A stretch of 64,000 nucleotides of DNA from Trichosphaerium sp. ATCC 40318. Lineage: Eukaryota; Protista; Tubulinea. The notes beneath the pieces were generated by a model. The model was not told the origin of the DNA and did no database searches. It saw only the letters and a list, made by a program, of their open reading frames with translations. The stretch lies in the NCBI GenBank assembly GCA_038496445.1, contig JALMLS010000455.1, positions 930,001-994,000 of the forward strand, written 5' to 3'. A program made the position numbers and the translations under genes. This document shows positions 1-64,000 of this stretch, piece after piece. Each line of letters begins with the position of its first letter. Positions within the stretch are counted from its first letter, which is position 1.

Positions 1-230
1 AGGTAGACTTGTAATGCAATGTTCCCCTCGCGTCACACATTCACGAGATAGAAAGCGATCGCTTACTAACGCGAAAAGGAACAAAACATACACTTGTACA
101 CCAATCCAACCTACAGAAACTGTAGACCATTCATGTTTCCGCGTACTTACGTGGATTTTGTTTTTCCATACATAGCAGTGATAGGATCAGTCAAATCTTG
201 CAGTTTTTAACAGATCAAGAACTAACAAGA

Positions 231-369
231 TCAGTCAAGTTAGTCAACTAGGTATTTCGTCAGTAATTGTTCGCTCTGGAAGCACTTTATTCGTGTTGAA
301 GTACAACCATTGGAGCACTTTTTACGAGAAAAATAACTGACGAAATAAGTAGCTGACTAACTTGACTGA
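231..369. repeat. Short inverted-repeat (MITE-like) element, ~38-bp imperfect arms
   Basis: tcagtcaagttagtcaactaggtatttcgtcagt (from 231) pairs with actgacgaaataagtagctgactaacttgactga (to 369); no clear target-site duplication. Confidence 0.55.
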
Positions 370-907
370 AACGTACAATATTTCCATTAGCTAAAGTTAC
401 CGCAAGAATATGTAGCAGTTAAGCCAATACTATAACATGTCCATCAAGAGATTGAAAGTCCGGTATTGAGTCTGTAAAGAGAGTGTTCTGTATTCCGATT
501 TTCTGAAACCGTCAACTCCAGTAAATCAGAAAATCACGTGACAAACAGAAATTAAAACTGGTTATTTGTTTGAGGTGCTATTAGCGGTACGTCTGTAACT
601 TTTGAACATACACATAGATTCTCAAGGGCTACTTTTATCCCTAAGCGTTGTGAACTTCCCTTTCGTTACATGCGCTCAGCGCGACTAAAACCTAATGACT
701 GATGCTCTTGTAGAGTTTTCAGCGTTACCTTTAACGAAAACCCTTTTATTACCGCGTTAGATACTTTCAAGGTACTAATGGGGTTTGTTACTACATATTA
801 ACAACAGACTCAACTTTTTTTTTGCTTGTCGCAGCATCGTTTTCTTCTTTTGCTAATTTTTTCTTTTCTTAGATTCAAAGTCGGGTTTGTAGTCTTCGTT
901 TTAAACA

Positions 908-3900
908 ATGGACAATAGTAAATGCGCTGATGATAATGACACTCTTTTGGTTTATCGTAAGTCGGGTTTTATTTGTCACGTTTGTTGCGTTACAGTTTTT
1001 ATTCATTCTTTGAACGCTAGGTAAAAAACTACTTGTCATCCTTGAAGAGGGTTGTTTTTACACAGGAACTATAAAAAGCTTATCGGGTATCAGACATGGT
1101 AAAGGTATACAAATATGGTACAAACAAGGTGTAGAATACCGACAGAAGGTTAAAATGTACATTGGCCACTATTTAGATGGTAAGATGACAGGGCGTGGAA
1201 AGTTGTATTGGGTTGATGGTAGCACATATGATGGAGACTTCTTGGATGGTAAGATGTCAGGGCATGGAGAGTTGTGCTGGCGAGATGGTAGTAAATACAT
1301 TGGTGACTTTTTAGATGGTATGAGAACAGGTAGTGGAGCGTTTTATTGGCCAGTTGAGAATAATTTTACCTTTGGTTCTTCTCGTTTAAAAAAAGCAATT
1401 GTCTCAACAGACTCTGATTTGAGGAATAAAAAATATGTTGGCAAATTTGTGGATGGCAAGAGTTCAGGCACTGGGAAGATGGTTTTCGTAAATGGAGAGA
1501 TATACGCTGGCGAGTTTTTGGATGGAAGGAGGAGAGATGGTTCTGGAGAGTATTATTGGCCGAGTGGTAAAAAATACAGTGGCAACTTTATCAATAGTGA
1601 GATGTCAGGGTTTGGAGAGTTGTGTTGGCCTAATGGCGACAAGTATATTGGCCAATTTGAGAATGGAAAGAGGAATGGTATTGGAGAGTTTTATTCAGCA
1701 AGTGGATATAAAGAAATAGGGTATTTCTCAAACAATAAGTTTCTTAAAATAGAAGAAGGCAAGATTTCTGGAACACCAAATCAAGACACGTTTGTTAAAA
1801 ACATGAACAGAATGCCATCTATTCGTATCAATTCTAAGGATAAGTCATACGAGGATATTAAAGCTGTGGTGTATGTAGAAAGGAAGTATTTCAAAAAAGT
1901 GATTGACTGGATAACTAGCAAGTGTGAAATTCATATGATTGATTCACCTTTACTAGACGGTTTCAAAATGATAAATTGTAAAGACAGTTATATGTTTATC
2001 AGCCATTCTAATTGGGGGTTTACTCAAATAGTTAGAGAGATAAAAGTACACAAAGATACACACAATTGTTTATGTGATGTGGTATTTATTTATGATCTTT
2101 CTGCATGTGATCCTGAGATGTCATTACAACAAGGTACATACCAACAACTCCCTCGTATCCTTTATATTTACAACACTGTTAGTCACAACTGTAGCACGTG
2201 AGATTCCAGAGGCACGTGTAATACCAATACACATGCACAATACAAAAAAAAATAGATCAGAATTTCAAGCTGTATACTACGCCAGCCAAAAAAAACCACC
2301 AATTGTTGCTGCTGCAATTAGTCACAAAGAACATGAATACATGAAGCAACTGAAAGCAAAATTGTTGGTTGTAGGACATGGAGGATCAGGCATGCTAATA
2401 CAATATGAGTTCCTTTACATTAACACAAATATTAGGAAAGACAACTTTAGTAAGGAAATTGTCAGGCGAAAAAGATGGAAGTGTTGATTCAACAGTTGGC
2501 TTTGATACCTCTTCTCTTTTGTGTGTTTGTTTGATATTCTATATGATGTTATACTTACATACATATTAGATATGGTGATTTATCATTCACTGTTTTAGAC
2601 TTTGCTGGACAGATGGAATACAAAGGACTTCACAAGTATTTTTTTGCAAAACAACTTGCCATTTACGTCATTGTTGTAAGATCCTAAAAACCACGTGTTC
2701 AAACCTTTCTCAATATTTATTTTAGATTGACTTATCACTATCAATTGTAGAACAAAAGAAGAACCTTAAGCACTGGGTTCATACCCTTAGCAAGGTTCTG
2801 TATGGACAAGATGCAACATTCTACTCAGTCATTGTTTTTGGATCCAAGTTGGACATCTGTTCAGGAGACTTAGAAGCCAATAAAAAAGTGCTTTACTCCT
2901 TCAATCAGATGAAATCATCAGTGTACCTTGTGTTTTGTTTAGACGGTACTCTTTATTCAAGATTATAAGTTCGTATACTAACGTTCAAAAGGTGTCCCTG
3001 ATCTTGAAAAGCAATTGAAGCGTCAAGCAAAATACATGAAGTCACAATACCCAAAAGTACCAACTCTCTATGATAGAGTACAAAAAGCATTAAAGAAAGC
3101 AGTTGTGAAAAAAGATAGATTGAAGGGTAACATCATATCCATGTACGTTGAAGTATCATACAGACACACTGAATAACATTTTGATAGTGAACAAGTCATC
3201 AAACTATTACCTGAAACTTGTAAAATGGCTCCAATTGAGTTGGTTGCTTCGTTAAATTACCTTCACTCTATTGGTAGTATTATGTTTGATGAGGTACTGC
3301 TGCTTGCCTACAACCTTTTTTATACACTTGAGAATTTGATTTAATTATCCTCTAGTCATCATACATGTTGTGTTTAGACCCTCCCATTCTATCTCGTATT
3401 ATGAGTGTCTTTGTTGCTCCTACAGAACACCTGAACAGACTATTGAATGACAATTCTCGGAATCACTGTGCTGTATTCACTTATGCAGAGGCCCATTATC
3501 GCATCTCAAAAGTATTCAAAAAGTGTACAATGGTTGAAGTGAAGCAAGTGATGAGATTCTTGGTTGAACTGTCATTTTGTGTTCGCTTGACAAAAGAAGA
3601 AAAGGTAACACTTTTGTAGTTGGTACATTATTTACTTATTGGTTAGAAAGTGTATGGCTCAGATGGATATATCATAATTTCATTATTGCCAAAAGCTGAT
3701 ATGTTGTACTTTCCACCCATGACAGAAAAGGAGTTCAGTATTGATTTAGTTAAACGCAGAAATGAGGAATTATCCATATTTTCTGACGTGTTTTACTTGA
3801 GCAAGTTACCAACAAAGTGGAGGTTACTATCATTCATACCTACAAAAGACAATAGGTTTGTAACAAATACAATTAAAACAATCAAGAAAAATTCAAAGAC

Positions 3901-6261
3901 TCAAACAATAGTACGTTTATGTGTTCATTCTCGTTTTGTTCCGCAGTATTGTTATGTTCTTTTTTAATTTGCATAGTCACTTCCTGCTACATATGAGCAC
4001 ATATCAACCGTTTCAAAGTTCTTGGCTTATCAGTTTGCTTCTTTAGAGATATCAACAGATGTGTTTAATAACTTGCAAACAAGATTAAGAGGTAACCGAA
4101 ACAATGTTGTATTTATGCTTACAAAATATCTAGAGTTCCACAACAAAGAGTACCGCCTCTTTTCAAATCTGATTGTATTGAATGATTTTTATGGTAACAC
4201 AATTGTGATGTACTATAATAACCATGCGGTAAACATTGTGATCAGAGGCAAGGTGCCATGGTTATGGAAGGTACGATAGCAGCATGGCGTTTAAGTATTG
4301 AAAACATTCACATAAGTTTAGAAATGTATTGGATCATACTTAGAACTGTTGGAAGGTAACCAAGTTCAACTATGCCCTGCAAGCATTCAAAGCGGTCATA
4401 TTGTTGTTGCTGCAAAACCTCCATATAAGTTTGAACAAACAGGTAACCCCCATATGAACTTGCCTACGCCACCAACTATTTATAGGAGACATCATCACTT
4501 TGTGTCATTTGAAAGAAGGTTTTCCTGTACTGTCAAAAAGCCAAAATAGCTTTTGGAGCAGTCTCCACGGTGAACAATTCTTAACACAAGGTGATTGGAA
4601 AGAAGACATGAACAGGTATCCGGGTTTGAGATGGACTTCTCTCACAAGCAATGAAACAACAAAAGTATGTGTAACACTTTTTCTAACTTGGTATTCATCT
4701 TTGATGACTGATCTAAAAAGGAGCGTTGTGATGAGTACTTGAGAGCTCGCAATATGTTCTACAAGTTTATGGGTACTGAAAGTGAGTCGTTCTTTAAACT
4801 TGAAAAGATTGTATTCTTTGACAATCGAACACTTGAAGCTGCATTCCAAGAAAAATATAATGATCTCATATCCAAAGTACTTCACAAAAAAAACTCAAGT
4901 GAGTCATGTGTACAAAATAGTCACCGTTCATACTAACGGTGATTTAGATTCACACAATGTCAGCATAGATAAAAATAAAATTGAAGCACAAGAACGTACA
5001 ATGAACCATTTGAAAAACTACACTCTTCGTGTTTCTGGTAATGAGCAAATCAATCTCATTGGTGGGTTTCATGGTACAACACAGGTACTGTTCTCATAAC
5101 AACTTGGATATTTATACATTCACAGGCCATCAGTTTCTCAATTGCGACCAACAACTTCAGAGAGCCGACAATGTCAGAAGACAAGAAAGACGAAGGATTC
5201 TTTGGTACTACATTTAAAAACCTTACCTTTCAAGACCATATCTAATAATTTAACAAAGGGAATGGTATCTACTTTACACAATACCCTGATTACGGTACTT
5301 GTCTATAATGTCATGTATATTGGAGTTAATAGAGCTGTTGTAGGAAAGGTATATGCTGAGTGGGAAAAGACAGATACTCCTTGTATGTTGATATCATGGG
5401 TGATGATGGGAAAACCCTATCCAGCTACTGAGGATCCAAACTTTGATGATCCAAACAGCCTGTATGGAAAAGGGTGCAAGGTAATCCATTGAAATTACCC
5501 ATTAGTTATGGTGTAACAATGTAAAAATAGGATGGATACGATTCGCACTATGCTATTGTTAAAAAAAAAACAAGTGCTCGCAATTGCTATCCTTGTAAAA
5601 AACATGAAAAACCAGACTTTGATGAAATTGTTGTATTCTCCAACAAACAAGTATGAACCTCACATTCTTGTTAATAACCCTTTTGGTTTCTTCTAACTAT
5701 TTATTTTAACAGATTCTTCCGAGATACCTTGTTTATTATCAAAGCACAAACACTATCAATCAATCACAGTTTAACATCAAGTACAGAGATGCAAAGTGTC
5801 TCATCTTATGGGTTGATGATAACTTATCTATTGAGAACAAAGAGATTGTGAAGCTATTAAAAGCTCGGCCAAAGAAAACTGAGGTACTTAACAGATATCA
5901 GGTGTTGCAGAGTTACTAACAACAATCTACAAGGTTATGGAAATGATGTCATCCTCAGAGGTTTTGGGATGGCTTCAAAAGTTTAAAGGATATTGTAACA
6001 ACAGGTTACGTATTATAACAAACAGGTACCGTAAAGGTGATGGAGATGAGAATGCAGCAGAGCACTTGGTGAAAAGTATAATTAAGCAAAATAAGAAATG
6101 GAGTAAAATACCTATTCTTGTGTTTTGTGGTATGTGTTTACATCAATCGTAACATACTCATCCTGTTGATTTTAGGAGATAAATCAAATGTCAAGTACCT
6201 CAAAAAGAAATACAAGAATGTTTCAGTCACAAACAGTCCTGCAGATGTATTAGCATTGTAA
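908..6261 (+). CDS. MORN-Roc-COR-PARP-pseudoreceiver Roco protein, copy 1 (multi-exon; divergent N-terminus)
   Basis: ATG 908, intron 957-1020, then MORN units. Roc motifs GHGGSG|KTT, DFAGQMEY, GSKLD. COR-like LNYLHSIGSI..LCLDPPILSRIM..YIIISLLP. PARP motifs FHGT, FGNGIYFT, DGYDSH, DEIVVF..QILPRYLVYY. Receiver-like ILWVDD..IITN..IPILVFC. TAA 6259-6261. Confidence 0.88.
1155..1745 (+). repeat. MORN repeat array of copy 1 (8 units including terminal half-unit, divergent, one insertion)
   Basis: 23-aa units YxGxFxDGKxxGxGxxxWxxG in ORF 1155..2201. Confidence 0.9.
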
Positions 6262-6389
6262 ACATGTGCGTTCATCATCTTTTATAACCTTGATTTCAGA
6301 TAGCCGCTAATGATGAAACTACAGAGGAAGCGCAAAAGATAGAATTTTATTTAAATAAAACATTTGGTAAATTCATACTCCTTGCACGT

Positions 6390-6630
6390 GCAATGTACCT
6401 TTCCGTTTTTATAATAATATTCGTACCTTACCTGTTCGTAGTAGTTCCACTCTTTAAATATGCCTTCCGTTTACACTTTTATAAGTTCGTAACATATGCC
6501 ATTCCCATGCCATTCTGTTGATTCTCCAACCAGTAGTCCATCTTCATAATAATGTTGTTCCTTCACATTTCCTATCTTGTAACGTTTTCCTTTTTAAAGA
6601 CTTCACGATGTGATTGATCATTACCATGAC
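6390..6630 (-). pseudogene. Decayed MORN-variant (MORN_2/YwqK-like) repeat fragment
   Basis: Minus strand gives YKIGNVKEQHYYEDGLLVGESTEWHGNG and EGIFKEWNYYEQVRYEYYKNGK in different frames with stops. Confidence 0.55.
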
Positions 6631-7363
6631 CTTTTTAAGGACGTAACAAAGTAATATTTGTCACACGCTACATGACCACAAACGCACTTTTAAGTGACAT
6701 AATTAGATAGTGCTAGCTTCGTTGTACGAAGCTGTCTACTGGATAGTAGATACTCGCAGCTTGTATACCATTGTGCTTTTGTAGTCACATGCCACCAAAC
6801 AAGACAACTTCCGTGCCACTGTCAGAGAAATGGTAGCACTAAGTCGTAAGGGTTTGTCGTGTTTTGTCATTGCGCTCGGATTCCCCCAACCTGGTATTGT
6901 AGATCAACAAGAACGCTTGAATCTAACAACGTTATTGGACATGCCTATTGAGACTATGTGAATAAATAATTTTGGTTAACTGTGGTTTGGGTTTTTTAAA
7001 AATAGTATTCCACGTGGGTTTGATATGATTGGCTCATATCGCGTGGGTTGAAACGGTTGGATTAGGTTTTTCCGCTAGACAAACGTGGGTTTGAGAAGGG
7101 ATTCATAACTTTTTCGCTTGACGCCTGCTCAGCAGATCACTTTGAAAAAAAAGTAAGCATGTTCTGCCAGAAGTGTCAAATGCGTCAGATATGACAGACC
7201 TTTGCAGAAACTGGATTTTTTTGCTGACTGGCGAAAGGTGAAATAAACCAATGTGTCTTTTGTTGGCACATGATATTTTGCTACAAAACCAAAACAGCGC
7301 GTATCATTCATTTAAGTCTCAGTTTGTTACCAAATACTCCACTGGTACGTAGATTAAAGCAAC

Positions 7364-8192
7364 TAGAGATGCTGTGATTAGAGCAACTTTTGTTAAGCAG
7401 TTCCCATTCATAGAAAAATTCAATACACTAAGCCATCTGCTTGTACATCAAAAACAGTGTTATATCTTGTAGCTACATGGTTGTAGGTGTTATGCCAGAA
7501 GTTTGGTGCCAGATGCCAAAATATGTTTGTAGACGTACATTTGTAACAACAATGCCGTAAAACTGTTCCAGTAATATGTTAATTGCAAAAAAAGTGACAG
7601 TTGTAATGTCAGCGTAATTGATTGCTTTTGAAGATTTTCCAATTATTACGACAAATCAAGCAACGGCAGCTAAATATAGCTGAAAGGATATAATCTTATG
7701 TGATCTGTGAAATGGTACTTTTAGGCAGCCGTTGGTTCAATTGTCTTGAAATAGTAGAGTTTTTTCATTAAACACTCACAAAAATCCGTGTAAGTACCTA
7801 AAAACAAGTATCTGCGCGTAGGGTAGTACATACATACAATATTTGTATGCTAAAGCTAAAATAAACTTGTGACGCTATTGTAAGCCTTGGTTTTTAAATT
7901 ACAAGTACTGTGATCTTTTGTGCAATAGATGTCTTAATTTCAAGGCTGTGTATAGGCGTCAAACAGAGAAAAATGATTAAATATGGAACATAAAAACAAT
8001 TTTCAGTGATTCTGCGCTACACAATGTTTAATTTTTCTTAATGTTACAACTCCACAAACAACAAAAAGAAAGATCACAATAGATTTAGCACCTGTATTAG
8101 CGTCTATGTAGAGAAGGAACTGCTTAACAAAAGTTGCTCTAGATATCTACTTTTTAGGATCAATAAAAAACTAGATAATCACAACATCTCTA
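7364..8192. mobile_element. Putative non-autonomous TIR element upstream of copy 2
   Basis: Ends TAGAGATG...CATCTCTA; inverted match of tagagatgctgtgatta and gagcaacttttgttaagcagttcc with 8117-8192; the equivalent upstream site of copy 3 (~33015-33050) lacks the insert. Confidence 0.55.
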
Positions 8193-8224
8193 TTGAGCTC
8201 TTATTCTAAACAAACCGCAAAGAA

Positions 8225-8805
8225 AAACTAAATGTATTTAAAAACTCCAAACTGAAGCCTATTTCCGAACTCGAGCGAACAATCGCTTCATAATAAATGC
8301 CCTACGCGCCAGTTCACTAAATTACTACAGTACCGGATGGTAAACCGTTTTGTTCTCGAACAGAACGTCAACTTTAGTAAACTAATCACGTGATTACAAT
8401 AGCAAACACGTTTTGTTTGAGCCTTATTCAGGTACGCTTTAAACGTGAATCTTCGTCTTGGGTTTTGCTTGGTTTAGTTTTTTAGAACTCTGTCGCCTTC
8501 ACTTCTAGTTAAGAGCGGCGATGCAAACTCTCCTGACGCTCTGTAGGGGTTTGGCGTATATCCTCACACAACCAACTGCTAACACACATACAAGCGTTAA
8601 ATACATCGTTTTACAAGGTACAGGTTACGGCTATCGTTTAAAATGACTTTTTTCTTTTTTGTAAACTATCACGTGCACAATTCTTTAGCGAATTTGTTTT
8701 TTTTCGTTTTTTTCTAGCGGAAAATAAAAAACTTTTTCGTTTCTAATTAGTGAACTACAAAGTACGGTTAGTAGGGTTTGCGTTGTTTGCAGTTGATCAT
8801 AAATA
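8225..8805 (+). promoter_or_regulatory. Upstream region shared by copies 2, 3 (32380-33015, minus) and 4 (51650-52200)
   Basis: Shared blocks such as aactcgagcgaacaatcgct, ttagtaaac(a/t)aatcacgtgatta, cctgacgctctgtaggg and cagttgatcataaa; promoter function is inferred from position. Confidence 0.6.
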
Positions 8806-11800
8806 ATGGACAAAAGTAAATCCGCGCGTGGTGCTTTTTTGGTTTTTAGTAAGTTGTTTTTTTGAAGTTGCTAGAGAATGGTTTTTATGCTTACCAAATA
8901 CGTAGGGTATGGAAATGGTAACAAATACGTCGGTGACTTTGTGGATGGCAAGTTAACAGGAAAAGGAAAGTTTTATTGGCCAAGTGGTGCCAAATACAAC
9001 GGTGACTTTTTGGATGATAAGAAAACAGGAAAAGGAGAGTATCATTCGCCAAGTGGTGCCAAATACAGCGGTGACTTTGTGGATGACAAGAGAACAGGAA
9101 AAGGAGAGTATTATTGGCCAGATCATACCAAATACATTGGTGACTTTGTGGATGGCAACAGAACAGGAAAAGGAGAGATTTGTTGGCCAAATGATAAGAA
9201 ATACATCGGTGACTTTGTGGATGGCAAGAGAACAGGAAAGGGAGAGTATTATTGGCCAGATGGTACCAAATACGTCGGTGACTTTGTAGATGGCAAGAGA
9301 ACAGGAAAAGGACAGTTTTATTGGCCAGAACGTAAGAAACACATTGGTGACTTTGTGGATGGTAAGAAAACAGGAAAAGGACAGAAAAATTCACCAAGTG
9401 GTACCAAATACATCGGTGACTTTTTGGATGGCAAGTTAACAGGAAAAGGAGAATATTATTGGTCAGATGGTACCATATACATTGGTGACTTTATGGATGG
9501 CAAGAGAACAGGAAAAGGAGAGTATTATTGGCCAAGTGGTAACAAATACATCGGTGACTTTGTGGATGACAAGATAACAGGAAAAGGAGAATATTATTGG
9601 GCAGATAATACTAAATACATCGGTGACTTTGCGGATGGCGAGAGAACAGGAAAAGGAGAGTATTATTCACTAGATGGTACCAAATACATCGGTGACTTTG
9701 TGGATAGCAAGAGAACAGGAAAGGGAGAGTATTATTCACCAAGGGGTACCAAATACGTTGGTGACTTTGTGGATGGCAAAAAAGCAGGAAAGGGAGAGTT
9801 TTATTGGCCAAGTGGTACCAAATACATTGGTGACTTTGTGGATGATAAGAGAACAGGAAAAGGAGAGTATTATTGGCCATATGGTAAAAAACAAATTGGT
9901 GACTTTGTAGATGGTAAGTTTCTTAATCCGGCAGATACCAAGATTTCTGGAGAACCCAATCAACACACCTTTTTAAAAATGGCAATAATTTGCACCAAAA
10001 GTACACTCACAGACTTTGAAGATGTGTATGTATTTTCAGAAGATATGGAGTATTTCAAGAAGCTGAATGACTGGTTTGTAGCTTCCACATTTATTACTTT
10101 ATCTCCAAATAACAGTTTCAAAATATCATGTCAAAAATCTTTAATTTTTGAGATCCTTTCAAAAGAGACATTCACTCGAGTTGTTGAACAGGTAAGACAA
10201 CACAAAGATGAAAACAATTGTGTCTGTGATGTGGTATTTGTTTATGATCTTTGTTTACATGACCCTGAGATATCATTACATCAAGGTACATACCAACAAG
10301 TATTCTCATATTTAACTGTGTACTCACATTAATACCTTAGTTACAACTGTAGCACGTGAGATTCCAGGGGCACGTGTGATACCAATAAAGATAAACAACA
10401 TTACAAAAAAACAATTTCAAGGTGAATATTACAAAATGTTGTCCCCTCAAAAAAAGCCATCAACTATTGCTTCTGGTATGGATCACACAGAATATGAATA
10501 CATGAAGCAACTGAAAGCAAAATTGTTGGTTGTGGGTCATGGAGGATCAGGTATGCTCAATACAATATGAGTTTCTTTACATTGACGTAAATATTAGGAA
10601 AGACAACTTTAGTAAGGAAATTGTCAGGCGAAAAAGATGAGAATGTTGATTCAACAGTTGGCTTTGATACCTCTTCTCTATTGTGCGTTTGTTTGATAAT
10701 AATATATTTAGATGTTATACTTATATACATATTAGATATGGTGATTTATCATTCACTGTTTTAGACTTTGCTGGACAGATAGAATACAAAGGACTTCACA
10801 AGTATTTTTTCGCTAAACAACTTGCCATTTACATCATTGTTGTAAGACCATGTGTGCAAACATTTTTTTATCAATATTTATTTTAGATCGACTTATCACT
10901 ATCAATTGTGGAACAAAAGAAGCACCTTAAGCACTGGGTTCATACCCTTAGTAAGTTTTTGCGTGGACAAGATGCAACATTCTACTCAGTGATAGTATAT
11001 GGATCCAAGTTGGATATTCATTCAGGAGACTTAGAAGCCAATAAAAAAGTGCTATACTCCTTCAATCAGATGAAATCGTCAGTGTACCTTGTGTTTTGCT
11101 TAGGCGGTACTTGTTTTATTTTAAACTAAGTAAGTCTCCTAATGTTGTTTCAAAAGGTATCTCTGGTCTTGAGAAGCAATTGAAGCGTCAAGCAAAATAC
11201 ATGAAGTCACAATACCCAAAAGTACCAACTCTCTATGACAAAGTACAAAAAGCATTAAAGAAAGCAGTTGCGAAAAAAGATAGATTGAAGGGTAACATCA
11301 TATCAATGTACGTTGAGTATCATCAGACACAGATGAATAACATTTTGATAGTGAACAAGTCATCAAACTATTACCTGAAACTTGTAAAATGGCTCCAATT
11401 GAGTTGGTTGCCTCGTTAAATTACCTTCACTCTATTGGTAGCATTATGTTTGATGAGGTACTGCAACCTTTTCTACGAGCTTGAATTTGATTTAATTATC
11501 CTCTAGTCATCATACATGTTGTGTTTAGACCCTCCCATTCTATCTCGTATTATGAGTGTCTTTGTTGCTCCTACAGAACACCTGAACAGACTATTGAATG
11601 ACAATTCTCGAAATCACTGTGCTGTATTCACTTATGCAGAGGCCCATTATCGCATCTCAAAAGTATTCAAAAAGTGTACAATGGTTGAAGTGAAGCAAGT
11701 GATGAGATTCTTGGTTGAACTGTCATTTTGTGTTCGCTTGACAATAGAAGAAAAGGTAACACTTCATAACACGTTTTTATTGGTACATTGTTTAGTTATG

Positions 11801-14418
11801 GTTTAGAAAGTGTATGGTTCAGATGGATACATCATAATTTCATTATTGCCAAAAGCTGATATGTTGTACTTTCCACCCATGACAGAAAAGGAGTCCAGTA
11901 TCAATCTAGTTAAACACAGAAATGAGAAATTATCCATATTTTCTAAAGTGTTTTACTTGAGCAAGTTACCATCAAAGTGGAGGTTACTATCATTCATACC
12001 TAAAAAAGACAATAGGTTTGTAATCAAGACAATTAAAGCAATCAAGAAAAATTCAAAGACTCAAACAATAGTACGTTTAAACGTTCAGTTTTTGGTACTT
12101 TCTTTTTTTAATTTACATAGTCACTTCCTGGTAAATATGAGCTCATATCAAGCGTTCCAAATTTCTTGGCTTATCAATTTACTTCCCCAGAATTGTCAAT
12201 AGATGTGTTTAATAACTTGCAAACAAGATTAAGAGGTAAGCGCCGAAGTAATGTTGTATTTATGCTTACAAAATATCTAGAGTTCCACAACAAAGAGTTC
12301 CGCCTATTTTCAAATCTGATTGTATTGAATGATTTTTATGGTAACACAATTGTGCTGTACTATAATAACCTTGCCATAAATATTGTGATCAGAGGCAAGG
12401 TGCCATGGTTATGGAAGGTACAATAGCAAATATCATAGTTAAGTATTGTAAGTATTCATCTATGTTTAGAAATGTATTGGATCATACTTAGCACCATTGG
12501 AAGGTAAACAAGTTCAGCTATGCCCTGCAAGTATTCAAAACGGTCACATTGTTGTTGCTACAAAACCTCCATATAAGTTTGAACAAACAGGTAACCACAA
12601 ATGTGAAGGTCAACTTTACTTACAACAATCTGATAGGAGATATTGTCACTGCCTCTCACTTGAAAGAGGGCTTTCCTGTTCTGATAAAAAGCCGAAATAG
12701 CTTTTGGAGCAGTCTCAACGGTGAACAATTCTTAACACAAGGCGATTGGAAACAGAATTCCCAAAAGTATCCAGGTTTGAGATGGACTTCTCTCACAAGC
12801 AACGAAACAACTAAAGTATGTGTAACACTTGGCATTCTGACTTGGTATTTCATCTTTGCTGACTGAATCTAAAAAGGAGCGTTGTGATGAGTACTTGAGA
12901 GCTCGCAATATGTTCTACAAGTTTATGGGTACTGAGAGTGAGTCGTTCTTTAAACTTGAAAAGATTGTATTCTTTGACAATCAAACACTTGAAGCTGCAT
13001 TCCAAAAAAAATATGAACAGCTCGTTGCTAAAGTACTTCAATCTAAATCTTCAGGTAAGTGATTGAACATTTGCTAGCAATTCTTATTAATCCATCATTT
13101 AGATATTAACGATAGCAGTTTGAGTGCAGTTGATAAAAATAAAATTGAAGCACAAGAACGTACAATGAACCATTTGAAAAACTACACTCTTCGTGTTTCT
13201 GGTAATGAGCAAATCAATCTCATTGGTGGGTTTCATGGTACAACAGAGGTACTGTCATCATATTAAGTATGCTACTTATACGCACGCATAGGATACCAGT
13301 TTCTTAATTGCGACAAACAACTTCAGAGAGCCAACAAAATCAAAAGACAAGAAAGATGAAGGATTCTTTGGTACTACATTTAAAAACCTTACCTTTCAAC
13401 ACCACAGCTAACAATTTAACAAAGGGAATGGTATCTACTTTACACAATACCCTGATTACGGTACTTGTCTATAATGTCATGTATATTGGAGTTAATAGAG
13501 CTGTTGTAGGAAAGGTATATGCTGAGTGGGAAAAGACAGATACTCCTTGCATGTTGATATCGTGGGTGATGATGGGAAAACCCTATCCAGCTACTGAGGT
13601 TCCAAGCCCAAACAATTCAAACAGCCTCTATGGAAAAGGATGCAAGGTAATCCATTGAAATTACACACTAGCTGTGGTGTAACAATGTAAAAATAGGATG
13701 GATACGATTCACACTATGCCATTGTTAAAAAAACAACAAGTGCTCGCAATTGTTATCCTTGTAAAAAACATGAAAAACCAGACTTTGATGAAATTGTTGT
13801 ATTCTCCAACAAACAAGTACAGTCGCCACAATTACTATTATTTATTTAACTTTTTTAATCAGATTCTTCCGAGATACCTTGTTTATTATCAAAGCACAAA
13901 CACTATCAATCTTGAACAGTTCAACATCAAGTACAGAGATGCAAAGTGTCTCATCTTATGGGTTGATGATAACTTATCCAATGAGAACAAAGAGATTGTG
14001 AAGCGATTGAAAGCTCGTCCAAAGAAAACTGAGGCACTTAACAGATATCACAGGTGTTGCAGGGTTACTAACAACAATCTACAAGGTTTTGGAAATGATG
14101 TCATCCTCAGAGGTTTTGGCATGGCTTCAAAAGTTTAAAGGATATTGTAACAACAGGCTACGTATTATAACAAACAGGTACCGTAAAGGTGATGGAGATG
14201 AGAATGCAGCAGAGCACTTGGTGAAAAGTATAATTACGCAAAATAAGAAATGGAGTAAAATACCTATTCTTGTGTTTTGTGGTATGTGTTTTACAAACAA
14301 CAATCGTAACATGCTCATATTTTTGATTTTAGGAAACAAATCAAGTGTCAAGTACCTCAAAAAGGAATACAAGAATGTTTCAGTCACAGATAATCCTGCA
14401 GATGTATTAGCTTTGTAA
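8806..14418 (+). CDS. MORN-Roc-COR-PARP-pseudoreceiver Roco protein, copy 2 (longest MORN array; lacks exon 2)
   Basis: ATG 8806 (MDKSKSARGAFLVF), intron 8849-8905 splices in frame into the array; same Roc, COR, PARP and receiver motifs as copy 1; TAA at 14416-14418. Confidence 0.9.
8922..9920 (+). repeat. MORN array of copy 2: 69-bp tandem repeat, 15 GDF units (14 full + terminal half)
   Basis: Repeated aaatacatYggtgactttgtggatg...acaggaaaaggagag...tattggcc; counted in ORF 8878..10332. Confidence 0.95.
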
Positions 14419-14674
14419 CAGTCAGACTGTAATGAATGAGGAAAGACAAAAAGAGCAAAACATTGTAAATAGATTTCAAGTGAAAAAAACTGTTTTTTAC
14501 ACGTGTTTTACTCGTCTTTTGAAAACGTTGATTATGGTTCCCATCCATGACCTCGGTCTACACAGCCAAATAGCTCTTGTAACAACCAGTGAGTTGCATA
14601 ATTCAAGTGAGTTCGATAGGAAAATATCACGTGTTAACTTTCACGATCACTTAACGAAAAAACTGGTCCACGTT

Positions 14675-16605
14675 TTATTCTTCACTAGCCTCGCCGCTAT
14701 ATTCTACATTTACAGAAGAGTAACCCGGTGAGCTTGCTGAATCTGTTAGCAGCGATCTATCAGAGGCGTTTTCTTCTTGCATAGAAAGACATCGTAAAAA
14801 TGAATAAATACCAATAGGTAGCAATAAAATAGGTGAAAGAATTGCAAATCCCGAGACAAGTGTGAGTGTCATGATATTACTTGATGCCCAAAATTTACTG
14901 ACTACCTTTACTAGTTGCTTTTGAATCAGAAACCCATATGCAAACGCATCAAAGAGACCTACAATGGTAAGGGTTTTTGGAGCAAAAAAAGACAAAATGC
15001 AAAAAAAAAACCTTAAAGGCCTCATCTGACATACTAACACTCAAAATGAAAAATAAAAGCTTAGGGTTATTCCTATACTTTGCTTATTGTGTAAAAATCA
15101 AATTGTAATTGTTCAAAGGGCACCCTTTGTTATTGCCTGTCTAGTTGAATTTTTTTTGCAAGAAGTTTTGAACTTGTGTACCTTGTAAGTTCCGTAGAAT
15201 GCTGTATATAACCACCAAAAAGAATACATTACATGCCTCGCCTGTGGAAACGTGGTATATATTATTGATACAATAAGCAACAACATCAGGAATCCAGAAC
15301 AATAAAATGAATGTAAAAAGTAGTATCCTGAGAATAAATGCTCTATGCTTTTTTTTATTCGTTGGAGTGTACGTCAAGTTCCTCATCTTGAAACAGAATG
15401 ACTTAATAAAACGTAATAAAAAACAAGTAAAGGAATGTGTGACTGTTATACAAGGCAAAAAAATTGCACATTTGACGTGTGTGCTCATTGAAGGAGACGG
15501 TTTTTCAAATTCAATGAAAAAAAAACTTCATTTTTTTTCGGCGACCCATGGCTTGTAGAGGAGGAAATAGCTTGAAAATAATTTGTATACGTACCACTAC
15601 TATAACAGATATATACAGTATTATACATAATAGAACTGATGCCAACACAGGTAATAACCATAAGTAAATATGATAAGGTTGTATAGGTGCTGCATATCCT
15701 GCTACGTTAAGTTCCATCCTTGCAATCGCTATTGTCACCGTAACATTTATCAAAGGTAATCCCCATGACATTACATGGAAGGCTATGAAGTATCGGTTCC
15801 ATTTAATATTCGTATCAAGGCGTTTTATAGTCAGCAAATAAATCTAAGAATAAAATAAGAAATAGCCTCAAAAAATAAAAAATGTTTTGACAAGTTTGAC
15901 GGTTATACTATTCTCAAAATATAAGAGTTTAGTATATATCTTGTGAAGTATTGTCGAGTATATAATAACATACAAATGAAAGAAATAAAGATTGGGAGAA
16001 TCTGAATCGTTGAAAAAAGGAAAAGAAAAGAACAAGCTAGAACTTCAAAACCTTCAAAATGTGACGTACAAGCAAATAGAATCCGACACAATTTGTCCAG
16101 ACTATACTAGCTAGAGCACCAAACTGAAAAGTAGCTCGAAAAAGAAGCATAAGCGCTTGACTTTGACCATAAAACTTATCCATTGTTAGAATCAATATTT
16201 TTTCTACAACATTACTAGCAGCCCAAATAAACTCGCTTGATGATATATAAAAAGCCAAGTACTATAACAACCAAAACCCGTCAGTAAACACAACACATGA
16301 ACACATTAAACAAAAGCGCAACAGACACGTACCATCATTTTTCGGACACGTTTTTTATTACTCCGTTTTGGTAAAAGCATAAAAATACACATAACAAAAG
16401 TTGTTCCGTAGAGTGACCTATTAATAAAATAATCACGTGGGATGAACAAGAAGTGATGAAAAAACAAAATTTAGAAGTACATTATCCCGGTTACTAAAGA
16501 AGATATTGTAATAACTCGTCTCTCCACAGGACTGAAAGTTGTTTGACATACACCTCGATTAGTGATATTTGCAGTCTCCATGTCCCCATTGATATCTGTT
16601 ATCAT
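14675..16605 (-). CDS. cAMP-receptor-like / GCR1-type 7TM GPCR
   Basis: Spliced MITDINGDMETANIT.. followed by hydrophobic helices: FYISSSEFIWA, FQFGALASIVWTNCVG, FHVMSWGLP, FILLFWIPD, LRNLQG|LFDAFAYGF; motifs typical of the Dictyostelium CAR/Crl family. Confidence 0.75.
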
Positions 16606-16904
16606 TTTCGAATTGTAATCGTTATTAAGCGCTATATTAGCGTAATTCCACGCGTGGCAGCTCGTTTCGAAGATAATTTAGCTTAAATTAATCTATATCG
16701 TGCCCCCAGTGTTGCGTTGGGTTGTTCTATGTAGTGTAAGTCGTAATTAGGGGTTTTTACTACGCCATCCCGTGTACAAACTGATTTTTAATGTAACTTG
16801 ACATTTTATAACTTAACGAAATTTAGCAATAATTCCGCTTCTACTTTATGTGACTAAAACTAACTATCATGATAAAATTTGTATTTTTATTTATTATCCA
16901 TAGA

Positions 16905-18515
16905 TTACTGAAGGAAAGGTAAATCAGAACCAGAACGTTGCTCTGATATTTGACCGATAATAAGCCTCCAAAAGTCGCACAAAATCTTTATTGTTAGTCA
17001 AGAAAAAAAAGGTTCCAAAAAACAATTAAACAAATCTCAGAAAGTTGTTGGTAAAAGGATACAAAAACAACCATAGCTGCTGCCAAAGAACTTCCAGCAG
17101 TAACTAAAAGACTCCATCTGCTTCCTGGTTCTTCATCAAGCCTAATAAAGCATAAATAAGCAAGCCATTCAAAAAAACATCAAGAAAAACATACCAGAAG
17201 AATACAGGGAACGAAACAACAAAGTACAAGGCATAAAATGTTGTACCGTAAAAGTACATAGCATTCCTATCAGTAAAATTGTAGTATGGGACCTACAAGA
17301 CAAGTCAGAAGTCAAAAAAATTCAAACGAAAAAAAATCTCAATATCTGAATGAGCGAAATCGCTAGGCATAATACGAGCTTCAAGATACTTTCTGAGCTA
17401 CGAAACTTACGTATTGTATTGTCCATGTCTCCATAAATGCAACAAACAAAGAGAGTCCGACTATAACGATTGCACAATTGATATATCTTGAATAAACGTT
17501 TGGTGTGCCATACCATACTTTACGTATAACAGCATTAGATAACATATGGTATGTGATAAAGTATGGTTGTGTTAGGCCAAATAAGAACAAAGGAATCTAA
17601 CCAATCGTCAGTTAAGCTTCTTCGTTTAAAAGAGCTATAAATCGCTTCATACGCCGTTGATTGTCCATCTTGTAGGAAAGGTGTACGCTGCACCAAGTAA
17701 TGCAAAGAAGTAATGCGTCCAGAAGTAATTTCCAACAAAATTGAAGAGAGCTATCCATAAATTCGCTTTTGTAGCATAACGCTCATACCAAGGACGATGT
17801 ACATCAGCCTAACATAGTTTAGAAGACAAATAAACAAAAAACAATAAAAAATAAGTGACACTACCGTCAAAAAGTATCGTATAACGGTTTAAATGGTAAC
17901 ACCAACGACAGGCGGTACGCTTTAGCGTTTAAAAAAAGTTACAGTCGTTTTGGGAGCGTACACCGAAAGGGAAGAATATAGGCCATAGAATACATGGTAG
18001 GCTCATAACAAGACCAAAGCAGGCATAACCGTAATCATCCCAGTGCTTTTTTATTCGCATGTTAGCGTCAAATGGCGGGTAATGATTTTTAGTACCTTAT
18101 ACCACCCAGTGTATACTACCAAAGCCATCACAGTGAGCCATATTGGCGTATAACACCAAAAGAACTGCTCTCCTTCTCTAAACCGTATATAGTAAGTATA
18201 TACCACCACACCGGCGTAACTGTATCTACGGCGTACTTTTTACTTTGCCTCACTGAGAAGTAAGTTGCAGGCTGTATCCTAGCTTTTTTCAAGTATGTCT
18301 TGTACGTATTTTCCATCCCAACTGGTCTATGCACCAAAAAAAACAACAAAAAAGAAATACAAGAACAAGCCTTGACTGTCGGGACTTTTCAACAAAAAAC
18401 CACATTGGGGTATCACAGGTGATTTCAGTCCAAATTCAATAGTAACACGCATGGTTGTTGCCAAGAGTACAAGTATTACGTAATAATTTATTGAGCGTGA
18501 CATGAGCCTTTCCAT
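16905..18515 (-). CDS. CPI1: Cycloeucalenol cycloisomerase (cyclopropylsterol isomerase); start may be the later Met near 18316
   Basis: EGEQFFWCYTPIWL, KANLWIALFNFVGNYFWTHYFF.LLGAAYTFP, YYNFTDRNAMY..FYALYFVVSFPVFF and ILCDFWRLIIG match plant/protist CPI1 motifs. Confidence 0.88.
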
Positions 18516-18552
18516 TTTCTTTTTTTTTTTTTTTTACAAAGAATCAATTGTT

Positions 18553-21500
18553 CTAATACGCAAAAGATGATGATGAGAAGGATTTAGCAGCTTCTTCAAA
18601 TACTCTAAAAAACCAACCAGTAAGAAAACAGAACACTACAAAAAAAGAAACAAAAGAAACAAGAGAATCGTACCGTTCTTGTTCAACAAACTTGGCCAAG
18701 ATTTGTCCCATTTGTTTCTCATCAGCAGCCAATCTCTTCTTGGTAACCTCAACCTCGAACAACTCCATCATCTTATCTCCAGACAACTGTCCAATTTCAC
18801 CTTGAATCTCAGAGTACAAGTCGTGGAACCTAGACAGAATAAGCACCAACACTAAACCAAAAAAAAAAAACCCTAAAAACATTGACACGTACATTGGTGT
18901 CAAGAAAAAGTTGTGACACTTTAGAAGAACAGAAGATGTCAATCTGTTCTTGGTGGCCTGGAAAATTTCTCCAGCCATCTCATAAACAATACGTTTCATC
19001 TCGTTTGGATCACGAGTGTTGAAGTCCTTGGTGTAAGCGCTGAAACTAAAAAAAAGCACAAGTAAGCAAAACAGACCCGCAAATCGAAGCACCAACAACG
19101 CACCTAAAGTTTTGAAAGTAAATCAATTGTGTAGTGTAAAACTCGTCCATGCACTTTTCTAGGGCTTTAGCTGCAGTATCATCAACAAAGTTATAGTATA
19201 GGTTCCTGACTTCATTAACAAAGAATGGGAATTCTTCGACTGGAACATCAAACGTTTGTTGAACACGACCGAGGCGAACTCCTAGAGAAGGACCTGCACC
19301 AAGTGGACTACCTCCGAGTGGTGATGGACCAGATTGAGCAGCTCCCTTTCTGCTCTTTGCTGCCTTTTTCTGTACAGCCATCATCTTCTCAGCAATACCA
19401 GGAAGACGTTTCATAATGTAAACAGCACGTTTAAATAGTTGTTGAATCAACGACTTAAACAGAGCTTGAGACTGTTGTCGGGCGAGATCACATGCCTAAT
19501 AAAGTGTGAGTACACAATTACACGTTAAGCTTATGCCACACGTACAGTCCAGGCATAGGTTGATACGTTATTAAGGCGTCTAGCACCAGCTGCTGTGGCA
19601 ATAGTGCCAACATCAATTTTAGGGGCTTTGAGATGTGTACCAACAATTTTGAACTCTGCCAAGAGTCTGTGCAACTGTTGTCCACCAAATACTTTAGCTT
19701 CGGAACCAGATACTTTCTTATCGCTAGATGAGATGTTCTGTCCTTTGAGGTAGTTGTAAAATTGTCCACACTCAGCTTTTTCTTCTTGTAGAGTTTGACC
19801 GTTTTGTTGAGGATTACCTAAGGATGAATTTAGCAACAAAAAAAAACAGATCTAAAACAAAGGTTCTTCATACCTTCAATGTTGCCACGAGGTGAAATCA
19901 ACTTCTCAATGGATTGCAAGAAGTTCATGACGTAGTTTGAGGCAGCAGAGCGCATGCGTGAGATTTCCATACTTGCTAGACGGTTACGAATAGAGTTGAG
20001 GTCATCTTCGACTTGCTTCTTAAGCGCACTATATTTTAAAAAAATGAGCAATTACCAACCAAAACAAACAAAAAAAAAATCAATAAAACGAATGAATATG
20101 CGTACCGCAATCTGTTTTGAATGAGCGGAGTGTTGTCTTGGTATGTACGAAGAGTGGAATCCCAGATGAATAACCTCAAGGACTGTACACCAACATTACC
20201 TTCATACCTTCTATCGAATCTCAATTGTTCCAAAGCCTTCAAATCAGCTTGGTAATAATCAATGAGGGTCTTTCTGAACACACCCTTATCAGATATATTC
20301 TCTTCAGTGTGGTCGACAAGAGTAACAAAGAAAGCCTTATCAGTAACACCAGGAACAATACTCATAAGGTAGTTATTCACGTCACGCATATCAGAGAAAG
20401 ATTTAAGCAATACATTGAACTTGGAGAAACAAAACAATGTTCTGTTCAATGTTGGGTCAACCTTCTTAGCAAATTGTACAAGAGGGCTTTGTTCACTACC
20501 AGTTTTAGCCTAAGAAAACTATTAACAATCGCACAACACCGAAAAAAAAAACCAAAAAACGAATTTCTTTTCTCGTTATTCCAAAAGGAGATTTCATACC
20601 TCTTCTACTGCAACAATAATACGATGTGGAAGTTTAGTCTGTTCTACAACAATAGCTTCAATTTCTTTAGCTTTGCTGCCGTCTTCACCAAGGGCCAACC
20701 CAGGTGTATCAATAATGGTCATATTCCAGCAAAATTTATAGTTGTACTGGATAATGAGTGGGATTTGGGTGAATGTATTACTAAGTAAGCAAGATTGATT
20801 AGCGAACAAGCAAACAAAAGCAATATTCTCGTCAAAACAAAAAAAAGCTCGCAGCGAGCGAAAAAAAGATTGTTTGGCGAAATTACGTATCATAACAATA
20901 CGAAATTTACAACCAACGTCGCTTTTGCGCGTTTACGTTAGGATTGTTTAGATTTTTTTTATAATTAAACCAGAGGGTGTTCTATACACTCAAGAGTTCA
21001 TTATTGTAGCGTAAAGAAGGTAACGAATAAAAAACCTTCAAAGTAGAACAGAAAATGTCTTTCGTCTCTAGCTCTTACCGTTTGGCAATTTCGTCTTTAA
21101 CTTGCTCTAAAGAGCACTGCATATCAGTGAAACCGAGTTCTTTGTGAGCATAATCGCGTTTGATTGTTATTTTGGGCTCATCGGCTTTCTCATCGGAAAT
21201 GAGTTGTATATGAATAGGACGGTTTGTGGTACTAGTTTGGCGTTAATTAAACTTCATGAAGCAACTCTTGAAATTAAGAATTGGTTGTTGTAGCGACATT
21301 GCTGTGTATATAGTATTTCTATGCGAATACGCGCTAATGATGCTAAAACACGCTCTAATAGGTTTGCGCCTTATGCTGTTGTTATTTGCGTACGCTTCTG
21401 CCGTGTTATGGAAGGCGTGGCCAAGGAACGCTTCTATGAGTGAAGATCTGCCTTGTCCAGCTGGACCGATAAAAACTATTTCTGGAGCACGTACAAATGC

Positions 21501-21711
21501 ATTTAAACTACGCTATGGTTATTTTTATAGTTGTTGTGGTATTAAAATAGACATACTCGCGTGCTAAGACCATCACCTCGCGATATGCGTCAAACAGCTC
21601 TTTAGGGTAAAGTTCGAAGTTGGAGGCTGCGCCTGTGTCTCCTCTGCAACAAATGCGTGTCAGAGAGTAAAGTTATAAGCCTAACGGCCGGTAAGCATAC
21701 CCTGATGCCAT
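18553..21711 (-). CDS. Dynamin-like GTPase, DlpA-C/DRP5 (ARC5-related) subfamily
   Basis: PEIVFIGPAGQGRSSLIEAFLG, TNRPIHIQ, YKFCWNMTIIDTPGL, KVFGGQQLHRLLAEF; ATG 21711, stop 18553. Confidence 0.85.
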
Positions 21712-22511
21712 TTTATAAGGTTTGTATTTGTGCAACTGTTGCAGACGGTTTGTACAACTAAAATTGGTGAACGTTGACTGGGAACGTAATTTTTCTATTT
21801 TGCCGGAAATTTTTTATTAAAGTTTCCAAACGTGGGTTTATTGTTGTAGCGCAAGCTACAGAGTGTTATAAAAGAAAACAGGTCGCTCCCAAATACGGAC
21901 TAACTCAACGACATCTCAGTTTTCTCATTTTCATGGTTTTCTACATGTCTATCATGACAACACGTGCCACAGCTTGCCTTTATAAAAATTTCGTCCCGGA
22001 TAGGGCTGATGCACCTACTCTCGCGAGCGCTGTTCAGTGGCACTTCGAGAGGCCTCTTAAGGTCCTCCCTCAATCGGTATTAATGAGGTGCGATAAATAT
22101 AGATGGGATTCTAAATGGCCGACACTCTTCTTGACTTACAGATGGCCTGCTGAGCCTGTATTTATGGAAGCGCAGTGCCTTGAAACAGTTCTTCTTGAAC
22201 ACTAGTCAGTTGGGACTCCGCCTAGCCCGTCCATCTGGTACAATAATGGTTCAAAAAAAAGTTGAATTATTCTGATACTAAGTCAAGAATTTCTATCACT
22301 ATAGTACTCTAATTATGGATAATGTACTTCAAAACGCCCACAAACCGTTGTACTAACTATTTTCATGCGTGAGAATCCTCGGGCGGATGTTTGGTTCGAA
22401 AACGTGGTACAGAACGATTATTTCTGTTTTCGTATTTGATTGACCTGAAAAAGCCTGGGCGTTTCACCAGAGAACATGTGGTCAAAACAGTATATTTTTA
22501 TTTCAAACGTG

Positions 22512-23409
22512 TCAATGTATGAGTGAGAACTTGTACGTCACACACGAGAGTGTGTTTTTGTTTGTATCTTCAACTACAACTTTGCCAGTGTAATCAAGCT
22601 GAGTAAAGAATTAATTCAAGGGAGTTTTTTAATCTTTCTAGAAAACCACCGAACTACTTACCGCAGGAGCTATTTCTGGGATTACAGTAACTGCAGAAGA
22701 GACATATGTACCAGGTTTACAAGGACATGGGCAAGAAGGTATCAAAGGAGGATCACAAATGCTGTCTATAGAGAAAAAGTAGTAAGAAACAAAGTCATTG
22801 CGAAAACGCTTCCTTACCAGTTGTTGAATGAACTGTTATCCCAAGGTAAATGATACTGTTAGTTACAGTGCCACCACTTAGAGTCTCAGAATACGTTCCG
22901 CTCGTTGTGATAGTGATATTTTTACCAGCAGTTGGAGGATCTAAAAACTGTCAAAATATCGAAAAAAAAACTTTTCAACATTCACATCACGTGACGGAAA
23001 AACTCTCAAGCAACGGAGTAAATATAAACCGTTGTTCGCAAACCGACGCAAAACGTTGCTAGTTTAGCGAAAATACACGTTTAAGACTTTGATTAGTAAA
23101 AAACTGTTCTGTGGTTGCTACGCTACTTCTGGCAGTGTTTTCGTGCGAATGAGGCGAGTTCGTAAAGACAAAAAAGGAGAAATAACAATTTCTTTTGGTA
23201 CTACGTACAAGGCGTCATTTTGATGCTAGTTATATTAATTTGAGATCCTGGATCTACAGTAGGCGTGATTAAGGGTTCATTATTTAGGTCACGTGAAAAC
23301 TCGTACCACAATTTTTCCAAGAGAATGGCTCTACTTTTAATGGTTTTACAGCAAAGGCAAGTAAGAAACAACACGAAACCAAGAAAGTAAACGAAATGAG
23401 GTATGACAT
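22512..23409 (-). CDS. ML (MD-2/NPC2-like) lipid-binding secreted protein
   Basis: Signal peptide MSYLISFTFLVSCCFLLAFA, FSWKNC, P|PPTAGKNITI, SICDP..CPCPCKPG, YTGKVVVED..LSCV. Confidence 0.8.
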
Positions 23410-23695
23410 AGTGGTAGTTTGACAGGATACAGAAAAAATAGAAATCGACTTATGTAGGTTAAGGCAATTCACAAACTATAAAACGAAGCTCCAAGTCAAT
23501 GGTGTAACACACCAAACCTTGATCATCATCCTCACCTATTTGTAGTTCGCTGGAAACTTATTTTAGCTACAGCAGTGACTGTCGTGAATGTAGTTTTAAT
23601 TATCACTCTAACCGTGTACTAACTCAAAAAGTTATGGATAGTACAATTTGTTTGACTGTGAGCACTTGGCTAGCCTTTGAAAAGGTAACAAGGAG

Positions 23696-23912
23696 GGGAT
23701 ATAGTTTTTTCTGAAAACAAAAATTAGAAAGTGTAGAAAGATGCATAGCTAGGGCAGTCCACTAAACTAGAAAGCGCCTGGTTCACTTACGGTCGGGTCC
23801 TCGCTGTGCTCGGAACTAGAATCCGACCTTCGTTCACATATAGTGATCCATTGGTGCGTATAGGCATTCGGTTTTTGTATCGAATTCTATTTTTTCGAAT
23901 TTTATCTTTCCG
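23696..23912. mobile_element. MITE copy A (inverted relative to copy B; TIRs partly deleted)
   Basis: Reverse complement of 35500-35738; flanked by direct repeat ACAAGGAG (23688-23695 and 23913-23920). Confidence 0.8.
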
Positions 23913-25960
23913 ACAAGGAGACATGTAACGCATCATCGTGAATGCTGTACTCGCGTATTGTTTCTGGGTTGTACACCATCACGTTCATTAAATTCAAAGG
24001 TGTGCCAACTTGCATATTGTGATCATAACTTATTACCTTTTTGTCATCTGAGAAATTTTTTTGTTTGTACATATTTATTCAATTTACAGATAGCACGTCA
24101 TAGGCAACATGTGGCCTTACTTTCATTTGATTTTTCAAGTTATTTTTCTCGTACATTGAGATATTTCGTAGTAAAGGATCATCGAATATGAATTTTTATC
24201 ACGTGCTTTTGGAAGCCTGTTGAAACTATCTTACTATCACAATTTTCGGGTTGCTATCCATAAAGAGACCACGTGGATAAGTAAAATTTATTCACATGAC
24301 AATTTACATCAAGGGAGGTTCAAAGAAGATTGTTAGCGAAATGAAAGAGAAAGCCAGTCTTGGTGTTGTAGTTGGTAAGAAAAAGGGAAGGAAAAAGCGA
24401 TGATTACAAGAAGATGATATTACGCACTACGGGATTCAAAACTGAAAGAACAAAGCAGTTGTGCAACTGTAACAAAAAAATAAAACGAAAAAAAATATTG
24501 TACCAAGCATGCTGTTGTTGCTGTTGTTTCTTAACAAATTTAGCGTGCCCACGCGACTATAGATCTTTAGCGTATTTATGATTAGCTAGCAAAGCAGGTA
24601 TCTAACTGCAAGGAAATCTCAAGCTGAATTTGATCAGCCTGACATTATCTGAAACAAGGCTTAAGGCATTTGAATTCTCATTGTATCTATTGTGAGCGAA
24701 CCAAAGTCTATTGAGGTCGTTAATCTATGCAGTACGCGAACGGTTGCCAAAAGGTAAACTAGGTCGGAAAGCGCTAGTATATTCTATGGGTCACAACGAG
24801 TTGATGAGCCATGCTTACGAGTTTTTAACTGTGATCGCTTGGTGCAGAACCAGCTCGAAAGAGCTTATTAAGTATTGTGAATCTAAGAGGTACGCGTTGT
24901 GGCTCTTGCTAATGCATTAGAGTCCGCCAAAGAAAGGCAAACGCTATTTTGAACTAAAAGCGCGCCAAAAAGGTTACAATGGCACTACAGTTATACTACT
25001 ATGTCTTATATTACATACAAGCCTGTTTGAGAGCTAAAGTCAACAGAAAATCGGTAACGGTACGATCACGTTTTTTTGAAACCGAAAAGGCAGGTAACAG
25101 GTTCAAACCGTCGCCAACGCTATGATTCACTTCCGTTATAAAATCGAGGCACATTTTGAGCGACAAGAGCTTGAGAGAAGCCACAACGGAAAGATCAACC
25201 TTTTTTTGGATCAGAACAACACAAAAACACCTCACTTTACATTAATAACATACCGCCAGTAAATAAAGGTTGATTACGCAAATTCTCGGTTCTTATTTTT
25301 ATTCATTGTCTTTCTATCCATTATAAATATAGACTAGTATCAAAATACGCGTAGAAGACACCATATGGGAACGCAGAAACCACTGTAAGTTGCATTTAAC
25401 TATTTTTTCGAATTTCACTTTTTTTCACATTTGTTTCTCAACAAGACACTCCCGATTTACTTCATAACTCCACATCTTAAAACCCAGCTTCGAAATCCGT
25501 TTATCTACTACCGATTGGACTTGATATGCTTATATTACCGTGTACAACACACTGGACTGGTTTTTGAGAAAATCGTAGCAAACCACAATTTTTTTGCAAC
25601 AAGAAATTACTTGGTTAAAAGAAAAATGTATTTTTTTATCTAGTGGAAGCATAAGAATACTACAACTATAATATCTATACTTCTGCTTGACATGTCAAGA
25701 CTACTCCGAGCAGTGCGAAAGTACGCTCGTAAAAAATACGATTCTCTACTGGGCAGACCATTAGTGATTAAAGTCACGGTCACAGTCCCTAAAAGCATCC
25801 TGGTTAATACCAGACCAAACTACACCTACGCTCTGACTTGGGACCCACAGGTAGAAGACCTCTACTACCCACCTACAGGCGTATCAAATATCATAATGAT
25901 ATCCAGCTATGACATAGATCTAGCAAAAATGGCATTCGAAGGCGGAAGCCCAAGAATGTG

Positions 25961-26030
25961 AAAAACAAAAAACAAAAAAAAAAAAAACAAAAAAAAAACC
26001 AAAAAAAAACAAAAAAAAAAAACAAAAAAA
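25961..26030 (+). repeat. A-rich (A4-13 C)n tract
   Basis: aaaacaaaaaaacaaaaaaaaaaaaaacaa... directly after the stop of ORF 25692..25961. Confidence 0.8.
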
Positions 26031-26039
26031 TTTTGCTAG

Positions 26040-26768
26040 AAAATCCTTTACAACACCAAGCGTGTGTTGCAACCTTTTTAAAATTGAAATATTCTTCAAA
26101 TCCAGTTATCGCTTTCTCCACTTTTGCTTGGCAATGAAACAACCATCTGAACGGCTGTACATCGTCTCAACACATTAAAATATACCTAGATACCTCACTC
26201 ACAGAGTCAGGGTTATTATCTCTTGTCAAACATCTTAAGTTTATTGAGATAGTAGATATGGACCAAATTACATATGTATACAGTCACTAGCTGGAATACC
26301 ATATAAAACTACATGATAAAAAAGATATAGATCATACGCTGGTTTGGATATCTGGAGTACACACTATATACATATCTAAAAACCAAATTACAGATGAAGA
26401 CATTACAGCATTAGCTGGTGTACATTCCATAAATTTATCTTGGTGTGACCTCATTACAGATGTTGGCATTTCAGCATTAGCTGGTGTACATACTATAGAC
26501 ATAAGTTATACGTCAGTAAAAGATAAGGTATTTCAGCACTGGCTGATGTACACAGCATAAAGTTACATGAAACATCAGTCACTTAGGGCATTTCGGCACT
26601 GGTTGGTGTAAAGAGCATTCAACTTTGGGGTTGTAAGGAAATCACAGGGTCTTGTATGAAATACCTTGTTGGTGTGCACACTACTGATCTATCAAACACA
26701 AAAGCAACAGATGATTGGCTTGTTCCACTTAAAAGGTTGAAGTATTACATTGTTGGGTGTAAGGAAAT
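26040..26768 (+). pseudogene. Decayed LRR-repeat gene (GVHTIxLSxCxxITDxGISAL units)
   Basis: GVHSINLSWCDLITDVGISALAGVHTIDISYT, VKSIQLWGCKEITG; frameshift near 26528 and in-frame TAG near 26584; 3' end truncated by the copy-3 duplication. Confidence 0.8.
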
Positions 26769-26977
26769 TAAAGTATGTTATGTCCATAAAGTGGATTGCG
26801 TCTTGCTCAACTGCGGTACGAGATTTTTTATTGTCCAGTCTTTTTTTTTGGTAATGCATGGGTTTGTTTGACCCTTGTTTGTTTAGGTCACCAAGGCCTT
26901 TGCCAAGGATGCGCAACAAAGCTTGATCAATGCCCTTGGTATAAGCTACCTGTAGAACGAAGGTATACAGGGTTTAG
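26769..26977 (+). pseudogene. Duplicated 3' fragment of the RING E3 gene (parent 57909-58125)
   Basis: KVCYVHKVDCVLLNCG|HQGLCQGCATKLDQCPWY: last Zn ligand C->Y and a 7-nt deletion relative to the parent. Confidence 0.85.
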
Positions 26978-27188
26978 AAATAGAACCGATTGTACAGAAT
27001 TCAAAAAAAAATATTAATCTTCAAGCTAAAACGAAGACTTTGGTTTATTGAGAACAAAGGTGAACATTGTACTGTCCTGTTCTATCCCTGAAAAGTTAGT
27101 CGGTACTCAATGAAAGGGGTTCGTAGCATATAAAGTCTAGTGAAATCGCTATGATCTGTGATATGTTTGTAGTTAAACTTGGGCTTGC

Positions 27189-30100
27189 TTACAAGTCTAG
27201 TACATCTGCAGGATTATCTGTGACTGAAACATTCTTGTATTTCTTTTTGAGGTACTTGACTTTTGCTTTGTTTCCTAGATTCAAAAGATGAGCGTATTTA
27301 ACATCAAATACAATTGATTGTTGTATTACACATACCACAAAACACAAGAATAGGTATTTTACTCCATTTCTTATTTTGCTTAATTATACTTTTCACCAAG
27401 TGCTCTGCTGCATTCTCATCTCCATCACCTTTACGGTACCTATTTGTTATAATACGTAGCCTGTTGTTACAATATCCTTTAAACTTTTGAAGCCAATCCA
27501 AAACCTCTGAGGATGATGTCATTGGCAAAACCTTCCGAGTGTTAGTACCCTTCAACATATTCTATTTGGTTTATGTACCTCTGTTTTCTTTGGCCGAGCT
27601 TTTAATAGTGTTGCAATATTTTTGTTCTCATTGGATAAGTTATCATCAACCCATAAGATGAGACACTTTGCATCTCTGTACTTGATGTTGAGCTGTTTCA
27701 GATTGATAGTGTTTGTGCTTTGATAATAAACAAGGTATCTCGGAAGAATCTGTTAAAAGGATAGTTAGAAGCAACTGCCAAAGGGTTATTAAGAAGAATA
27801 TGAGGTTTGTACTTGTTTGTTGGAGAATACAACAATTTCATCAAAGTCTGGTTTTTCATGTTTTTTACAAGGATAGCAAACGCGAGCACTTCCTTGTTTT
27901 TTAACAATAGCATAGTGTGAATCATATCCATCCTATTTTTACATTGTTAGCCTAATGGGTAATTTCAATGGATTACCTTGCATCCTTTCCCATACAGGCT
28001 GTTTGGATCACAAGGGTCAGGAAACTCAGTAGCTGGATAAGGTTTTCCCATCATCACCCACGATATCAACATACAAGGAGTATCTGTCTTGTTCCACTCA
28101 GCATACACCTTTCCTACAACAACTCTATTGTTAACTCCGAACATGACTAATAGCAGGTACCGTAATTGGGGTATTGTGTAAAGTAGGTACCTTTCCCTTT
28201 GTTAAATTATTAGAGATAAGGTGTTGAAAGGTAAGGTTTTTAAATGTAGTACCAAAGAATCCTTTGTCTTTCTTGTCTTTTGACTTTGTTGGGTCTCTGA
28301 AGTTGTTTGTTGCAATTAAGAAACTGGTATCCTATGCGTGCGTATAAGTAGCATACTTAATATGACGACAGTACCTGTGTTGTACCATGAAACCCACCAA
28401 TGAGATTGATTTGCTCATTACCAGAAACACGAAGAGTGTAGTTTTTTAAATGGTTCATTGTCCGTTCTTGTGCTTCAATTATATTTTTATCAACTGCACT
28501 CAAACTGCTATCGCTAATATCTAAATGATGGATTAATAAGAATTACTAGCAAATGTTCACAATCACTTACCTGAAGATTTAGATTGAAGTACTTTAGCAA
28601 CGAGCTGTTCATATTTTTTTTGGAATGCAGCTTCAAGTGTTTGATTGTCAAAGAATACAATCTTTTCAAGTTTAAAGAACGACTCACTCTCAGTACCCAT
28701 AAACTTGTAGAACATATTGCGAGCTCTCAAGTACTCATCACAACGCTCCTTTTTAGATCAGTCAGCAAAGATGAAATACAAAGTCAGAAAAAGTGTTACA
28801 CATACTTTGGTTGTTTCGTTGCTTGCGAGAGAAGTCCATCTCAAACCTGGATACTTTTTCTTGTTCTCTTTCCAATCACCTTGTTTTAAAAATCGTTCAC
28901 CATGAAGACTGCTCCACAAGCTATTGTGGCTTATTGTGAGTACAGGAAAGCCCTTTTTCAAGTGAGAGGCAGTGACAATATCTCCTATCAGATTGTTGTA
29001 AGTAAAGTTGACCTTCACATTGTGGTTACCTGTTTGTTCAAACTTATATGGAGTTTTTATAGCAACAACAACGTGACCGTTTTGAATACTTGCAGGGCAT
29101 AGCTGAACTTGTTTACCTTCCAATGGTGCTAAGTATGATCCAATACATTTCTAAACATAGATGAATACTTAACTATGATATTGCTATTGTACCTTCCATA
29201 ACCACGGCACCTTGCCTCTGATCACAATGTTTATGGCAAGGTTATTATAGTACAGCACAATTGTGTTACCATAAAAATCATTCAATACAATCAGATTTGA
29301 AAATAGGCGGAACTCTTTGTTGTGGAACTCTAGATAATTTTGTAAGCATAAATACAACATTATTTCGGTGCTTTCCTCTTAATCTTGTTTGCAAGTTATT
29401 AAACACATCTATTGACAATTCTGGAGAAGTAAATTGATAAGCCAAGAACTTTGAAACAGTTGATATGTGCTCATATTTGTCGGTAAGTGACTAAAGGTTG
29501 TTTAGCAACAATAACAATAAACAAGAAAGCAAAGAAAAAATTGAGAAAAAAAACCAAAAGAGAACACGTGACTAAACGTACTATTTTTTGAGTCTTTGAA
29601 TTTTTCTTGATTGTTTCAATCGTCTTGGTCTCAAAACTATCATCTTTTTTAGGTATGAATGATAGTAACCTCCACTCTGTTGCCAACTTGCTCAAGTAAA
29701 ACACTTCAGAAAATATGGATAATTCCTCATTTCTATTTTTAACTAGATTGATACTGGACTCCTTTTCTGTCACAGGTGGAAAGTACAACATATCAGCTTT
29801 TGGCAATAATGAAATTATGATGTATCCATCTGAGCCGTACACTTTCTAACCACAATAAGTAAATAATGTACCAAAAAAAAAACATGTTACGAAGTGTTAC
29901 CTTTTCTTCTTTTGTCAAGCGAACACAAAATGACAGTTCAACCAAGAATCTCATCACTTGCTTCACTTCAACCATTGTACACTTTTTGAATACTTTTGAG
30001 ATGCGATAATGGGCCTCTGCATCTGTGAATACAGCACAGTGATTTCGAGAATTGTCATTCAATAGTCTGTTCAGGTGTTCTGTAGGAGCAACAAAGACAC

Positions 30101-32379
30101 TCATAATACGAGATAGAATGGGAGGGTCTAAACACAACATGTACGATGACTAGAGGATAATTAAATCAAATTCAAGTGCATAGAAAAGGTTTTAGGTAAG
30201 CAGTACCTCATCAAACATAATGCTACCAATAGAGTGAAGGTAATTTAACGAAGCAACCAACTCAATTGGAGCCATTTTACAAGTTTCAGGTAATAATTTG
30301 ATGACTTGTTCACTATTTTCATGTTATTCATCAGTGTTTCTGTATGATACTTCAACGTACATTGATATGATGTTACCCTTCAATCTATCTTTTTTCACAA
30401 CTGCTTTCTTTAATGCTTTTTGTACTTTGTCATAAAGAGTTGGTACTTTTGGGTATTGTGACTTCATGTATTTTGCTTGATGCTTCAATTGCTTTTCAAG
30501 ATCAGAGATACCTTTTGAAACAACATTAGGAGCCTTGCTTAGTTAAAATAAAACGAGTACCGTCTAAGCAAAACACAAGGTACACTGATGATTTCATCTG
30601 ATTGAAGGAGTATAGTGCTTTTTTATTGTCTTCTAGGTCTCCTGCATGAATATCCAACTTGGATCCATATACTATCACTGAGTAGAATGTTCCATCTTGT
30701 CCACGCAAAAACTTACTAAGGGTATGAACCCAGTGCTTAAGGTGCTTCTTTTGTTCTACAATTGATAGCGATAAGTCGATCTAAAAATAAATATTGATAA
30801 GAAAAGGTTTGAACACGTGGTTTTAGGATCTTACAACAATGACGTAAATAGCAAGTTGTTTTGCGAAAAAATACTTGTGAAGTCCTTTGTATTCCATCTG
30901 TCCAGCAAAGTCTAAAACAGTGAATGATAAATTACCATATCTAATATGTATGTCAGTATAACATCTAAATATATTATTATCAAACACACAATAGAGAAGA
31001 GGTATCAAAGCCAACTGTTGAATCAACACTGTCATCTTTTTCGCCTGACAACATCTTTACTAAAGTTGTCTTTCCTAATATTTACGTTAATGTAAAGAAA
31101 CTCATATTGCTTGAGGATACCTGATCCTCCATGACCCACAACCAACAATTTTGCTTTCAGTTGCTTCATGTATTCATATTCTGTGTGATCCATACCAGAA
31201 GCAATAGTTGATGGCTTTTTTTGAGGGGACAACATTTTGTAATATTCAGTTTGAAATTGTTTTTTTGTAATGTTGTTTATCTTTATTGGTATCACACGTG
31301 CCCCTGGAATCTCACGTGCTACAGTTGTAACTAAGGTATTAATGTGAGTGCACAGTTAAATATGAGAACACTATTGGTATGTACCTTGATGTAATGATAT
31401 CTCAGGGTCATGTAAACAAAGATCATAAACAAATACCACATCACAGGCACAATTGTTTTCATCTGTGTATTGTCTTATCCGTTTGACAACTCGAGTGAAC
31501 ATCTCTTTTGCAACGATCTCAAAAATTAAAGATTTTTGATATGATATTTTGAAACTGTCATTTGGTAAAGTAAAAACCGTGGAAGCTACAAACCAGTCAT
31601 TCAGCTTTTTGAAATACTTGTTATCTTCTGAAAATACATGCACATCTTTAACGTCTGTGGATGTACTTTTGGCGCAAATTATTGGCATTTTGAAAAAGGC
31701 GTGTTGATTGGGTTCTCCAGAAATCTTGGTATCTGCCGGATTAAGAAACTTATTGTGCAAAAAGTCACCAATGTATTTTACGCCATCTGCCGAATAATAC
31801 TCTCCTTTTCCTGTTCTCTTGCCATCCACAAAGTCACCGATGTATTTGGTACCATCTGGCCAATGATACTCTCCTTTTCCTGTTCTCTTGCCATCTACAA
31901 AGTCACCGATGTATTTTTCGCCATTTGGTGAATAATACTCTCCTTTTCCTGTTATCTTGCCATCCGCAAAGTCACCGATGTATTTGGTACCATCTAGCCA
32001 ATAATACTCCCCTTTTCCTGTTATCTTGCCATCCACAAAGTCACCAATGTATTTGGTACCATCTAGGCAATAAAACTCTCCTTTTCCTGTTCTCTTGCCA
32101 TCCACAAAGTCACCGATATATGTGGTACCATTTTCATAACCTATACGTATTTTTGGTAATCATCACATAAAACACTCTCTTACCACTAACATCGTTATCA
32201 CAGTACCATGTCTGTTCGCCTTTACCATGTCGGATACCATTTTTTAAAGTCCCTTTGTAAAAACAACCCTCATCCAGAACGAATATTTTACCTACATAAG
32301 GATTATTGATAACAACTTCAAAAAAAAAAAGCCGCTTACCAAAAACCAAAAGATCGCCACAAGCGGATTTAATTTCCAT
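27189..32379 (-). CDS. MORN-Roc-COR-PARP-pseudoreceiver Roco protein, copy 3 (inverted; intact only if a GA-donor intron is spliced)
   Basis: ATG 32379 (MEIKSACGDLLVF); same exon series and motifs (FHGT, FGKGTYFT, DEIVVF, ILWVDD); stop at 27189; 46-nt GA..AG segment 29330-29375. Confidence 0.82.
31745..32125 (-). repeat. MORN array of copy 3: 6 GDF units
   Basis: 69-bp tandem units in and just upstream of ORF 31371..32105. Confidence 0.92.
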
Positions 32380-34199
32380 TGTTTACGATCAACCGCAAAC
32401 GACACAAAAATCTACTGACTGTGCTTTGTAGTTCGCTAAAGAAAAACCATTACACAAATTTACGAAAAATTCACTAAAAATAAATGTGCACGTGAAAGTT
32501 TATGAAATAGAAAAAAGTCTTTTCCAATGATAGCCAAATAACTTGTACCTTGTAAAACAATGTAGTTAACACTTCTACGTATGTTAAAAGCGTCTAAGTT
32601 GGTTACGTGAGGATATACACCAAAAACCCTACAAAGCGTCAGGACAGAGTTTGTAATCGCCCGCTCTTAACAAGACGCGAAGGCGACAGAGTTCTAAAAA
32701 ACTAAACCAGGCAAAACCCAAGACGAAGATTAGCGTTTAAAATTTCAAGCGTAAACCCAAGAAACATTAGTGTTTAAAATTTGTGTACCTGAATAAGACT
32801 TCAAACCAATAGACCGTGTTTGCTATTGTGTAATGACGTGATTTGTTTACTAATGTTGACGGTTCGAACAAAACGGTTTACGGTCCATCACTGTGCTAAA
32901 TTAGTGAACCCACATAAAAGGGTTTATTTTGAAAGGATCGTTCGCGAGTTCGAAAATAGGTTTTCAGGTGAGTTTGAAATAAATTTAGTTTTTCTTTGCG
33001 TTTTGCGTAGGGAATAAGAGCTCAATTGCTATCCCAGTGGAGTATTTGGTCACCAAAACGAGGGACTTAAATCAATAAAACACGCATTGTTCTTGTAACG
33101 CAGAACAATAAATTGTTTTGAAGGATCAGAAGATTATAAACAGAATCAACTGCAATGACAAGTAGCAGGTAGTAATTTTCGACAAGCCTGTGTACAGGAA
33201 ACTGCTTTCGGAATACCAAGTCACCTTTCGCTGAAGTTTGCTCGGGTACTACTTTATTGTGTCGTGAATATCTTTAATCCTTGGCTCAGTAACGCTATAG
33301 TGGTAGCTTCAGTAATTTCTATAGACATTTAGACAATTTATAATTGTAGTTTTTTCCAACTTGTGCTCTAGGCCATCTGACATTCTCAAGGTTGACAAAT
33401 ATCTCAAAACTCAAATCAGTTATTTGAGTACTAGTAAATCTCAAACGTTGTCAAAGTGTTTTTAGACAAAGTATGCTAACGCTGATAAGGATAGCTAACG
33501 AACAATTAGGAATAGTATCTAGGGGGAGGTCAATCAAAGAATACAATAAACTAGCGTATATATTTTGCAAGAACAAAAGGATTGTAGAAACAGGCAATAC
33601 CATCAAAGGGAATGATAGAACTGGCAAGATTAGGAGATAAACGTCAAACACAAGTGGAAAATTAAATAGTTTTTAACGAACGAGGAGGACGAAAAGAATT
33701 AAAGTTAAAGGAGAACCCAAGGATACGTCACGAAGAAAGGCCTTTGTACAGGACATACAAGGAGTCAAATAGAAGTGGAAAGCATAGCAAAGAGGGTCAT
33801 CAAAATGTTCAGTGCAATTATACAACAAAAAAAAGAGGATGGCATATACGTAAAATGCTTACATAAGATGGAAATGGTGATACATCTCACAGTCTCTCAT
33901 TTGCAAGAAGCTTTAAAGTGCTAGATAGAACATAAATAAACAATTCCACACAGACATCCCAACTACCCAGGTAGGAATGCGATTTAAGATGCTGTAGGAA
34001 AATGTCTGTGTATAAAAAATTGACAGTAACAACGAATCCGATTTGCTGCTGTTGTCTAAATAGAGTATTCTGTATCCATCATCTTTCTAGAAGACATCGT
34101 AAATATCACGTGACTTGCTTCTCCTTAATTTTGATTTGAAAGTTTTCTGTGAAGCAGAACCTTTTAGTGTGACACTGTAGATCACTCAACGATCTTACA

Positions 34200-37100
34200 A
34201 TGAGTGTAAATCCATCATGTAACAAGCAACAGGTTTGGTACCAGGGAGAAAAACAAGTTGGTAATTTTAGCGGGGTTAGGGCAGTCTCTTATTTTCCGTT
34301 TTTTTGAAAACGCCTTATTTAGACATTACGAACATATTTGGTTTACAGTACAACGCATCTACAAGAATTCAGTCGCGGTGTATGGAAGATAGTGTCTTTA
34401 GTTCCTATATGGACAAGAGAGGGAAAAAAAGACGTTTAAACGTAAAACGCGCTTGCGAATTCTGTCGTCAGAAACACCTTAAATGTGATGGAGATGTGCC
34501 TTGTTCGCGATGTAAACAAAAAGGGTACAAGTGCAAGTACAAAAGGGCTAAAAAACGAGGACCAACTGCTGGTACGTGTATAGTGCTTTAGCTCATCGTT
34601 CATGCGTACATATTTCGTTTCGCTTACTACTCCGGTAAAAAAAAGGAGTAAAAGCAAAGCAAGACGCAGAATTCGCTCAATTGGGACAAAAAATAGCAGA
34701 GAAGGATCTTGAGGTAGCGTTTTGGCGTGAAAAATACGAAAAAGCATCGAAAGAGGTATCAGACTACGAATTAAGCGCCCTGAAACAACATAATACAACA
34801 AAAAGGGCACCTGTACGTATCATTCCCGTTTAATCAAATTTATGATCAGAAAAGCTTCTGACAGTAAGACATTATGTTGTACTTTATGGTTCTGGAAGAG
34901 GTTTGTTAATAACTCTTAATTTACGCTAGAAAAACCGAAAACGAACCGAAAACTTTTTTACCGTCGTAGGGGCAAAACCGCCTTATTTACTCGTCTTAGA
35001 CCAAATTATGGCATATTTCAACACATCTTGGTTTGAGTGCTGATATTTCTTCATGGCTTCAAGTCTACAACGCACTACTGTTCCCTTACTTTGTACGTCT
35101 TTCTTTTTTCTTCTTTTTTTTTCTTTTTTTTCTTTTTGTTCTTACGGCCATTGCCAGTTTGTTCTTACTTTTTTTTTTGATATAGGCAGTTCCAACTCAA
35201 CACTGGAATAGTAATAATATTGTCAAGACTTTCAATACAGCCTCAAGTACGTTGATGTCATCCAAAAGTTATTGCTTCTTAAATTCATATGAAAACAGCC
35301 TTGTCGTTTGATGCAACTGTCGTGGAGCTCCTGGGTATTCTTGCATTAGCAGCGCGGATATTGGGGTATACAAAAGAGGCGGAACGACTTTCAGAGATGG
35401 GAAGACTAGTATACACAAACTTATCAAGCACAAAGCATCCGAGTCTTGCAGGTACATATCTTAAGTATTTTTGTAGAATTACAGCCGGACCCACGTTTTT
35501 TCCGAATTTTTCGAAAGAAAAAATTCGAAAAAATAGAATTCGATACAAAAACCGTACCCACCAATGGATCACTATATGTGAGCGAAGGTCGGGTTCTAGT
35601 TCCGAGCACAGCGAGGACCCGACCGTAAGTGAACCAGGCGCTTTCTAGTTTAGTGGACTGCCCTAGCTATGCATCTTTCTACGAATTCTATTTTTTCGAA
35701 TTTTTGTTTTCGGAAAATTCGTAAAAAACTATGGCCCCATTACAGCTTCTGAGTTTTGATGTACCTGACGTTTTCTTGTAGCTGGACTTATTTTACTGAG
35801 TGACTATGCTATGTTTAGTGGAGATTACGCAAATGCAATAACATACCGACAAAAAGGAGCACGTGCGTGTTATATAAGTCAAACAATAATTTAGGAGATT
35901 TCTGACTATTCCTAAAAGAGATGATTCATGAAGTTTGTCAGAATACGTTGTACAGCCACTATAGCTCTACTCATCCTCTTGGATATTTGTGTACTGTAGG
36001 AAGAAGAGTTCAAATGTATACACCTATGTTCATGCAAAACAGGTCAGTAGTAATTACAACGTACTCTCAAGTTGTTTTTCTAACCTTGATTAAACAGAGC
36101 AAAAGAACTCCAGAATGTTAACGCTGTGTATCAACAAGTAGGTTACTTGATTGAAACGCCCGTTGGACTATCAATACCGGTTGGCATGCAAGTAATGTGG
36201 ACACATCTTGGAAGGGTAAAAAACAGCAAACAACAAGACTTTATTGTACTGAAGACTATATTAATAATTTTTAGGTATGGATGATGATATCAACTTCGTT
36301 TTATGGTAGAAAGCCTGGGTTCAAGTTGTTACCAATAGTAAGTTTATTCTAAAAACAAAGAGAACGAAGACTCAACAGCTACTTTTATTTGTCTTTTTTT
36401 TTTTCCACTTTCGCTTTACCCTTTTGTATTGATGATTTTGAATTTTTTCGAAGCTCAGTATTGCTATACAATATCACTGTTATACTTTAGACCATATGAT
36501 GAATTAATATGTATTTTGTTCGTAGACTGAAGATCATTTTGCTGAATATTTACATTTGATGACACGTGTGAGAGATTTTAAAGATATTGTGCTCAAAGGA
36601 GCTCATATAAATATTATTATAAATTGGGATATAGCAATAGAGTTTACAAAGAGTATTATATACTTTGCAGGAGGACACCCAGAGCAGGCCTTAAAGGTAC
36701 AGTCAAAAAGATCCACAAAAAAAAATAACAAACGTCGTTTTGGTCCTTTGCAGATAATACACATCTCTAAAACATTTATAAAATACTAAACTATGTATAC
36801 ATACACTGTGTTTTTGTAGTACTTTTCTGAAATTGCGTATTATCCTTGTTTGTGTATTGGCTTAGACTAACTTTTTTTTTTTTGAACAATAGAGAGCTAG
36901 ATCTGTGTTTTCTCGGTTAACAAAAGACCCTATGATACAGGATAAAAGCCCATTGAATATGTGTATGGCATATGATATGTGTAGCATATCTATTTATACA
37001 GGAGATTCTGCATTATTTATAGAGGTACCACAAAGCCATTTCTGGTTTTTTTCCTAATCAGCTTCTTTTTTTGTAGATTTTCACGTTTTTATTCAAACAC

Positions 37101-37396
37101 TACAAAGAAATGAGTGTCCCTTATTTGCCGTGCGTCAATCCTATTACATTTATCACATAAAACTATTCTAATCAGACATTGATAGGTACTTGCTTGATGA
37201 AGCAAATAAGGCAGCACTTGACTATGATAAATCCGAAATTATCAATATTTATTTTGACTTACCACAAGCACCTCACGCAAAGCCACCAGAACCAGTTGAA
37301 GCACCTCTACAAAACGATAAAATAGACCACTTTCCAATAGAACAACCAGGTTTAAGAAACCAACCTACTTTTTATGAAGAGCCACTAACGCTGTAA
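34200..37396 (+). CDS. Zn(II)2Cys6 binuclear-cluster transcription factor (multi-exon)
   Basis: RACEFCRQKHLKCDGDVPCSRCKQKGYKCKY..KKRGP; first exon ATG 34200 splices in frame at 34323; last exon ends EEPLTL* at 37396. Confidence 0.8.
35486..35738. mobile_element. MITE copy B in an intron of the Zn2Cys6 gene; ~55-bp imperfect TIRs, 8-bp TSD
   Basis: TIR core aaaaattcgaaaaaatagaattcg / cgaattctattttttcgaattttt; TSD ATTACAGC at 35478-35485 and 35739-35746. Confidence 0.88.
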
Positions 37397-38043
37397 GCTC
37401 ACATAATTTTTTTCCCAAGAAGTTCTTTTTGTCAACGTCATGAATCTTGCTGTTCGCGCTCTTTTTGTACATTTTTAACCCTTTCTAGTGATACTTCAAC
37501 AGAAATTACTCAACCTGATATGTTTATAAGAGGTAACGACAGCTAATAACAACACAGCAGAACATTCAAAGGTACTTTTGATTATGCCAAAAAAACATAC
37601 TGTTTTTTTTAATTTCAATCGCTAGTTGAAACGTTGAATCACATGTGGGTAATATTTTATGCTTTGTCGTGAATGTATACACATGATATTCATTCAGTTC
37701 GGCATTGATAGTGTTTCTTTACGGCCTTCTCACTTTAATGTAACAATAAATAACTAACAACTGTATCTCATTGTCGCAAGTCCTCTTGTCCGCCAAGGTA
37801 ATGTAAGAGTGTTAGTTCGCCCCCATCAATAATGACCAACTGCTTTTAACCAATCAGCATCTTTTCCTAAAAACCATCTAAATGTCGCCCTTTCGATTTC
37901 TTTGGTGCATGATTCTCTACCAAATTACCAGTTTTTTCATAAATTTCCGAATGGTAATGAACTGATTGTTTTCGTAAAAACGTTGATAAATATTAACGGA
38001 GTTACTTGCTACGATTATAAAATACAAAGCCCCATGGGGTTTA

Positions 38044-38386
38044 TTAACCAACGACATGATGACGGCTATGGTGATGTACACGGTGATGTGCATGGCGACG
38101 ACTATAGTGATGACCTCCCATCCAACTTACTTTTCTTGCAGCACGTCTACGCGCTTCTTCTGCAGCTCTACCAGCGTTGGAACCTGTTTGTTGTCTGTGG
38201 TGTTCTCTTTGAAACCTATTTTGCCGCCTTAGAGTACCTACGTAAACGTTAATAGAGTCTATGAATTGTATGTTGGAGCAGTTAGCATCAACTCGTGGCT
38301 AATACTAAAAAAAACTCACCTTGACTGTGTACTAAAGCGCACAAAGCTATTGTGACTACAAGTAATAGTATAAAGCGTGCTTGCAT
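38044..38386 (-). CDS. Small secreted His/Arg-rich peptide precursor (86 aa, 2 exons)
   Basis: Exons 38386-38320 and 38237-38044 (GT-AG) give MQARFILLLVVTIALCALVHSQGTLRRQNRFQREHHRQQTGSNAGRAAEEARRRAARKVSWMGGHHYSRRHAHHRVHHHSRHHVVG*. Confidence 0.7.
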
Positions 38387-39373
38387 TGTATTCTTTGTTT
38401 AGATTAGACGTTTTGGGATTTTCTGTTCCTTATTAGGCGTAAGATTAAGTAATTAGGCCTACTTTACTTGTGCACCGGTTTTTACAGTTTAGCACGTATT
38501 ATGAGTGTTTGCAACTCTACGCGGGACTTCAAGTTTTGTAAACTACCCAAACTATGCGAAATACGCGTAAGACAGTTCAGAGCTGTTTTTTACGCGTATA
38601 GTGAAGAGTTTTGTTTACCAAAGATCTTATTTCTAGAATCTGGCCCATATGGTGCGGACGCTTATTTCTACGCTTAGAGAGTTGTGTCTAGGCGAAAACC
38701 GCTCCTTTTAGACTTTCAATTTGTTGCAATCGAGTTTACGAGTAACCAGTATTATATTTCTTGTACACGTTACCAAGGAATATTGTAGTTTTATACTCCG
38801 AAAGGATACAAAAGAAAAATCTGATAAAGCGATTATCGTAAAAAAACAAGCAAGTCGCGAAAATGTACTCGTCCAACCGTTTTTTTATGTCAAGGCACTG
38901 ATATTTTGGACAGGTTTTAAACTAGTTTGCAAATATGGCCATATTAAACAGACGTACACTACACTAAACGTGTAACCTGCATCTCTTTTTGAAGCATCCA
39001 TTGGGAATGGGAAAATCGGAAAGTTGTCTTCAAAAAACTTCTGGATTTTCCTTTTACGCTCCATTGCCAATACGAAAAGAAAAAGAAAACCCTCAGCATA
39101 ATGTGAAAACAATCGAATGGGGTGTGGCTACTAAAATGGAAATCTGGTACAGAGGGTTATAACAAGTGGTAAGCATACAGGATATGAAGAAGATTAACTA
39201 CACAACATCGGTAATCAACCTCAAAGAGTAGGCTAGCGTACAAGTCGTACATTGTGTTAGGATACTGAAATTGAAAGAGTAGATAGGTTTGGGTACTGAA
39301 TGCCAATTGAGGAGATTCACTTTGTATTCAGAAAGCTGATGGTTATCTAATTGGTGACTTAGCATCTGATAAA

Positions 39374-40361
39374 ATGAAGCGCATGTCATCGTTAACAACT
39401 AACGAACCTTCAAAGAAAATAAAAAAGCTAACAAACCTCTGTACAGACGCGTTGGGATCATTGTCGGATGATAAACTGCTAGAACAGCTAAACAAATGTC
39501 AAGTGCCTTTAGAATCACTCTCCGACGCTATTATAAACCGCATTGGCAACATTTACGCAAAAGAAGTCGTTAGATCAATGTACGACATTCACGAGCGTCT
39601 TAAGCTCCCAAACATCAAAAACAATACAAAGGCTAAAGAAAAAGCGTTATCCATGTTAAAATATCACTTGGACACAATCACCTTCACCAAAGAGTTCAAA
39701 TCTCGCTTTAGTGAATGGATAAAAGCTATGAGACAGTTTGTTTATTATCTTTCTGATGCGGAAGAAGAAGAGAGTATGAGTAGTTTAGATGAGCAAGAAG
39801 ATTTCCCAGCACCGACATGTAGCAGTTATGAGCAAATTGATCAACTAGAGCTATTGGGTGAACTTGTTGAGGTTCAGAGTATAGGTACAGTGCAACTAAA
39901 TGTGGATGTTTATAAATTATTCTTTTGGTTTTTTTTTCCTCCTTTCGCTTTATTGGCTGACATTGTTGGTTTTTTTTGTAGATAACGCGATGATAAAAAT
40001 AGCAAAAGACACTATCGTAGAAAAAATAGTTAATGCAAGTGTCGGTTTTGGTGAAGATAAAATATATATTCACTTTAGTTATACAGTATCTAGTCCTCAT
40101 AGGGATACTTATAAATCTGAAGTGTACTTTTCTGCAAATGGAAAAAGTATTTTCTACGAGTACACTGAGATTTCCACAACAAAAGAGGGTGGTACTGAAG
40201 AAATTGAGAAACTTCAAAAGGATATGTTCAAACTCATTTCAACAAAGCTTGGTGGCAATGTAGATATGGTCTTTACTAAGTATCAGTTCCTAACTTTTTT
40301 ACATCTCATTTTTAACTATGACAATGATGAAATGTATTCACATTCATTCTTAGCGCTTTAA
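39374..40361 (+). CDS. Hypothetical protein (probably 2 exons)
   Basis: ORFs 39374..39985 and 39900..40361 overlap across a T-rich intron ending ttgtag near 39981; no family recognised. Confidence 0.6.
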
Positions 40362-42679
40362 AAATAAAGTATTTGTTGTTACTGGTATTTATTATAGCAC
40401 CCACTTTATTGGAGAATTCCTGGACATGTTCCTTGGTATAGCCTTAATCGTCTTTTTATTTTTTTGTTGTGTGACCTTACCTCACAATAACATAACGATT
40501 GTTTAACTCCAAAGGGTACTCCGTTACCATAAAGATTGATTTTCTATGAGACGCGCTTTGAGTTTGTTCAGTAACATAAGTTATCTAGTATACTTTATCC
40601 GGTTACTTCTTCGAGCTTTCCAGGTGTTTGATCTTTCAAGCTGCACTAGCTGTTTCTGGTGCGAAGCTTTTTTCTTGGTGTGTAGGGTGAGACTGTAACA
40701 GCGTTAACGGACATTATATGTCCATTAAAACTTATTACATACTTGAACGTCAACTCATCTATTAAAGAAAATGAAAAAAACACAGCGTACAAACAGTGTC
40801 TCGTGCATTTTTAGTTAGAACAAGTGTAGATGAAGTTTGTAAGAAGCATCTGGTACTTTCGAGATAAAAGAAAGTACATACGTCATAAACAGTCTGAATT
40901 ATCGGCTTTTGGATGCATTTGACTTGGTCATTTGACACATGTCAAAATGTGCTGCCAAGTGTCAATGTGAAAGATCGGTTTTTTGTTTAATCATTTCATT
41001 TACGCACCGTATTTCTAATACAGGATCTTTCGATACAAGAAGAGCTATTGCGAACACTTGAACTTCAAAAAGTTAGAAGTTATAAAGAGTCTTCGCCACA
41101 ACTATTTTCAGGCGTAGTCGCCGTTTTTTTTGTTACCGTTGCTTCCTACTGATAGACGTTGTAGGTAAAATCATAGCAAAGACGACAGAGCAGTACAAAA
41201 GTCTCTAAAAGTGCAACCACTCACTATAGAAGTGAGATAGAGAGCTACACAATACTTAACCGGCGGGATTTGGGCGGTTTAACGTTTCTTTTTTCAAAAG
41301 GCGTTCTTTTTTTGCTTGTACGTGGTTAAATCAAGCTAAAGTATGTACTTGGCTACTCGTTGGTACCCTACTCTATGGACACGGCTGTAATTTTATCACG
41401 CTAACTAAAGCCTTCAAAAATGTTCTATATGCACTAAATAGGCGCTTACAGTCCTTTTTGGCCTTTATGTAGTCAGCGAAAAAACTGACCGTTGGGGAAA
41501 AAGTGTGACCAAGCTTTTTCAGCGAGAAAAGGCAAGCTGCAACAACAAAGGGGTATTGGCTAACTTTGGTTGGCTTTTATTGTAGAGGTATCCCATTCGT
41601 TAGTGATAAGGGTTTACTGTTACCTCGTGCAGCTCCGTTGCAGTTTTGTCTTTTCTTGTCCGCCTGCTACTCATAGACTCTAAGATTGGGACGCATCATT
41701 ATACAAGGTAAGATGTTCGCTTTAACTTAGTATTAGCGTTCTGACTTTTTATTCAAGCACCGAGGACTCTGTAGACGCGTGGAGGGTAGTAACGCGTATT
41801 CAGCTCTGCACCTTTAGTTTTAGCTCTTTTTTGGTTTGTTTTGATCCTTGTGCGTTAAGTTTTCGCCAAGACGCTGCTGAATGGTTTGTCTCTTGTTGGC
41901 CCTTTAATGTCTGTGTTGGAGCGTTTACACAGTTTCGTTGCTGTTGACCTGCGCCGTGTAGTGAGCCGTACAGCGTTACGTTTGTTTATGCTATTACAAC
42001 GTTTTTGAAAATGCAAATAGCGTCTTTCTATTCAGAACAATTAGCCGTCATCCGAAATGTGTTTAGAAGTTGGCATGTTGATCATGACGCAGCTATGGCA
42101 CTCACACGTTTTTGCCAGATTACGCAAGCATTCCAATGCTTGTCGGCTTCAAAACGTAGTGTTAAATGAGTATATGGTGTGAAAGCGTAAAATTATGTAA
42201 CCGAGAAAAAAATTATGAACTAACACAGGATATGCTCTTTGAGCACTTGCTCATAGCCGCTCTAAACGATTGGCTGAAAAAACGGTTTGCTCTCTAAAAT
42301 CGAGCAAAAATACTCTGGACCCGTTAATTACGCGTAAAGGGAGTGTAGGTGTGCCCAAAACGCCGTTTAAAGCAAAAAAGATAATAATATGGTAAAACTC
42401 CCTGGGCTCCCTCAATTATATTCTAATACAGCCTATTAGTGTTTGGACCGCGTTGCGCTAGCCTTTAATGTTTGAAAGAAAAATTCTCACGTAGAAAACT
42501 GGACATTTTTTGCATCACTAAAATTAGCCATGCTAAACGCATCAGTCACGTGTTCGGCCATAGAAATACCTGAACATTTAATTGAGTGTTTGTTAATCTT
42601 CTTCTGTTGTTGAACTGAAAACTATTCTGTCGTCAGCCCTCAGTAAAATGGACAACTTAAAGTACAACGCACAGGTTGA

Positions 42680-43115
42680 GATAAAACCACATGGTGTAAA
42701 CAAAGAGCGGTATGAAAATGCACCAACATCAATGTGGTTGATGGTAAGCGACGTGGTGACTAGTATGAAAATGGAGAATTTGCATCAACGTCCATATGGG
42801 TTGATGGAAAGAAACTAACTTGAGGTTTAAACAAAGTGGTATGCTCCTTGCTTGTTCGTTCGGCACCACATACACACCCCTTCATGTTTGCCATTAACAA
42901 GATAATATTTTGTGCGCAATTGGCCGTTGGTGGCCAACACTTGTATTCTCCTTCAAATTTACCATTGACTTTAGTGCCATGCAGCCACAGTTGACCATTT
43001 GGATACCACCTCTTGTACTCTCCATCAAGTGCGCCATTGACAAAATTGTATTGCAAACTCACTCGTCCATTATCATGCCAACTCTTGCATTCTCCATGTT
43101 GACTACCATGTGACC
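42680..43115 (-). pseudogene. Decayed MORN-variant (MORN_2) repeat fragments, partly on both strands
   Basis: Minus: HGECKSWHDNGRVSLQYNFVNGALDGEYKRWYPNGQLWLHGTKVNGKFEGEYKCW then frameshift; plus ~42700-42845: VDGKRRGD*YENGEFASTSIWVDGKK. Confidence 0.7.
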
Positions 43116-43630
43116 AACACCGTTGATGAGTCTAAAATAAAATTAAAAAGTGTTGTACTAAAAAACCCACAGTACAAGTTGGTTTTTGGATGTTCTACTT
43201 TCCCATTTTCCATGTTTTTTCATGTCGCTATCAAACCTAGTGTTCCTTGCTGCATTTTTCGAAAGTAGAGGCCACTTTAAATACACTGATGATTCTAAAT
43301 CGATGATATCAAGCTGTATCTCAACTGGAAGGAGCACTAGATGGCAAGTTTCTGATTTTACACTAGATCTCTACATTTAGTTGTTATGTGCTTAATTAGA
43401 TTATTGAAAAGTTGTCAGTACCTTGTATAGAACGCTAATGGTGTATACGAGAATCCTCAACAAGAAATAAATACCACAGATCAGTATGTACATTTCTAAC
43501 ATTGCGTTGTGCCCTTGAGTACCGACTAGTTATTCAGCAAATACAACAAATGATTTTGAATAGCTTGGACTCAAGCGTGAAAATCAATTGAACTTTTCGA
43601 ACACAGCACAAGCAATCGCCGAATAAAAAA

Positions 43631-46003
43631 ATGCGTGTCGTACTAGCTCTATTAGTACTCGTTGTATTATCAAGTTACGCGCAAAAGCCTCCAAAACCGC
43701 ACGTGGTATTCCTTTTGATAGACGACTACGGTTGGGCCAATGTTGGTTACCACAGGTACGTACAGTAGTATTTTATATACCGTTAACGGTTTTTATCTTG
43801 TGACACCCTTTCCAATACCAAACGTTGGCTATCTTTTTAATAGTTTGTTTTTTACATTTTATTTTGTTTTACTAGCGAGCTAGCACTTTATCACATTTCG
43901 GCAAAATAACCTCATACTAATAGGAACCCTCCTACTAAAGAGGTTCAAACACCTAATATCGATGCATTAGTTGCTGAAGGCATAGAATTAGATAGACACT
44001 ACGTATTCAAGGTATGTCACTTTTCACGCTACTTTTCCGATTTCTTTTCTTTTGCCACGTGTTTTTCTTCTTATTTGCCTTTTTACACCAATTGATATAG
44101 TACTGCTCTCCAACTCGTTCTGCTATACAATCAGGAAGAAATCCTATCCACGTTAACGTGCTAAATATCCCACCAACCTTTCACAATGTTACCGATCCTG
44201 TGTCTGGTTTTCAAGGTATTCCAAGGAACATGACGGGCATTGCTGAAAAGATGAAGAGTGCTGGTTATGCTACTCATATGGCAGGGAAATGGTAAGCAAT
44301 AATTAATAATTATCAAAGTGCTAAACGATCCTAGGGACGCTGGCATGGTAAAGCTTCGTACAAATGAAAACTTTTAATTTAACTTCTATAATATAGGCAA
44401 CACCTGATCATTCTCCTCTTGGAAGAGGATATGAAACAAGTCTTCATTACTTTCATCATGCAAACGACTACTGGACGTACGTTATTGTGCAAAAAAAAGA
44501 GCCGGCAGCTTTTTGCGTATCGAGATATTTGCAACTTTGTATCACGTGTTATTCCTCATGGTACTTAAGGTATGATGTTGGTCAGTGTTCAAAAGAAAAT
44601 ATTGTAGATTTGTGGCATACCGATGAGCCAGCACGGGCACTTACTAATCCAAAAACATGCAGTCAGAGTAATCAAGCAAGCGATTGCGTTTACGAAGATC
44701 AGTTATTTGAACAACATGTTTTTGACGTTTTGGATAATCATGATCCATCAACCCCTCTCTTCCTATTCTGGGCACCTCACTCTATTCACGCACCTCTAGA
44801 GGTAAGATACCATGATATAAGAATACTCTCATTCACAAATACACTCAAGGTACCTCAAGAGTACGTCGACAAGTTCTCGTTTATCGACAAAAAACCAAGA
44901 CAAATGTACCACGTGCGTGATATTTTTCTTCGCCTGTAGTTTTGTTCTTGACATTTAAACAGGCTATGGTAAACTTTATCGATTCCCGTATTGGTATGAT
45001 CGTAAATAAGCTAAAAGAAAAAGGAATGTTTGAAGATACATTGATTGTAATGTCAGCAGATAATGGAGGACCAATCTATTCAAATGGTACAATACCTGTT
45101 CTTGCCTTTATTTTGTTTTAACCTTATAAGGTTCTGCTGGAGCTAATAACTGGCCACTCAGAGGAGGAAAGATGAGCAACTTTGAAGGAGGCGTAAGAGT
45201 CAACGCCTTTGCATCTGGAGGTCTAGTACGTATACAAAATCAAACTCTCGATAGAGAATCTACACTTTTGTTTATACAAAGTAGATTCCAAAAGAACGAA
45301 GAGGAACTAAGGAAGAAGGATATATATGTGGATGGGATTGGTATGCTACATTCTGTGCTATAGCAGGTGTTGATCCAACTGATGAAAAAGCTGCTAAAGG
45401 TAACTATAAAATTCATAAGCGTTTTCTTAGCTTTGTCTAGCAAAATTACCTCCAATCGACTCCCTCAACATGTGGCCTCTTTTATCCGGACAAACTAAGA
45501 CAAGTCCACGTAATATAATTCCCCTGGGAAGTCCAGATCCTCCTAGTGCTAGTGGTAGTATGGTACCTACAATAGTTAATGGCGTAATAGTAGGTGAATG
45601 GAAGGTAACAGTTACTTTAGCAAAGTAATGAACTAAATTCTTATAGCTCCTTGTTGGTGATGTAACTCAAGATTCTTGGACTGGTCCACAGTACCCTAAC
45701 ATTACTACAAACTGGATATCAACAGCTCATCATCTCTCCTGTGGAACCAGCGGTTGCCTATTCAACATTAAGAATGGTAAACAAAACTATTTTTTTTTAC
45801 ACTCCTTTGACTAACTTTTAACAGATCCAACTGAACACGTTAATCTGGCAAGCCAAGAACCTGCAATGCTCGCTGAAATGCATACTCACCTGAAAAGAGC
45901 TCAAGCGTCAGTATTTAGCCCTCATAGAGGTACTGTATCACCAAAAGCATGTGAAGACGCTCTAGGCAAGTATAAAGGATATTGGGGTCCTTTTGTCGAA
46001 TAA
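43631..46003 (+). CDS. Arylsulfatase B-like secreted/lysosomal sulfatase
   Basis: Signal peptide, PHVVFLLIDDYGWANVGYH, TPNIDAL, CSPTRS formylglycine motif, GKW, SADNGG, NNWPLRGGK, GYWGPFVE*. Confidence 0.92.
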
Positions 46004-47492
46004 ATATGTGTGGCTATTCACTCATTTGAGTGAGAACAGCTTTTCACCTTTGCACTATACATTCTTCAAGTTACTCCTAATTCGTGACTTTGTATTTGGC
46101 GAGGGCGATCAATTACTATTCCTGTTTTTTTCCTACAAAGTGAACTTTCCATTGCCAATAACATGTTCTTGCGAGAGTGATGACTGCAGCTTTGAAGCCA
46201 TTATCTTACATCCAATAAAACTACAGCATGTTTGTTCTTTCTTGCAGGTGAGTTTATCCTGTGAACATTTTAGAATCCTTCAAAACAAAAAGTACAGGTG
46301 CCTTGTTACAAGTAAATTCATTTCAAAACGAAAAATAATTTCACTTTTACTATCGTATAGTATCCAGTAGTACCAGTGCAAATCAACGTTAAGTAACATA
46401 TGTTTTGGTACATTGATACCTCAGCATTGAATGGCCGTCATTCACGGATAATAAGAAGTTGTACCAAGACTCCATCGTTTTATTTACAAGCTGGGTACAT
46501 GAAAAAGTTGTCTGACAATTTAGAATGTTTAAAGTACACATTGCTTGACATCGGTTTGCTCCGTTTGCATGTTTTCTATACTGAGTGTTGCATCTGGCAC
46601 GATGCTACAAAAGATGCTTGTATGTGAGTACTTTGGCTCCAACGCTATTGACATGTGTATTTTTACAATTGATCATTGAGTGTGAGGTTACTTTTAAATA
46701 GCAAGCTTTGAAGCTATTAAACACAACTATTGACATCTCAAAGACAAAACATTTTAGCATACAAATTGAAAAGGAAATTTTTGGGTGGGATGTGGGTGAT
46801 TGCTGCTCGCCATGTTGTTAATAAGCTTTGTAGGTTGTTGATTTAAACGAAGTCAACTGAAGTTTACCTAAACGTCTGTAACGGAGTAAAACACGTGTAC
46901 ATCCATGAAATGTTATCACATGTGTTTTTTTTTTTTTTGTTTCACTCGCAAGTTCTGAATATTCCTTTGTGATCGCTAAGTTATTTTGATTGATAGCATC
47001 ACTTGATACTATAGGCCTAGTACACAATTTATTCTAAAGCCCATTCATATTGTGAACACCTTTTTTTTTTTATTTGTTTATCATTATAGTAACCGCACAT
47101 TGTTTCTGACAATCTTTTCTTTATGGTATGTGTCTCTACACCTTGCCTGTTATATTATACATTTGCTTTGCAGTAGTAGAAGAAAGAAAGCTAGTCAAGA
47201 AGACGATTGACCAACAAACAACATAAAATATTTAGCACACAAACACGAACAACGTTTTTCTCATCTTTGAGCTCAAAAATACAAGCAATGACGTCAAATT
47301 ACATAATGTACGATTAAACCAAAGTGCTTCTATCATTTGTTAAATAGTTAATGATACCATGTGTAACGCACTGGTGGCGGGATACATGATTGTATGAATC
47401 GTTTTTTTGAAAAAAACTTCAACCTCTGTAGTTTATAATATTCACAACCGTTAAGGTCACCACATACCTTATCACCGAAACGCAGAACAACG

Positions 47493-48784
47493 ATGCAACG
47501 TGTGGAGATAGTAGTGATTGGGAATCCCAATGTTGGTACGCTATCACACACGTGACAGCCAATAGAGAAAAACAAGCTGTTTCGTAAAATTGTTTCTCTA
47601 ACACGATTGTTTGGCGTAGGAAAGACTTGTTTCGTGATGAAATTCGTCCAAGGTACGTACAAGAACTGATTTAACATACCAAAAATGCTATACATCCAAA
47701 TATACTTCACTCACGCTACTCCATGTGGTGTAATTATGAGCATAACTGCACTTTGAATTTCCTACACCCTAGTTTTCGAACTCGAACATTATCGTAAGTT
47801 AATGACGCGTAGGAAGCCTCCCTAAAAAGTTCACACCTTCTGTATTTCAACAAGACTACCCGTAATATTTACATATCATCGTTTTTACATAAACTAATAG
47901 ATATGTAGAATGCCTTGGCGGACATATTTCGGAGTAGACGTAGACTTAAGTACGGAATAACCAAAAAAAAAAACTCCTCCTTTTGGGTTTTAGAATCGTC
48001 ATGTAAAAAAAATCACGTGATTTATGACGGCACGATTGTCTTAACTTTACGTTAGCATTATGGGATACACCAGGTATTTATCATCATATTCCGCCAAGCT
48101 CACGGGATAATACAGACACGACGTACGATAGTCAAATTTATTCTGAAGCTGTACGCCTTCTCCTTTTTTGTGTTTTTCAAAGCAACGCTTGAACCAATTT
48201 AAGTTTATTTCCGTTTATTTTATGTTGTTATCCGGCTGTCTATCATTAGTTTATCTTTAAATTGTATTTTTGGAATACAGCTATTGACCTTCTTTTTTTA
48301 GACTTGTTTTCTTTGTATGTTCGATGTAACTTCTTCCAAGTCTTTAAGAGCCATAGAAACGAGAGTATGTAATTCGAATCAATTAATTTACGTTAATGTT
48401 ATTGACGTATAGTACTACCGTTCGATTATGAGATACAGACCTGAAGCGCCCATCATTTTGATTGGAACGAAAACAGATTTGCGAGACAAAGACAACAAAC
48501 GCCATGTTTCAACAGAAAAGGCTGTTGAAACAGCGAAGAAGATAAATGTATGCTTATGTACTTTCTCTGTGATCACTAATGATATGTACAGGCACACAGT
48601 TATATAGAAACAAGCGCAGTTACAGGCGTTGGGTTGTACTCAGGTAAGAAACCAAAGTTAGTGACGCAAAAGATTCTATTTCTAAGTGTCTATAGCGATT
48701 ACTGAAGCTACAACTGCAGCGTTACTGAGCCAAGGATTCAAAAGATATACAAAGGCTCCTAAAAAGACATGTTCTATCATGTGA
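47493..48784 (+). CDS. Divergent Rho/Rac-family small GTPase
   Basis: IVVIGNPNVG|KTC, LWDTPG, PIILIGTKTDLR, YIETSA, C-terminal CAAX KKTCSIM*. Confidence 0.8.
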
Positions 48785-49060
48785 GGTGACTTTCTATTGA
48801 AGCAGTTAGATTCAACAAAAGCGAACATGAAAAGCAAATGATTGAAACTCCCTGGACATTGCATCCACCAACGGCGGTAGATTATCAAGCAATGATGGAA
48901 TAGAATATGATTTACGCAAGCTAATAAGCGTGGAATCCAGCAAAAGTGAGAAAGAGGACAAAAGGTAGAAACAATATCAAGCAAAGAAAAAGAAATATCA
49001 ATGAACCTTAGAATGCAATAAATCTTTGACTGGTGAGAAAGACTTTGGTTTATTGTTTTC

Positions 49061-51285
49061 TCAGTACATCTGGAATGGACGTTGTGGTTTTGATCCAGCA
49101 GAATTGTTGAGGTTTGTTTTTTTTTAATCACTTCATTCCACGTGTTGTTACATAAACAGATGCCATACTAACCAATTTTGGTACAGTACTATAACCGAAA
49201 TTCTTTGCAATTTCTTTACCGTATATTCTTGCTTGTTCATCATGTGACCACTGTAGGCATATTACTTTATCAGCGAAATCAGCCATCAAGTTTCTATTGA
49301 GATCTAGAAGATCGAGCCATCAGATAAACGATAAATTTCAAAAAAAAAAAAGTCAAACAGAGCTCTTCTTTTGGTATGTTCTTCAAAACTCTTTGTACGA
49401 GTCAAATTGCATAAGAAGGTAAGGGTTTGATACCAATAAGAAAAGGAATATTCCGTTTAATTGTTTTGTGATCGCGCCATAGTCTTACGCAGGCAAATTC
49501 AAAAAAAAAATGATGTTTTTACAATAAAAGTGGCTTTGAGGATGTACCTAGATGAGTCAAGTTTGCAAGACAGAAGCATCCAAATCGATGTACAAGTACA
49601 TTAGAAGATTCCGCTAGTTTGAACCAATTTGTGAATATTTGCCACAAGAATCCTTGACTCCTCTCATAGTCACTTTTTACAAAAGACGTAAGCAAACCAA
49701 AACTTTAAGAAAGATAGCAAAGACAGTACCGGACTTTTTGTGGTGTAAAGGTTTCCATAAATTTTAATATAGACTCTTGTATATTTGCCTTATATTTTTC
49801 GGCATCAGGGAGGGTCATCATGTCAGCTAAGTGTTAAAAGATAAGTATGCGAGCAACATCAATATTCTTGGTTTTTTCTGAAAAGTCATTTATTTTCACG
49901 TGTATTGCGTGCAATACGTATTAAATTCCTTGTGATTAAAAATAGCGTACTATCATTGAGGAAAGATGATAAAATTATACATGAAAGATATCTAAGCATC
50001 AGTTTATCTGCTTCTGACTTGGATTGAAAAGAATTAAATAGTTCTTGGTCTAATGGTCTGCTGTATTCAAGCACTCGTGGAATGAAATTGAGAGCAAGCA
50101 TACGGGCTCTTGCTTTGCCTTTAATTATTGTCAGTGTATAAAATACTGTAAGGGATACTCACCACTAAACGAGCAGCATTGAAGGCATCCAACAGCGCTA
50201 TAAAATGTATCGAATGTTGCTGTGCTAGGTTTTTCTACTATTCCGTTTACAAACGCCACTAGATTATCAACAACACCCTCATCAACAGCCATGGATTGTA
50301 TATCGTCTATAAGAAGAGATTAATTATATAAAACAGCTACATCAAAGCAAGCTACAACACAAGCGTATAAACAAAAATAAAAGTTTAAAGTAATTTCAAA
50401 AAAAAAATTACACTCCTCTTTTGCTACACTTGACAACAACTTTTCACAGCATGCTACATGTAGCATATCAATAGACAATACAAAGAATAAATTTCATACT
50501 GTTAGCGCTCAAAACAATGTTCCATTAACGAAGAATTGTTGAAACTTGGATTTTTGATTGGCTTTGAGTAGAAATAAATAAAAGTCACGTGGTTTTTTGC
50601 ATTGGTAGAACAGCGTAGTACGTACCGTATTCTAAGAAACCCCATAATACACCAACAGCTATTTGACAAAACTCTGGTCTATCTATCTTTTTAAGAAATC
50701 CCATAAAGAGTGGTAGAGCACCCAAATCGTAAAGGATTTTCGTCATTTCGTCTATTTTTGGGTTAAAGGCGAGCAAAGGGCACCATTTAATCGTAACGGG
50801 TTAAAAACCGCGTACTTGTCTCTGCAAAACTCCATAGAACCGATCCTGCGAGGATTTGCAGCCAAGGTTTATTTTCGTTCTTCAAGTGCTCTACTAATAC
50901 CTCTACGCCTCCTTTCTTGTGAAAGTAAAGCTTATCAACGCCTATTAAGGGTAAATAACAATATATTGTTTAAATAAGCTGAATTACGCGTTTGTGCTAG
51001 TGCCCATGGTCCAAATAGAGCAGATACAGATTCTATTGCGTCTATATGATCCTCATCGGTTTCAGCCGCTTTTAAATCATTCACAACCTCTTCAATATCA
51101 TCGCATTGGGCGTAAACTTCTTTTTTATGTATTAACTCAAGTGCATTATCAGGTACAGCATAAGCCATTTGGTTTTTGGAGCTTTCTGTTTCAAAGTAAA
51201 CCGTTATGTGAACGATAGTGCCTGGTGTTGTAGTTTCACTTTCATGGTAAGTACACAACGAGGTTTTATTGTCCTTTACTTTCAT
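49061..51285 (-). CDS. Hypothetical helical (armadillo-like) protein; 3' end uncertain
   Basis: Exonic ORFs 50935..51285, 50585..50776 (ILYDLGALPLFMGFL..CQIAVGVLWGF) and 49886..50101 separated by short introns. Confidence 0.55.
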
Positions 51286-52200
51286 TTGTGGGCTATGCTT
51301 GCTTTCTGAGGAGTAAAATGTTTAAATATTTAACACCATTTAATTGCAAACAAAAAAACCTTGTGTAACTGTTTGATTACCCAAGATATTCAAGGCATAC
51401 TATAAAGAAGTACCTAACACATTGCAAACTGCGGCGAAAGGCGAAATAAACTTGGTATTCCGAAATAAGCAGTTCCCATAACACAAACATGATGAAAAAT
51501 GATTGAGAGCACGTGCCAACAAAAGAAACATTGGGGCATTGAGGTTAGGAATGTACGTCTCCAAGATCATTCAGGAAATCAACATGTGCATACTTACAGA
51601 AGACAATTAATTTTGAAGGAGTAGAACAACGTAAGCTGATATTTGCTACAAAGTAAATTTATTTAAAAACTCCAAACTGAAACCTATTTTCAAACTCGAG
51701 CGAACAATCGCTTTCAAAATAAATCCCCTATATGTGGGTTCACTAATTTAGCACAGTACCGGGCGGTAAACCGTTTTTGTTCTCGCACAGAACCGTCAAC
51801 ATTAGTAAACAAATCACGTGATTATACAATAGCAAACACTGTCTGTTGGTTTGAGGTCTTATTCAGGTACGCTAGAATTTTGAAACGCGAATCTAGTCTT
51901 GGGTTCGCCTTCGCTTCTTGTTAAGAGTGGGCAATACAAACTCTATCCTGACGCTCTGTAGGGTTTTTGGCTTATATCCTCACGTAACCAACTTGACGCT
52001 TTTACATTTGTACGAGCATTTTACTAGTACAAGTAATTTATCTATCGTTGAAAACACTTTTTGGTTTTTTTGTAAACTTTCACGTGCATAAATTTTAGCC
52101 AATTTTTTTTTTGTTTTCATTTTTGATTAGCTTATTTTTTTTAGCGAATAAAAAAGCACAGCCAGTTGGGGTTTGTGTTGTTTACAGTTGATCATAAACA

Positions 52201-55200
52201 ATGGACAAAAGTAAATCCGCTCAAGGCGATTTTTTAGTTTTTAGTAAGCGTCTTATTGTTTTTTTTGAAGTTGTTATCAATAATCCTTATGTAGGTAAAA
52301 TATTAATTCTGGACAAGGGTTGTTTTTACAAAGGGACTTTAAAAAATGGTATCCGACATGGTAAAGGCGAACAGACATGGTACTGTGATAACGATGTTAG
52401 TGGTAAGAGAGTGTTTTTTGTGATGATTACCAAAAATACATAGGCTATGAAAATGGTAGCAAATACATTGGTGACTTTGTGGATGACAAGAAAACAGGAA
52501 AAGGAGAGTATTATTGGCCAAATGGTAACAAATACATCGGTGACTTTGTGGATGATAAGATAGCAGGAAAAGGAGAGTATTATTGGCCAGATGGTACCAA
52601 ATATATTGGTGACTTTGTGGATTACAAGAGAACAGGAAAAGGAGAGTATTATTGGCCAGATGGTTACAAATACATTGGCGACTTTGTGGATGACAAGAGA
52701 ACAGGAAAAGGAGAGTATTATTGGCCAAATGGTACCAAATACATTGGCGACTTTGTGGATGACAAGTTTACAGGAAAAGGAGAGCTTTATTATTATTGGC
52801 CAGGTGGTAGAAAATACATTGGTGACTTTGTGGATGACAAGTTAACAGGAAAAGGAGAGCTTTATTGGCCAGATGGTAGAAAATACATTGGTGACTTTGT
52901 GGATGACAAGAGAACAGGAAAAGGAGAGTTTTATTGGCCAGATGGTAAAAAATACATTGGTGACTTTGTGGATGGCAAGAGAACAGGAAAAGGAGAGTTT
53001 TATTGGCCAAATGGTAGCAAATACATCGGTGACTTTGTGGATGGCAACAGAACAGGAAAAGGAGAGCATTATTCACCAAGTGGTAGCAAATACATTGGTG
53101 ACTTTGTGGATGGCAAGTTTCTTAATCCGGCAGATACCAAGATTTCTGGAGAACCCAATCAACACGCCTTTTTCAAAATACCAATAATTTATACCAAAAG
53201 TACATCCACAGACATTAAAGATGTGTATGTATTTTTAAAAGATATGAAATATTTCAAGAAGCTGAATGACTGGTTTATAACTCCCACGTTTATTACTTTA
53301 CCAAATGACACTTTCAAAATATCATGTCAAAAATCCTTAATTTTTGAGATCCTTTCAAAAGAGACATTCACTCGAGTTGTTGAACGAATAAGACAACACA
53401 CAGATGAACACAATTGTGTCTGCGATGTGGTATTTGTTTATGATCTTTGTTTACATGACCCTGAGATATCATTACATCAAGGTACACACCAACAGTATTC
53501 TCATATTTAACTGTGCACTCACATTAATACCTTAGTTACAACTGTAGCACGTGAGATTCCAGGGGCACGTGTGATACCAATTAAGATAAATGACATTACA
53601 AAAGAACAATTTCAAGGTGAATATTACAGATCGTTGTCCCCTCAAAAAAAGCCATCAACTATTGCTTCTGGTATGGATCACACAGAATATGAATACATGA
53701 AGCAACTGAAAGCAAAATTGTTGGTTGTGGGTCATGGAGGATCAGGTATCCTCAAGCAATATGAGTTTCTTTACATTAACGTAAATACTAGGAAAGACAA
53801 CTTTAGTAAAGATGTTGTCAGGTGAGAAAGATGACAGTGTTGATTCAACAGTTGGCTTTGATACCTCTTCTCTATTGTGCGTTTGTTTGATATTCTATAT
53901 GAGACATAACACTGACACATGTAGATATGGTAATATATCATTCACTGTTTTAGACTTTGCTGGACAGATGGAATACAAAGGACTTCACAAGTATTTTTTC
54001 ACAAAACAACTTGCCATTTACGTCATTGTCGTACGTCTTAAGACCACGTGCACAAACATTTTCTTATCAATATTTATTTTTAGATTGACTTATCACTATC
54101 AATTGTGGAACAAAAGAAGCACTTGACACACTGGGTTCATACCCTTAGTAAGTTTTTGCGTGGCCAAGATGGAACATTCTACTCAGTGATAGTATATGGA
54201 TCCAAGTTGGATATTCATTCAGGAGACTTAGAAGACAATAAAAAAGCACTATACTCCTTCAATGGGATGAAATCGCCAGTGTACCTTGTGTTTTGCTTAG
54301 ATGGTACTCATTTTATTTTAAACTAAGCAAGTTTCCTAATGTTGTTTCAAAAGGTATCTCTGATCTTGAGAAGCAATTGAAGCGTCAGGCAAAATACATG
54401 AAGTCACAATACCCAAAAGTACCAACTCTTTATGACGAAGTACAAACAGCATTAAAGAAAGCAGTTGTGAAAAAGGATAAATTGAAGGGTAACATCTTAT
54501 CATTGTACGTTGAAGTATCATACATAAACACTGACGAATAACATTTTCATAGTGAACAAGTCATTAAACTATTACCTAAGACATGTAAAATGGCTCCAAT
54601 TGAGTTGGTTGCTTCGTTAAATTACCTTCACTCTATTGGTAGCATTATGTTTGATGAGGTACTGCTGCTTACCTAAAACCTTTTCTTTGTGCTTGAATTT
54701 GATTTAATTATCCTCTAGTCATCACACATGTTGTGTTTAGACCCTCCCATTCTATCTCATATTATGAGTGTCTTTGTTGCTCCTACAGAACACCTAAACA
54801 GACTATTGAATGACAAGTCTAGAAATCACTGTGCTGTATTCACAGATGCAGAGGCCCATTATCGCATCTCAAAGGTATTCAAACAGTGTACAATGGTTGA
54901 AGTGAAGCAAGTGATGAGATTCTTGGTTAAATTGTCATTTTGTGTTCGCTTGACAAAAGAAGAAAAGGTAACACTTTGTAACATATTTTTTTTATTGGTA
55001 CATTATTTACTTACTGTGGTTAGAAAGTGTACGGCTCAGATGGATATGTCATAATTTCATTATTGCCAAAAGCTGATATGTTGTACTTTCCACCTGTGAC
55101 AGAAAAGGAGTCCAGTATCAATCTAGTTAAAGAAGGAAAGGAGAAATTATCCATATTTTCTGAAGTGTTTTACTTGAGCAAGTTGCAAACAGAGTGGAGG

Positions 55201-57698
55201 TTACTATCATTCATACTTAAAAAAGATGATAGTTTTGAGACCAAGACGATTAAAACAATCAAAAAAACTTCTAATAGTCAAAAAATAGTACGTTTAGTCA
55301 CGTGTTCTCTTTGGTTTTTTTTCTCAATTTTTTCTTTGCTTTCTTGTTTATTGTTATTGTTGCTAAACAACCTTTAGTCACTTCCCGACAAATATGAGCA
55401 CATATCAGCCGTTTCAAAGTTCTTGGCTTATCAATTTACTTCTCCAGAAATGTCAATAGATGTGTTTAATAACTTGCAAACAAGATTAAGAGGAAAGCAC
55501 CGAAATAATGTTATTTATGCTTACAAAATATCTAGAGTTCCACAACAAAGAGTTCCGCCTATTTTCAAATCTGATTGTATTGAATGATTTTTATGGTAAC
55601 ACAATTGTGCTGTACTATAATAACCTTGCCATAAACATTGTGATCAGAGGCAAGGTGCCGTGGTTATGGAAGGTACGATAGCAAATATCATAGTTAAGTA
55701 TTGTCATAATTCATATCTATGTTTAGAAATGTATTGGATCATACTTAGCATCATTGGAAGGTAAACAAGTCCAGCTATGCCCTGCAAGTATTCAAAACGG
55801 TCACATTGTTGTTGCTACAAAACCTCCATATAAGTTTGAACAAACAGGTAACCACAATGTGAATGTCAACTTTGCTTACAACAACCTGATAGGAGATATT
55901 GTCACTGCCTCTCACTTGAAAGAGGGCTTTCCTGTTCTGACAATAAGCCGAAATAGCTTTTGGAGCAGTCTTCATGGTGAACAATTTTTAACACAAGGCG
56001 ATTGGAAAGAGAACAAGAAAAAGTATCCAGGTTTGAGATGGACTTCTCTCACAAGCAACGAAACAACTAAAGTATGTGAAACACTTTTCTAACTTGGCAT
56101 TCAGACTTTGTATTTCATCTTTGCTGACTGATCTAAAAAAGGAGCGTTGTGATGAGTACTTGAGAGCTCGCAATATGTTCTACAAGTTTATGGGTACTGA
56201 GAGTGAGTCGTTCTTTAAACTTGAAAAGATTGTATTCTTTGACAATCAAACACTTGAAGCTGCATTCCAAAAAAAATATGAACAGCTTGTTGCTAAAGTA
56301 CTTCAATCTAAATCTTCAAGTAAGTGATTGTGAACATTTGCTAGCAATTCTTATTAATCCATCATTTAGATATTAACGATAGCAGTTTGAGTGCAGTTGA
56401 TAAAAAGAAACTTGAAGCACAAGAACGGACAATGAACCATTTGAAAAACTATATTCTCCGTGTTTCTGGTAATGAGCAAATCAATCTCATTGGTGGGTTT
56501 CATGGCACAACAGAGGTACTGTCATCATATTAAGTATGCCACTTATACGCACACATAGGATACCAGTTTCTTAATTGCGACCAACAACTTCAGAGAGCCA
56601 ACAAAGTCAAAAGACAAGAAGAAAGATGAAGGATTCTTTGGTACAACGTTTACATTACTGCTTTTTTCAATGTGCACGTGTCTAATTTACTGTATTACAA
56701 AGGGAATGGCATCTACTTTACACAATACCCAGACTACGGTACGTGTTTATAGTCATGCGCTTGAAGTTAATAGAGCTGTTGTAGGAAAGGTGTATGCTGA
56801 GTGGAACAAGACAGATACTCCTTGTATGCTGATATCGTGGGTGATGATGGGAAAACCTTATCCAGCTACTGAGGTTCCTAACTTTGATGATCCAAACAGC
56901 CTGTATGGAAAAGGATGCAAGGTAATCCATTGAAATTACCCATTAGGCTAACAATGTAAAAATAGGATGGATACGATTCACACTATGCCATTGTTAAAAA
57001 AAAAACAAGTGCTCGCAATTGCTATCCTTGTAAAAAACATGAAAAACCAGACTTTGATGAAATTGTTGTATTCTCCAACAAACAAGTACTAATTCACCAC
57101 AGTTATTTTAATTAACATTCTATTGTAAAAGATTCTGCCGAGATACCTTGTTTATTATCAAAGCACAAATACTATCAATCTATCACAGTTCAACATCAAG
57201 TACAGAGATGCAAAGTGTCTCATCTTATGGGTTGACGATAACTTATCCAATGAGAACAAAGAGATTGTCAAGCTATTAAAAGCTCGGCCAAAGAAAACAG
57301 AGGTACACAAACCAAATGGAATATGTTGAAGGGGTACTAACACTCCAAAAGGTTTTGTCAATGATGTCATCCTCAGAGGTTTTGGGATGGCTTCAAAAGT
57401 TTAAAGGATATTGTAATAACAGGCTACGTATTATAACAAACAGGTACCGTAAAGGTGATGGCGATGAGAATGCAGCAGAGCACTTGGTGAAAAGTATAAT
57501 TAAGCAAAATAAGAAATGGAGTAAAATACCTATTCTTGTGTTTTGTGGTACGTGTGTAACACAACAACAATCGATTGTATCGATGTTAAACATGCTCATA
57601 TTTTGAATCTAGGAAACAAAGCAAAAGTCAAGTACCTCAAAAAGAAATACAAGAATGTTTCAGTCACAGATAATCCTGCAGATGTATTAGCCTTGTAA
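52201..57698 (+). CDS. MORN-Roc-COR-PARP-pseudoreceiver Roco protein, copy 4 (intact only if a GA-donor intron is spliced)
   Basis: ATG 52201; exons 52201-52243, 52295-52402, then the array; all Roc, COR, PARP and receiver motifs present; TAA 57696-57698; 43-nt GA..AG segment 55493-55535. Confidence 0.85.
52460..53120 (+). repeat. MORN array of copy 4: 10 GDF units
   Basis: 69-bp tandem units in and just upstream of ORF 52479..53510; one unit has a TAT expansion (ELYYYWP). Confidence 0.94.
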
Positions 57699-57908
57699 AC
57701 AAACCCAAGTTTAACTAAAAACATATCACAGATCATAGCGATTTCATTAGACTTTATACGCTACGAATCCCTTTCATTGAGTACCGACTAACTTGTCAGG
57801 GATAGAACAGGACAATGTTCACCTTTTTTCTCAATAAACCAAAGTCTTCGTTTTAGCTTGAAGATTAATTTATTTTTTTTTGTTAATTCTGTACAATCGG
57901 TTCTATTT

Positions 57909-59782
57909 CTAAACCCTGTATACCTTCATTACACGTTCTACAGGTAGCCTACACCAAGGGCATTGATCAAGCTTTGTTGCGCATCCTTGGCAAAGGCCTT
58001 GGTGACCTAAACAAACAAGGGTGTCAAAAAAAAACCATTCGCTTCAAAAAAAAGACTGGACAATAAAAAATCTCGTACCGCAGTTGAGCAAGACGCAATC
58101 CACTTTATGGACATAACATACTTTACATAATGCGCCCCATTCATCACCATTCTCTGGTTCTGGTTCTGTACCCTTAGCATCATCCTTAAAACGAAGAACA
58201 GTCAGCATTGTAACACTTTGGCAGTTCAAATTAAAAAAAAGGTTTAACGCACTAGTTGAGGGTCAGTTGCGCCATAGTTAAGGCTCTTGACATAATCAGT
58301 AACAATACGATCCTTTTCAGTTTGTTCTTGAGGTTGAGGTTGTATAGGTTGTATGGCTGGGTTTGGCTAACACTCAGAGTTAAAATAAAAAGGAATTTTT
58401 TTTTGAAAACAAAAAAAAAAAGAGGTAACATACTGCAGCGTATATAAAACGATTACGTGCTTGTCTTCTTCTACAACGTCTTGCCAATATTATAACAAAT
58501 GCAATGAAGAAAATTGGTAGTATAATACAGAGCATGATAATGTACTACAAAATAAATAAGATGACAATCAGATGCAAAGTAGCTAAAAAAAAGGTTTTTT
58601 GTAAGAAAAAAGAGCTGCAGTGAACTAACTCGCCCTGGTGTAGTTCAAAATTTTATTCCTAGGAATTGTTGTGCATATAACTTCTTTTTATTAGTTAATT
58701 CAGTGGGAAGCATGAAAGTAATTTTAGTGGTGAGAACAAAAAGAAAAGAGCAGAAAAAAAAATACAAAGAAATTAGACTTCAACTGATTGCGTTCCCACC
58801 GATCGTGAGTCAGTTGTTAGTTTGAAAAATCCGTTGATATGTATAGCTTATTTATAATTAAAAAAGATTCATCAAAAAGGTCTCCAGATGCAGTAATTTG
58901 TGCGCAAAAAAAAAAAAAAAAGAAAATAAAAAAATAGGAACTCACCATTTTAGGTCCAAAAAATTGGTATGAAGTGTTGCTATCACATGTGAACCATATA
59001 GTCGTCCTAGGCGTTTTCTCACCTTTAAAAAAAATACATTATAACCCATACTACTTATATGAGAAAAAAAACATAGGAACTACTTCCAACACGTGTCGTA
59101 TGTGTCATAAATCACGTGCAATAGAAAAAAAAAAGTGAAAAAAAAAAACAAAAAAAAGACGGAAGAAAGTAAATCCTTTCAATCCTATTTTCTTGTTGAC
59201 CGTCCAAGCGTTTCGTACCATAAACATCATCTAAGTAGAGAGAATATGTAAAGTATGACCCATCCGTTGTTCCTGATTTACAATAAATAGCTCCAGGCCA
59301 TACCAAAGGGTTCTCGCTGCTTGTCCAAGTGTACTCCTCATCTTCGCAATCTAAACGAAATGTAAGTCTAAATCAAACGCGCCTGGAACCCTTTGAGCCT
59401 TTTAGGGGGTTTTTGTAGATTTACTTCAAAAAAAGCTCTGTTGTTGTTTTGTTTACTTACCAGCGCAGTCACTTCCGTAGTATTCTAAATGCCCTGTGAT
59501 AGGATATGTAGGATCACCTGTTATCACAATCGTTTAGTAAAAAATACGGGACGGACAAGTTGACTGAATTTCTCTAATCTCACCAGTGTACGGTATTTTA
59601 AGGTCACTTCCAGGTGAGCCTGCTGTTACGTGACTTGGGTGATCTGTAGGACCCATACTAAATCCATTCGCGCAAACTACTTAGAATTACGTGGTTAGAC
59701 GATAAATTATGTTTGCTTCGCGTGATTGTTCGTTACCTATCAATGAAAACGTAAACACGAATAAAACGCCTAATGCGCTCAT
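57909..59782 (-). CDS. Signal-peptide/transmembrane protein with C-terminal C3HC4 RING (putative E3 ligase)
   Basis: MSALGVLFVFTFSLI..; hydrophobic segment ~58500-58580; CKVCYVHKVDCVLLNCGHQGLCQGCATKLDQCPWCRLPV. Confidence 0.75.
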
Positions 59783-60104
59783 TTCAACCTTTTCGTGGCT
59801 GTATAGGCTCCTAGATATGTACGAAAGCTACAGTGAAGATTACTAATGTTGACCGTTGTAACGCATTTGCTGCGAGCAGATTCTGTGCTTTAACCACCAC
59901 TCCAGTAATACATCGTAGGGAACACTTAATTGGTGAGAATAACTATTGTTGCAACACAAGCCCGCGTTTTTGCTTTATTCTTCTCTTTACTTCGTTTGTA
60001 AAGCGTAATTGATACAAACAGAGGTTGTTTTAACAAATTCAAGGTTTCTTTATCTCGGACGTATCTACAATAACACTACACGCTACAAAACATAGTCACA
60101 CAAA

Positions 60105-61751
60105 ATGTTAGCTCGTTTTACGAAAGCTGTGCCAAAAACAGATCCAACTAAACAATTCAAGTACGTCAATACCCAAAACACACTCAACGTCACCAAATAA
60201 CTGGTGACGTGTTGCTCTTTCAACGAAAAATCAACTTTTTTTTTGACACATTGCATACTTTTAGGATTGTAACTTATAACGTTCTGGCGTCTTGTTGGTA
60301 TGTACTTCGTTTATAACTGATAATAATAATAACATAAGATATTTTAGGGGTGAACCATTCCCAGAGGATTATCCTTATGTAGTAGATAAGAATCACTTGA
60401 CATGGGGATACAGAGAGCCATTGGTACTTGCTAATTTTTTTGTTCGAAAAAGAAACAAACAATTCGTTGACATTTTAAGTGACGGGTCAAGAAGTTTAGT
60501 GTTTCGAACCGAGCTTTAATAGCCCTTTCCCTACGCGGATTTGAATTTATTTCTTAATTTCTTCCACGTACCTCACTGCAAGAGCTGAGTTTTGATCTTT
60601 CGAATATTGTATTATATTTTATTCTTATTCGGATTTTTTTAGCTTCAAAAGGAGATCTTAGAAATGGATGCAGATATTTATTGCTTACAAGAAGTTGAGT
60701 TTGATACTTGGGATAAATTTAAGAAACCAATTGAAGATGCTGGTTACACGACACTGCTTCAAAATGACCCAAAAAGGTAGCATCATTTTTTCGTTTCAAC
60801 AATTTAACTTTCCGTTGAAGGGCTGCTAAGCAAAAGACAGCAAATGCTATTATGTACAAGAAACGTTTTTCTCTTCTATGGGAAGATCATAGAAGTCGTG
60901 CCGTCATAGCAGGATTTAACGATTCTGAAGGTGGCAACAAGAAAGTAATAGTTGCAAACGTGGTATGTTTCTACTTCTTTCTTGGTACTAAGTTCTTTTA
61001 ATCTAATTATAAAAATGTAGCACTTGCACGGAAATCCAAAGGAGCCAGAGCAACGATTTTTCCAGACGAGAAGCTTGCTTAAGCAAATCCGTAAAGGGAA
61101 AAATAAATTCGATAAAAATGGTAAATAACCAAATCTTTTCAGAAAAGTATCTTGATTTGACTTCTTGTTCCTTAGAGAAAGCGCATATGATTATTATCGG
61201 TGATTGTAACGAAGGTCCTAATTGCAGTGTTTTTAAAATGCTAACAACTGGTACGTTAACCCATGTTACAGCTGCTCGACGTGCTATTAGAATTTTTTTT
61301 GCTTATTTTTGTACTAACTATTTTTGTTTTACAGGCAAACTTGAGAGTGGTTACAAGGACCCAGACACTTCTGTTGTTGTTACATCAAAGAACTTTCAAC
61401 ACGAGTTCAAATTCTCTAGCGCATATAAAGATCACTTGACTACACCAACTTTCTTTGTACGAACACGTTTCACTACATTTAGAAATATCGTTGATTGTTT
61501 TGACACTTTTCTCTTCTTTGGAAGAATTTTTTTTCCGTTAATCTATACTGTACTGATTGTAGTAAATATAGGAAGCAGATCCAAGTCATTATAAGATAGA
61601 TTTCTTGTATTACAGCTATGATACATTGAAATCTATAGGCGTGATGGAACCTTTCGATAAAACAAATGATAAGGCTATTTTGGCTGGATTACCAAACGCA
61701 CAGCATCCCTCTGATCACGTGCCTATAGGAGCAATATTAGAATACTTGTAG
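60105..61751 (+). CDS. CCR4/nocturnin-like EEP-family phosphoesterase
   Basis: IVTYNVLA, ADIYCLQEV, VANVHL, IIGDCN, IDFLYY, PNAQHPSDHVPIGA. Confidence 0.88.
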
Positions 61752-62029
61752 ACATTCTGTACAGAGAGAAAAACCACGGTTGAATCCTGGTTCTGTTCTG
61801 TGAATGAGTTAATTAAACAATTGTATTTTTTTGCTATTTCTGCGCGTGAACGATTATTACGAAAACACCTATGTACTAATATTAGGTCGTTTTGGTTTCC
61901 CAAAATTCTGCTTCATAAATGAAAGCCCAAGTTCAAGTTATTGACCAAGTCACGTGCTACTTGAAACAAATTGACTGCGCGAAAGAAATGTTTTTCAATT
62001 AAAATTATAAGTGGCAAGAGCGGTGTTAA

Positions 62030-64000
62030 ATGTCGCTTTTTGATGACTCTTCCGAATCAGGCGACGCTGGTTGGGCTAGCGTAGAAGAAAAAAGCGTACA
62101 CAATCAAACTTTTGTCATTGGAAAATTCTAACTTTGTTTTGAATAGGGCTCTGATGGTTTATTCTTCTCTGACGGCGAAAAAGAATCATCAGAAGATGAA
62201 GCACCAGCTTCCCGTGACCAACTCGCCGCAGCATTTACAGCAGCATTATCAGGGCAACCCAGTACGTTTATTAGGCCTATTTACCAAGTATTTGCTTATT
62301 TCTCGTTTAGAAAAACCAAAGGTACCAGAAGTGGCTTCTATGTTCATAAGTATACCTAAAAACAACGTAATTAACCATAAATACTAGCCTACGCCAAAAA
62401 GCGCCGATTTAGCTTCAGAATCTGGTTTTGATGACGACGAAGAGTCTATATTCGATAAAGACGACGACGCTAGCGAAAAAGAAGGCGAATCATCATCGTC
62501 TGGTTCAGAATCAGGATCATCTGGATCATCTGGATCATCTTCGTCTGGCTCTTCTGGTTCTACAAGCTCTTCTGGCTCCTCATCTGGGTCGTACTCATCT
62601 AGTAGTGGTTCTGGAAGTAGCACTAGTAGTGGAAGCGAGAGTGGAAGTAGTAGTGGTAGTGAGAGCGCAAGCGATGAAGCTGAAAAGGTAACTAAAAAGC
62701 GTCACGTTTTTTTTATTTTTTTTGAGAAATCGCGTTGATTGTCACGTGCATGTATTTAAATTGCGTTTTAAATTTATTACCAGTATTTAATATCCAATAG
62801 GCAGCTGAAGAAGAAGCGCCAAAAGAATCTATTTACGCTGGAGAAGGTATTTATTTTTTTGTTTTCACGTGTTTTTTTCTTAATTTGTTATAGAGGGCGA
62901 AGCAGCTCCAGAGGGTGAAGAAGATGCTGTTGAAGAAGTGGAAGACACCAGAAAGGCTTGGGAAAGACCTTGGACACTTGATGAGATGAAAGAGTCTGCT
63001 GATATTTGGACACTGGCTTCAGACGCTGGCGTATGTTTTATTTTTCGAAAATGCTTGATTTTTTTTCGTCACGTTTCTTAGATGGTTTGTTTAACTCTGT
63101 TGTTTAGTTGCTTAATTATCTCACACAGTTTTCTAATAACCTCATAAGTAAGACTAAAGAGGTTGAAGACTCAGTAGATGATCTATGCTTTTCAGCAGAA
63201 GGAGCTGAGATTAGATTACATAATACTTTTAATGCTTTTCTTCAGTTGGCAAACTCCCAGTTCGTTGAGAACGTAAGCAACCTTTTGGTTTAGTACTAGT
63301 CGTACTCTCATATACCTAACGAAAGATAGCGTGTTGATAATGAGGATCCTAAAGAAGAAGCTACCACAACAGAGAACGCAGAGCCAGCCGTAAGTTAAAT
63401 AAGGCTTGATAGTGTTATTTATTTTTTAATTTTTTCTTTTTTAGACAGAAAATGGTGATGCTGTTCCTAATGGTGATACACCTAATCCTGATGGAGAAGG
63501 TGCTACAGAGAATGGTGAAACAAAAGAAGATCCTGTAAATACGCTTATGCCTAAATACACTGAAGCAATCAAGGTACAGTTCACTTCCAGTGTTTTAATG
63601 TTTAACTACTGCCATTGAAATTCTCTTATTCGTGCTAGTACGCTATTGAGGCTCTAGAAATGTCTACTCTTCAAGCAGAAGAAGAGGCACAATTAGAAAT
63701 GGAAGAAGATGCTATGATTGGCGAAAAGGAGAATATTGTGTATGGTGGTCAACATGTCTCTCCAGAAGTAAGCTTTTCAATATTTTTTCTTTATATCCGC
63801 TCTTTGCTTATATGTTTGTTTCTGTAGAATGAATTTTCTCGTCGACCTCTTCCTTTTATTATTGGTACTACTGACTGGCAACAAGATGACTTTGTCGGTT
63901 TATACATGGCACCAGAAGAAGATTCAGATGAGGTAAACAAAGTCCTTATTTCTTTTTTTTTTCTCTATTTTGTTGTGGCTCTCATCTGGCTTCTCTTCTT
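62030..64000 (+). CDS. WASHC2: WASH complex subunit 2 (FAM21), 5' part, runs off the window
   Basis: WERPWTLDEM..WTLASDAG|LLNYLTQFS..HNTFNAFLQLANSQFVEN and RPLPFIIGT are the conserved FAM21 N-terminal region; Ser/Gly-rich extension upstream. Confidence 0.85.

Follow-up and report, generated by a model that had tools for sequence, protein, structure and literature searches.

Four neighbouring paralogous genes, each of 22-23 exons and with one module order, lie in a window of 64,000 nucleotides from Trichosphaerium sp. ATCC 40318 (the whole stretch analysed, to which all coordinates refer). The reading we favour, and regard as moderately probable, is that they encode lineage-restricted, recently duplicated, large cytoplasmic proteins that combine MORN repeats, a linker, a Roc-like GTPase, a COR-like region, a PARP-type domain and an alpha/beta tail, and that would act as GTP-switched ADP-ribosyltransferases. 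A preliminary description of this DNA had named five modules, of which three stand: the MORN array firmly, the Roc-like GTPase and the PARP-type domain with moderate support. The labels COR and receiver found no match in any search and go back to position and short motifs. The coupling between the domains and their biological role are what we infer from this arrangement.

Four genes on a common exon plan

Exon boundaries of copy 2 were set by hand from a DNA alignment of the four copies and then transferred to the other copies by DNA alignment and translation (Table 1). The models bear out the four loci of the preliminary description and give them one exon plan: intron positions are common to all four copies, and a short second exon is found in copies 3 and 4 and is lacking in copy 2. 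Every copy likewise has the three GTPase motifs reported there: GHGGSGKT, which an intron interrupts, DFAGQ and GSKLD. GC donors occur at 2390, in the P-loop intron of copy 1, and at 14034, the latter being the sole one in copy 2. Two exons of the PARP region are so short (12 and 27 codons) that a wrong frame, open at this place, competes with them and misled a splice-aware gene finder. We note that copy 3 lies on the minus strand, a point absent from the preliminary description.

Table 1. Positions of the four genes and of their modules, repeats, catalytic residues and RNA-confirmed introns within the window.
Feature	Position	Strand	Details
Copy 1	908..6261	+	22 exons, 1427 aa, frame intact; exon transfer by DNA alignment, translation
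Copy 2	8806..14418	+	22 exons, 1519 aa, frame intact; curated reference model
Copy 3	27189..32379	-	23 exons, frameshifted in exon 11
Copy 4	52201..57698	+	23 exons, frameshifted in exon 11
MORN array, copy 1	1158-1350, plus diverged units to ~1700	+	Tandem Repeats Finder
MORN array, copy 2	8913..9918	+	14.6 units; Tandem Repeats Finder, Pfam, unit table
MORN array, copy 3	31761-32131	-	Tandem Repeats Finder
MORN array, copy 4	52451-53117	+	Tandem Repeats Finder
Linker domain, MORN to P-loop, copy 2	9940..10500	+	one intron inside
Roc-like small GTPase, copy 2	10500..11106	+	exons 3-6; G1 GHGGSGKT, G3 DFAGQ, G4 GSKLD
RNA-confirmed intron, copy 2	11107..11156	+	GT..AG joint; one RNA contig matches the model exactly
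COR-like region, copy 2	11157..12815	+	exons 7-13, ~455 aa; named by position and motif resemblance
RNA-confirmed intron, copy 2	11756-11806	+	GT..AG joint in RNA contig
Predicted PARP-type ADP-ribosyltransferase domain, copy 2	12877..13892	+	exons 14-20a; hand reading of four aligned copies
Putative catalytic H, copy 2	in FHGTT, exon 15	+	
Putative catalytic Y, copy 2	in GIYF, 12-codon exon 17, 13425-13460	+	
Putative catalytic E, copy 2	in FDEIVVF, exon 19	+	
RNA-confirmed intron, copy 2, inside the PARP-type domain	13817-13862	+	GT..AG joint in RNA contig
Tail, copy 2	13893..14418	+	exons 20b-22, ~140 aa; translation

The preliminary description had joined fragmented reading frames into single genes by splicing. 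RNA contigs (runs X1 and X2) confirm three GT-AG introns of copy 2, and no transcript spanning the whole gene is seen in the RNA runs, where coverage is very low. The proteins of the family are under purifying selection: identity among copies is 91-95% in exons as against 75-87% in introns, and dN/dS is 0.28-0.39 over the domain blocks and 0.27-0.46 in the COR-like region. In copy 1 the divergent part is the N-terminal half, comprising the MORN array and the linker.

Copies 3 and 4 carry frameshifts that the preliminary description overlooked. One extra base in exon 11 of copy 3 (within 29328-29346) leads to a stop at codon 836 of ~1346, and a 2-nt deletion in exon 11 of copy 4 (after 55511) leads to a stop at codon 930 of ~1441. 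The two lesions differ, yet fall within ~25 nt of that exon. An intron inside exon 11 that would rescue the frame in these copies is unlikely, its donor being the second-weakest of 76 and its acceptor carrying a G at -3.

Identity of the modules

Domains split over several exons were searched piecewise, together with four junction-spanning peptides of at most 60 aa taken from the gene model. MORN identity is certain. All four copies match PF02493, the cutoff being 22.5 bits and their scores between 95.9 and 217.3 (E values of 2.3e-30 with 6 repeats, 1e-66 with 13 repeats, 4.4e-28 and 2.2e-49 for copies 1-4), and the 69-bp periodicity (units of 23 aa, numbering 2.8, 14.6, 5.4 and 9.6 in copies 1-4) agrees with the variable array described previously. 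Between the array and the P-loop lies a linker that is 46% identical in copies 1 and 2. It has no match in Pfam and no relative among 5.8 billion clusters in a word-indexed search, and an AlphaFold model of a contiguous fragment of it (pLDDT 39) is unusable.

The following module was previously called a Roc GTPase. Profile matches support a putative Ras-superfamily GTPase with Roc as the best-fitting Pfam family, at scores that come from partial pieces of a domain split over four exons. Exon 5 of copy 2 alone matches Roc with an E value of 0.0035, and a partial piece of 79 aa from copy 4 (53794-54030) returns Roc as its top family (E 1.3e-5) at 25.8 bits, under the cutoff of 27, with Arf close behind at 4.7e-5. 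The narrower Roc assignment has a near-equal rival in Arf. In PDB searches run exon by exon, small GTPases alone were matched; the best match of the GTPase piece is Arf1 (5e-4), and the Roc domain of LRRK2 is a weak one (E 0.66). A search of the GTPase piece against bacterial and archaeal genomes gave a single match, which lies opposite a gene and was set aside as chance.

For the region at the COR position, exons 9, 10 and 11 and a 60-aa peptide across the exon 8/9 junction gave no COR match in Pfam, and none of the pieces searched matched the PDB. The COR-A exon has no relative among 1.84 billion representative proteins, its lone match there being a spurious repeat protein. We infer COR identity, which the preliminary description had asserted, from position and motifs: the LH-x-x-G ... 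LDP-type motifs, together with the position and size of the region, resemble COR-A and serve as a lead only.

The PARP-type domain, which is split over seven exons, is better supported. A 60-aa core peptide returns PF00644 as the only match out of 24,736 Pfam models (E 0.0015), at 18.5 bits, below the cutoff of 26.7, and the match spans profile positions 47-94 of 199, about a quarter. In fact, it coincides with the stretch that carries the H and G-x-G-I-Y-F motifs. The other pieces of the region, including the C-terminal one, have no Pfam match, and an atlas search with a PARP exon returned noise (scores <= 0.44). The H, Y and E of the triad are kept in all four copies, within FHGTT, GIYF (GTYF in copy 3) and FDEIVVF. 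Their spacing in the copy 2 protein is 35 residues from H to Y and 85 from Y to E; PARP1 has 34 and 92. We take this spacing, the motif E-I-V-V-F ... Q-x-x-P-x-Y-L-V and a tyrosine 11 residues past the catalytic one to fit PARP catalytic domains, and the end-of-domain motif presumably resembles the tankyrase type. The triad, its order and spacing and the partial profile match support a predicted PARP-type domain in all copies, as previously proposed, at a score that stays below the Pfam cutoff.

The tail shows alternating hydrophobic strands, among them LILWVDDN and RIITN. Neither exon 21 nor a 60-aa junction piece matches the receiver (CheY-like) profile PF00072, and the tail has no PDB match. 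Moreover, the residue at the end of strand 3, where a phospho-acceptor aspartate is expected, reads asparagine (in RIITN) in all four copies. The receiver-like label of the preliminary description goes back to motif and position, and the tail appears to be at most a pseudo-receiver-like alpha/beta module.

Proposed mechanism and biological role

In the mechanism that we propose, the MORN array would bind a partner, either membrane or protein. As in Roco proteins, a change of nucleotide at the GTPase would alter the conformation or oligomerisation of the core formed by Roc and the COR-like region. This change may turn on the PARP-type domain, which would then modify targets, or its own chain, by NAD+-dependent ADP-ribosylation. 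For the tail, autoinhibition or docking may be the function. A switch between dimer and monomer accompanies the GTP cycle of Roco proteins (PMC11052575, PMC6337361), and PARP15 is reported to be active only when its transferase domain dimerises (PMC12572374).

As to the role of these proteins, ordinary membrane or cytoskeletal signalling has a substantial, if less than even, likelihood, and conflict or sensing is a distinct possibility. The former would see in the family a Roco-type GTPase, held at membranes by its MORN repeats, whose ADP-ribosylation of targets controls development, trafficking or the cytoskeleton; its recent tandem duplication would then have nothing to do with conflict. We find this reading quite plausible, though short of probable. 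The 11 Roco genes of Dictyostelium act in chemotaxis, division and development (PMC4104024, PMC6337361), other enzyme outputs exist in amoebozoan Roco proteins, such as the myotubularin of Entamoeba (PMC4104024), and the catalytic half as a whole has a dN/dS of 0.3-0.4. However, the genes are unstable in copy and repeat number and two copies are frameshifted; nor is this a conserved housekeeping gene, because the family goes undetected among the 1.84 billion representative proteins.

The preliminary description had instead proposed an NLR-like immune or conflict receptor, with a diversifying MORN array as the sensor for a ligand of pathogen or viral origin, Roc-COR as the switch that licenses activation and PARP as the NAD+-using effector. 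We regard this reading as tentative. Unit numbers of 3, 15, 5 and 10 per copy, with no positional orthology of MORN units between copies, are in its favour, but tandem repeat number drifts even without selection, and MORN repeats are known mostly as membrane or protein tethers and less as ligand sensors. Seven variable repeat positions have a dN/dS of 1.65 and the scaffold one of 0.33, a contrast that is circular because the variable positions were picked after looking. Two broken copies out of four resemble birth-and-death turnover, expression in the available RNA runs is low, and the LRR-ROCO genes of brown algae have been proposed as immune receptors (PMC3341825, PMC11378527); the enzymatic half, however, is under ordinary purifying selection. 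Membership in the NLR class itself fails: the sole NTPase found is a Ras-superfamily GTPase, with no STAND module (NACHT, NB-ARC), and the proteins are not NLRs because their switch is Ras-like rather than a STAND ATPase. What may be kept is the sensor-switch-effector logic, as a reasonable analogy. Extended by that analogy, the family would represent an amoebozoan class of innate-immune receptors in which a Roco switch, in place of a STAND ATPase, couples a diversifying MORN sensor to an NAD+-using PARP-type effector, evolving in birth-and-death clusters, an independent invention of the NLR design; we think this unlikely.

Improbable, finally, is a mislabelled C-terminal part, with a degenerate or unrelated fold in place of PARP and something other than COR and receiver in those regions, so that a MORN array, a small GTPase and a tail remain: a single 60-aa piece matches PARP, below the cutoff, the remaining pieces of the C-terminal 800 aa match nothing and the atlas search of one exon was noise, but the sole family returned sits exactly on the H and G-x-G-I-Y-F stretch, the downstream motif, spacing and tyrosine fit established PARP features, and the PARP residues are kept in every copy under purifying selection.

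Relation to known systems

We read the family as a probable new variation on the Roco design. The preliminary description knew of no account of the domain combination, and this agrees with its absence from the PARP surveys, Roco reviews, ROCO paper on brown algae, survey of conflict systems and protein databases that we searched. In particular, a MORN-GTPase-PARP combination finds no mention in the PARP (PMC2964712, PMC4245714) or Roco (PMC6337361, PMC4104024) surveys.

Roco GTPases are intensively studied because of LRRK2. Like LRRK2, the Dictyostelium Roco kinases and the Chlorobium tepidum Roco protein, the present proteins have N-terminal repeats, a putative Roc-type GTPase with a DFAGQ-type switch II and a large region at the COR position followed by a predicted enzymatic output, with ~630 aa between P-loop and output. 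They differ in having MORN instead of LRR or ankyrin repeats, a predicted PARP-type output instead of a kinase, a COR-like region that is not recognisable as COR by sequence and an extra linker domain before Roc. Outputs in Roco reviews are kinases or none (PMC6337361, PMC4104024). If our reading is true, Roc-COR would be a general regulator of enzymatic outputs, and a Roco-like switch joined to an ADP-ribosyltransferase would offer a new system for the transfer of nucleotide state to a catalytic domain.

The LRR-ROCO proteins of brown algae are likewise an expanded Roco family with variable repeats, proposed as NLR-like receptors (PMC3341825, PMC11378527). Their LRRs vary by shuffling of one-repeat exons and no enzymatic effector is reported in the brown-alga work consulted, whereas here a single exon contains the 69-bp units and a predicted PARP-type domain lies downstream. 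The myotubularin-LRR-ROCO-kinase fusions of Entamoeba are amoebozoan Roco proteins with an unusual added enzyme-family domain (PMC2927912, PMC4104024), but that domain is myotubularin phosphatase-like, and these fusions still have their kinase.

Tankyrase and other repeat-PARP proteins similarly join protein-binding repeats to an H-Y-E PARP domain. In contrast to tankyrase, the present proteins are without SAM or ankyrin and place a GTPase between repeats and catalytic domain; the PARP family surveys make no mention of a GTPase partner (PMC2964712, PMC4245714). For the PARP field, this would mean, if true, a catalytic domain that a G protein controls directly.

TIR-NLRs and STAND receptors share the logic proposed here: a single polypeptide holds the sensor repeats, the nucleotide-dependent switch and the effector that uses NAD+, and the paralogues form clusters with fast turnover. 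Should the conflict reading be true, a non-STAND receptor design would be added to eukaryotic innate immunity, and immunity in free-living amoebae would become testable. Compared with TIR-NLRs, a Ras-like GTPase takes the place of the STAND ATPase and a predicted ADP-ribosyltransferase that of the TIR NADase, and the domains run the other way round, from an N-terminal sensor to a C-terminal effector.

Four paralogous genes share one architecture

Curated gene models place four paralogous genes, copies 1–4, at the loci first proposed in the preliminary description. Genes were called with a purpose-written, splice-aware dynamic-programming finder; copy 2, our reference model, was then curated by hand, and the exon boundaries of copies 1, 3 and 4 were transferred from it via DNA alignment. 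GC content of the window is 34–40%, and its genes carry many GT-AG introns of 41–91 nt, mostly 43–57 nt, with the donor consensus GTA[C/A], which marks the DNA as eukaryotic. All four copies have the same intron positions from exon 3 of copy 2 on. A tblastn search of the window with the copy 2 protein found no fifth copy.

Loci and gene models of the four paralogous genes (window coordinates)
Gene	Position	Strand	Model
copy 1	908–6261	+	22 exons, 1427 aa, open throughout
copy 2	8806–14418	+	22 exons, 1519 aa, open throughout
copy 3	27189–32379	-	23 exons, frameshifted
copy 4	52201–57698	+	23 exons, frameshifted

We note that copies 1 and 2 each use one GC-AG intron (at 2390 and 14034, respectively) where the other copies have GT, that of copy 1 interrupting the P-loop codons. 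A short second exon, encoding the first MORN-like unit, is present in copies 3 and 4 and missing from copy 2 (8849–8905 vs 52244–52443); the first intron of copies 3 and 4 is in frame and stop-free, and its use is a prediction.

The frameshifts of copies 3 and 4 are different lesions in the same exon 11: one extra base within 29328–29346 (-) in copy 3 and a 2-nt deletion after 55511 (+; region 55505–55515) in copy 4. They lie about 25 nt apart at most, displace the frame in the same direction (+1 and -2 nt), and would fall so close by chance in about 1% of cases. An internal intron restoring the frame of exon 11 would need a poor acceptor and a donor weaker than all but one of the 76 compared, and we therefore read the frameshifts as recent inactivations or assembly errors.

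Other ORFs and predicted genes lie nearby. Immediately downstream of copy 2, ORFs at 14678–15843 (-) contain abundant hydrophobic stretches, one of them with a weak Pfam 7tm_2 match (E 0.0066). A predicted 7-exon gene at 18553–20893 (-), of about 650 aa and with a DTPG-type motif, may encode a large GTPase; the two pieces searched had no Pfam match. The product of a predicted 12-exon gene at 43631–46003 (+) resembles a secreted sulfatase, and the one piece searched had no Pfam match.

The family is transcribed and under selection

The four copies are a real, transcribed and selectively maintained gene family. Exons are 91–95% identical between copies and introns 75–87%, and dN/dS is 0.28–0.39 overall and below 0.55 in every domain block, from which we conclude that the predicted exons evolved under protein-coding constraint. 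Copy 1 combines a divergent N-terminal half, its linker (the region between MORN array and P-loop) being 46% identical to that of copy 2, with a tail that is 93% identical at the DNA level.

Two public RNA runs of this organism, with very thin coverage, yield contigs that contain three GT-AG joints of copy 2 (11107–11156, 11756–11806 and 13817–13862). Of these contigs, one matches copy 2 exactly; others differ at a few sites and probably come from paralogues. The splicing proposed earlier is thus confirmed at these introns, but no contig in the two runs covers more than two exons, and a full-length single mRNA was not seen. A contig at 13631–13894 retains intron 13647–13696 with intron 13817–13862 spliced out, and represents either DNA contamination or a transcript whose processing is incomplete.

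Domain content of the predicted proteins

In the gene models, one predicted reading frame joins MORN repeats to a Roc-like GTPase and, further on, to a PARP-type catalytic domain. The MORN identity of the repeats is certain (PF02493 scores of 95.9–217.3 bits in copies 1–4, where the cutoff is 22.5), and the variable array first described is borne out as 69-bp tandem repeats with 2.8, 14.6, 5.4 and 9.6 copies in copies 1, 2, 3 and 4. The unit consensus of copies 2–4 is Y-I-G-D-F-V-D-G-K-R-T-G-K-G-E-Y-Y-W-P-D-G-T-K, with variation concentrated at positions 8, 10, 16, 18–20 and 22. Pooled dN/dS is 1.65 at these positions and 0.33 elsewhere, a contrast that is only suggestive of diversification because the positions were picked after inspection. 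Units resemble each other no more closely inside one copy than across copies, and show no positional orthology between copies, a pattern that fits repeated unequal exchange. Pfam Integrase_H2C2 at 8878–10332 and 52446–53480, with zero accepted stretches, is a MORN-repeat artefact and not an integrase. Between copies 3 and 4, a separate, unrelated ORF (42763–43131, -) carries MORN-variant repeats (Pfam MORN_2, E 4e-8).

The motifs GHGGSGKT, DFAGQ and GSKLD are present in all four copies. Roc is the sole Pfam match of a 35-aa exon (E 0.0035) and the top family for a 79-aa stop-free piece of copy 4 (1.3e-5; Arf 4.7e-5, Ras 0.024), a piece short of the whole domain that includes a translated in-frame intron. 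The Roc assignment of the preliminary description holds to this extent, but the score of that piece (25.8 bits) is below the cutoff of 27 and the PDB favours Arf1 (5e-4, with LRRK2 Roc at 0.66). These matches support a Ras-superfamily GTPase, Roc being the best fit though not a decisive one.

The PARP-type domain is divided among seven exons, two of which, of 27 and 12 codons, are readable only through the four-copy DNA alignment. The spliced reading gives FHGTT, G-N-G-I-Y-F after 35 residues, F-D-E-I-V-V-F after a further 85 and then Q-I-L-P-R-Y-L-V; the last junction is RNA-confirmed. The triad (H of FHGTT, Y of GIYF, E of FDEIVVF) is retained in 4/4 copies. For the 60-aa piece from H to Y, PF00644 (PARP catalytic domain) is the sole match among 24,736 families (E 0.0015, 18.5 bits where the cutoff is 26.7, profile 47–94 of 199); the remaining pieces match nothing in Pfam or the PDB. 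The proposed PARP domain is thus supported at sequence level by its H-to-Y piece and triad.

Searches used exon pieces plus four junction-spanning peptides of at most 60 aa each; the longest stop-free two-exon stretches are 79 and 115 aa. No piece of the COR-like region (between GTPase and PARP-type domain) or of the receiver-like C-terminal tail matched Pfam or the PDB, so that the COR and receiver assignments made earlier are not confirmed. We take the place of the COR-like region after Roc, its size and some motifs to be reminiscent of COR. The tail contains the strands LILWVDDN and RIITN, the latter with Asn where we would expect the receiver acceptor Asp.

Relatives and comparison with known systems

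No relative of the linker was recognised in Pfam or among 5.8 billion clusters, and the 83-aa COR-A-like exon matched nothing genuinely related in a set of 1.84 billion representative proteins. The family is therefore absent from those collections, as probably is the organism's proteome. The literature consulted agrees with the earlier impression that the combination is undescribed: PARP family surveys (PMC2964712, PMC4245714) do not mention Roc, GTPase or MORN; Roco reviews (PMC6337361, PMC4104024) and a brown-alga ROCO paper are silent on PARP, ADP-ribosylation and MORN; the MORN-Roc-PARP combination is also missing from a survey of NTP-dependent conflict systems, and full-text searches for it returned nothing relevant.

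The family is best filed as a Roco variant, membership being tentative because the COR-like region matched neither Pfam nor the PDB. The product would most likely be a GTP-switched ADP-ribosyltransferase, and the NLR-like immune receptor originally proposed is, by analogy, possible. In brown algae, LRR-ROCO genes are candidate immune receptors (PMC3341825, PMC11378527), a proposal to which the Acanthamoeba genome paper also refers, and in Entamoeba a Roco is fused with a myotubularin domain (PMC4104024). Monomerisation of a bacterial Roco is driven by GTP (PMC11052575), and one PARP15 report (PMC12572374) describes transferase-domain activity as dependent on dimerisation.

Follow-up and report, generated by a model that had tools for sequence, protein, structure and literature searches.

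The 69-bp coding repeat that opens four neighbouring paralogous genes in Trichosphaerium sp. ATCC 40318 corresponds to a 23-residue MORN unit, and in three of these genes (copies 2-4) a young scaffold, conserved at the DNA level, appears to be combined with a few exposed codons at which replacements run at about three times the silent rate. We give a probability of roughly 55% to the account as a whole, in which a MORN ribbon, turnover of its units, and a replacement excess at exposed codons together would make up a diversifying recognition surface. Arrays that join a scaffold to hypervariable positions are a hallmark of recognition domains in conflicts between host and parasite or between self and non-self, as in the LRRs of NLRs and VLRs and the WD40, ANK, and TPR repeats of fungal NLRs. 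MORN repeats themselves are widespread and functionally obscure, and no report of MORN as a diversifying sensor was found in the literature searched. The genes that host the MORN arrays belong to an amoeba-like eukaryote rich in introns and lie in a 64,000-nucleotide window, by which we mean the whole stretch of DNA analysed.

Repeat arrays and exon structure

The 69-bp period given by TRF is without indels, and the features of the four copies, in coordinates of the window, are as follows.

1021..1739, plus strand: copy 1, degenerate older array of 8 MORN units, joined directly to the cap unit with no intron between
1158-1350: copy 1, TRF 69-bp period (2.8 copies, 71%)
8806..8848, plus strand: copy 2, exon 1 (MDKSKSARGAFLVF, phase 1), from the sequence as aligned with copies 1, 3, and 4
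8849..8905, plus strand: copy 2, single 57-nt GT-AG intron, from the alignment
8906..8922, plus strand: copy 2, N-terminal partial unit (R-YGNGN)
8913-9918: copy 2, TRF 69-bp period (14.6 copies, 83% matches, score 1298)
8923..9888, plus strand: copy 2, array of 14 full 69-bp MORN units, consensus KYIGDFVDGKRTGKGEYYWPDGT (TRF, Pfam, AF2, Foldseek)
9889..9918, plus strand: copy 2, half unit closing the array (KQIGDFVDGK), which brings the GDF count to 15
9919..10285, plus strand: copy 2, linker domain (FLNPADTKISGEPNQH...DPEISLHQ) in the same exon as the array, from the alignment
10353..10886, plus strand: copy 2, putative Roc-type G-domain exons (spliced RNA contigs, Pfam, motifs)
~10549-10595, 10683-10735, and 10842-10886, plus strand: copy 2, introns of the G domain
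31749..32123, minus strand: copy 3, array of 5 full units (running from 32123 to 31779) and a tail half unit
31778-31749, minus strand: copy 3, tail half unit (KYIGDFLHNK), giving a total of 6 GDF
31761-32131, minus strand: copy 3, TRF 69-bp period (5.4 copies)
32184..32291, minus strand: copy 3, small exon with an extra MORN-like cap unit
52295..52402, plus strand: copy 4, small exon with an extra MORN-like cap unit (CFYKGTLKNGIRHGKGEQTWYCDNDVS)
52451-53117: copy 4, TRF 69-bp period (9.6 copies)
52461..53117, plus strand: copy 4, array of 9 full units and a tail half unit (53088-53117)

The full units of copy 2 start in frame at 8923+69i, and copy 4, in which unit 5 has a 6-bp in-frame insertion, contains 10 GDF in total. 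Here, the in-frame unit counts bear out the 15, 6, and 10 GDF units that an earlier note, made from the letters of this DNA, had given for copies 2-4. For copy 1, the eight units claimed there are indeed present as MORN units, though a literal GDF occurs in only two of the eight; this array is broken by a 31-residue insert, and its units share 65-71% DNA identity with those of copies 2-4. The placement of each array within one exon likewise holds, with the amendment that copies 3 and 4 add a MORN-like unit in a separate small exon upstream. In copy 2, the small exon for this cap unit is deleted, and the alignment reveals that the 57-nt intron is a fusion of two introns that the other copies keep apart (1 and 2), with the frame left intact. 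A splice junction of the cap-exon type is present in one RNA contig (loose end at 9674), while the related sequence in two small runs consists of RNA-derived contigs of paralogs with 90-99% identity, by which splicing is confirmed and family members are seen to be expressed.

Tandem repeats misassemble easily, and the differences in array length might in principle stem from units that were collapsed or expanded during assembly. We consider this very improbable, as there are no identical unit pairs (the nearest differ at 3/69 bases) and the frame is kept in every array, as are the conserved half units at its N- and C-terminal ends. Moreover, the longest exact repeat inside the arrays is 34-43 nt, and so ordinary reads would place every unit uniquely.

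MORN fold and unit turnover

The Pfam MORN profile (PF02493) matched the copy 2 array in 10 stretches (E=1e-66, 217 bits), and a phmmer search of the PDB returned MORN1 chains (E=4e-31); the 23-residue unit follows the MORN pattern Y-x-G-x-[WF] ... G-x-G, with a glycine in its hairpin loop. In the AF2 model of the array (pLDDT 96.9), there are two strands per unit (residues 1-7 and 10-18), which are joined by a turn (8-9) and followed by a loop (19-23), and comparison by Foldseek with the MORN1 crystal structures 6t4d, 6t4r, and 6t6q gave TM scores of 0.84-0.90 (0.86-0.90 for the target TM) and a rmsd of 1.6-3.1. As modelled, then, the array is a canonical MORN single-layer antiparallel β-hairpin ribbon. 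The same 23-residue unit and fold are found in MORN1, MORN4/retinophilin, the junctophilins, and RSPH1, as is a partner-binding groove lined by Tyr/Trp (here Tyr/Phe) and LxY residues. In contrast, the arrays of these canonical MORN proteins are old and heterogeneous, with a unit number that is stable across species, whereas those described here consist of units recently copied from a single type (86% DNA identity), differ in length between paralogs, and contain fast-evolving positions. A word-indexed search for relatives of the array recovered only generic MORN proteins (≤55% identity), and scanning metagenome and viral contigs for exact patterns turned up nothing.

Downstream of the arrays, the gene bodies of copies 2-4 are 90-98% identical, yet the arrays themselves hold 15, 6, and 10 units. 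We found no positional orthology of units between arrays (identity of 0.858 in register vs 0.860 out of register) and no shared unit order (DP test p = 0.82-1.0), nor is there a within-array excess of unit identity (0.852 within arrays vs 0.860 between arrays). Given that positional orthology and common order are both lacking, the units would have turned over since the paralogs diverged, a conclusion that is supported indirectly. Some multi-base variants, TGG to TCA among them, recur in three arrays. Of the unequal recombination proposed in the earlier note, it is this past turnover that stands, by way of the unit counts and the missing orthology and order; comparison of units within one genome gave no signs that such recombination is still ongoing in the arrays, every unit being distinct and exact tracts extending over 34-48 nt at most. 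In copy 4, a higher-order 351-bp period was no better than the 69-bp one (89% matches for both in TRF), and duplication of a 5-unit block was ruled out by a neighbour analysis, in which none appeared.

As for the history of the arrays, one unit type (KYIGDFVDGKRTGKGEYYWPDGT) may have been amplified in the ancestor of copies 2-4, where it would have replaced an older heterogeneous array of the kind that copy 1 retains. Thereafter, units would have been gained, lost, and reordered via unequal exchange or slippage to give 6, 10, and 15 units, a step that we infer because the unit counts differ and a common order is absent. In the old array of copy 1, only Y2, G4, F6, G13, G15, W19, and G22 persist. 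That D5, D8, T12, and K14 do not vary among the units of copies 2-4 therefore reflects recent common origin.

Variable codons and selection

Variation among the units is concentrated and not evenly spread, just as had been claimed from the sequence, with 29/69 bases of the unit invariant vs 6.2 expected (simulated maximum of 14) and a per-site count variance of 10.8 vs 2.4 expected under uniform variation. The two blocks described as near-invariant have 0-2 mismatches per unit, all of the quoted variable triplets occur in the units, and the GAC, GAT, and GGA codons are the same in 27/27 units of copies 2-4. Change was also said to be mostly amino-acid altering and proves to be so, for, among the codons that depart from the consensus, 103 differ non-synonymously and 27 synonymously (79% amino-acid changing), with a unit-to-unit identity that is lower for protein (0.74) than for DNA (0.86). 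Mean protein identity of the units is 0.69 in copy 2, 0.79 in copy 3, and 0.81 in copy 4. The replacements at codon 23 are chemically radical (T/K/A/N/S/Y/R/E/V), and in copy 2 both the structural Gly22 and W19 are replaced, each in 4/14 units. Measured against the consensus, G>A (43), C>T (24), and A>G (22) changes predominate, and this spectrum, being without adenine bias, rules out DGR-like adenine-targeted mutagenesis of the units.

For the selection tests, the alignment comprised 23 codons of 27 non-independent units from one genome, with the tree drawn from the same 69 bases. Overall omega is near 1 (M0 1.2, piN/piS 0.78, parsimony 0.93). When M2a was compared with M1a on the codon tree, the LRT was 24-25 under three frequency models; with the nucleotide tree, it was 19.6. 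Omega2 was 3.2-3.7 and p2 0.19-0.34, which puts ~30% of codons at an omega of ~3-4. Codons 11, 21, and 23 had posteriors >0.99 under all three frequency models; codon 17 was nearly robust, and codons 9 and 20 were less sure. Parsimony on two trees counted 11-12 non-synonymous changes at codon 11, 12-14 at codon 21, and 14.5-15.5 at codon 23, with ~25 synonymous changes over 14 synonymous sites on the whole tree. Simulations under M1a reached at most a LRT of 12.5 with free recombination between codons (24 runs) and 6.4 without recombination (10 runs), and the observed value lay above 34/34 of these, a number of simulations that bounds p only at ~0.03 and for which the null tail is heavier than chi-square. 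The array of copy 2 alone gave a LRT of 12.1, and those of copies 3 and 4 without copy 2 gave 18.2 (omega2 4.8). Taken together, the "constrained plus neutral" model is rejected, and the diversifying selection that per-site dN/dS had been expected to reveal is supported statistically, with a few codons seeming to replace ~3x faster than silent sites. The data set behind this signal is small and the model carries caveats; site models take one synonymous rate, and multi-nucleotide changes and conversion between units can inflate them.

Alternatively, constraint could be relaxed, with fold residues purified and exposed positions drifting in young redundant arrays without adaptive diversification; an omega >1 would then be only apparent, produced by the small number of sites, by conversion between units, by multi-nucleotide changes, or by synonymous variation that is depressed. 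Relaxation over the whole N-terminal half is a live alternative because the linker beside the array also has a dN/dS of 0.8-1.85 among copies 2-4, with pN close to intron divergence. It further agrees with the overall omega, a gene-body pN/pS that is often 0.3-0.7 or higher, the exon loss and the Gly22 and Trp19 substitutions of copy 2, and the one null simulation at 12.5. Still, we judge it possible but on the unlikely side, as M1a is rejected beyond every simulation, those with free recombination included, and the signal is repeated by copies 3 and 4 once copy 2 is removed. Moreover, D5, K10, T12, K14, and E16, which are structurally free in copy 1, barely change, while codons 11, 21, and 23 change 11-15 times, and drift alone would not yield such a split.

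When placed on the AF2 secondary structure, the selected sites fall in the inter-hairpin loop (20-23), the turn (9), and strand 2 (11 and 17), with the robust ones found at both edges of the ribbon (as mapped by secondary structure and homology, not coordinates). In junctophilin, position 10 packs between Tyr/Trp walls and is the counterpart of unit position 11 (PMC8916002), while the L and Y of the LxY motif, the counterparts of unit positions 17 and 19, line the aromatic groove that mediates binding between MORN4 and Myo3a (PMC7725318). By homology, codons 11 and 17 would thus be on the partner-binding aromatic groove, with 21 and 23 in the adjoining hairpin loop. The binding surface proposed in the earlier note is thereby a candidate, for which secondary structure and homology put sites 11 and 17 in the aromatic groove known from MORN1, junctophilin, and MORN4 and sites 20-23 in the loop.

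A structural or scaffolding module (spacer, oligomerisation rod, or membrane or cytoskeleton tether), its length tuned by unit number and its variable positions having no role in recognition, would also suit such a ribbon. MORN1 builds elongated dimers and meshes, numerous MORN proteins serve as scaffolds in axonemes or junctions (PMC7725318), and paralogs that are otherwise alike show a 2.5-fold difference in unit number. A pure spacer, however, predicts neither an omega of ~3 at particular groove and loop positions nor the radical replacements at codon 23, and we regard this explanation as quite unlikely. Because homology puts the fast codons (11, 21, and 23, followed by 17 and, with less certainty, 9 and 20) on or beside the groove that MORN4 and junctophilin use for partner binding, the array is most likely a partner- or ligand-recognition surface whose specificity would be diversifying among units and paralogs. 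For partner binding by the ribbon, this reading predicts the groove positions and the adjoining hairpin loop.

Switch domain and comparison with known systems

In the proposed arrangement, the MORN ribbon would form the N-terminus in a family that is lineage-specific, tandemly duplicated, and endowed with a Roc-type GTPase in its body. The linker in between is, on the strength of a profile search, lineage-specific, with no true homologs in 1.84 billion representatives; the single profile match, a dockerin-repeat, was spurious. For this linker, the AF2 pLDDT is 39 and the Atlas feature scores are ≤0.73. In the G domain of copy 2, a G1 motif is split by an intron between LLVVGHGGSG and KTTL, and a G3 motif (DFAGQ) is also present. 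The Pfam Roc match is weak (E=0.0017, 19 bits against a cut-off of 27) and covers one 67-residue exon fragment, while the exons downstream of the array had no Pfam match to NACHT or NB-ARC. On these motifs, the switch domain looks Roc-like, not NACHT. Neither COR nor PARP was matched in Pfam or the PDB with single exon fragments, which are too short for deciding COR.

ROCO proteins (LRRK2, Dictyostelium Roco) are laid out as a repeat domain, Roc-COR, and an output domain (kinase). The genes described here resemble them in having an N-terminal repeat array before a putative Roc-type G domain (weak Pfam match, motifs) and differ in having MORN in place of LRR, ANK, or ARM. With the LRRs of plant and animal NLRs and with lamprey VLRs, the likeness is by analogy only, in that repeats of the solenoid type keep their scaffold fixed and have exposed residues that are diversified; the fold is different, and VLR diversity arises somatically via gene conversion, whereas here there is no hint of somatic assembly.

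Closer in kind are the fungal HNWD/NWD genes of Podospora, to which the earlier note had likened the arrays. Shared features are a one-exon tandem coding repeat, a paralogous family with an NTPase switch, a varying unit number, reshuffling without positional orthology, and, against a conserved scaffold, a few codons per unit with an omega >1 (Paoletti 2007, PMC1805685; Dyrka 2014, PMC4986451). Nevertheless, the fungal repeats are WD40, ANK, and TPR and stand at the C-terminus, while here a MORN β-hairpin ribbon is N-terminal and the switch Roc-like and not NACHT/NB-ARC, and the difference in unit number is known between paralogs of one genome only. The Dyrka 2014 study of fungal NLR-like repeats does not mention MORN, and for highly internally conserved (HIC) repeats it asks that units share 85% or more of their amino acids across a minimum of 100 residues (PMC4986451), against 74% for the present units (69-81% per array). 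Hence, the analogy is apt in kind but does not extend to unit conservation or the switch domain.

More tentatively, recognition in a large family of Roc GTPases with ADP-ribosyltransferase output could fall to the MORN arrays as a diversifying domain, the family acting as NLR-like receptors for innate immunity or conflict in an amoeba-like protist, though we think this rather improbable. If true, MORN, Roc-COR, and PARP would be parts of a receptor system in roles not previously known for them, and the repeat dynamics would be convergent with those of fungal HNWD and plant and animal NLRs. Should the signal hold family-wide, a new fold would join the evolvable receptor scaffolds, and the result would point to a surveillance system, based on Roc GTPases and possibly ADP-ribosylating, among protists whose lineage is a host to giant viruses and intracellular bacteria. 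Lastly, the best database matches to the array are bacterial MORN proteins (41-55% identity), which come from prokaryotes and show no relationship to the family here beyond the array. Many of them carry TIR (PF13676, PF01582) or caspase (PF00656) domains, and so MORN arrays recur next to effector domains of the death/immunity type.

Repeat arrays and their units

The window is eukaryotic in character, having a GC content of ~36% and short GT-AG introns (45-67 nt). In four stretches of it, TRF revealed an indel-free 69-bp period. These are the MORN arrays of four paralogous genes (copies 1-4), each followed by a linker and a putative Roc-type G domain, with the following coordinates.

from ~908, + strand: copy 1, paralogous gene
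1158-1350, + strand: copy 1 array (TRF 2.8 copies, 71% matches)
1740-2132: copy 1 linker
from 8806, + strand: copy 2, paralogous gene
8913-9918, + strand: copy 2 array (TRF 14.6 copies, 83% matches)
9919-10285, + strand: copy 2 linker
from 32379, - strand: copy 3, paralogous gene
32291-32184, - strand: copy 3 cap-unit exon
31761-32131, - strand: copy 3 array (TRF 5.4 copies)
31748-31386, - strand: copy 3 linker
from 52201, + strand: copy 4, paralogous gene
52295-52402, + strand: copy 4 cap-unit exon
52451-53117, + strand: copy 4 array (TRF 9.6 copies)
53118-53480: copy 4 linker

Just past the 3' side of copy 3, there is also a homopolymer-like A-rich run of 70 bases (25961-26030, 82% A). Read in frame, the unit has a 23-codon consensus (KYIGDFVDGKRTGKGEYYWPDGT), and the GDF counts of 8, 15, 6, and 10 in copies 1-4 given by the earlier note were borne out. 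Here, copy 2 holds 14 full units starting at 8923 and a tail half unit, copy 4 nine full units and a tail, and copy 3 five and a tail; copy 1 has eight diverged units (two with a literal GDF) and a 31-residue interruption in its array. The blocks described as nearly invariant in copies 2-4 indeed have 0-2 mismatches per unit, and every variable triplet quoted is present. The sole length variant among 28 full units is unit 5 of copy 4 (52737-52811), in which an in-frame 6-bp insertion (ELYYYWPGG) gives a 25-residue MORN unit.

The claim that all units lie within one exon holds for the arrays, but not for an additional MORN-like cap unit (CFYKGTLKNGIRHGKGEQTWY), which in copies 3 and 4 is coded by a small separate exon whose splice is visible in an RNA contig. 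In copy 1, no intron separates this cap unit from the array, to which it is fused (1021-1157). In copy 2 its exon is deleted with the reading frame intact, the single 57-nt intron at 8849-8905 being a fusion of the two introns that flank the exon in other copies.

Fold, variable positions, and tests of selection

Over 27 full units taken from copies 2-4, 29 of the 69 bases never vary, as against 6.2 expected under uniform placement (simulated maximum of 14), residues G4, D5, F6, D8, G13, K14, and G15 are invariant, and the codons GAC, TTT, GAT, and GGA are identical in every unit. The bulk of change falls in codons 23, 21, 11, 17, 9, 20, and 19, and, as the earlier note had stated, it is mostly amino-acid changing (103 of 130 codon differences from consensus are non-synonymous), with units less alike in protein (identity 0.74) than in DNA (0.86). 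The observation of a 69-bp repeat with a conserved scaffold and variable positions is confirmed. Because only Y2, G4, F6, G13, G15, W19, and G22 persist in the old array of copy 1, the extra invariance in copies 2-4 stems from their units' recent descent from a single unit type and not from structural necessity. A DGR-like process was ruled out, as the adenine bias is absent from the substitution spectrum.

The array is a genuine MORN ribbon: it matches Pfam MORN (E=1e-66) and MORN1 crystal chains (phmmer, E=4e-31), and its AlphaFold2 model (26 homologs, pLDDT 96.9) aligns by Foldseek with MORN1 crystal structures (TM 0.84-0.90, rmsd 1.6-3.1 Å). Each modeled unit has two strands (residues 1-7 and 10-18) joined by a tight turn (8-9), and a loop (19-23) that leads into the following hairpin. 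Codons 20-23 accordingly lie in the inter-hairpin loop, codon 9 in the tight turn, and codons 11 and 17 on the second strand. Moreover, codon 11 corresponds to position 10 in the junctophilin register, occupied by Arg, Lys, or Gln with its side chain packed between Tyr1 and Trp5 walls (PMC8916002), and codons 17 and 19 to L and Y, respectively, in the LxY motif of the MORN1 register, which together with YEGEW lines a longitudinal aromatic groove, reported to be used by MORN4 to bind the myosin-3a tail (PMC7725318). It is thus plausible that the fast sites line this binding groove and its rim, which agrees with the proposed binding surface as far as placement by secondary structure and homology goes. 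We regard the array as a putative ligand sensor only tentatively.

Tree-free estimates over units gave piS of 0.173 and piN of 0.136, with piN reaching 0.33-0.51 at codons 11, 21, and 23. For the per-site dN/dS analysis that had been proposed as a check, we used our own implementation of Goldman-Yang site models, whose M0 matches the IQ-TREE likelihood and omega (1.21), and which presuppose a uniform synonymous rate and codon changes of one base at a time. On the codon ML tree, M2a (with an omega > 1 class) improved on M1a (constrained plus neutral) with a LRT of 24-25 under F3x4, F1x4, and equal frequencies, placing 19-34% of codons at omega2 of 3.5-3.7; with a nucleotide-model tree, the LRT was 19.6. 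Codons 11, 21, and 23 are robust, their posterior staying at 0.99 or more whichever of the three frequency models is used; codon 17 ranges from 0.76 to 0.99, and support for codons 9, 20, and 7 is model-dependent. As the alignment is tiny and units may recombine, null data sets were generated from the consensus under the fitted M1a and analyzed with the same pipeline. The observed LRT exceeded those of all 34 simulations, both where tip labels had been permuted codon by codon as a stand-in for free recombination (n=24, maximum 12.5) and without recombination (n=10, maximum 6.4). The copy 2 array alone gave a LRT of 12.1, and those of copies 3 and 4 together 18.2 (omega2 4.8). Parsimony on two trees put the non-synonymous changes at 12-14 for codon 21, 14.5-15.5 for codon 23, and 11-12 for codon 11, with ~25 synonymous changes in total on 14 synonymous sites.

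The whole family evolves fast, and a relaxation of constraint on the N-terminal half has to be taken seriously as an alternative. Among copies 2-4, the linker, coded in the same exon as the array, has a dN/dS of 0.8-1.85 and a pN close to intron divergence (0.07-0.11), and gene-body segments have pN/pS of roughly 0.3-1. Copy 2 is the most worn, having lost an exon and with Gly22 and Trp19 each replaced in 4 of 14 units. We put the probability that positive selection really acts on some codons at about 0.55-0.6.

Probable unit turnover and paralog history

Beyond the arrays in the 3' direction, copies 2-4 share 90-98% identity even with introns counted (intron divergence of 0.07-0.11), yet their arrays have 6, 10, and 15 units. 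Unit identity is alike within (0.852) and between (0.860) arrays, and in (0.858) and out of (0.860) register, collinear unit order between arrays scored no better than shuffled orders (p = 0.82-1.0), and two-base variants (e.g., TGG to TCA, codon 19) are common to all three arrays. This fits units having been gained, lost, and reshuffled during or after gene divergence, which we infer from the sequences rather than observe, and we consider it quite probable that units have turned over. Among units of copies 2-4, no two are identical (closest pairs have at least 3 differences), and the longest exact tracts of only 34-48 nt argue against assembly collapse and leave little substrate for ongoing unequal crossover.

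Copies 1 and 2 (1740-6260 versus 9919-14420) form a mosaic, ~66% identical in the MORN and linker portion and 91-97% over 10477-12400, a pattern that hints at either gene conversion in the effector half or a replaced sensor half. In their upstream (promoter) sequence (8192-8873, 33026-32310, and 51650-52276, respectively), copies 2-4 are only 72-73% identical with many indels, versus 90-98% for the gene bodies; the bodies may understate the age of the duplication, having been homogenized by conversion. A C-terminal divergence hot spot (13385-13576 and homologous parts) is 75% identical between copies 3 and 4, 84% between copies 2 and 3, and 97% between copies 2 and 1, with pN at or above pS for copies 3 and 4 (0.177 versus 0.121). 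The 3' end of copy 2 (14341-14700) is unrelated to copies 3 and 4 (36-62% identity), which stay 93-95% identical to each other. The paralogs differ in their 3' ends or flanks.

Comparison with known repeat systems and relatives

The closest known behavior to that of the arrays of copies 2-4 is found in the highly internally conserved WD40, ANK, and TPR repeats of fungal NLR-like proteins, which evolve in concert, vary in repeat number, and have a few surface codons under positive selection (PMC1805685, PMC4986451). The HNWD analogy drawn in the earlier note stands as regards the signal of selection, and suggestively for shuffling. However, the arrays seem a variant of the fungal type and not a member, because unit protein identity is 74% (below the fungal 85% criterion), the NTPase is not of STAND type, and repeat-number variation is seen here between paralogs only. 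On the whole, the interpretation of shuffling with a diversified binding surface is partly supported. In the literature searched, we found no report of a MORN array as a diversifying recognition domain, and MORN is absent from PMC4986451 and PMC7159879.

Between array and G domain, the linker (~122 residues, 46 positions invariant across all four copies) has no true homolog among 1.84 billion representative proteins, and its AF2 model is poor (pLDDT 39). Exons past it carry two motifs of Roc type, GHGGSG|KTTL, interrupted by an intron that RNA contigs confirm, and DFAGQ, along with a weak Pfam Roc match; COR and PARP-like domains were not confirmed in searches with single exon fragments. The nearest public MORN arrays (P0003, P0007, P0010, P0028, P0048, and P0053, among others) are 41-55% identical and mostly bacterial. 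Many are fused to TIR (PF13676, PF01582) or caspase (PF00656) domains, and MORN arrays may thus have the role of a sensor module in the conflict systems of prokaryotes.
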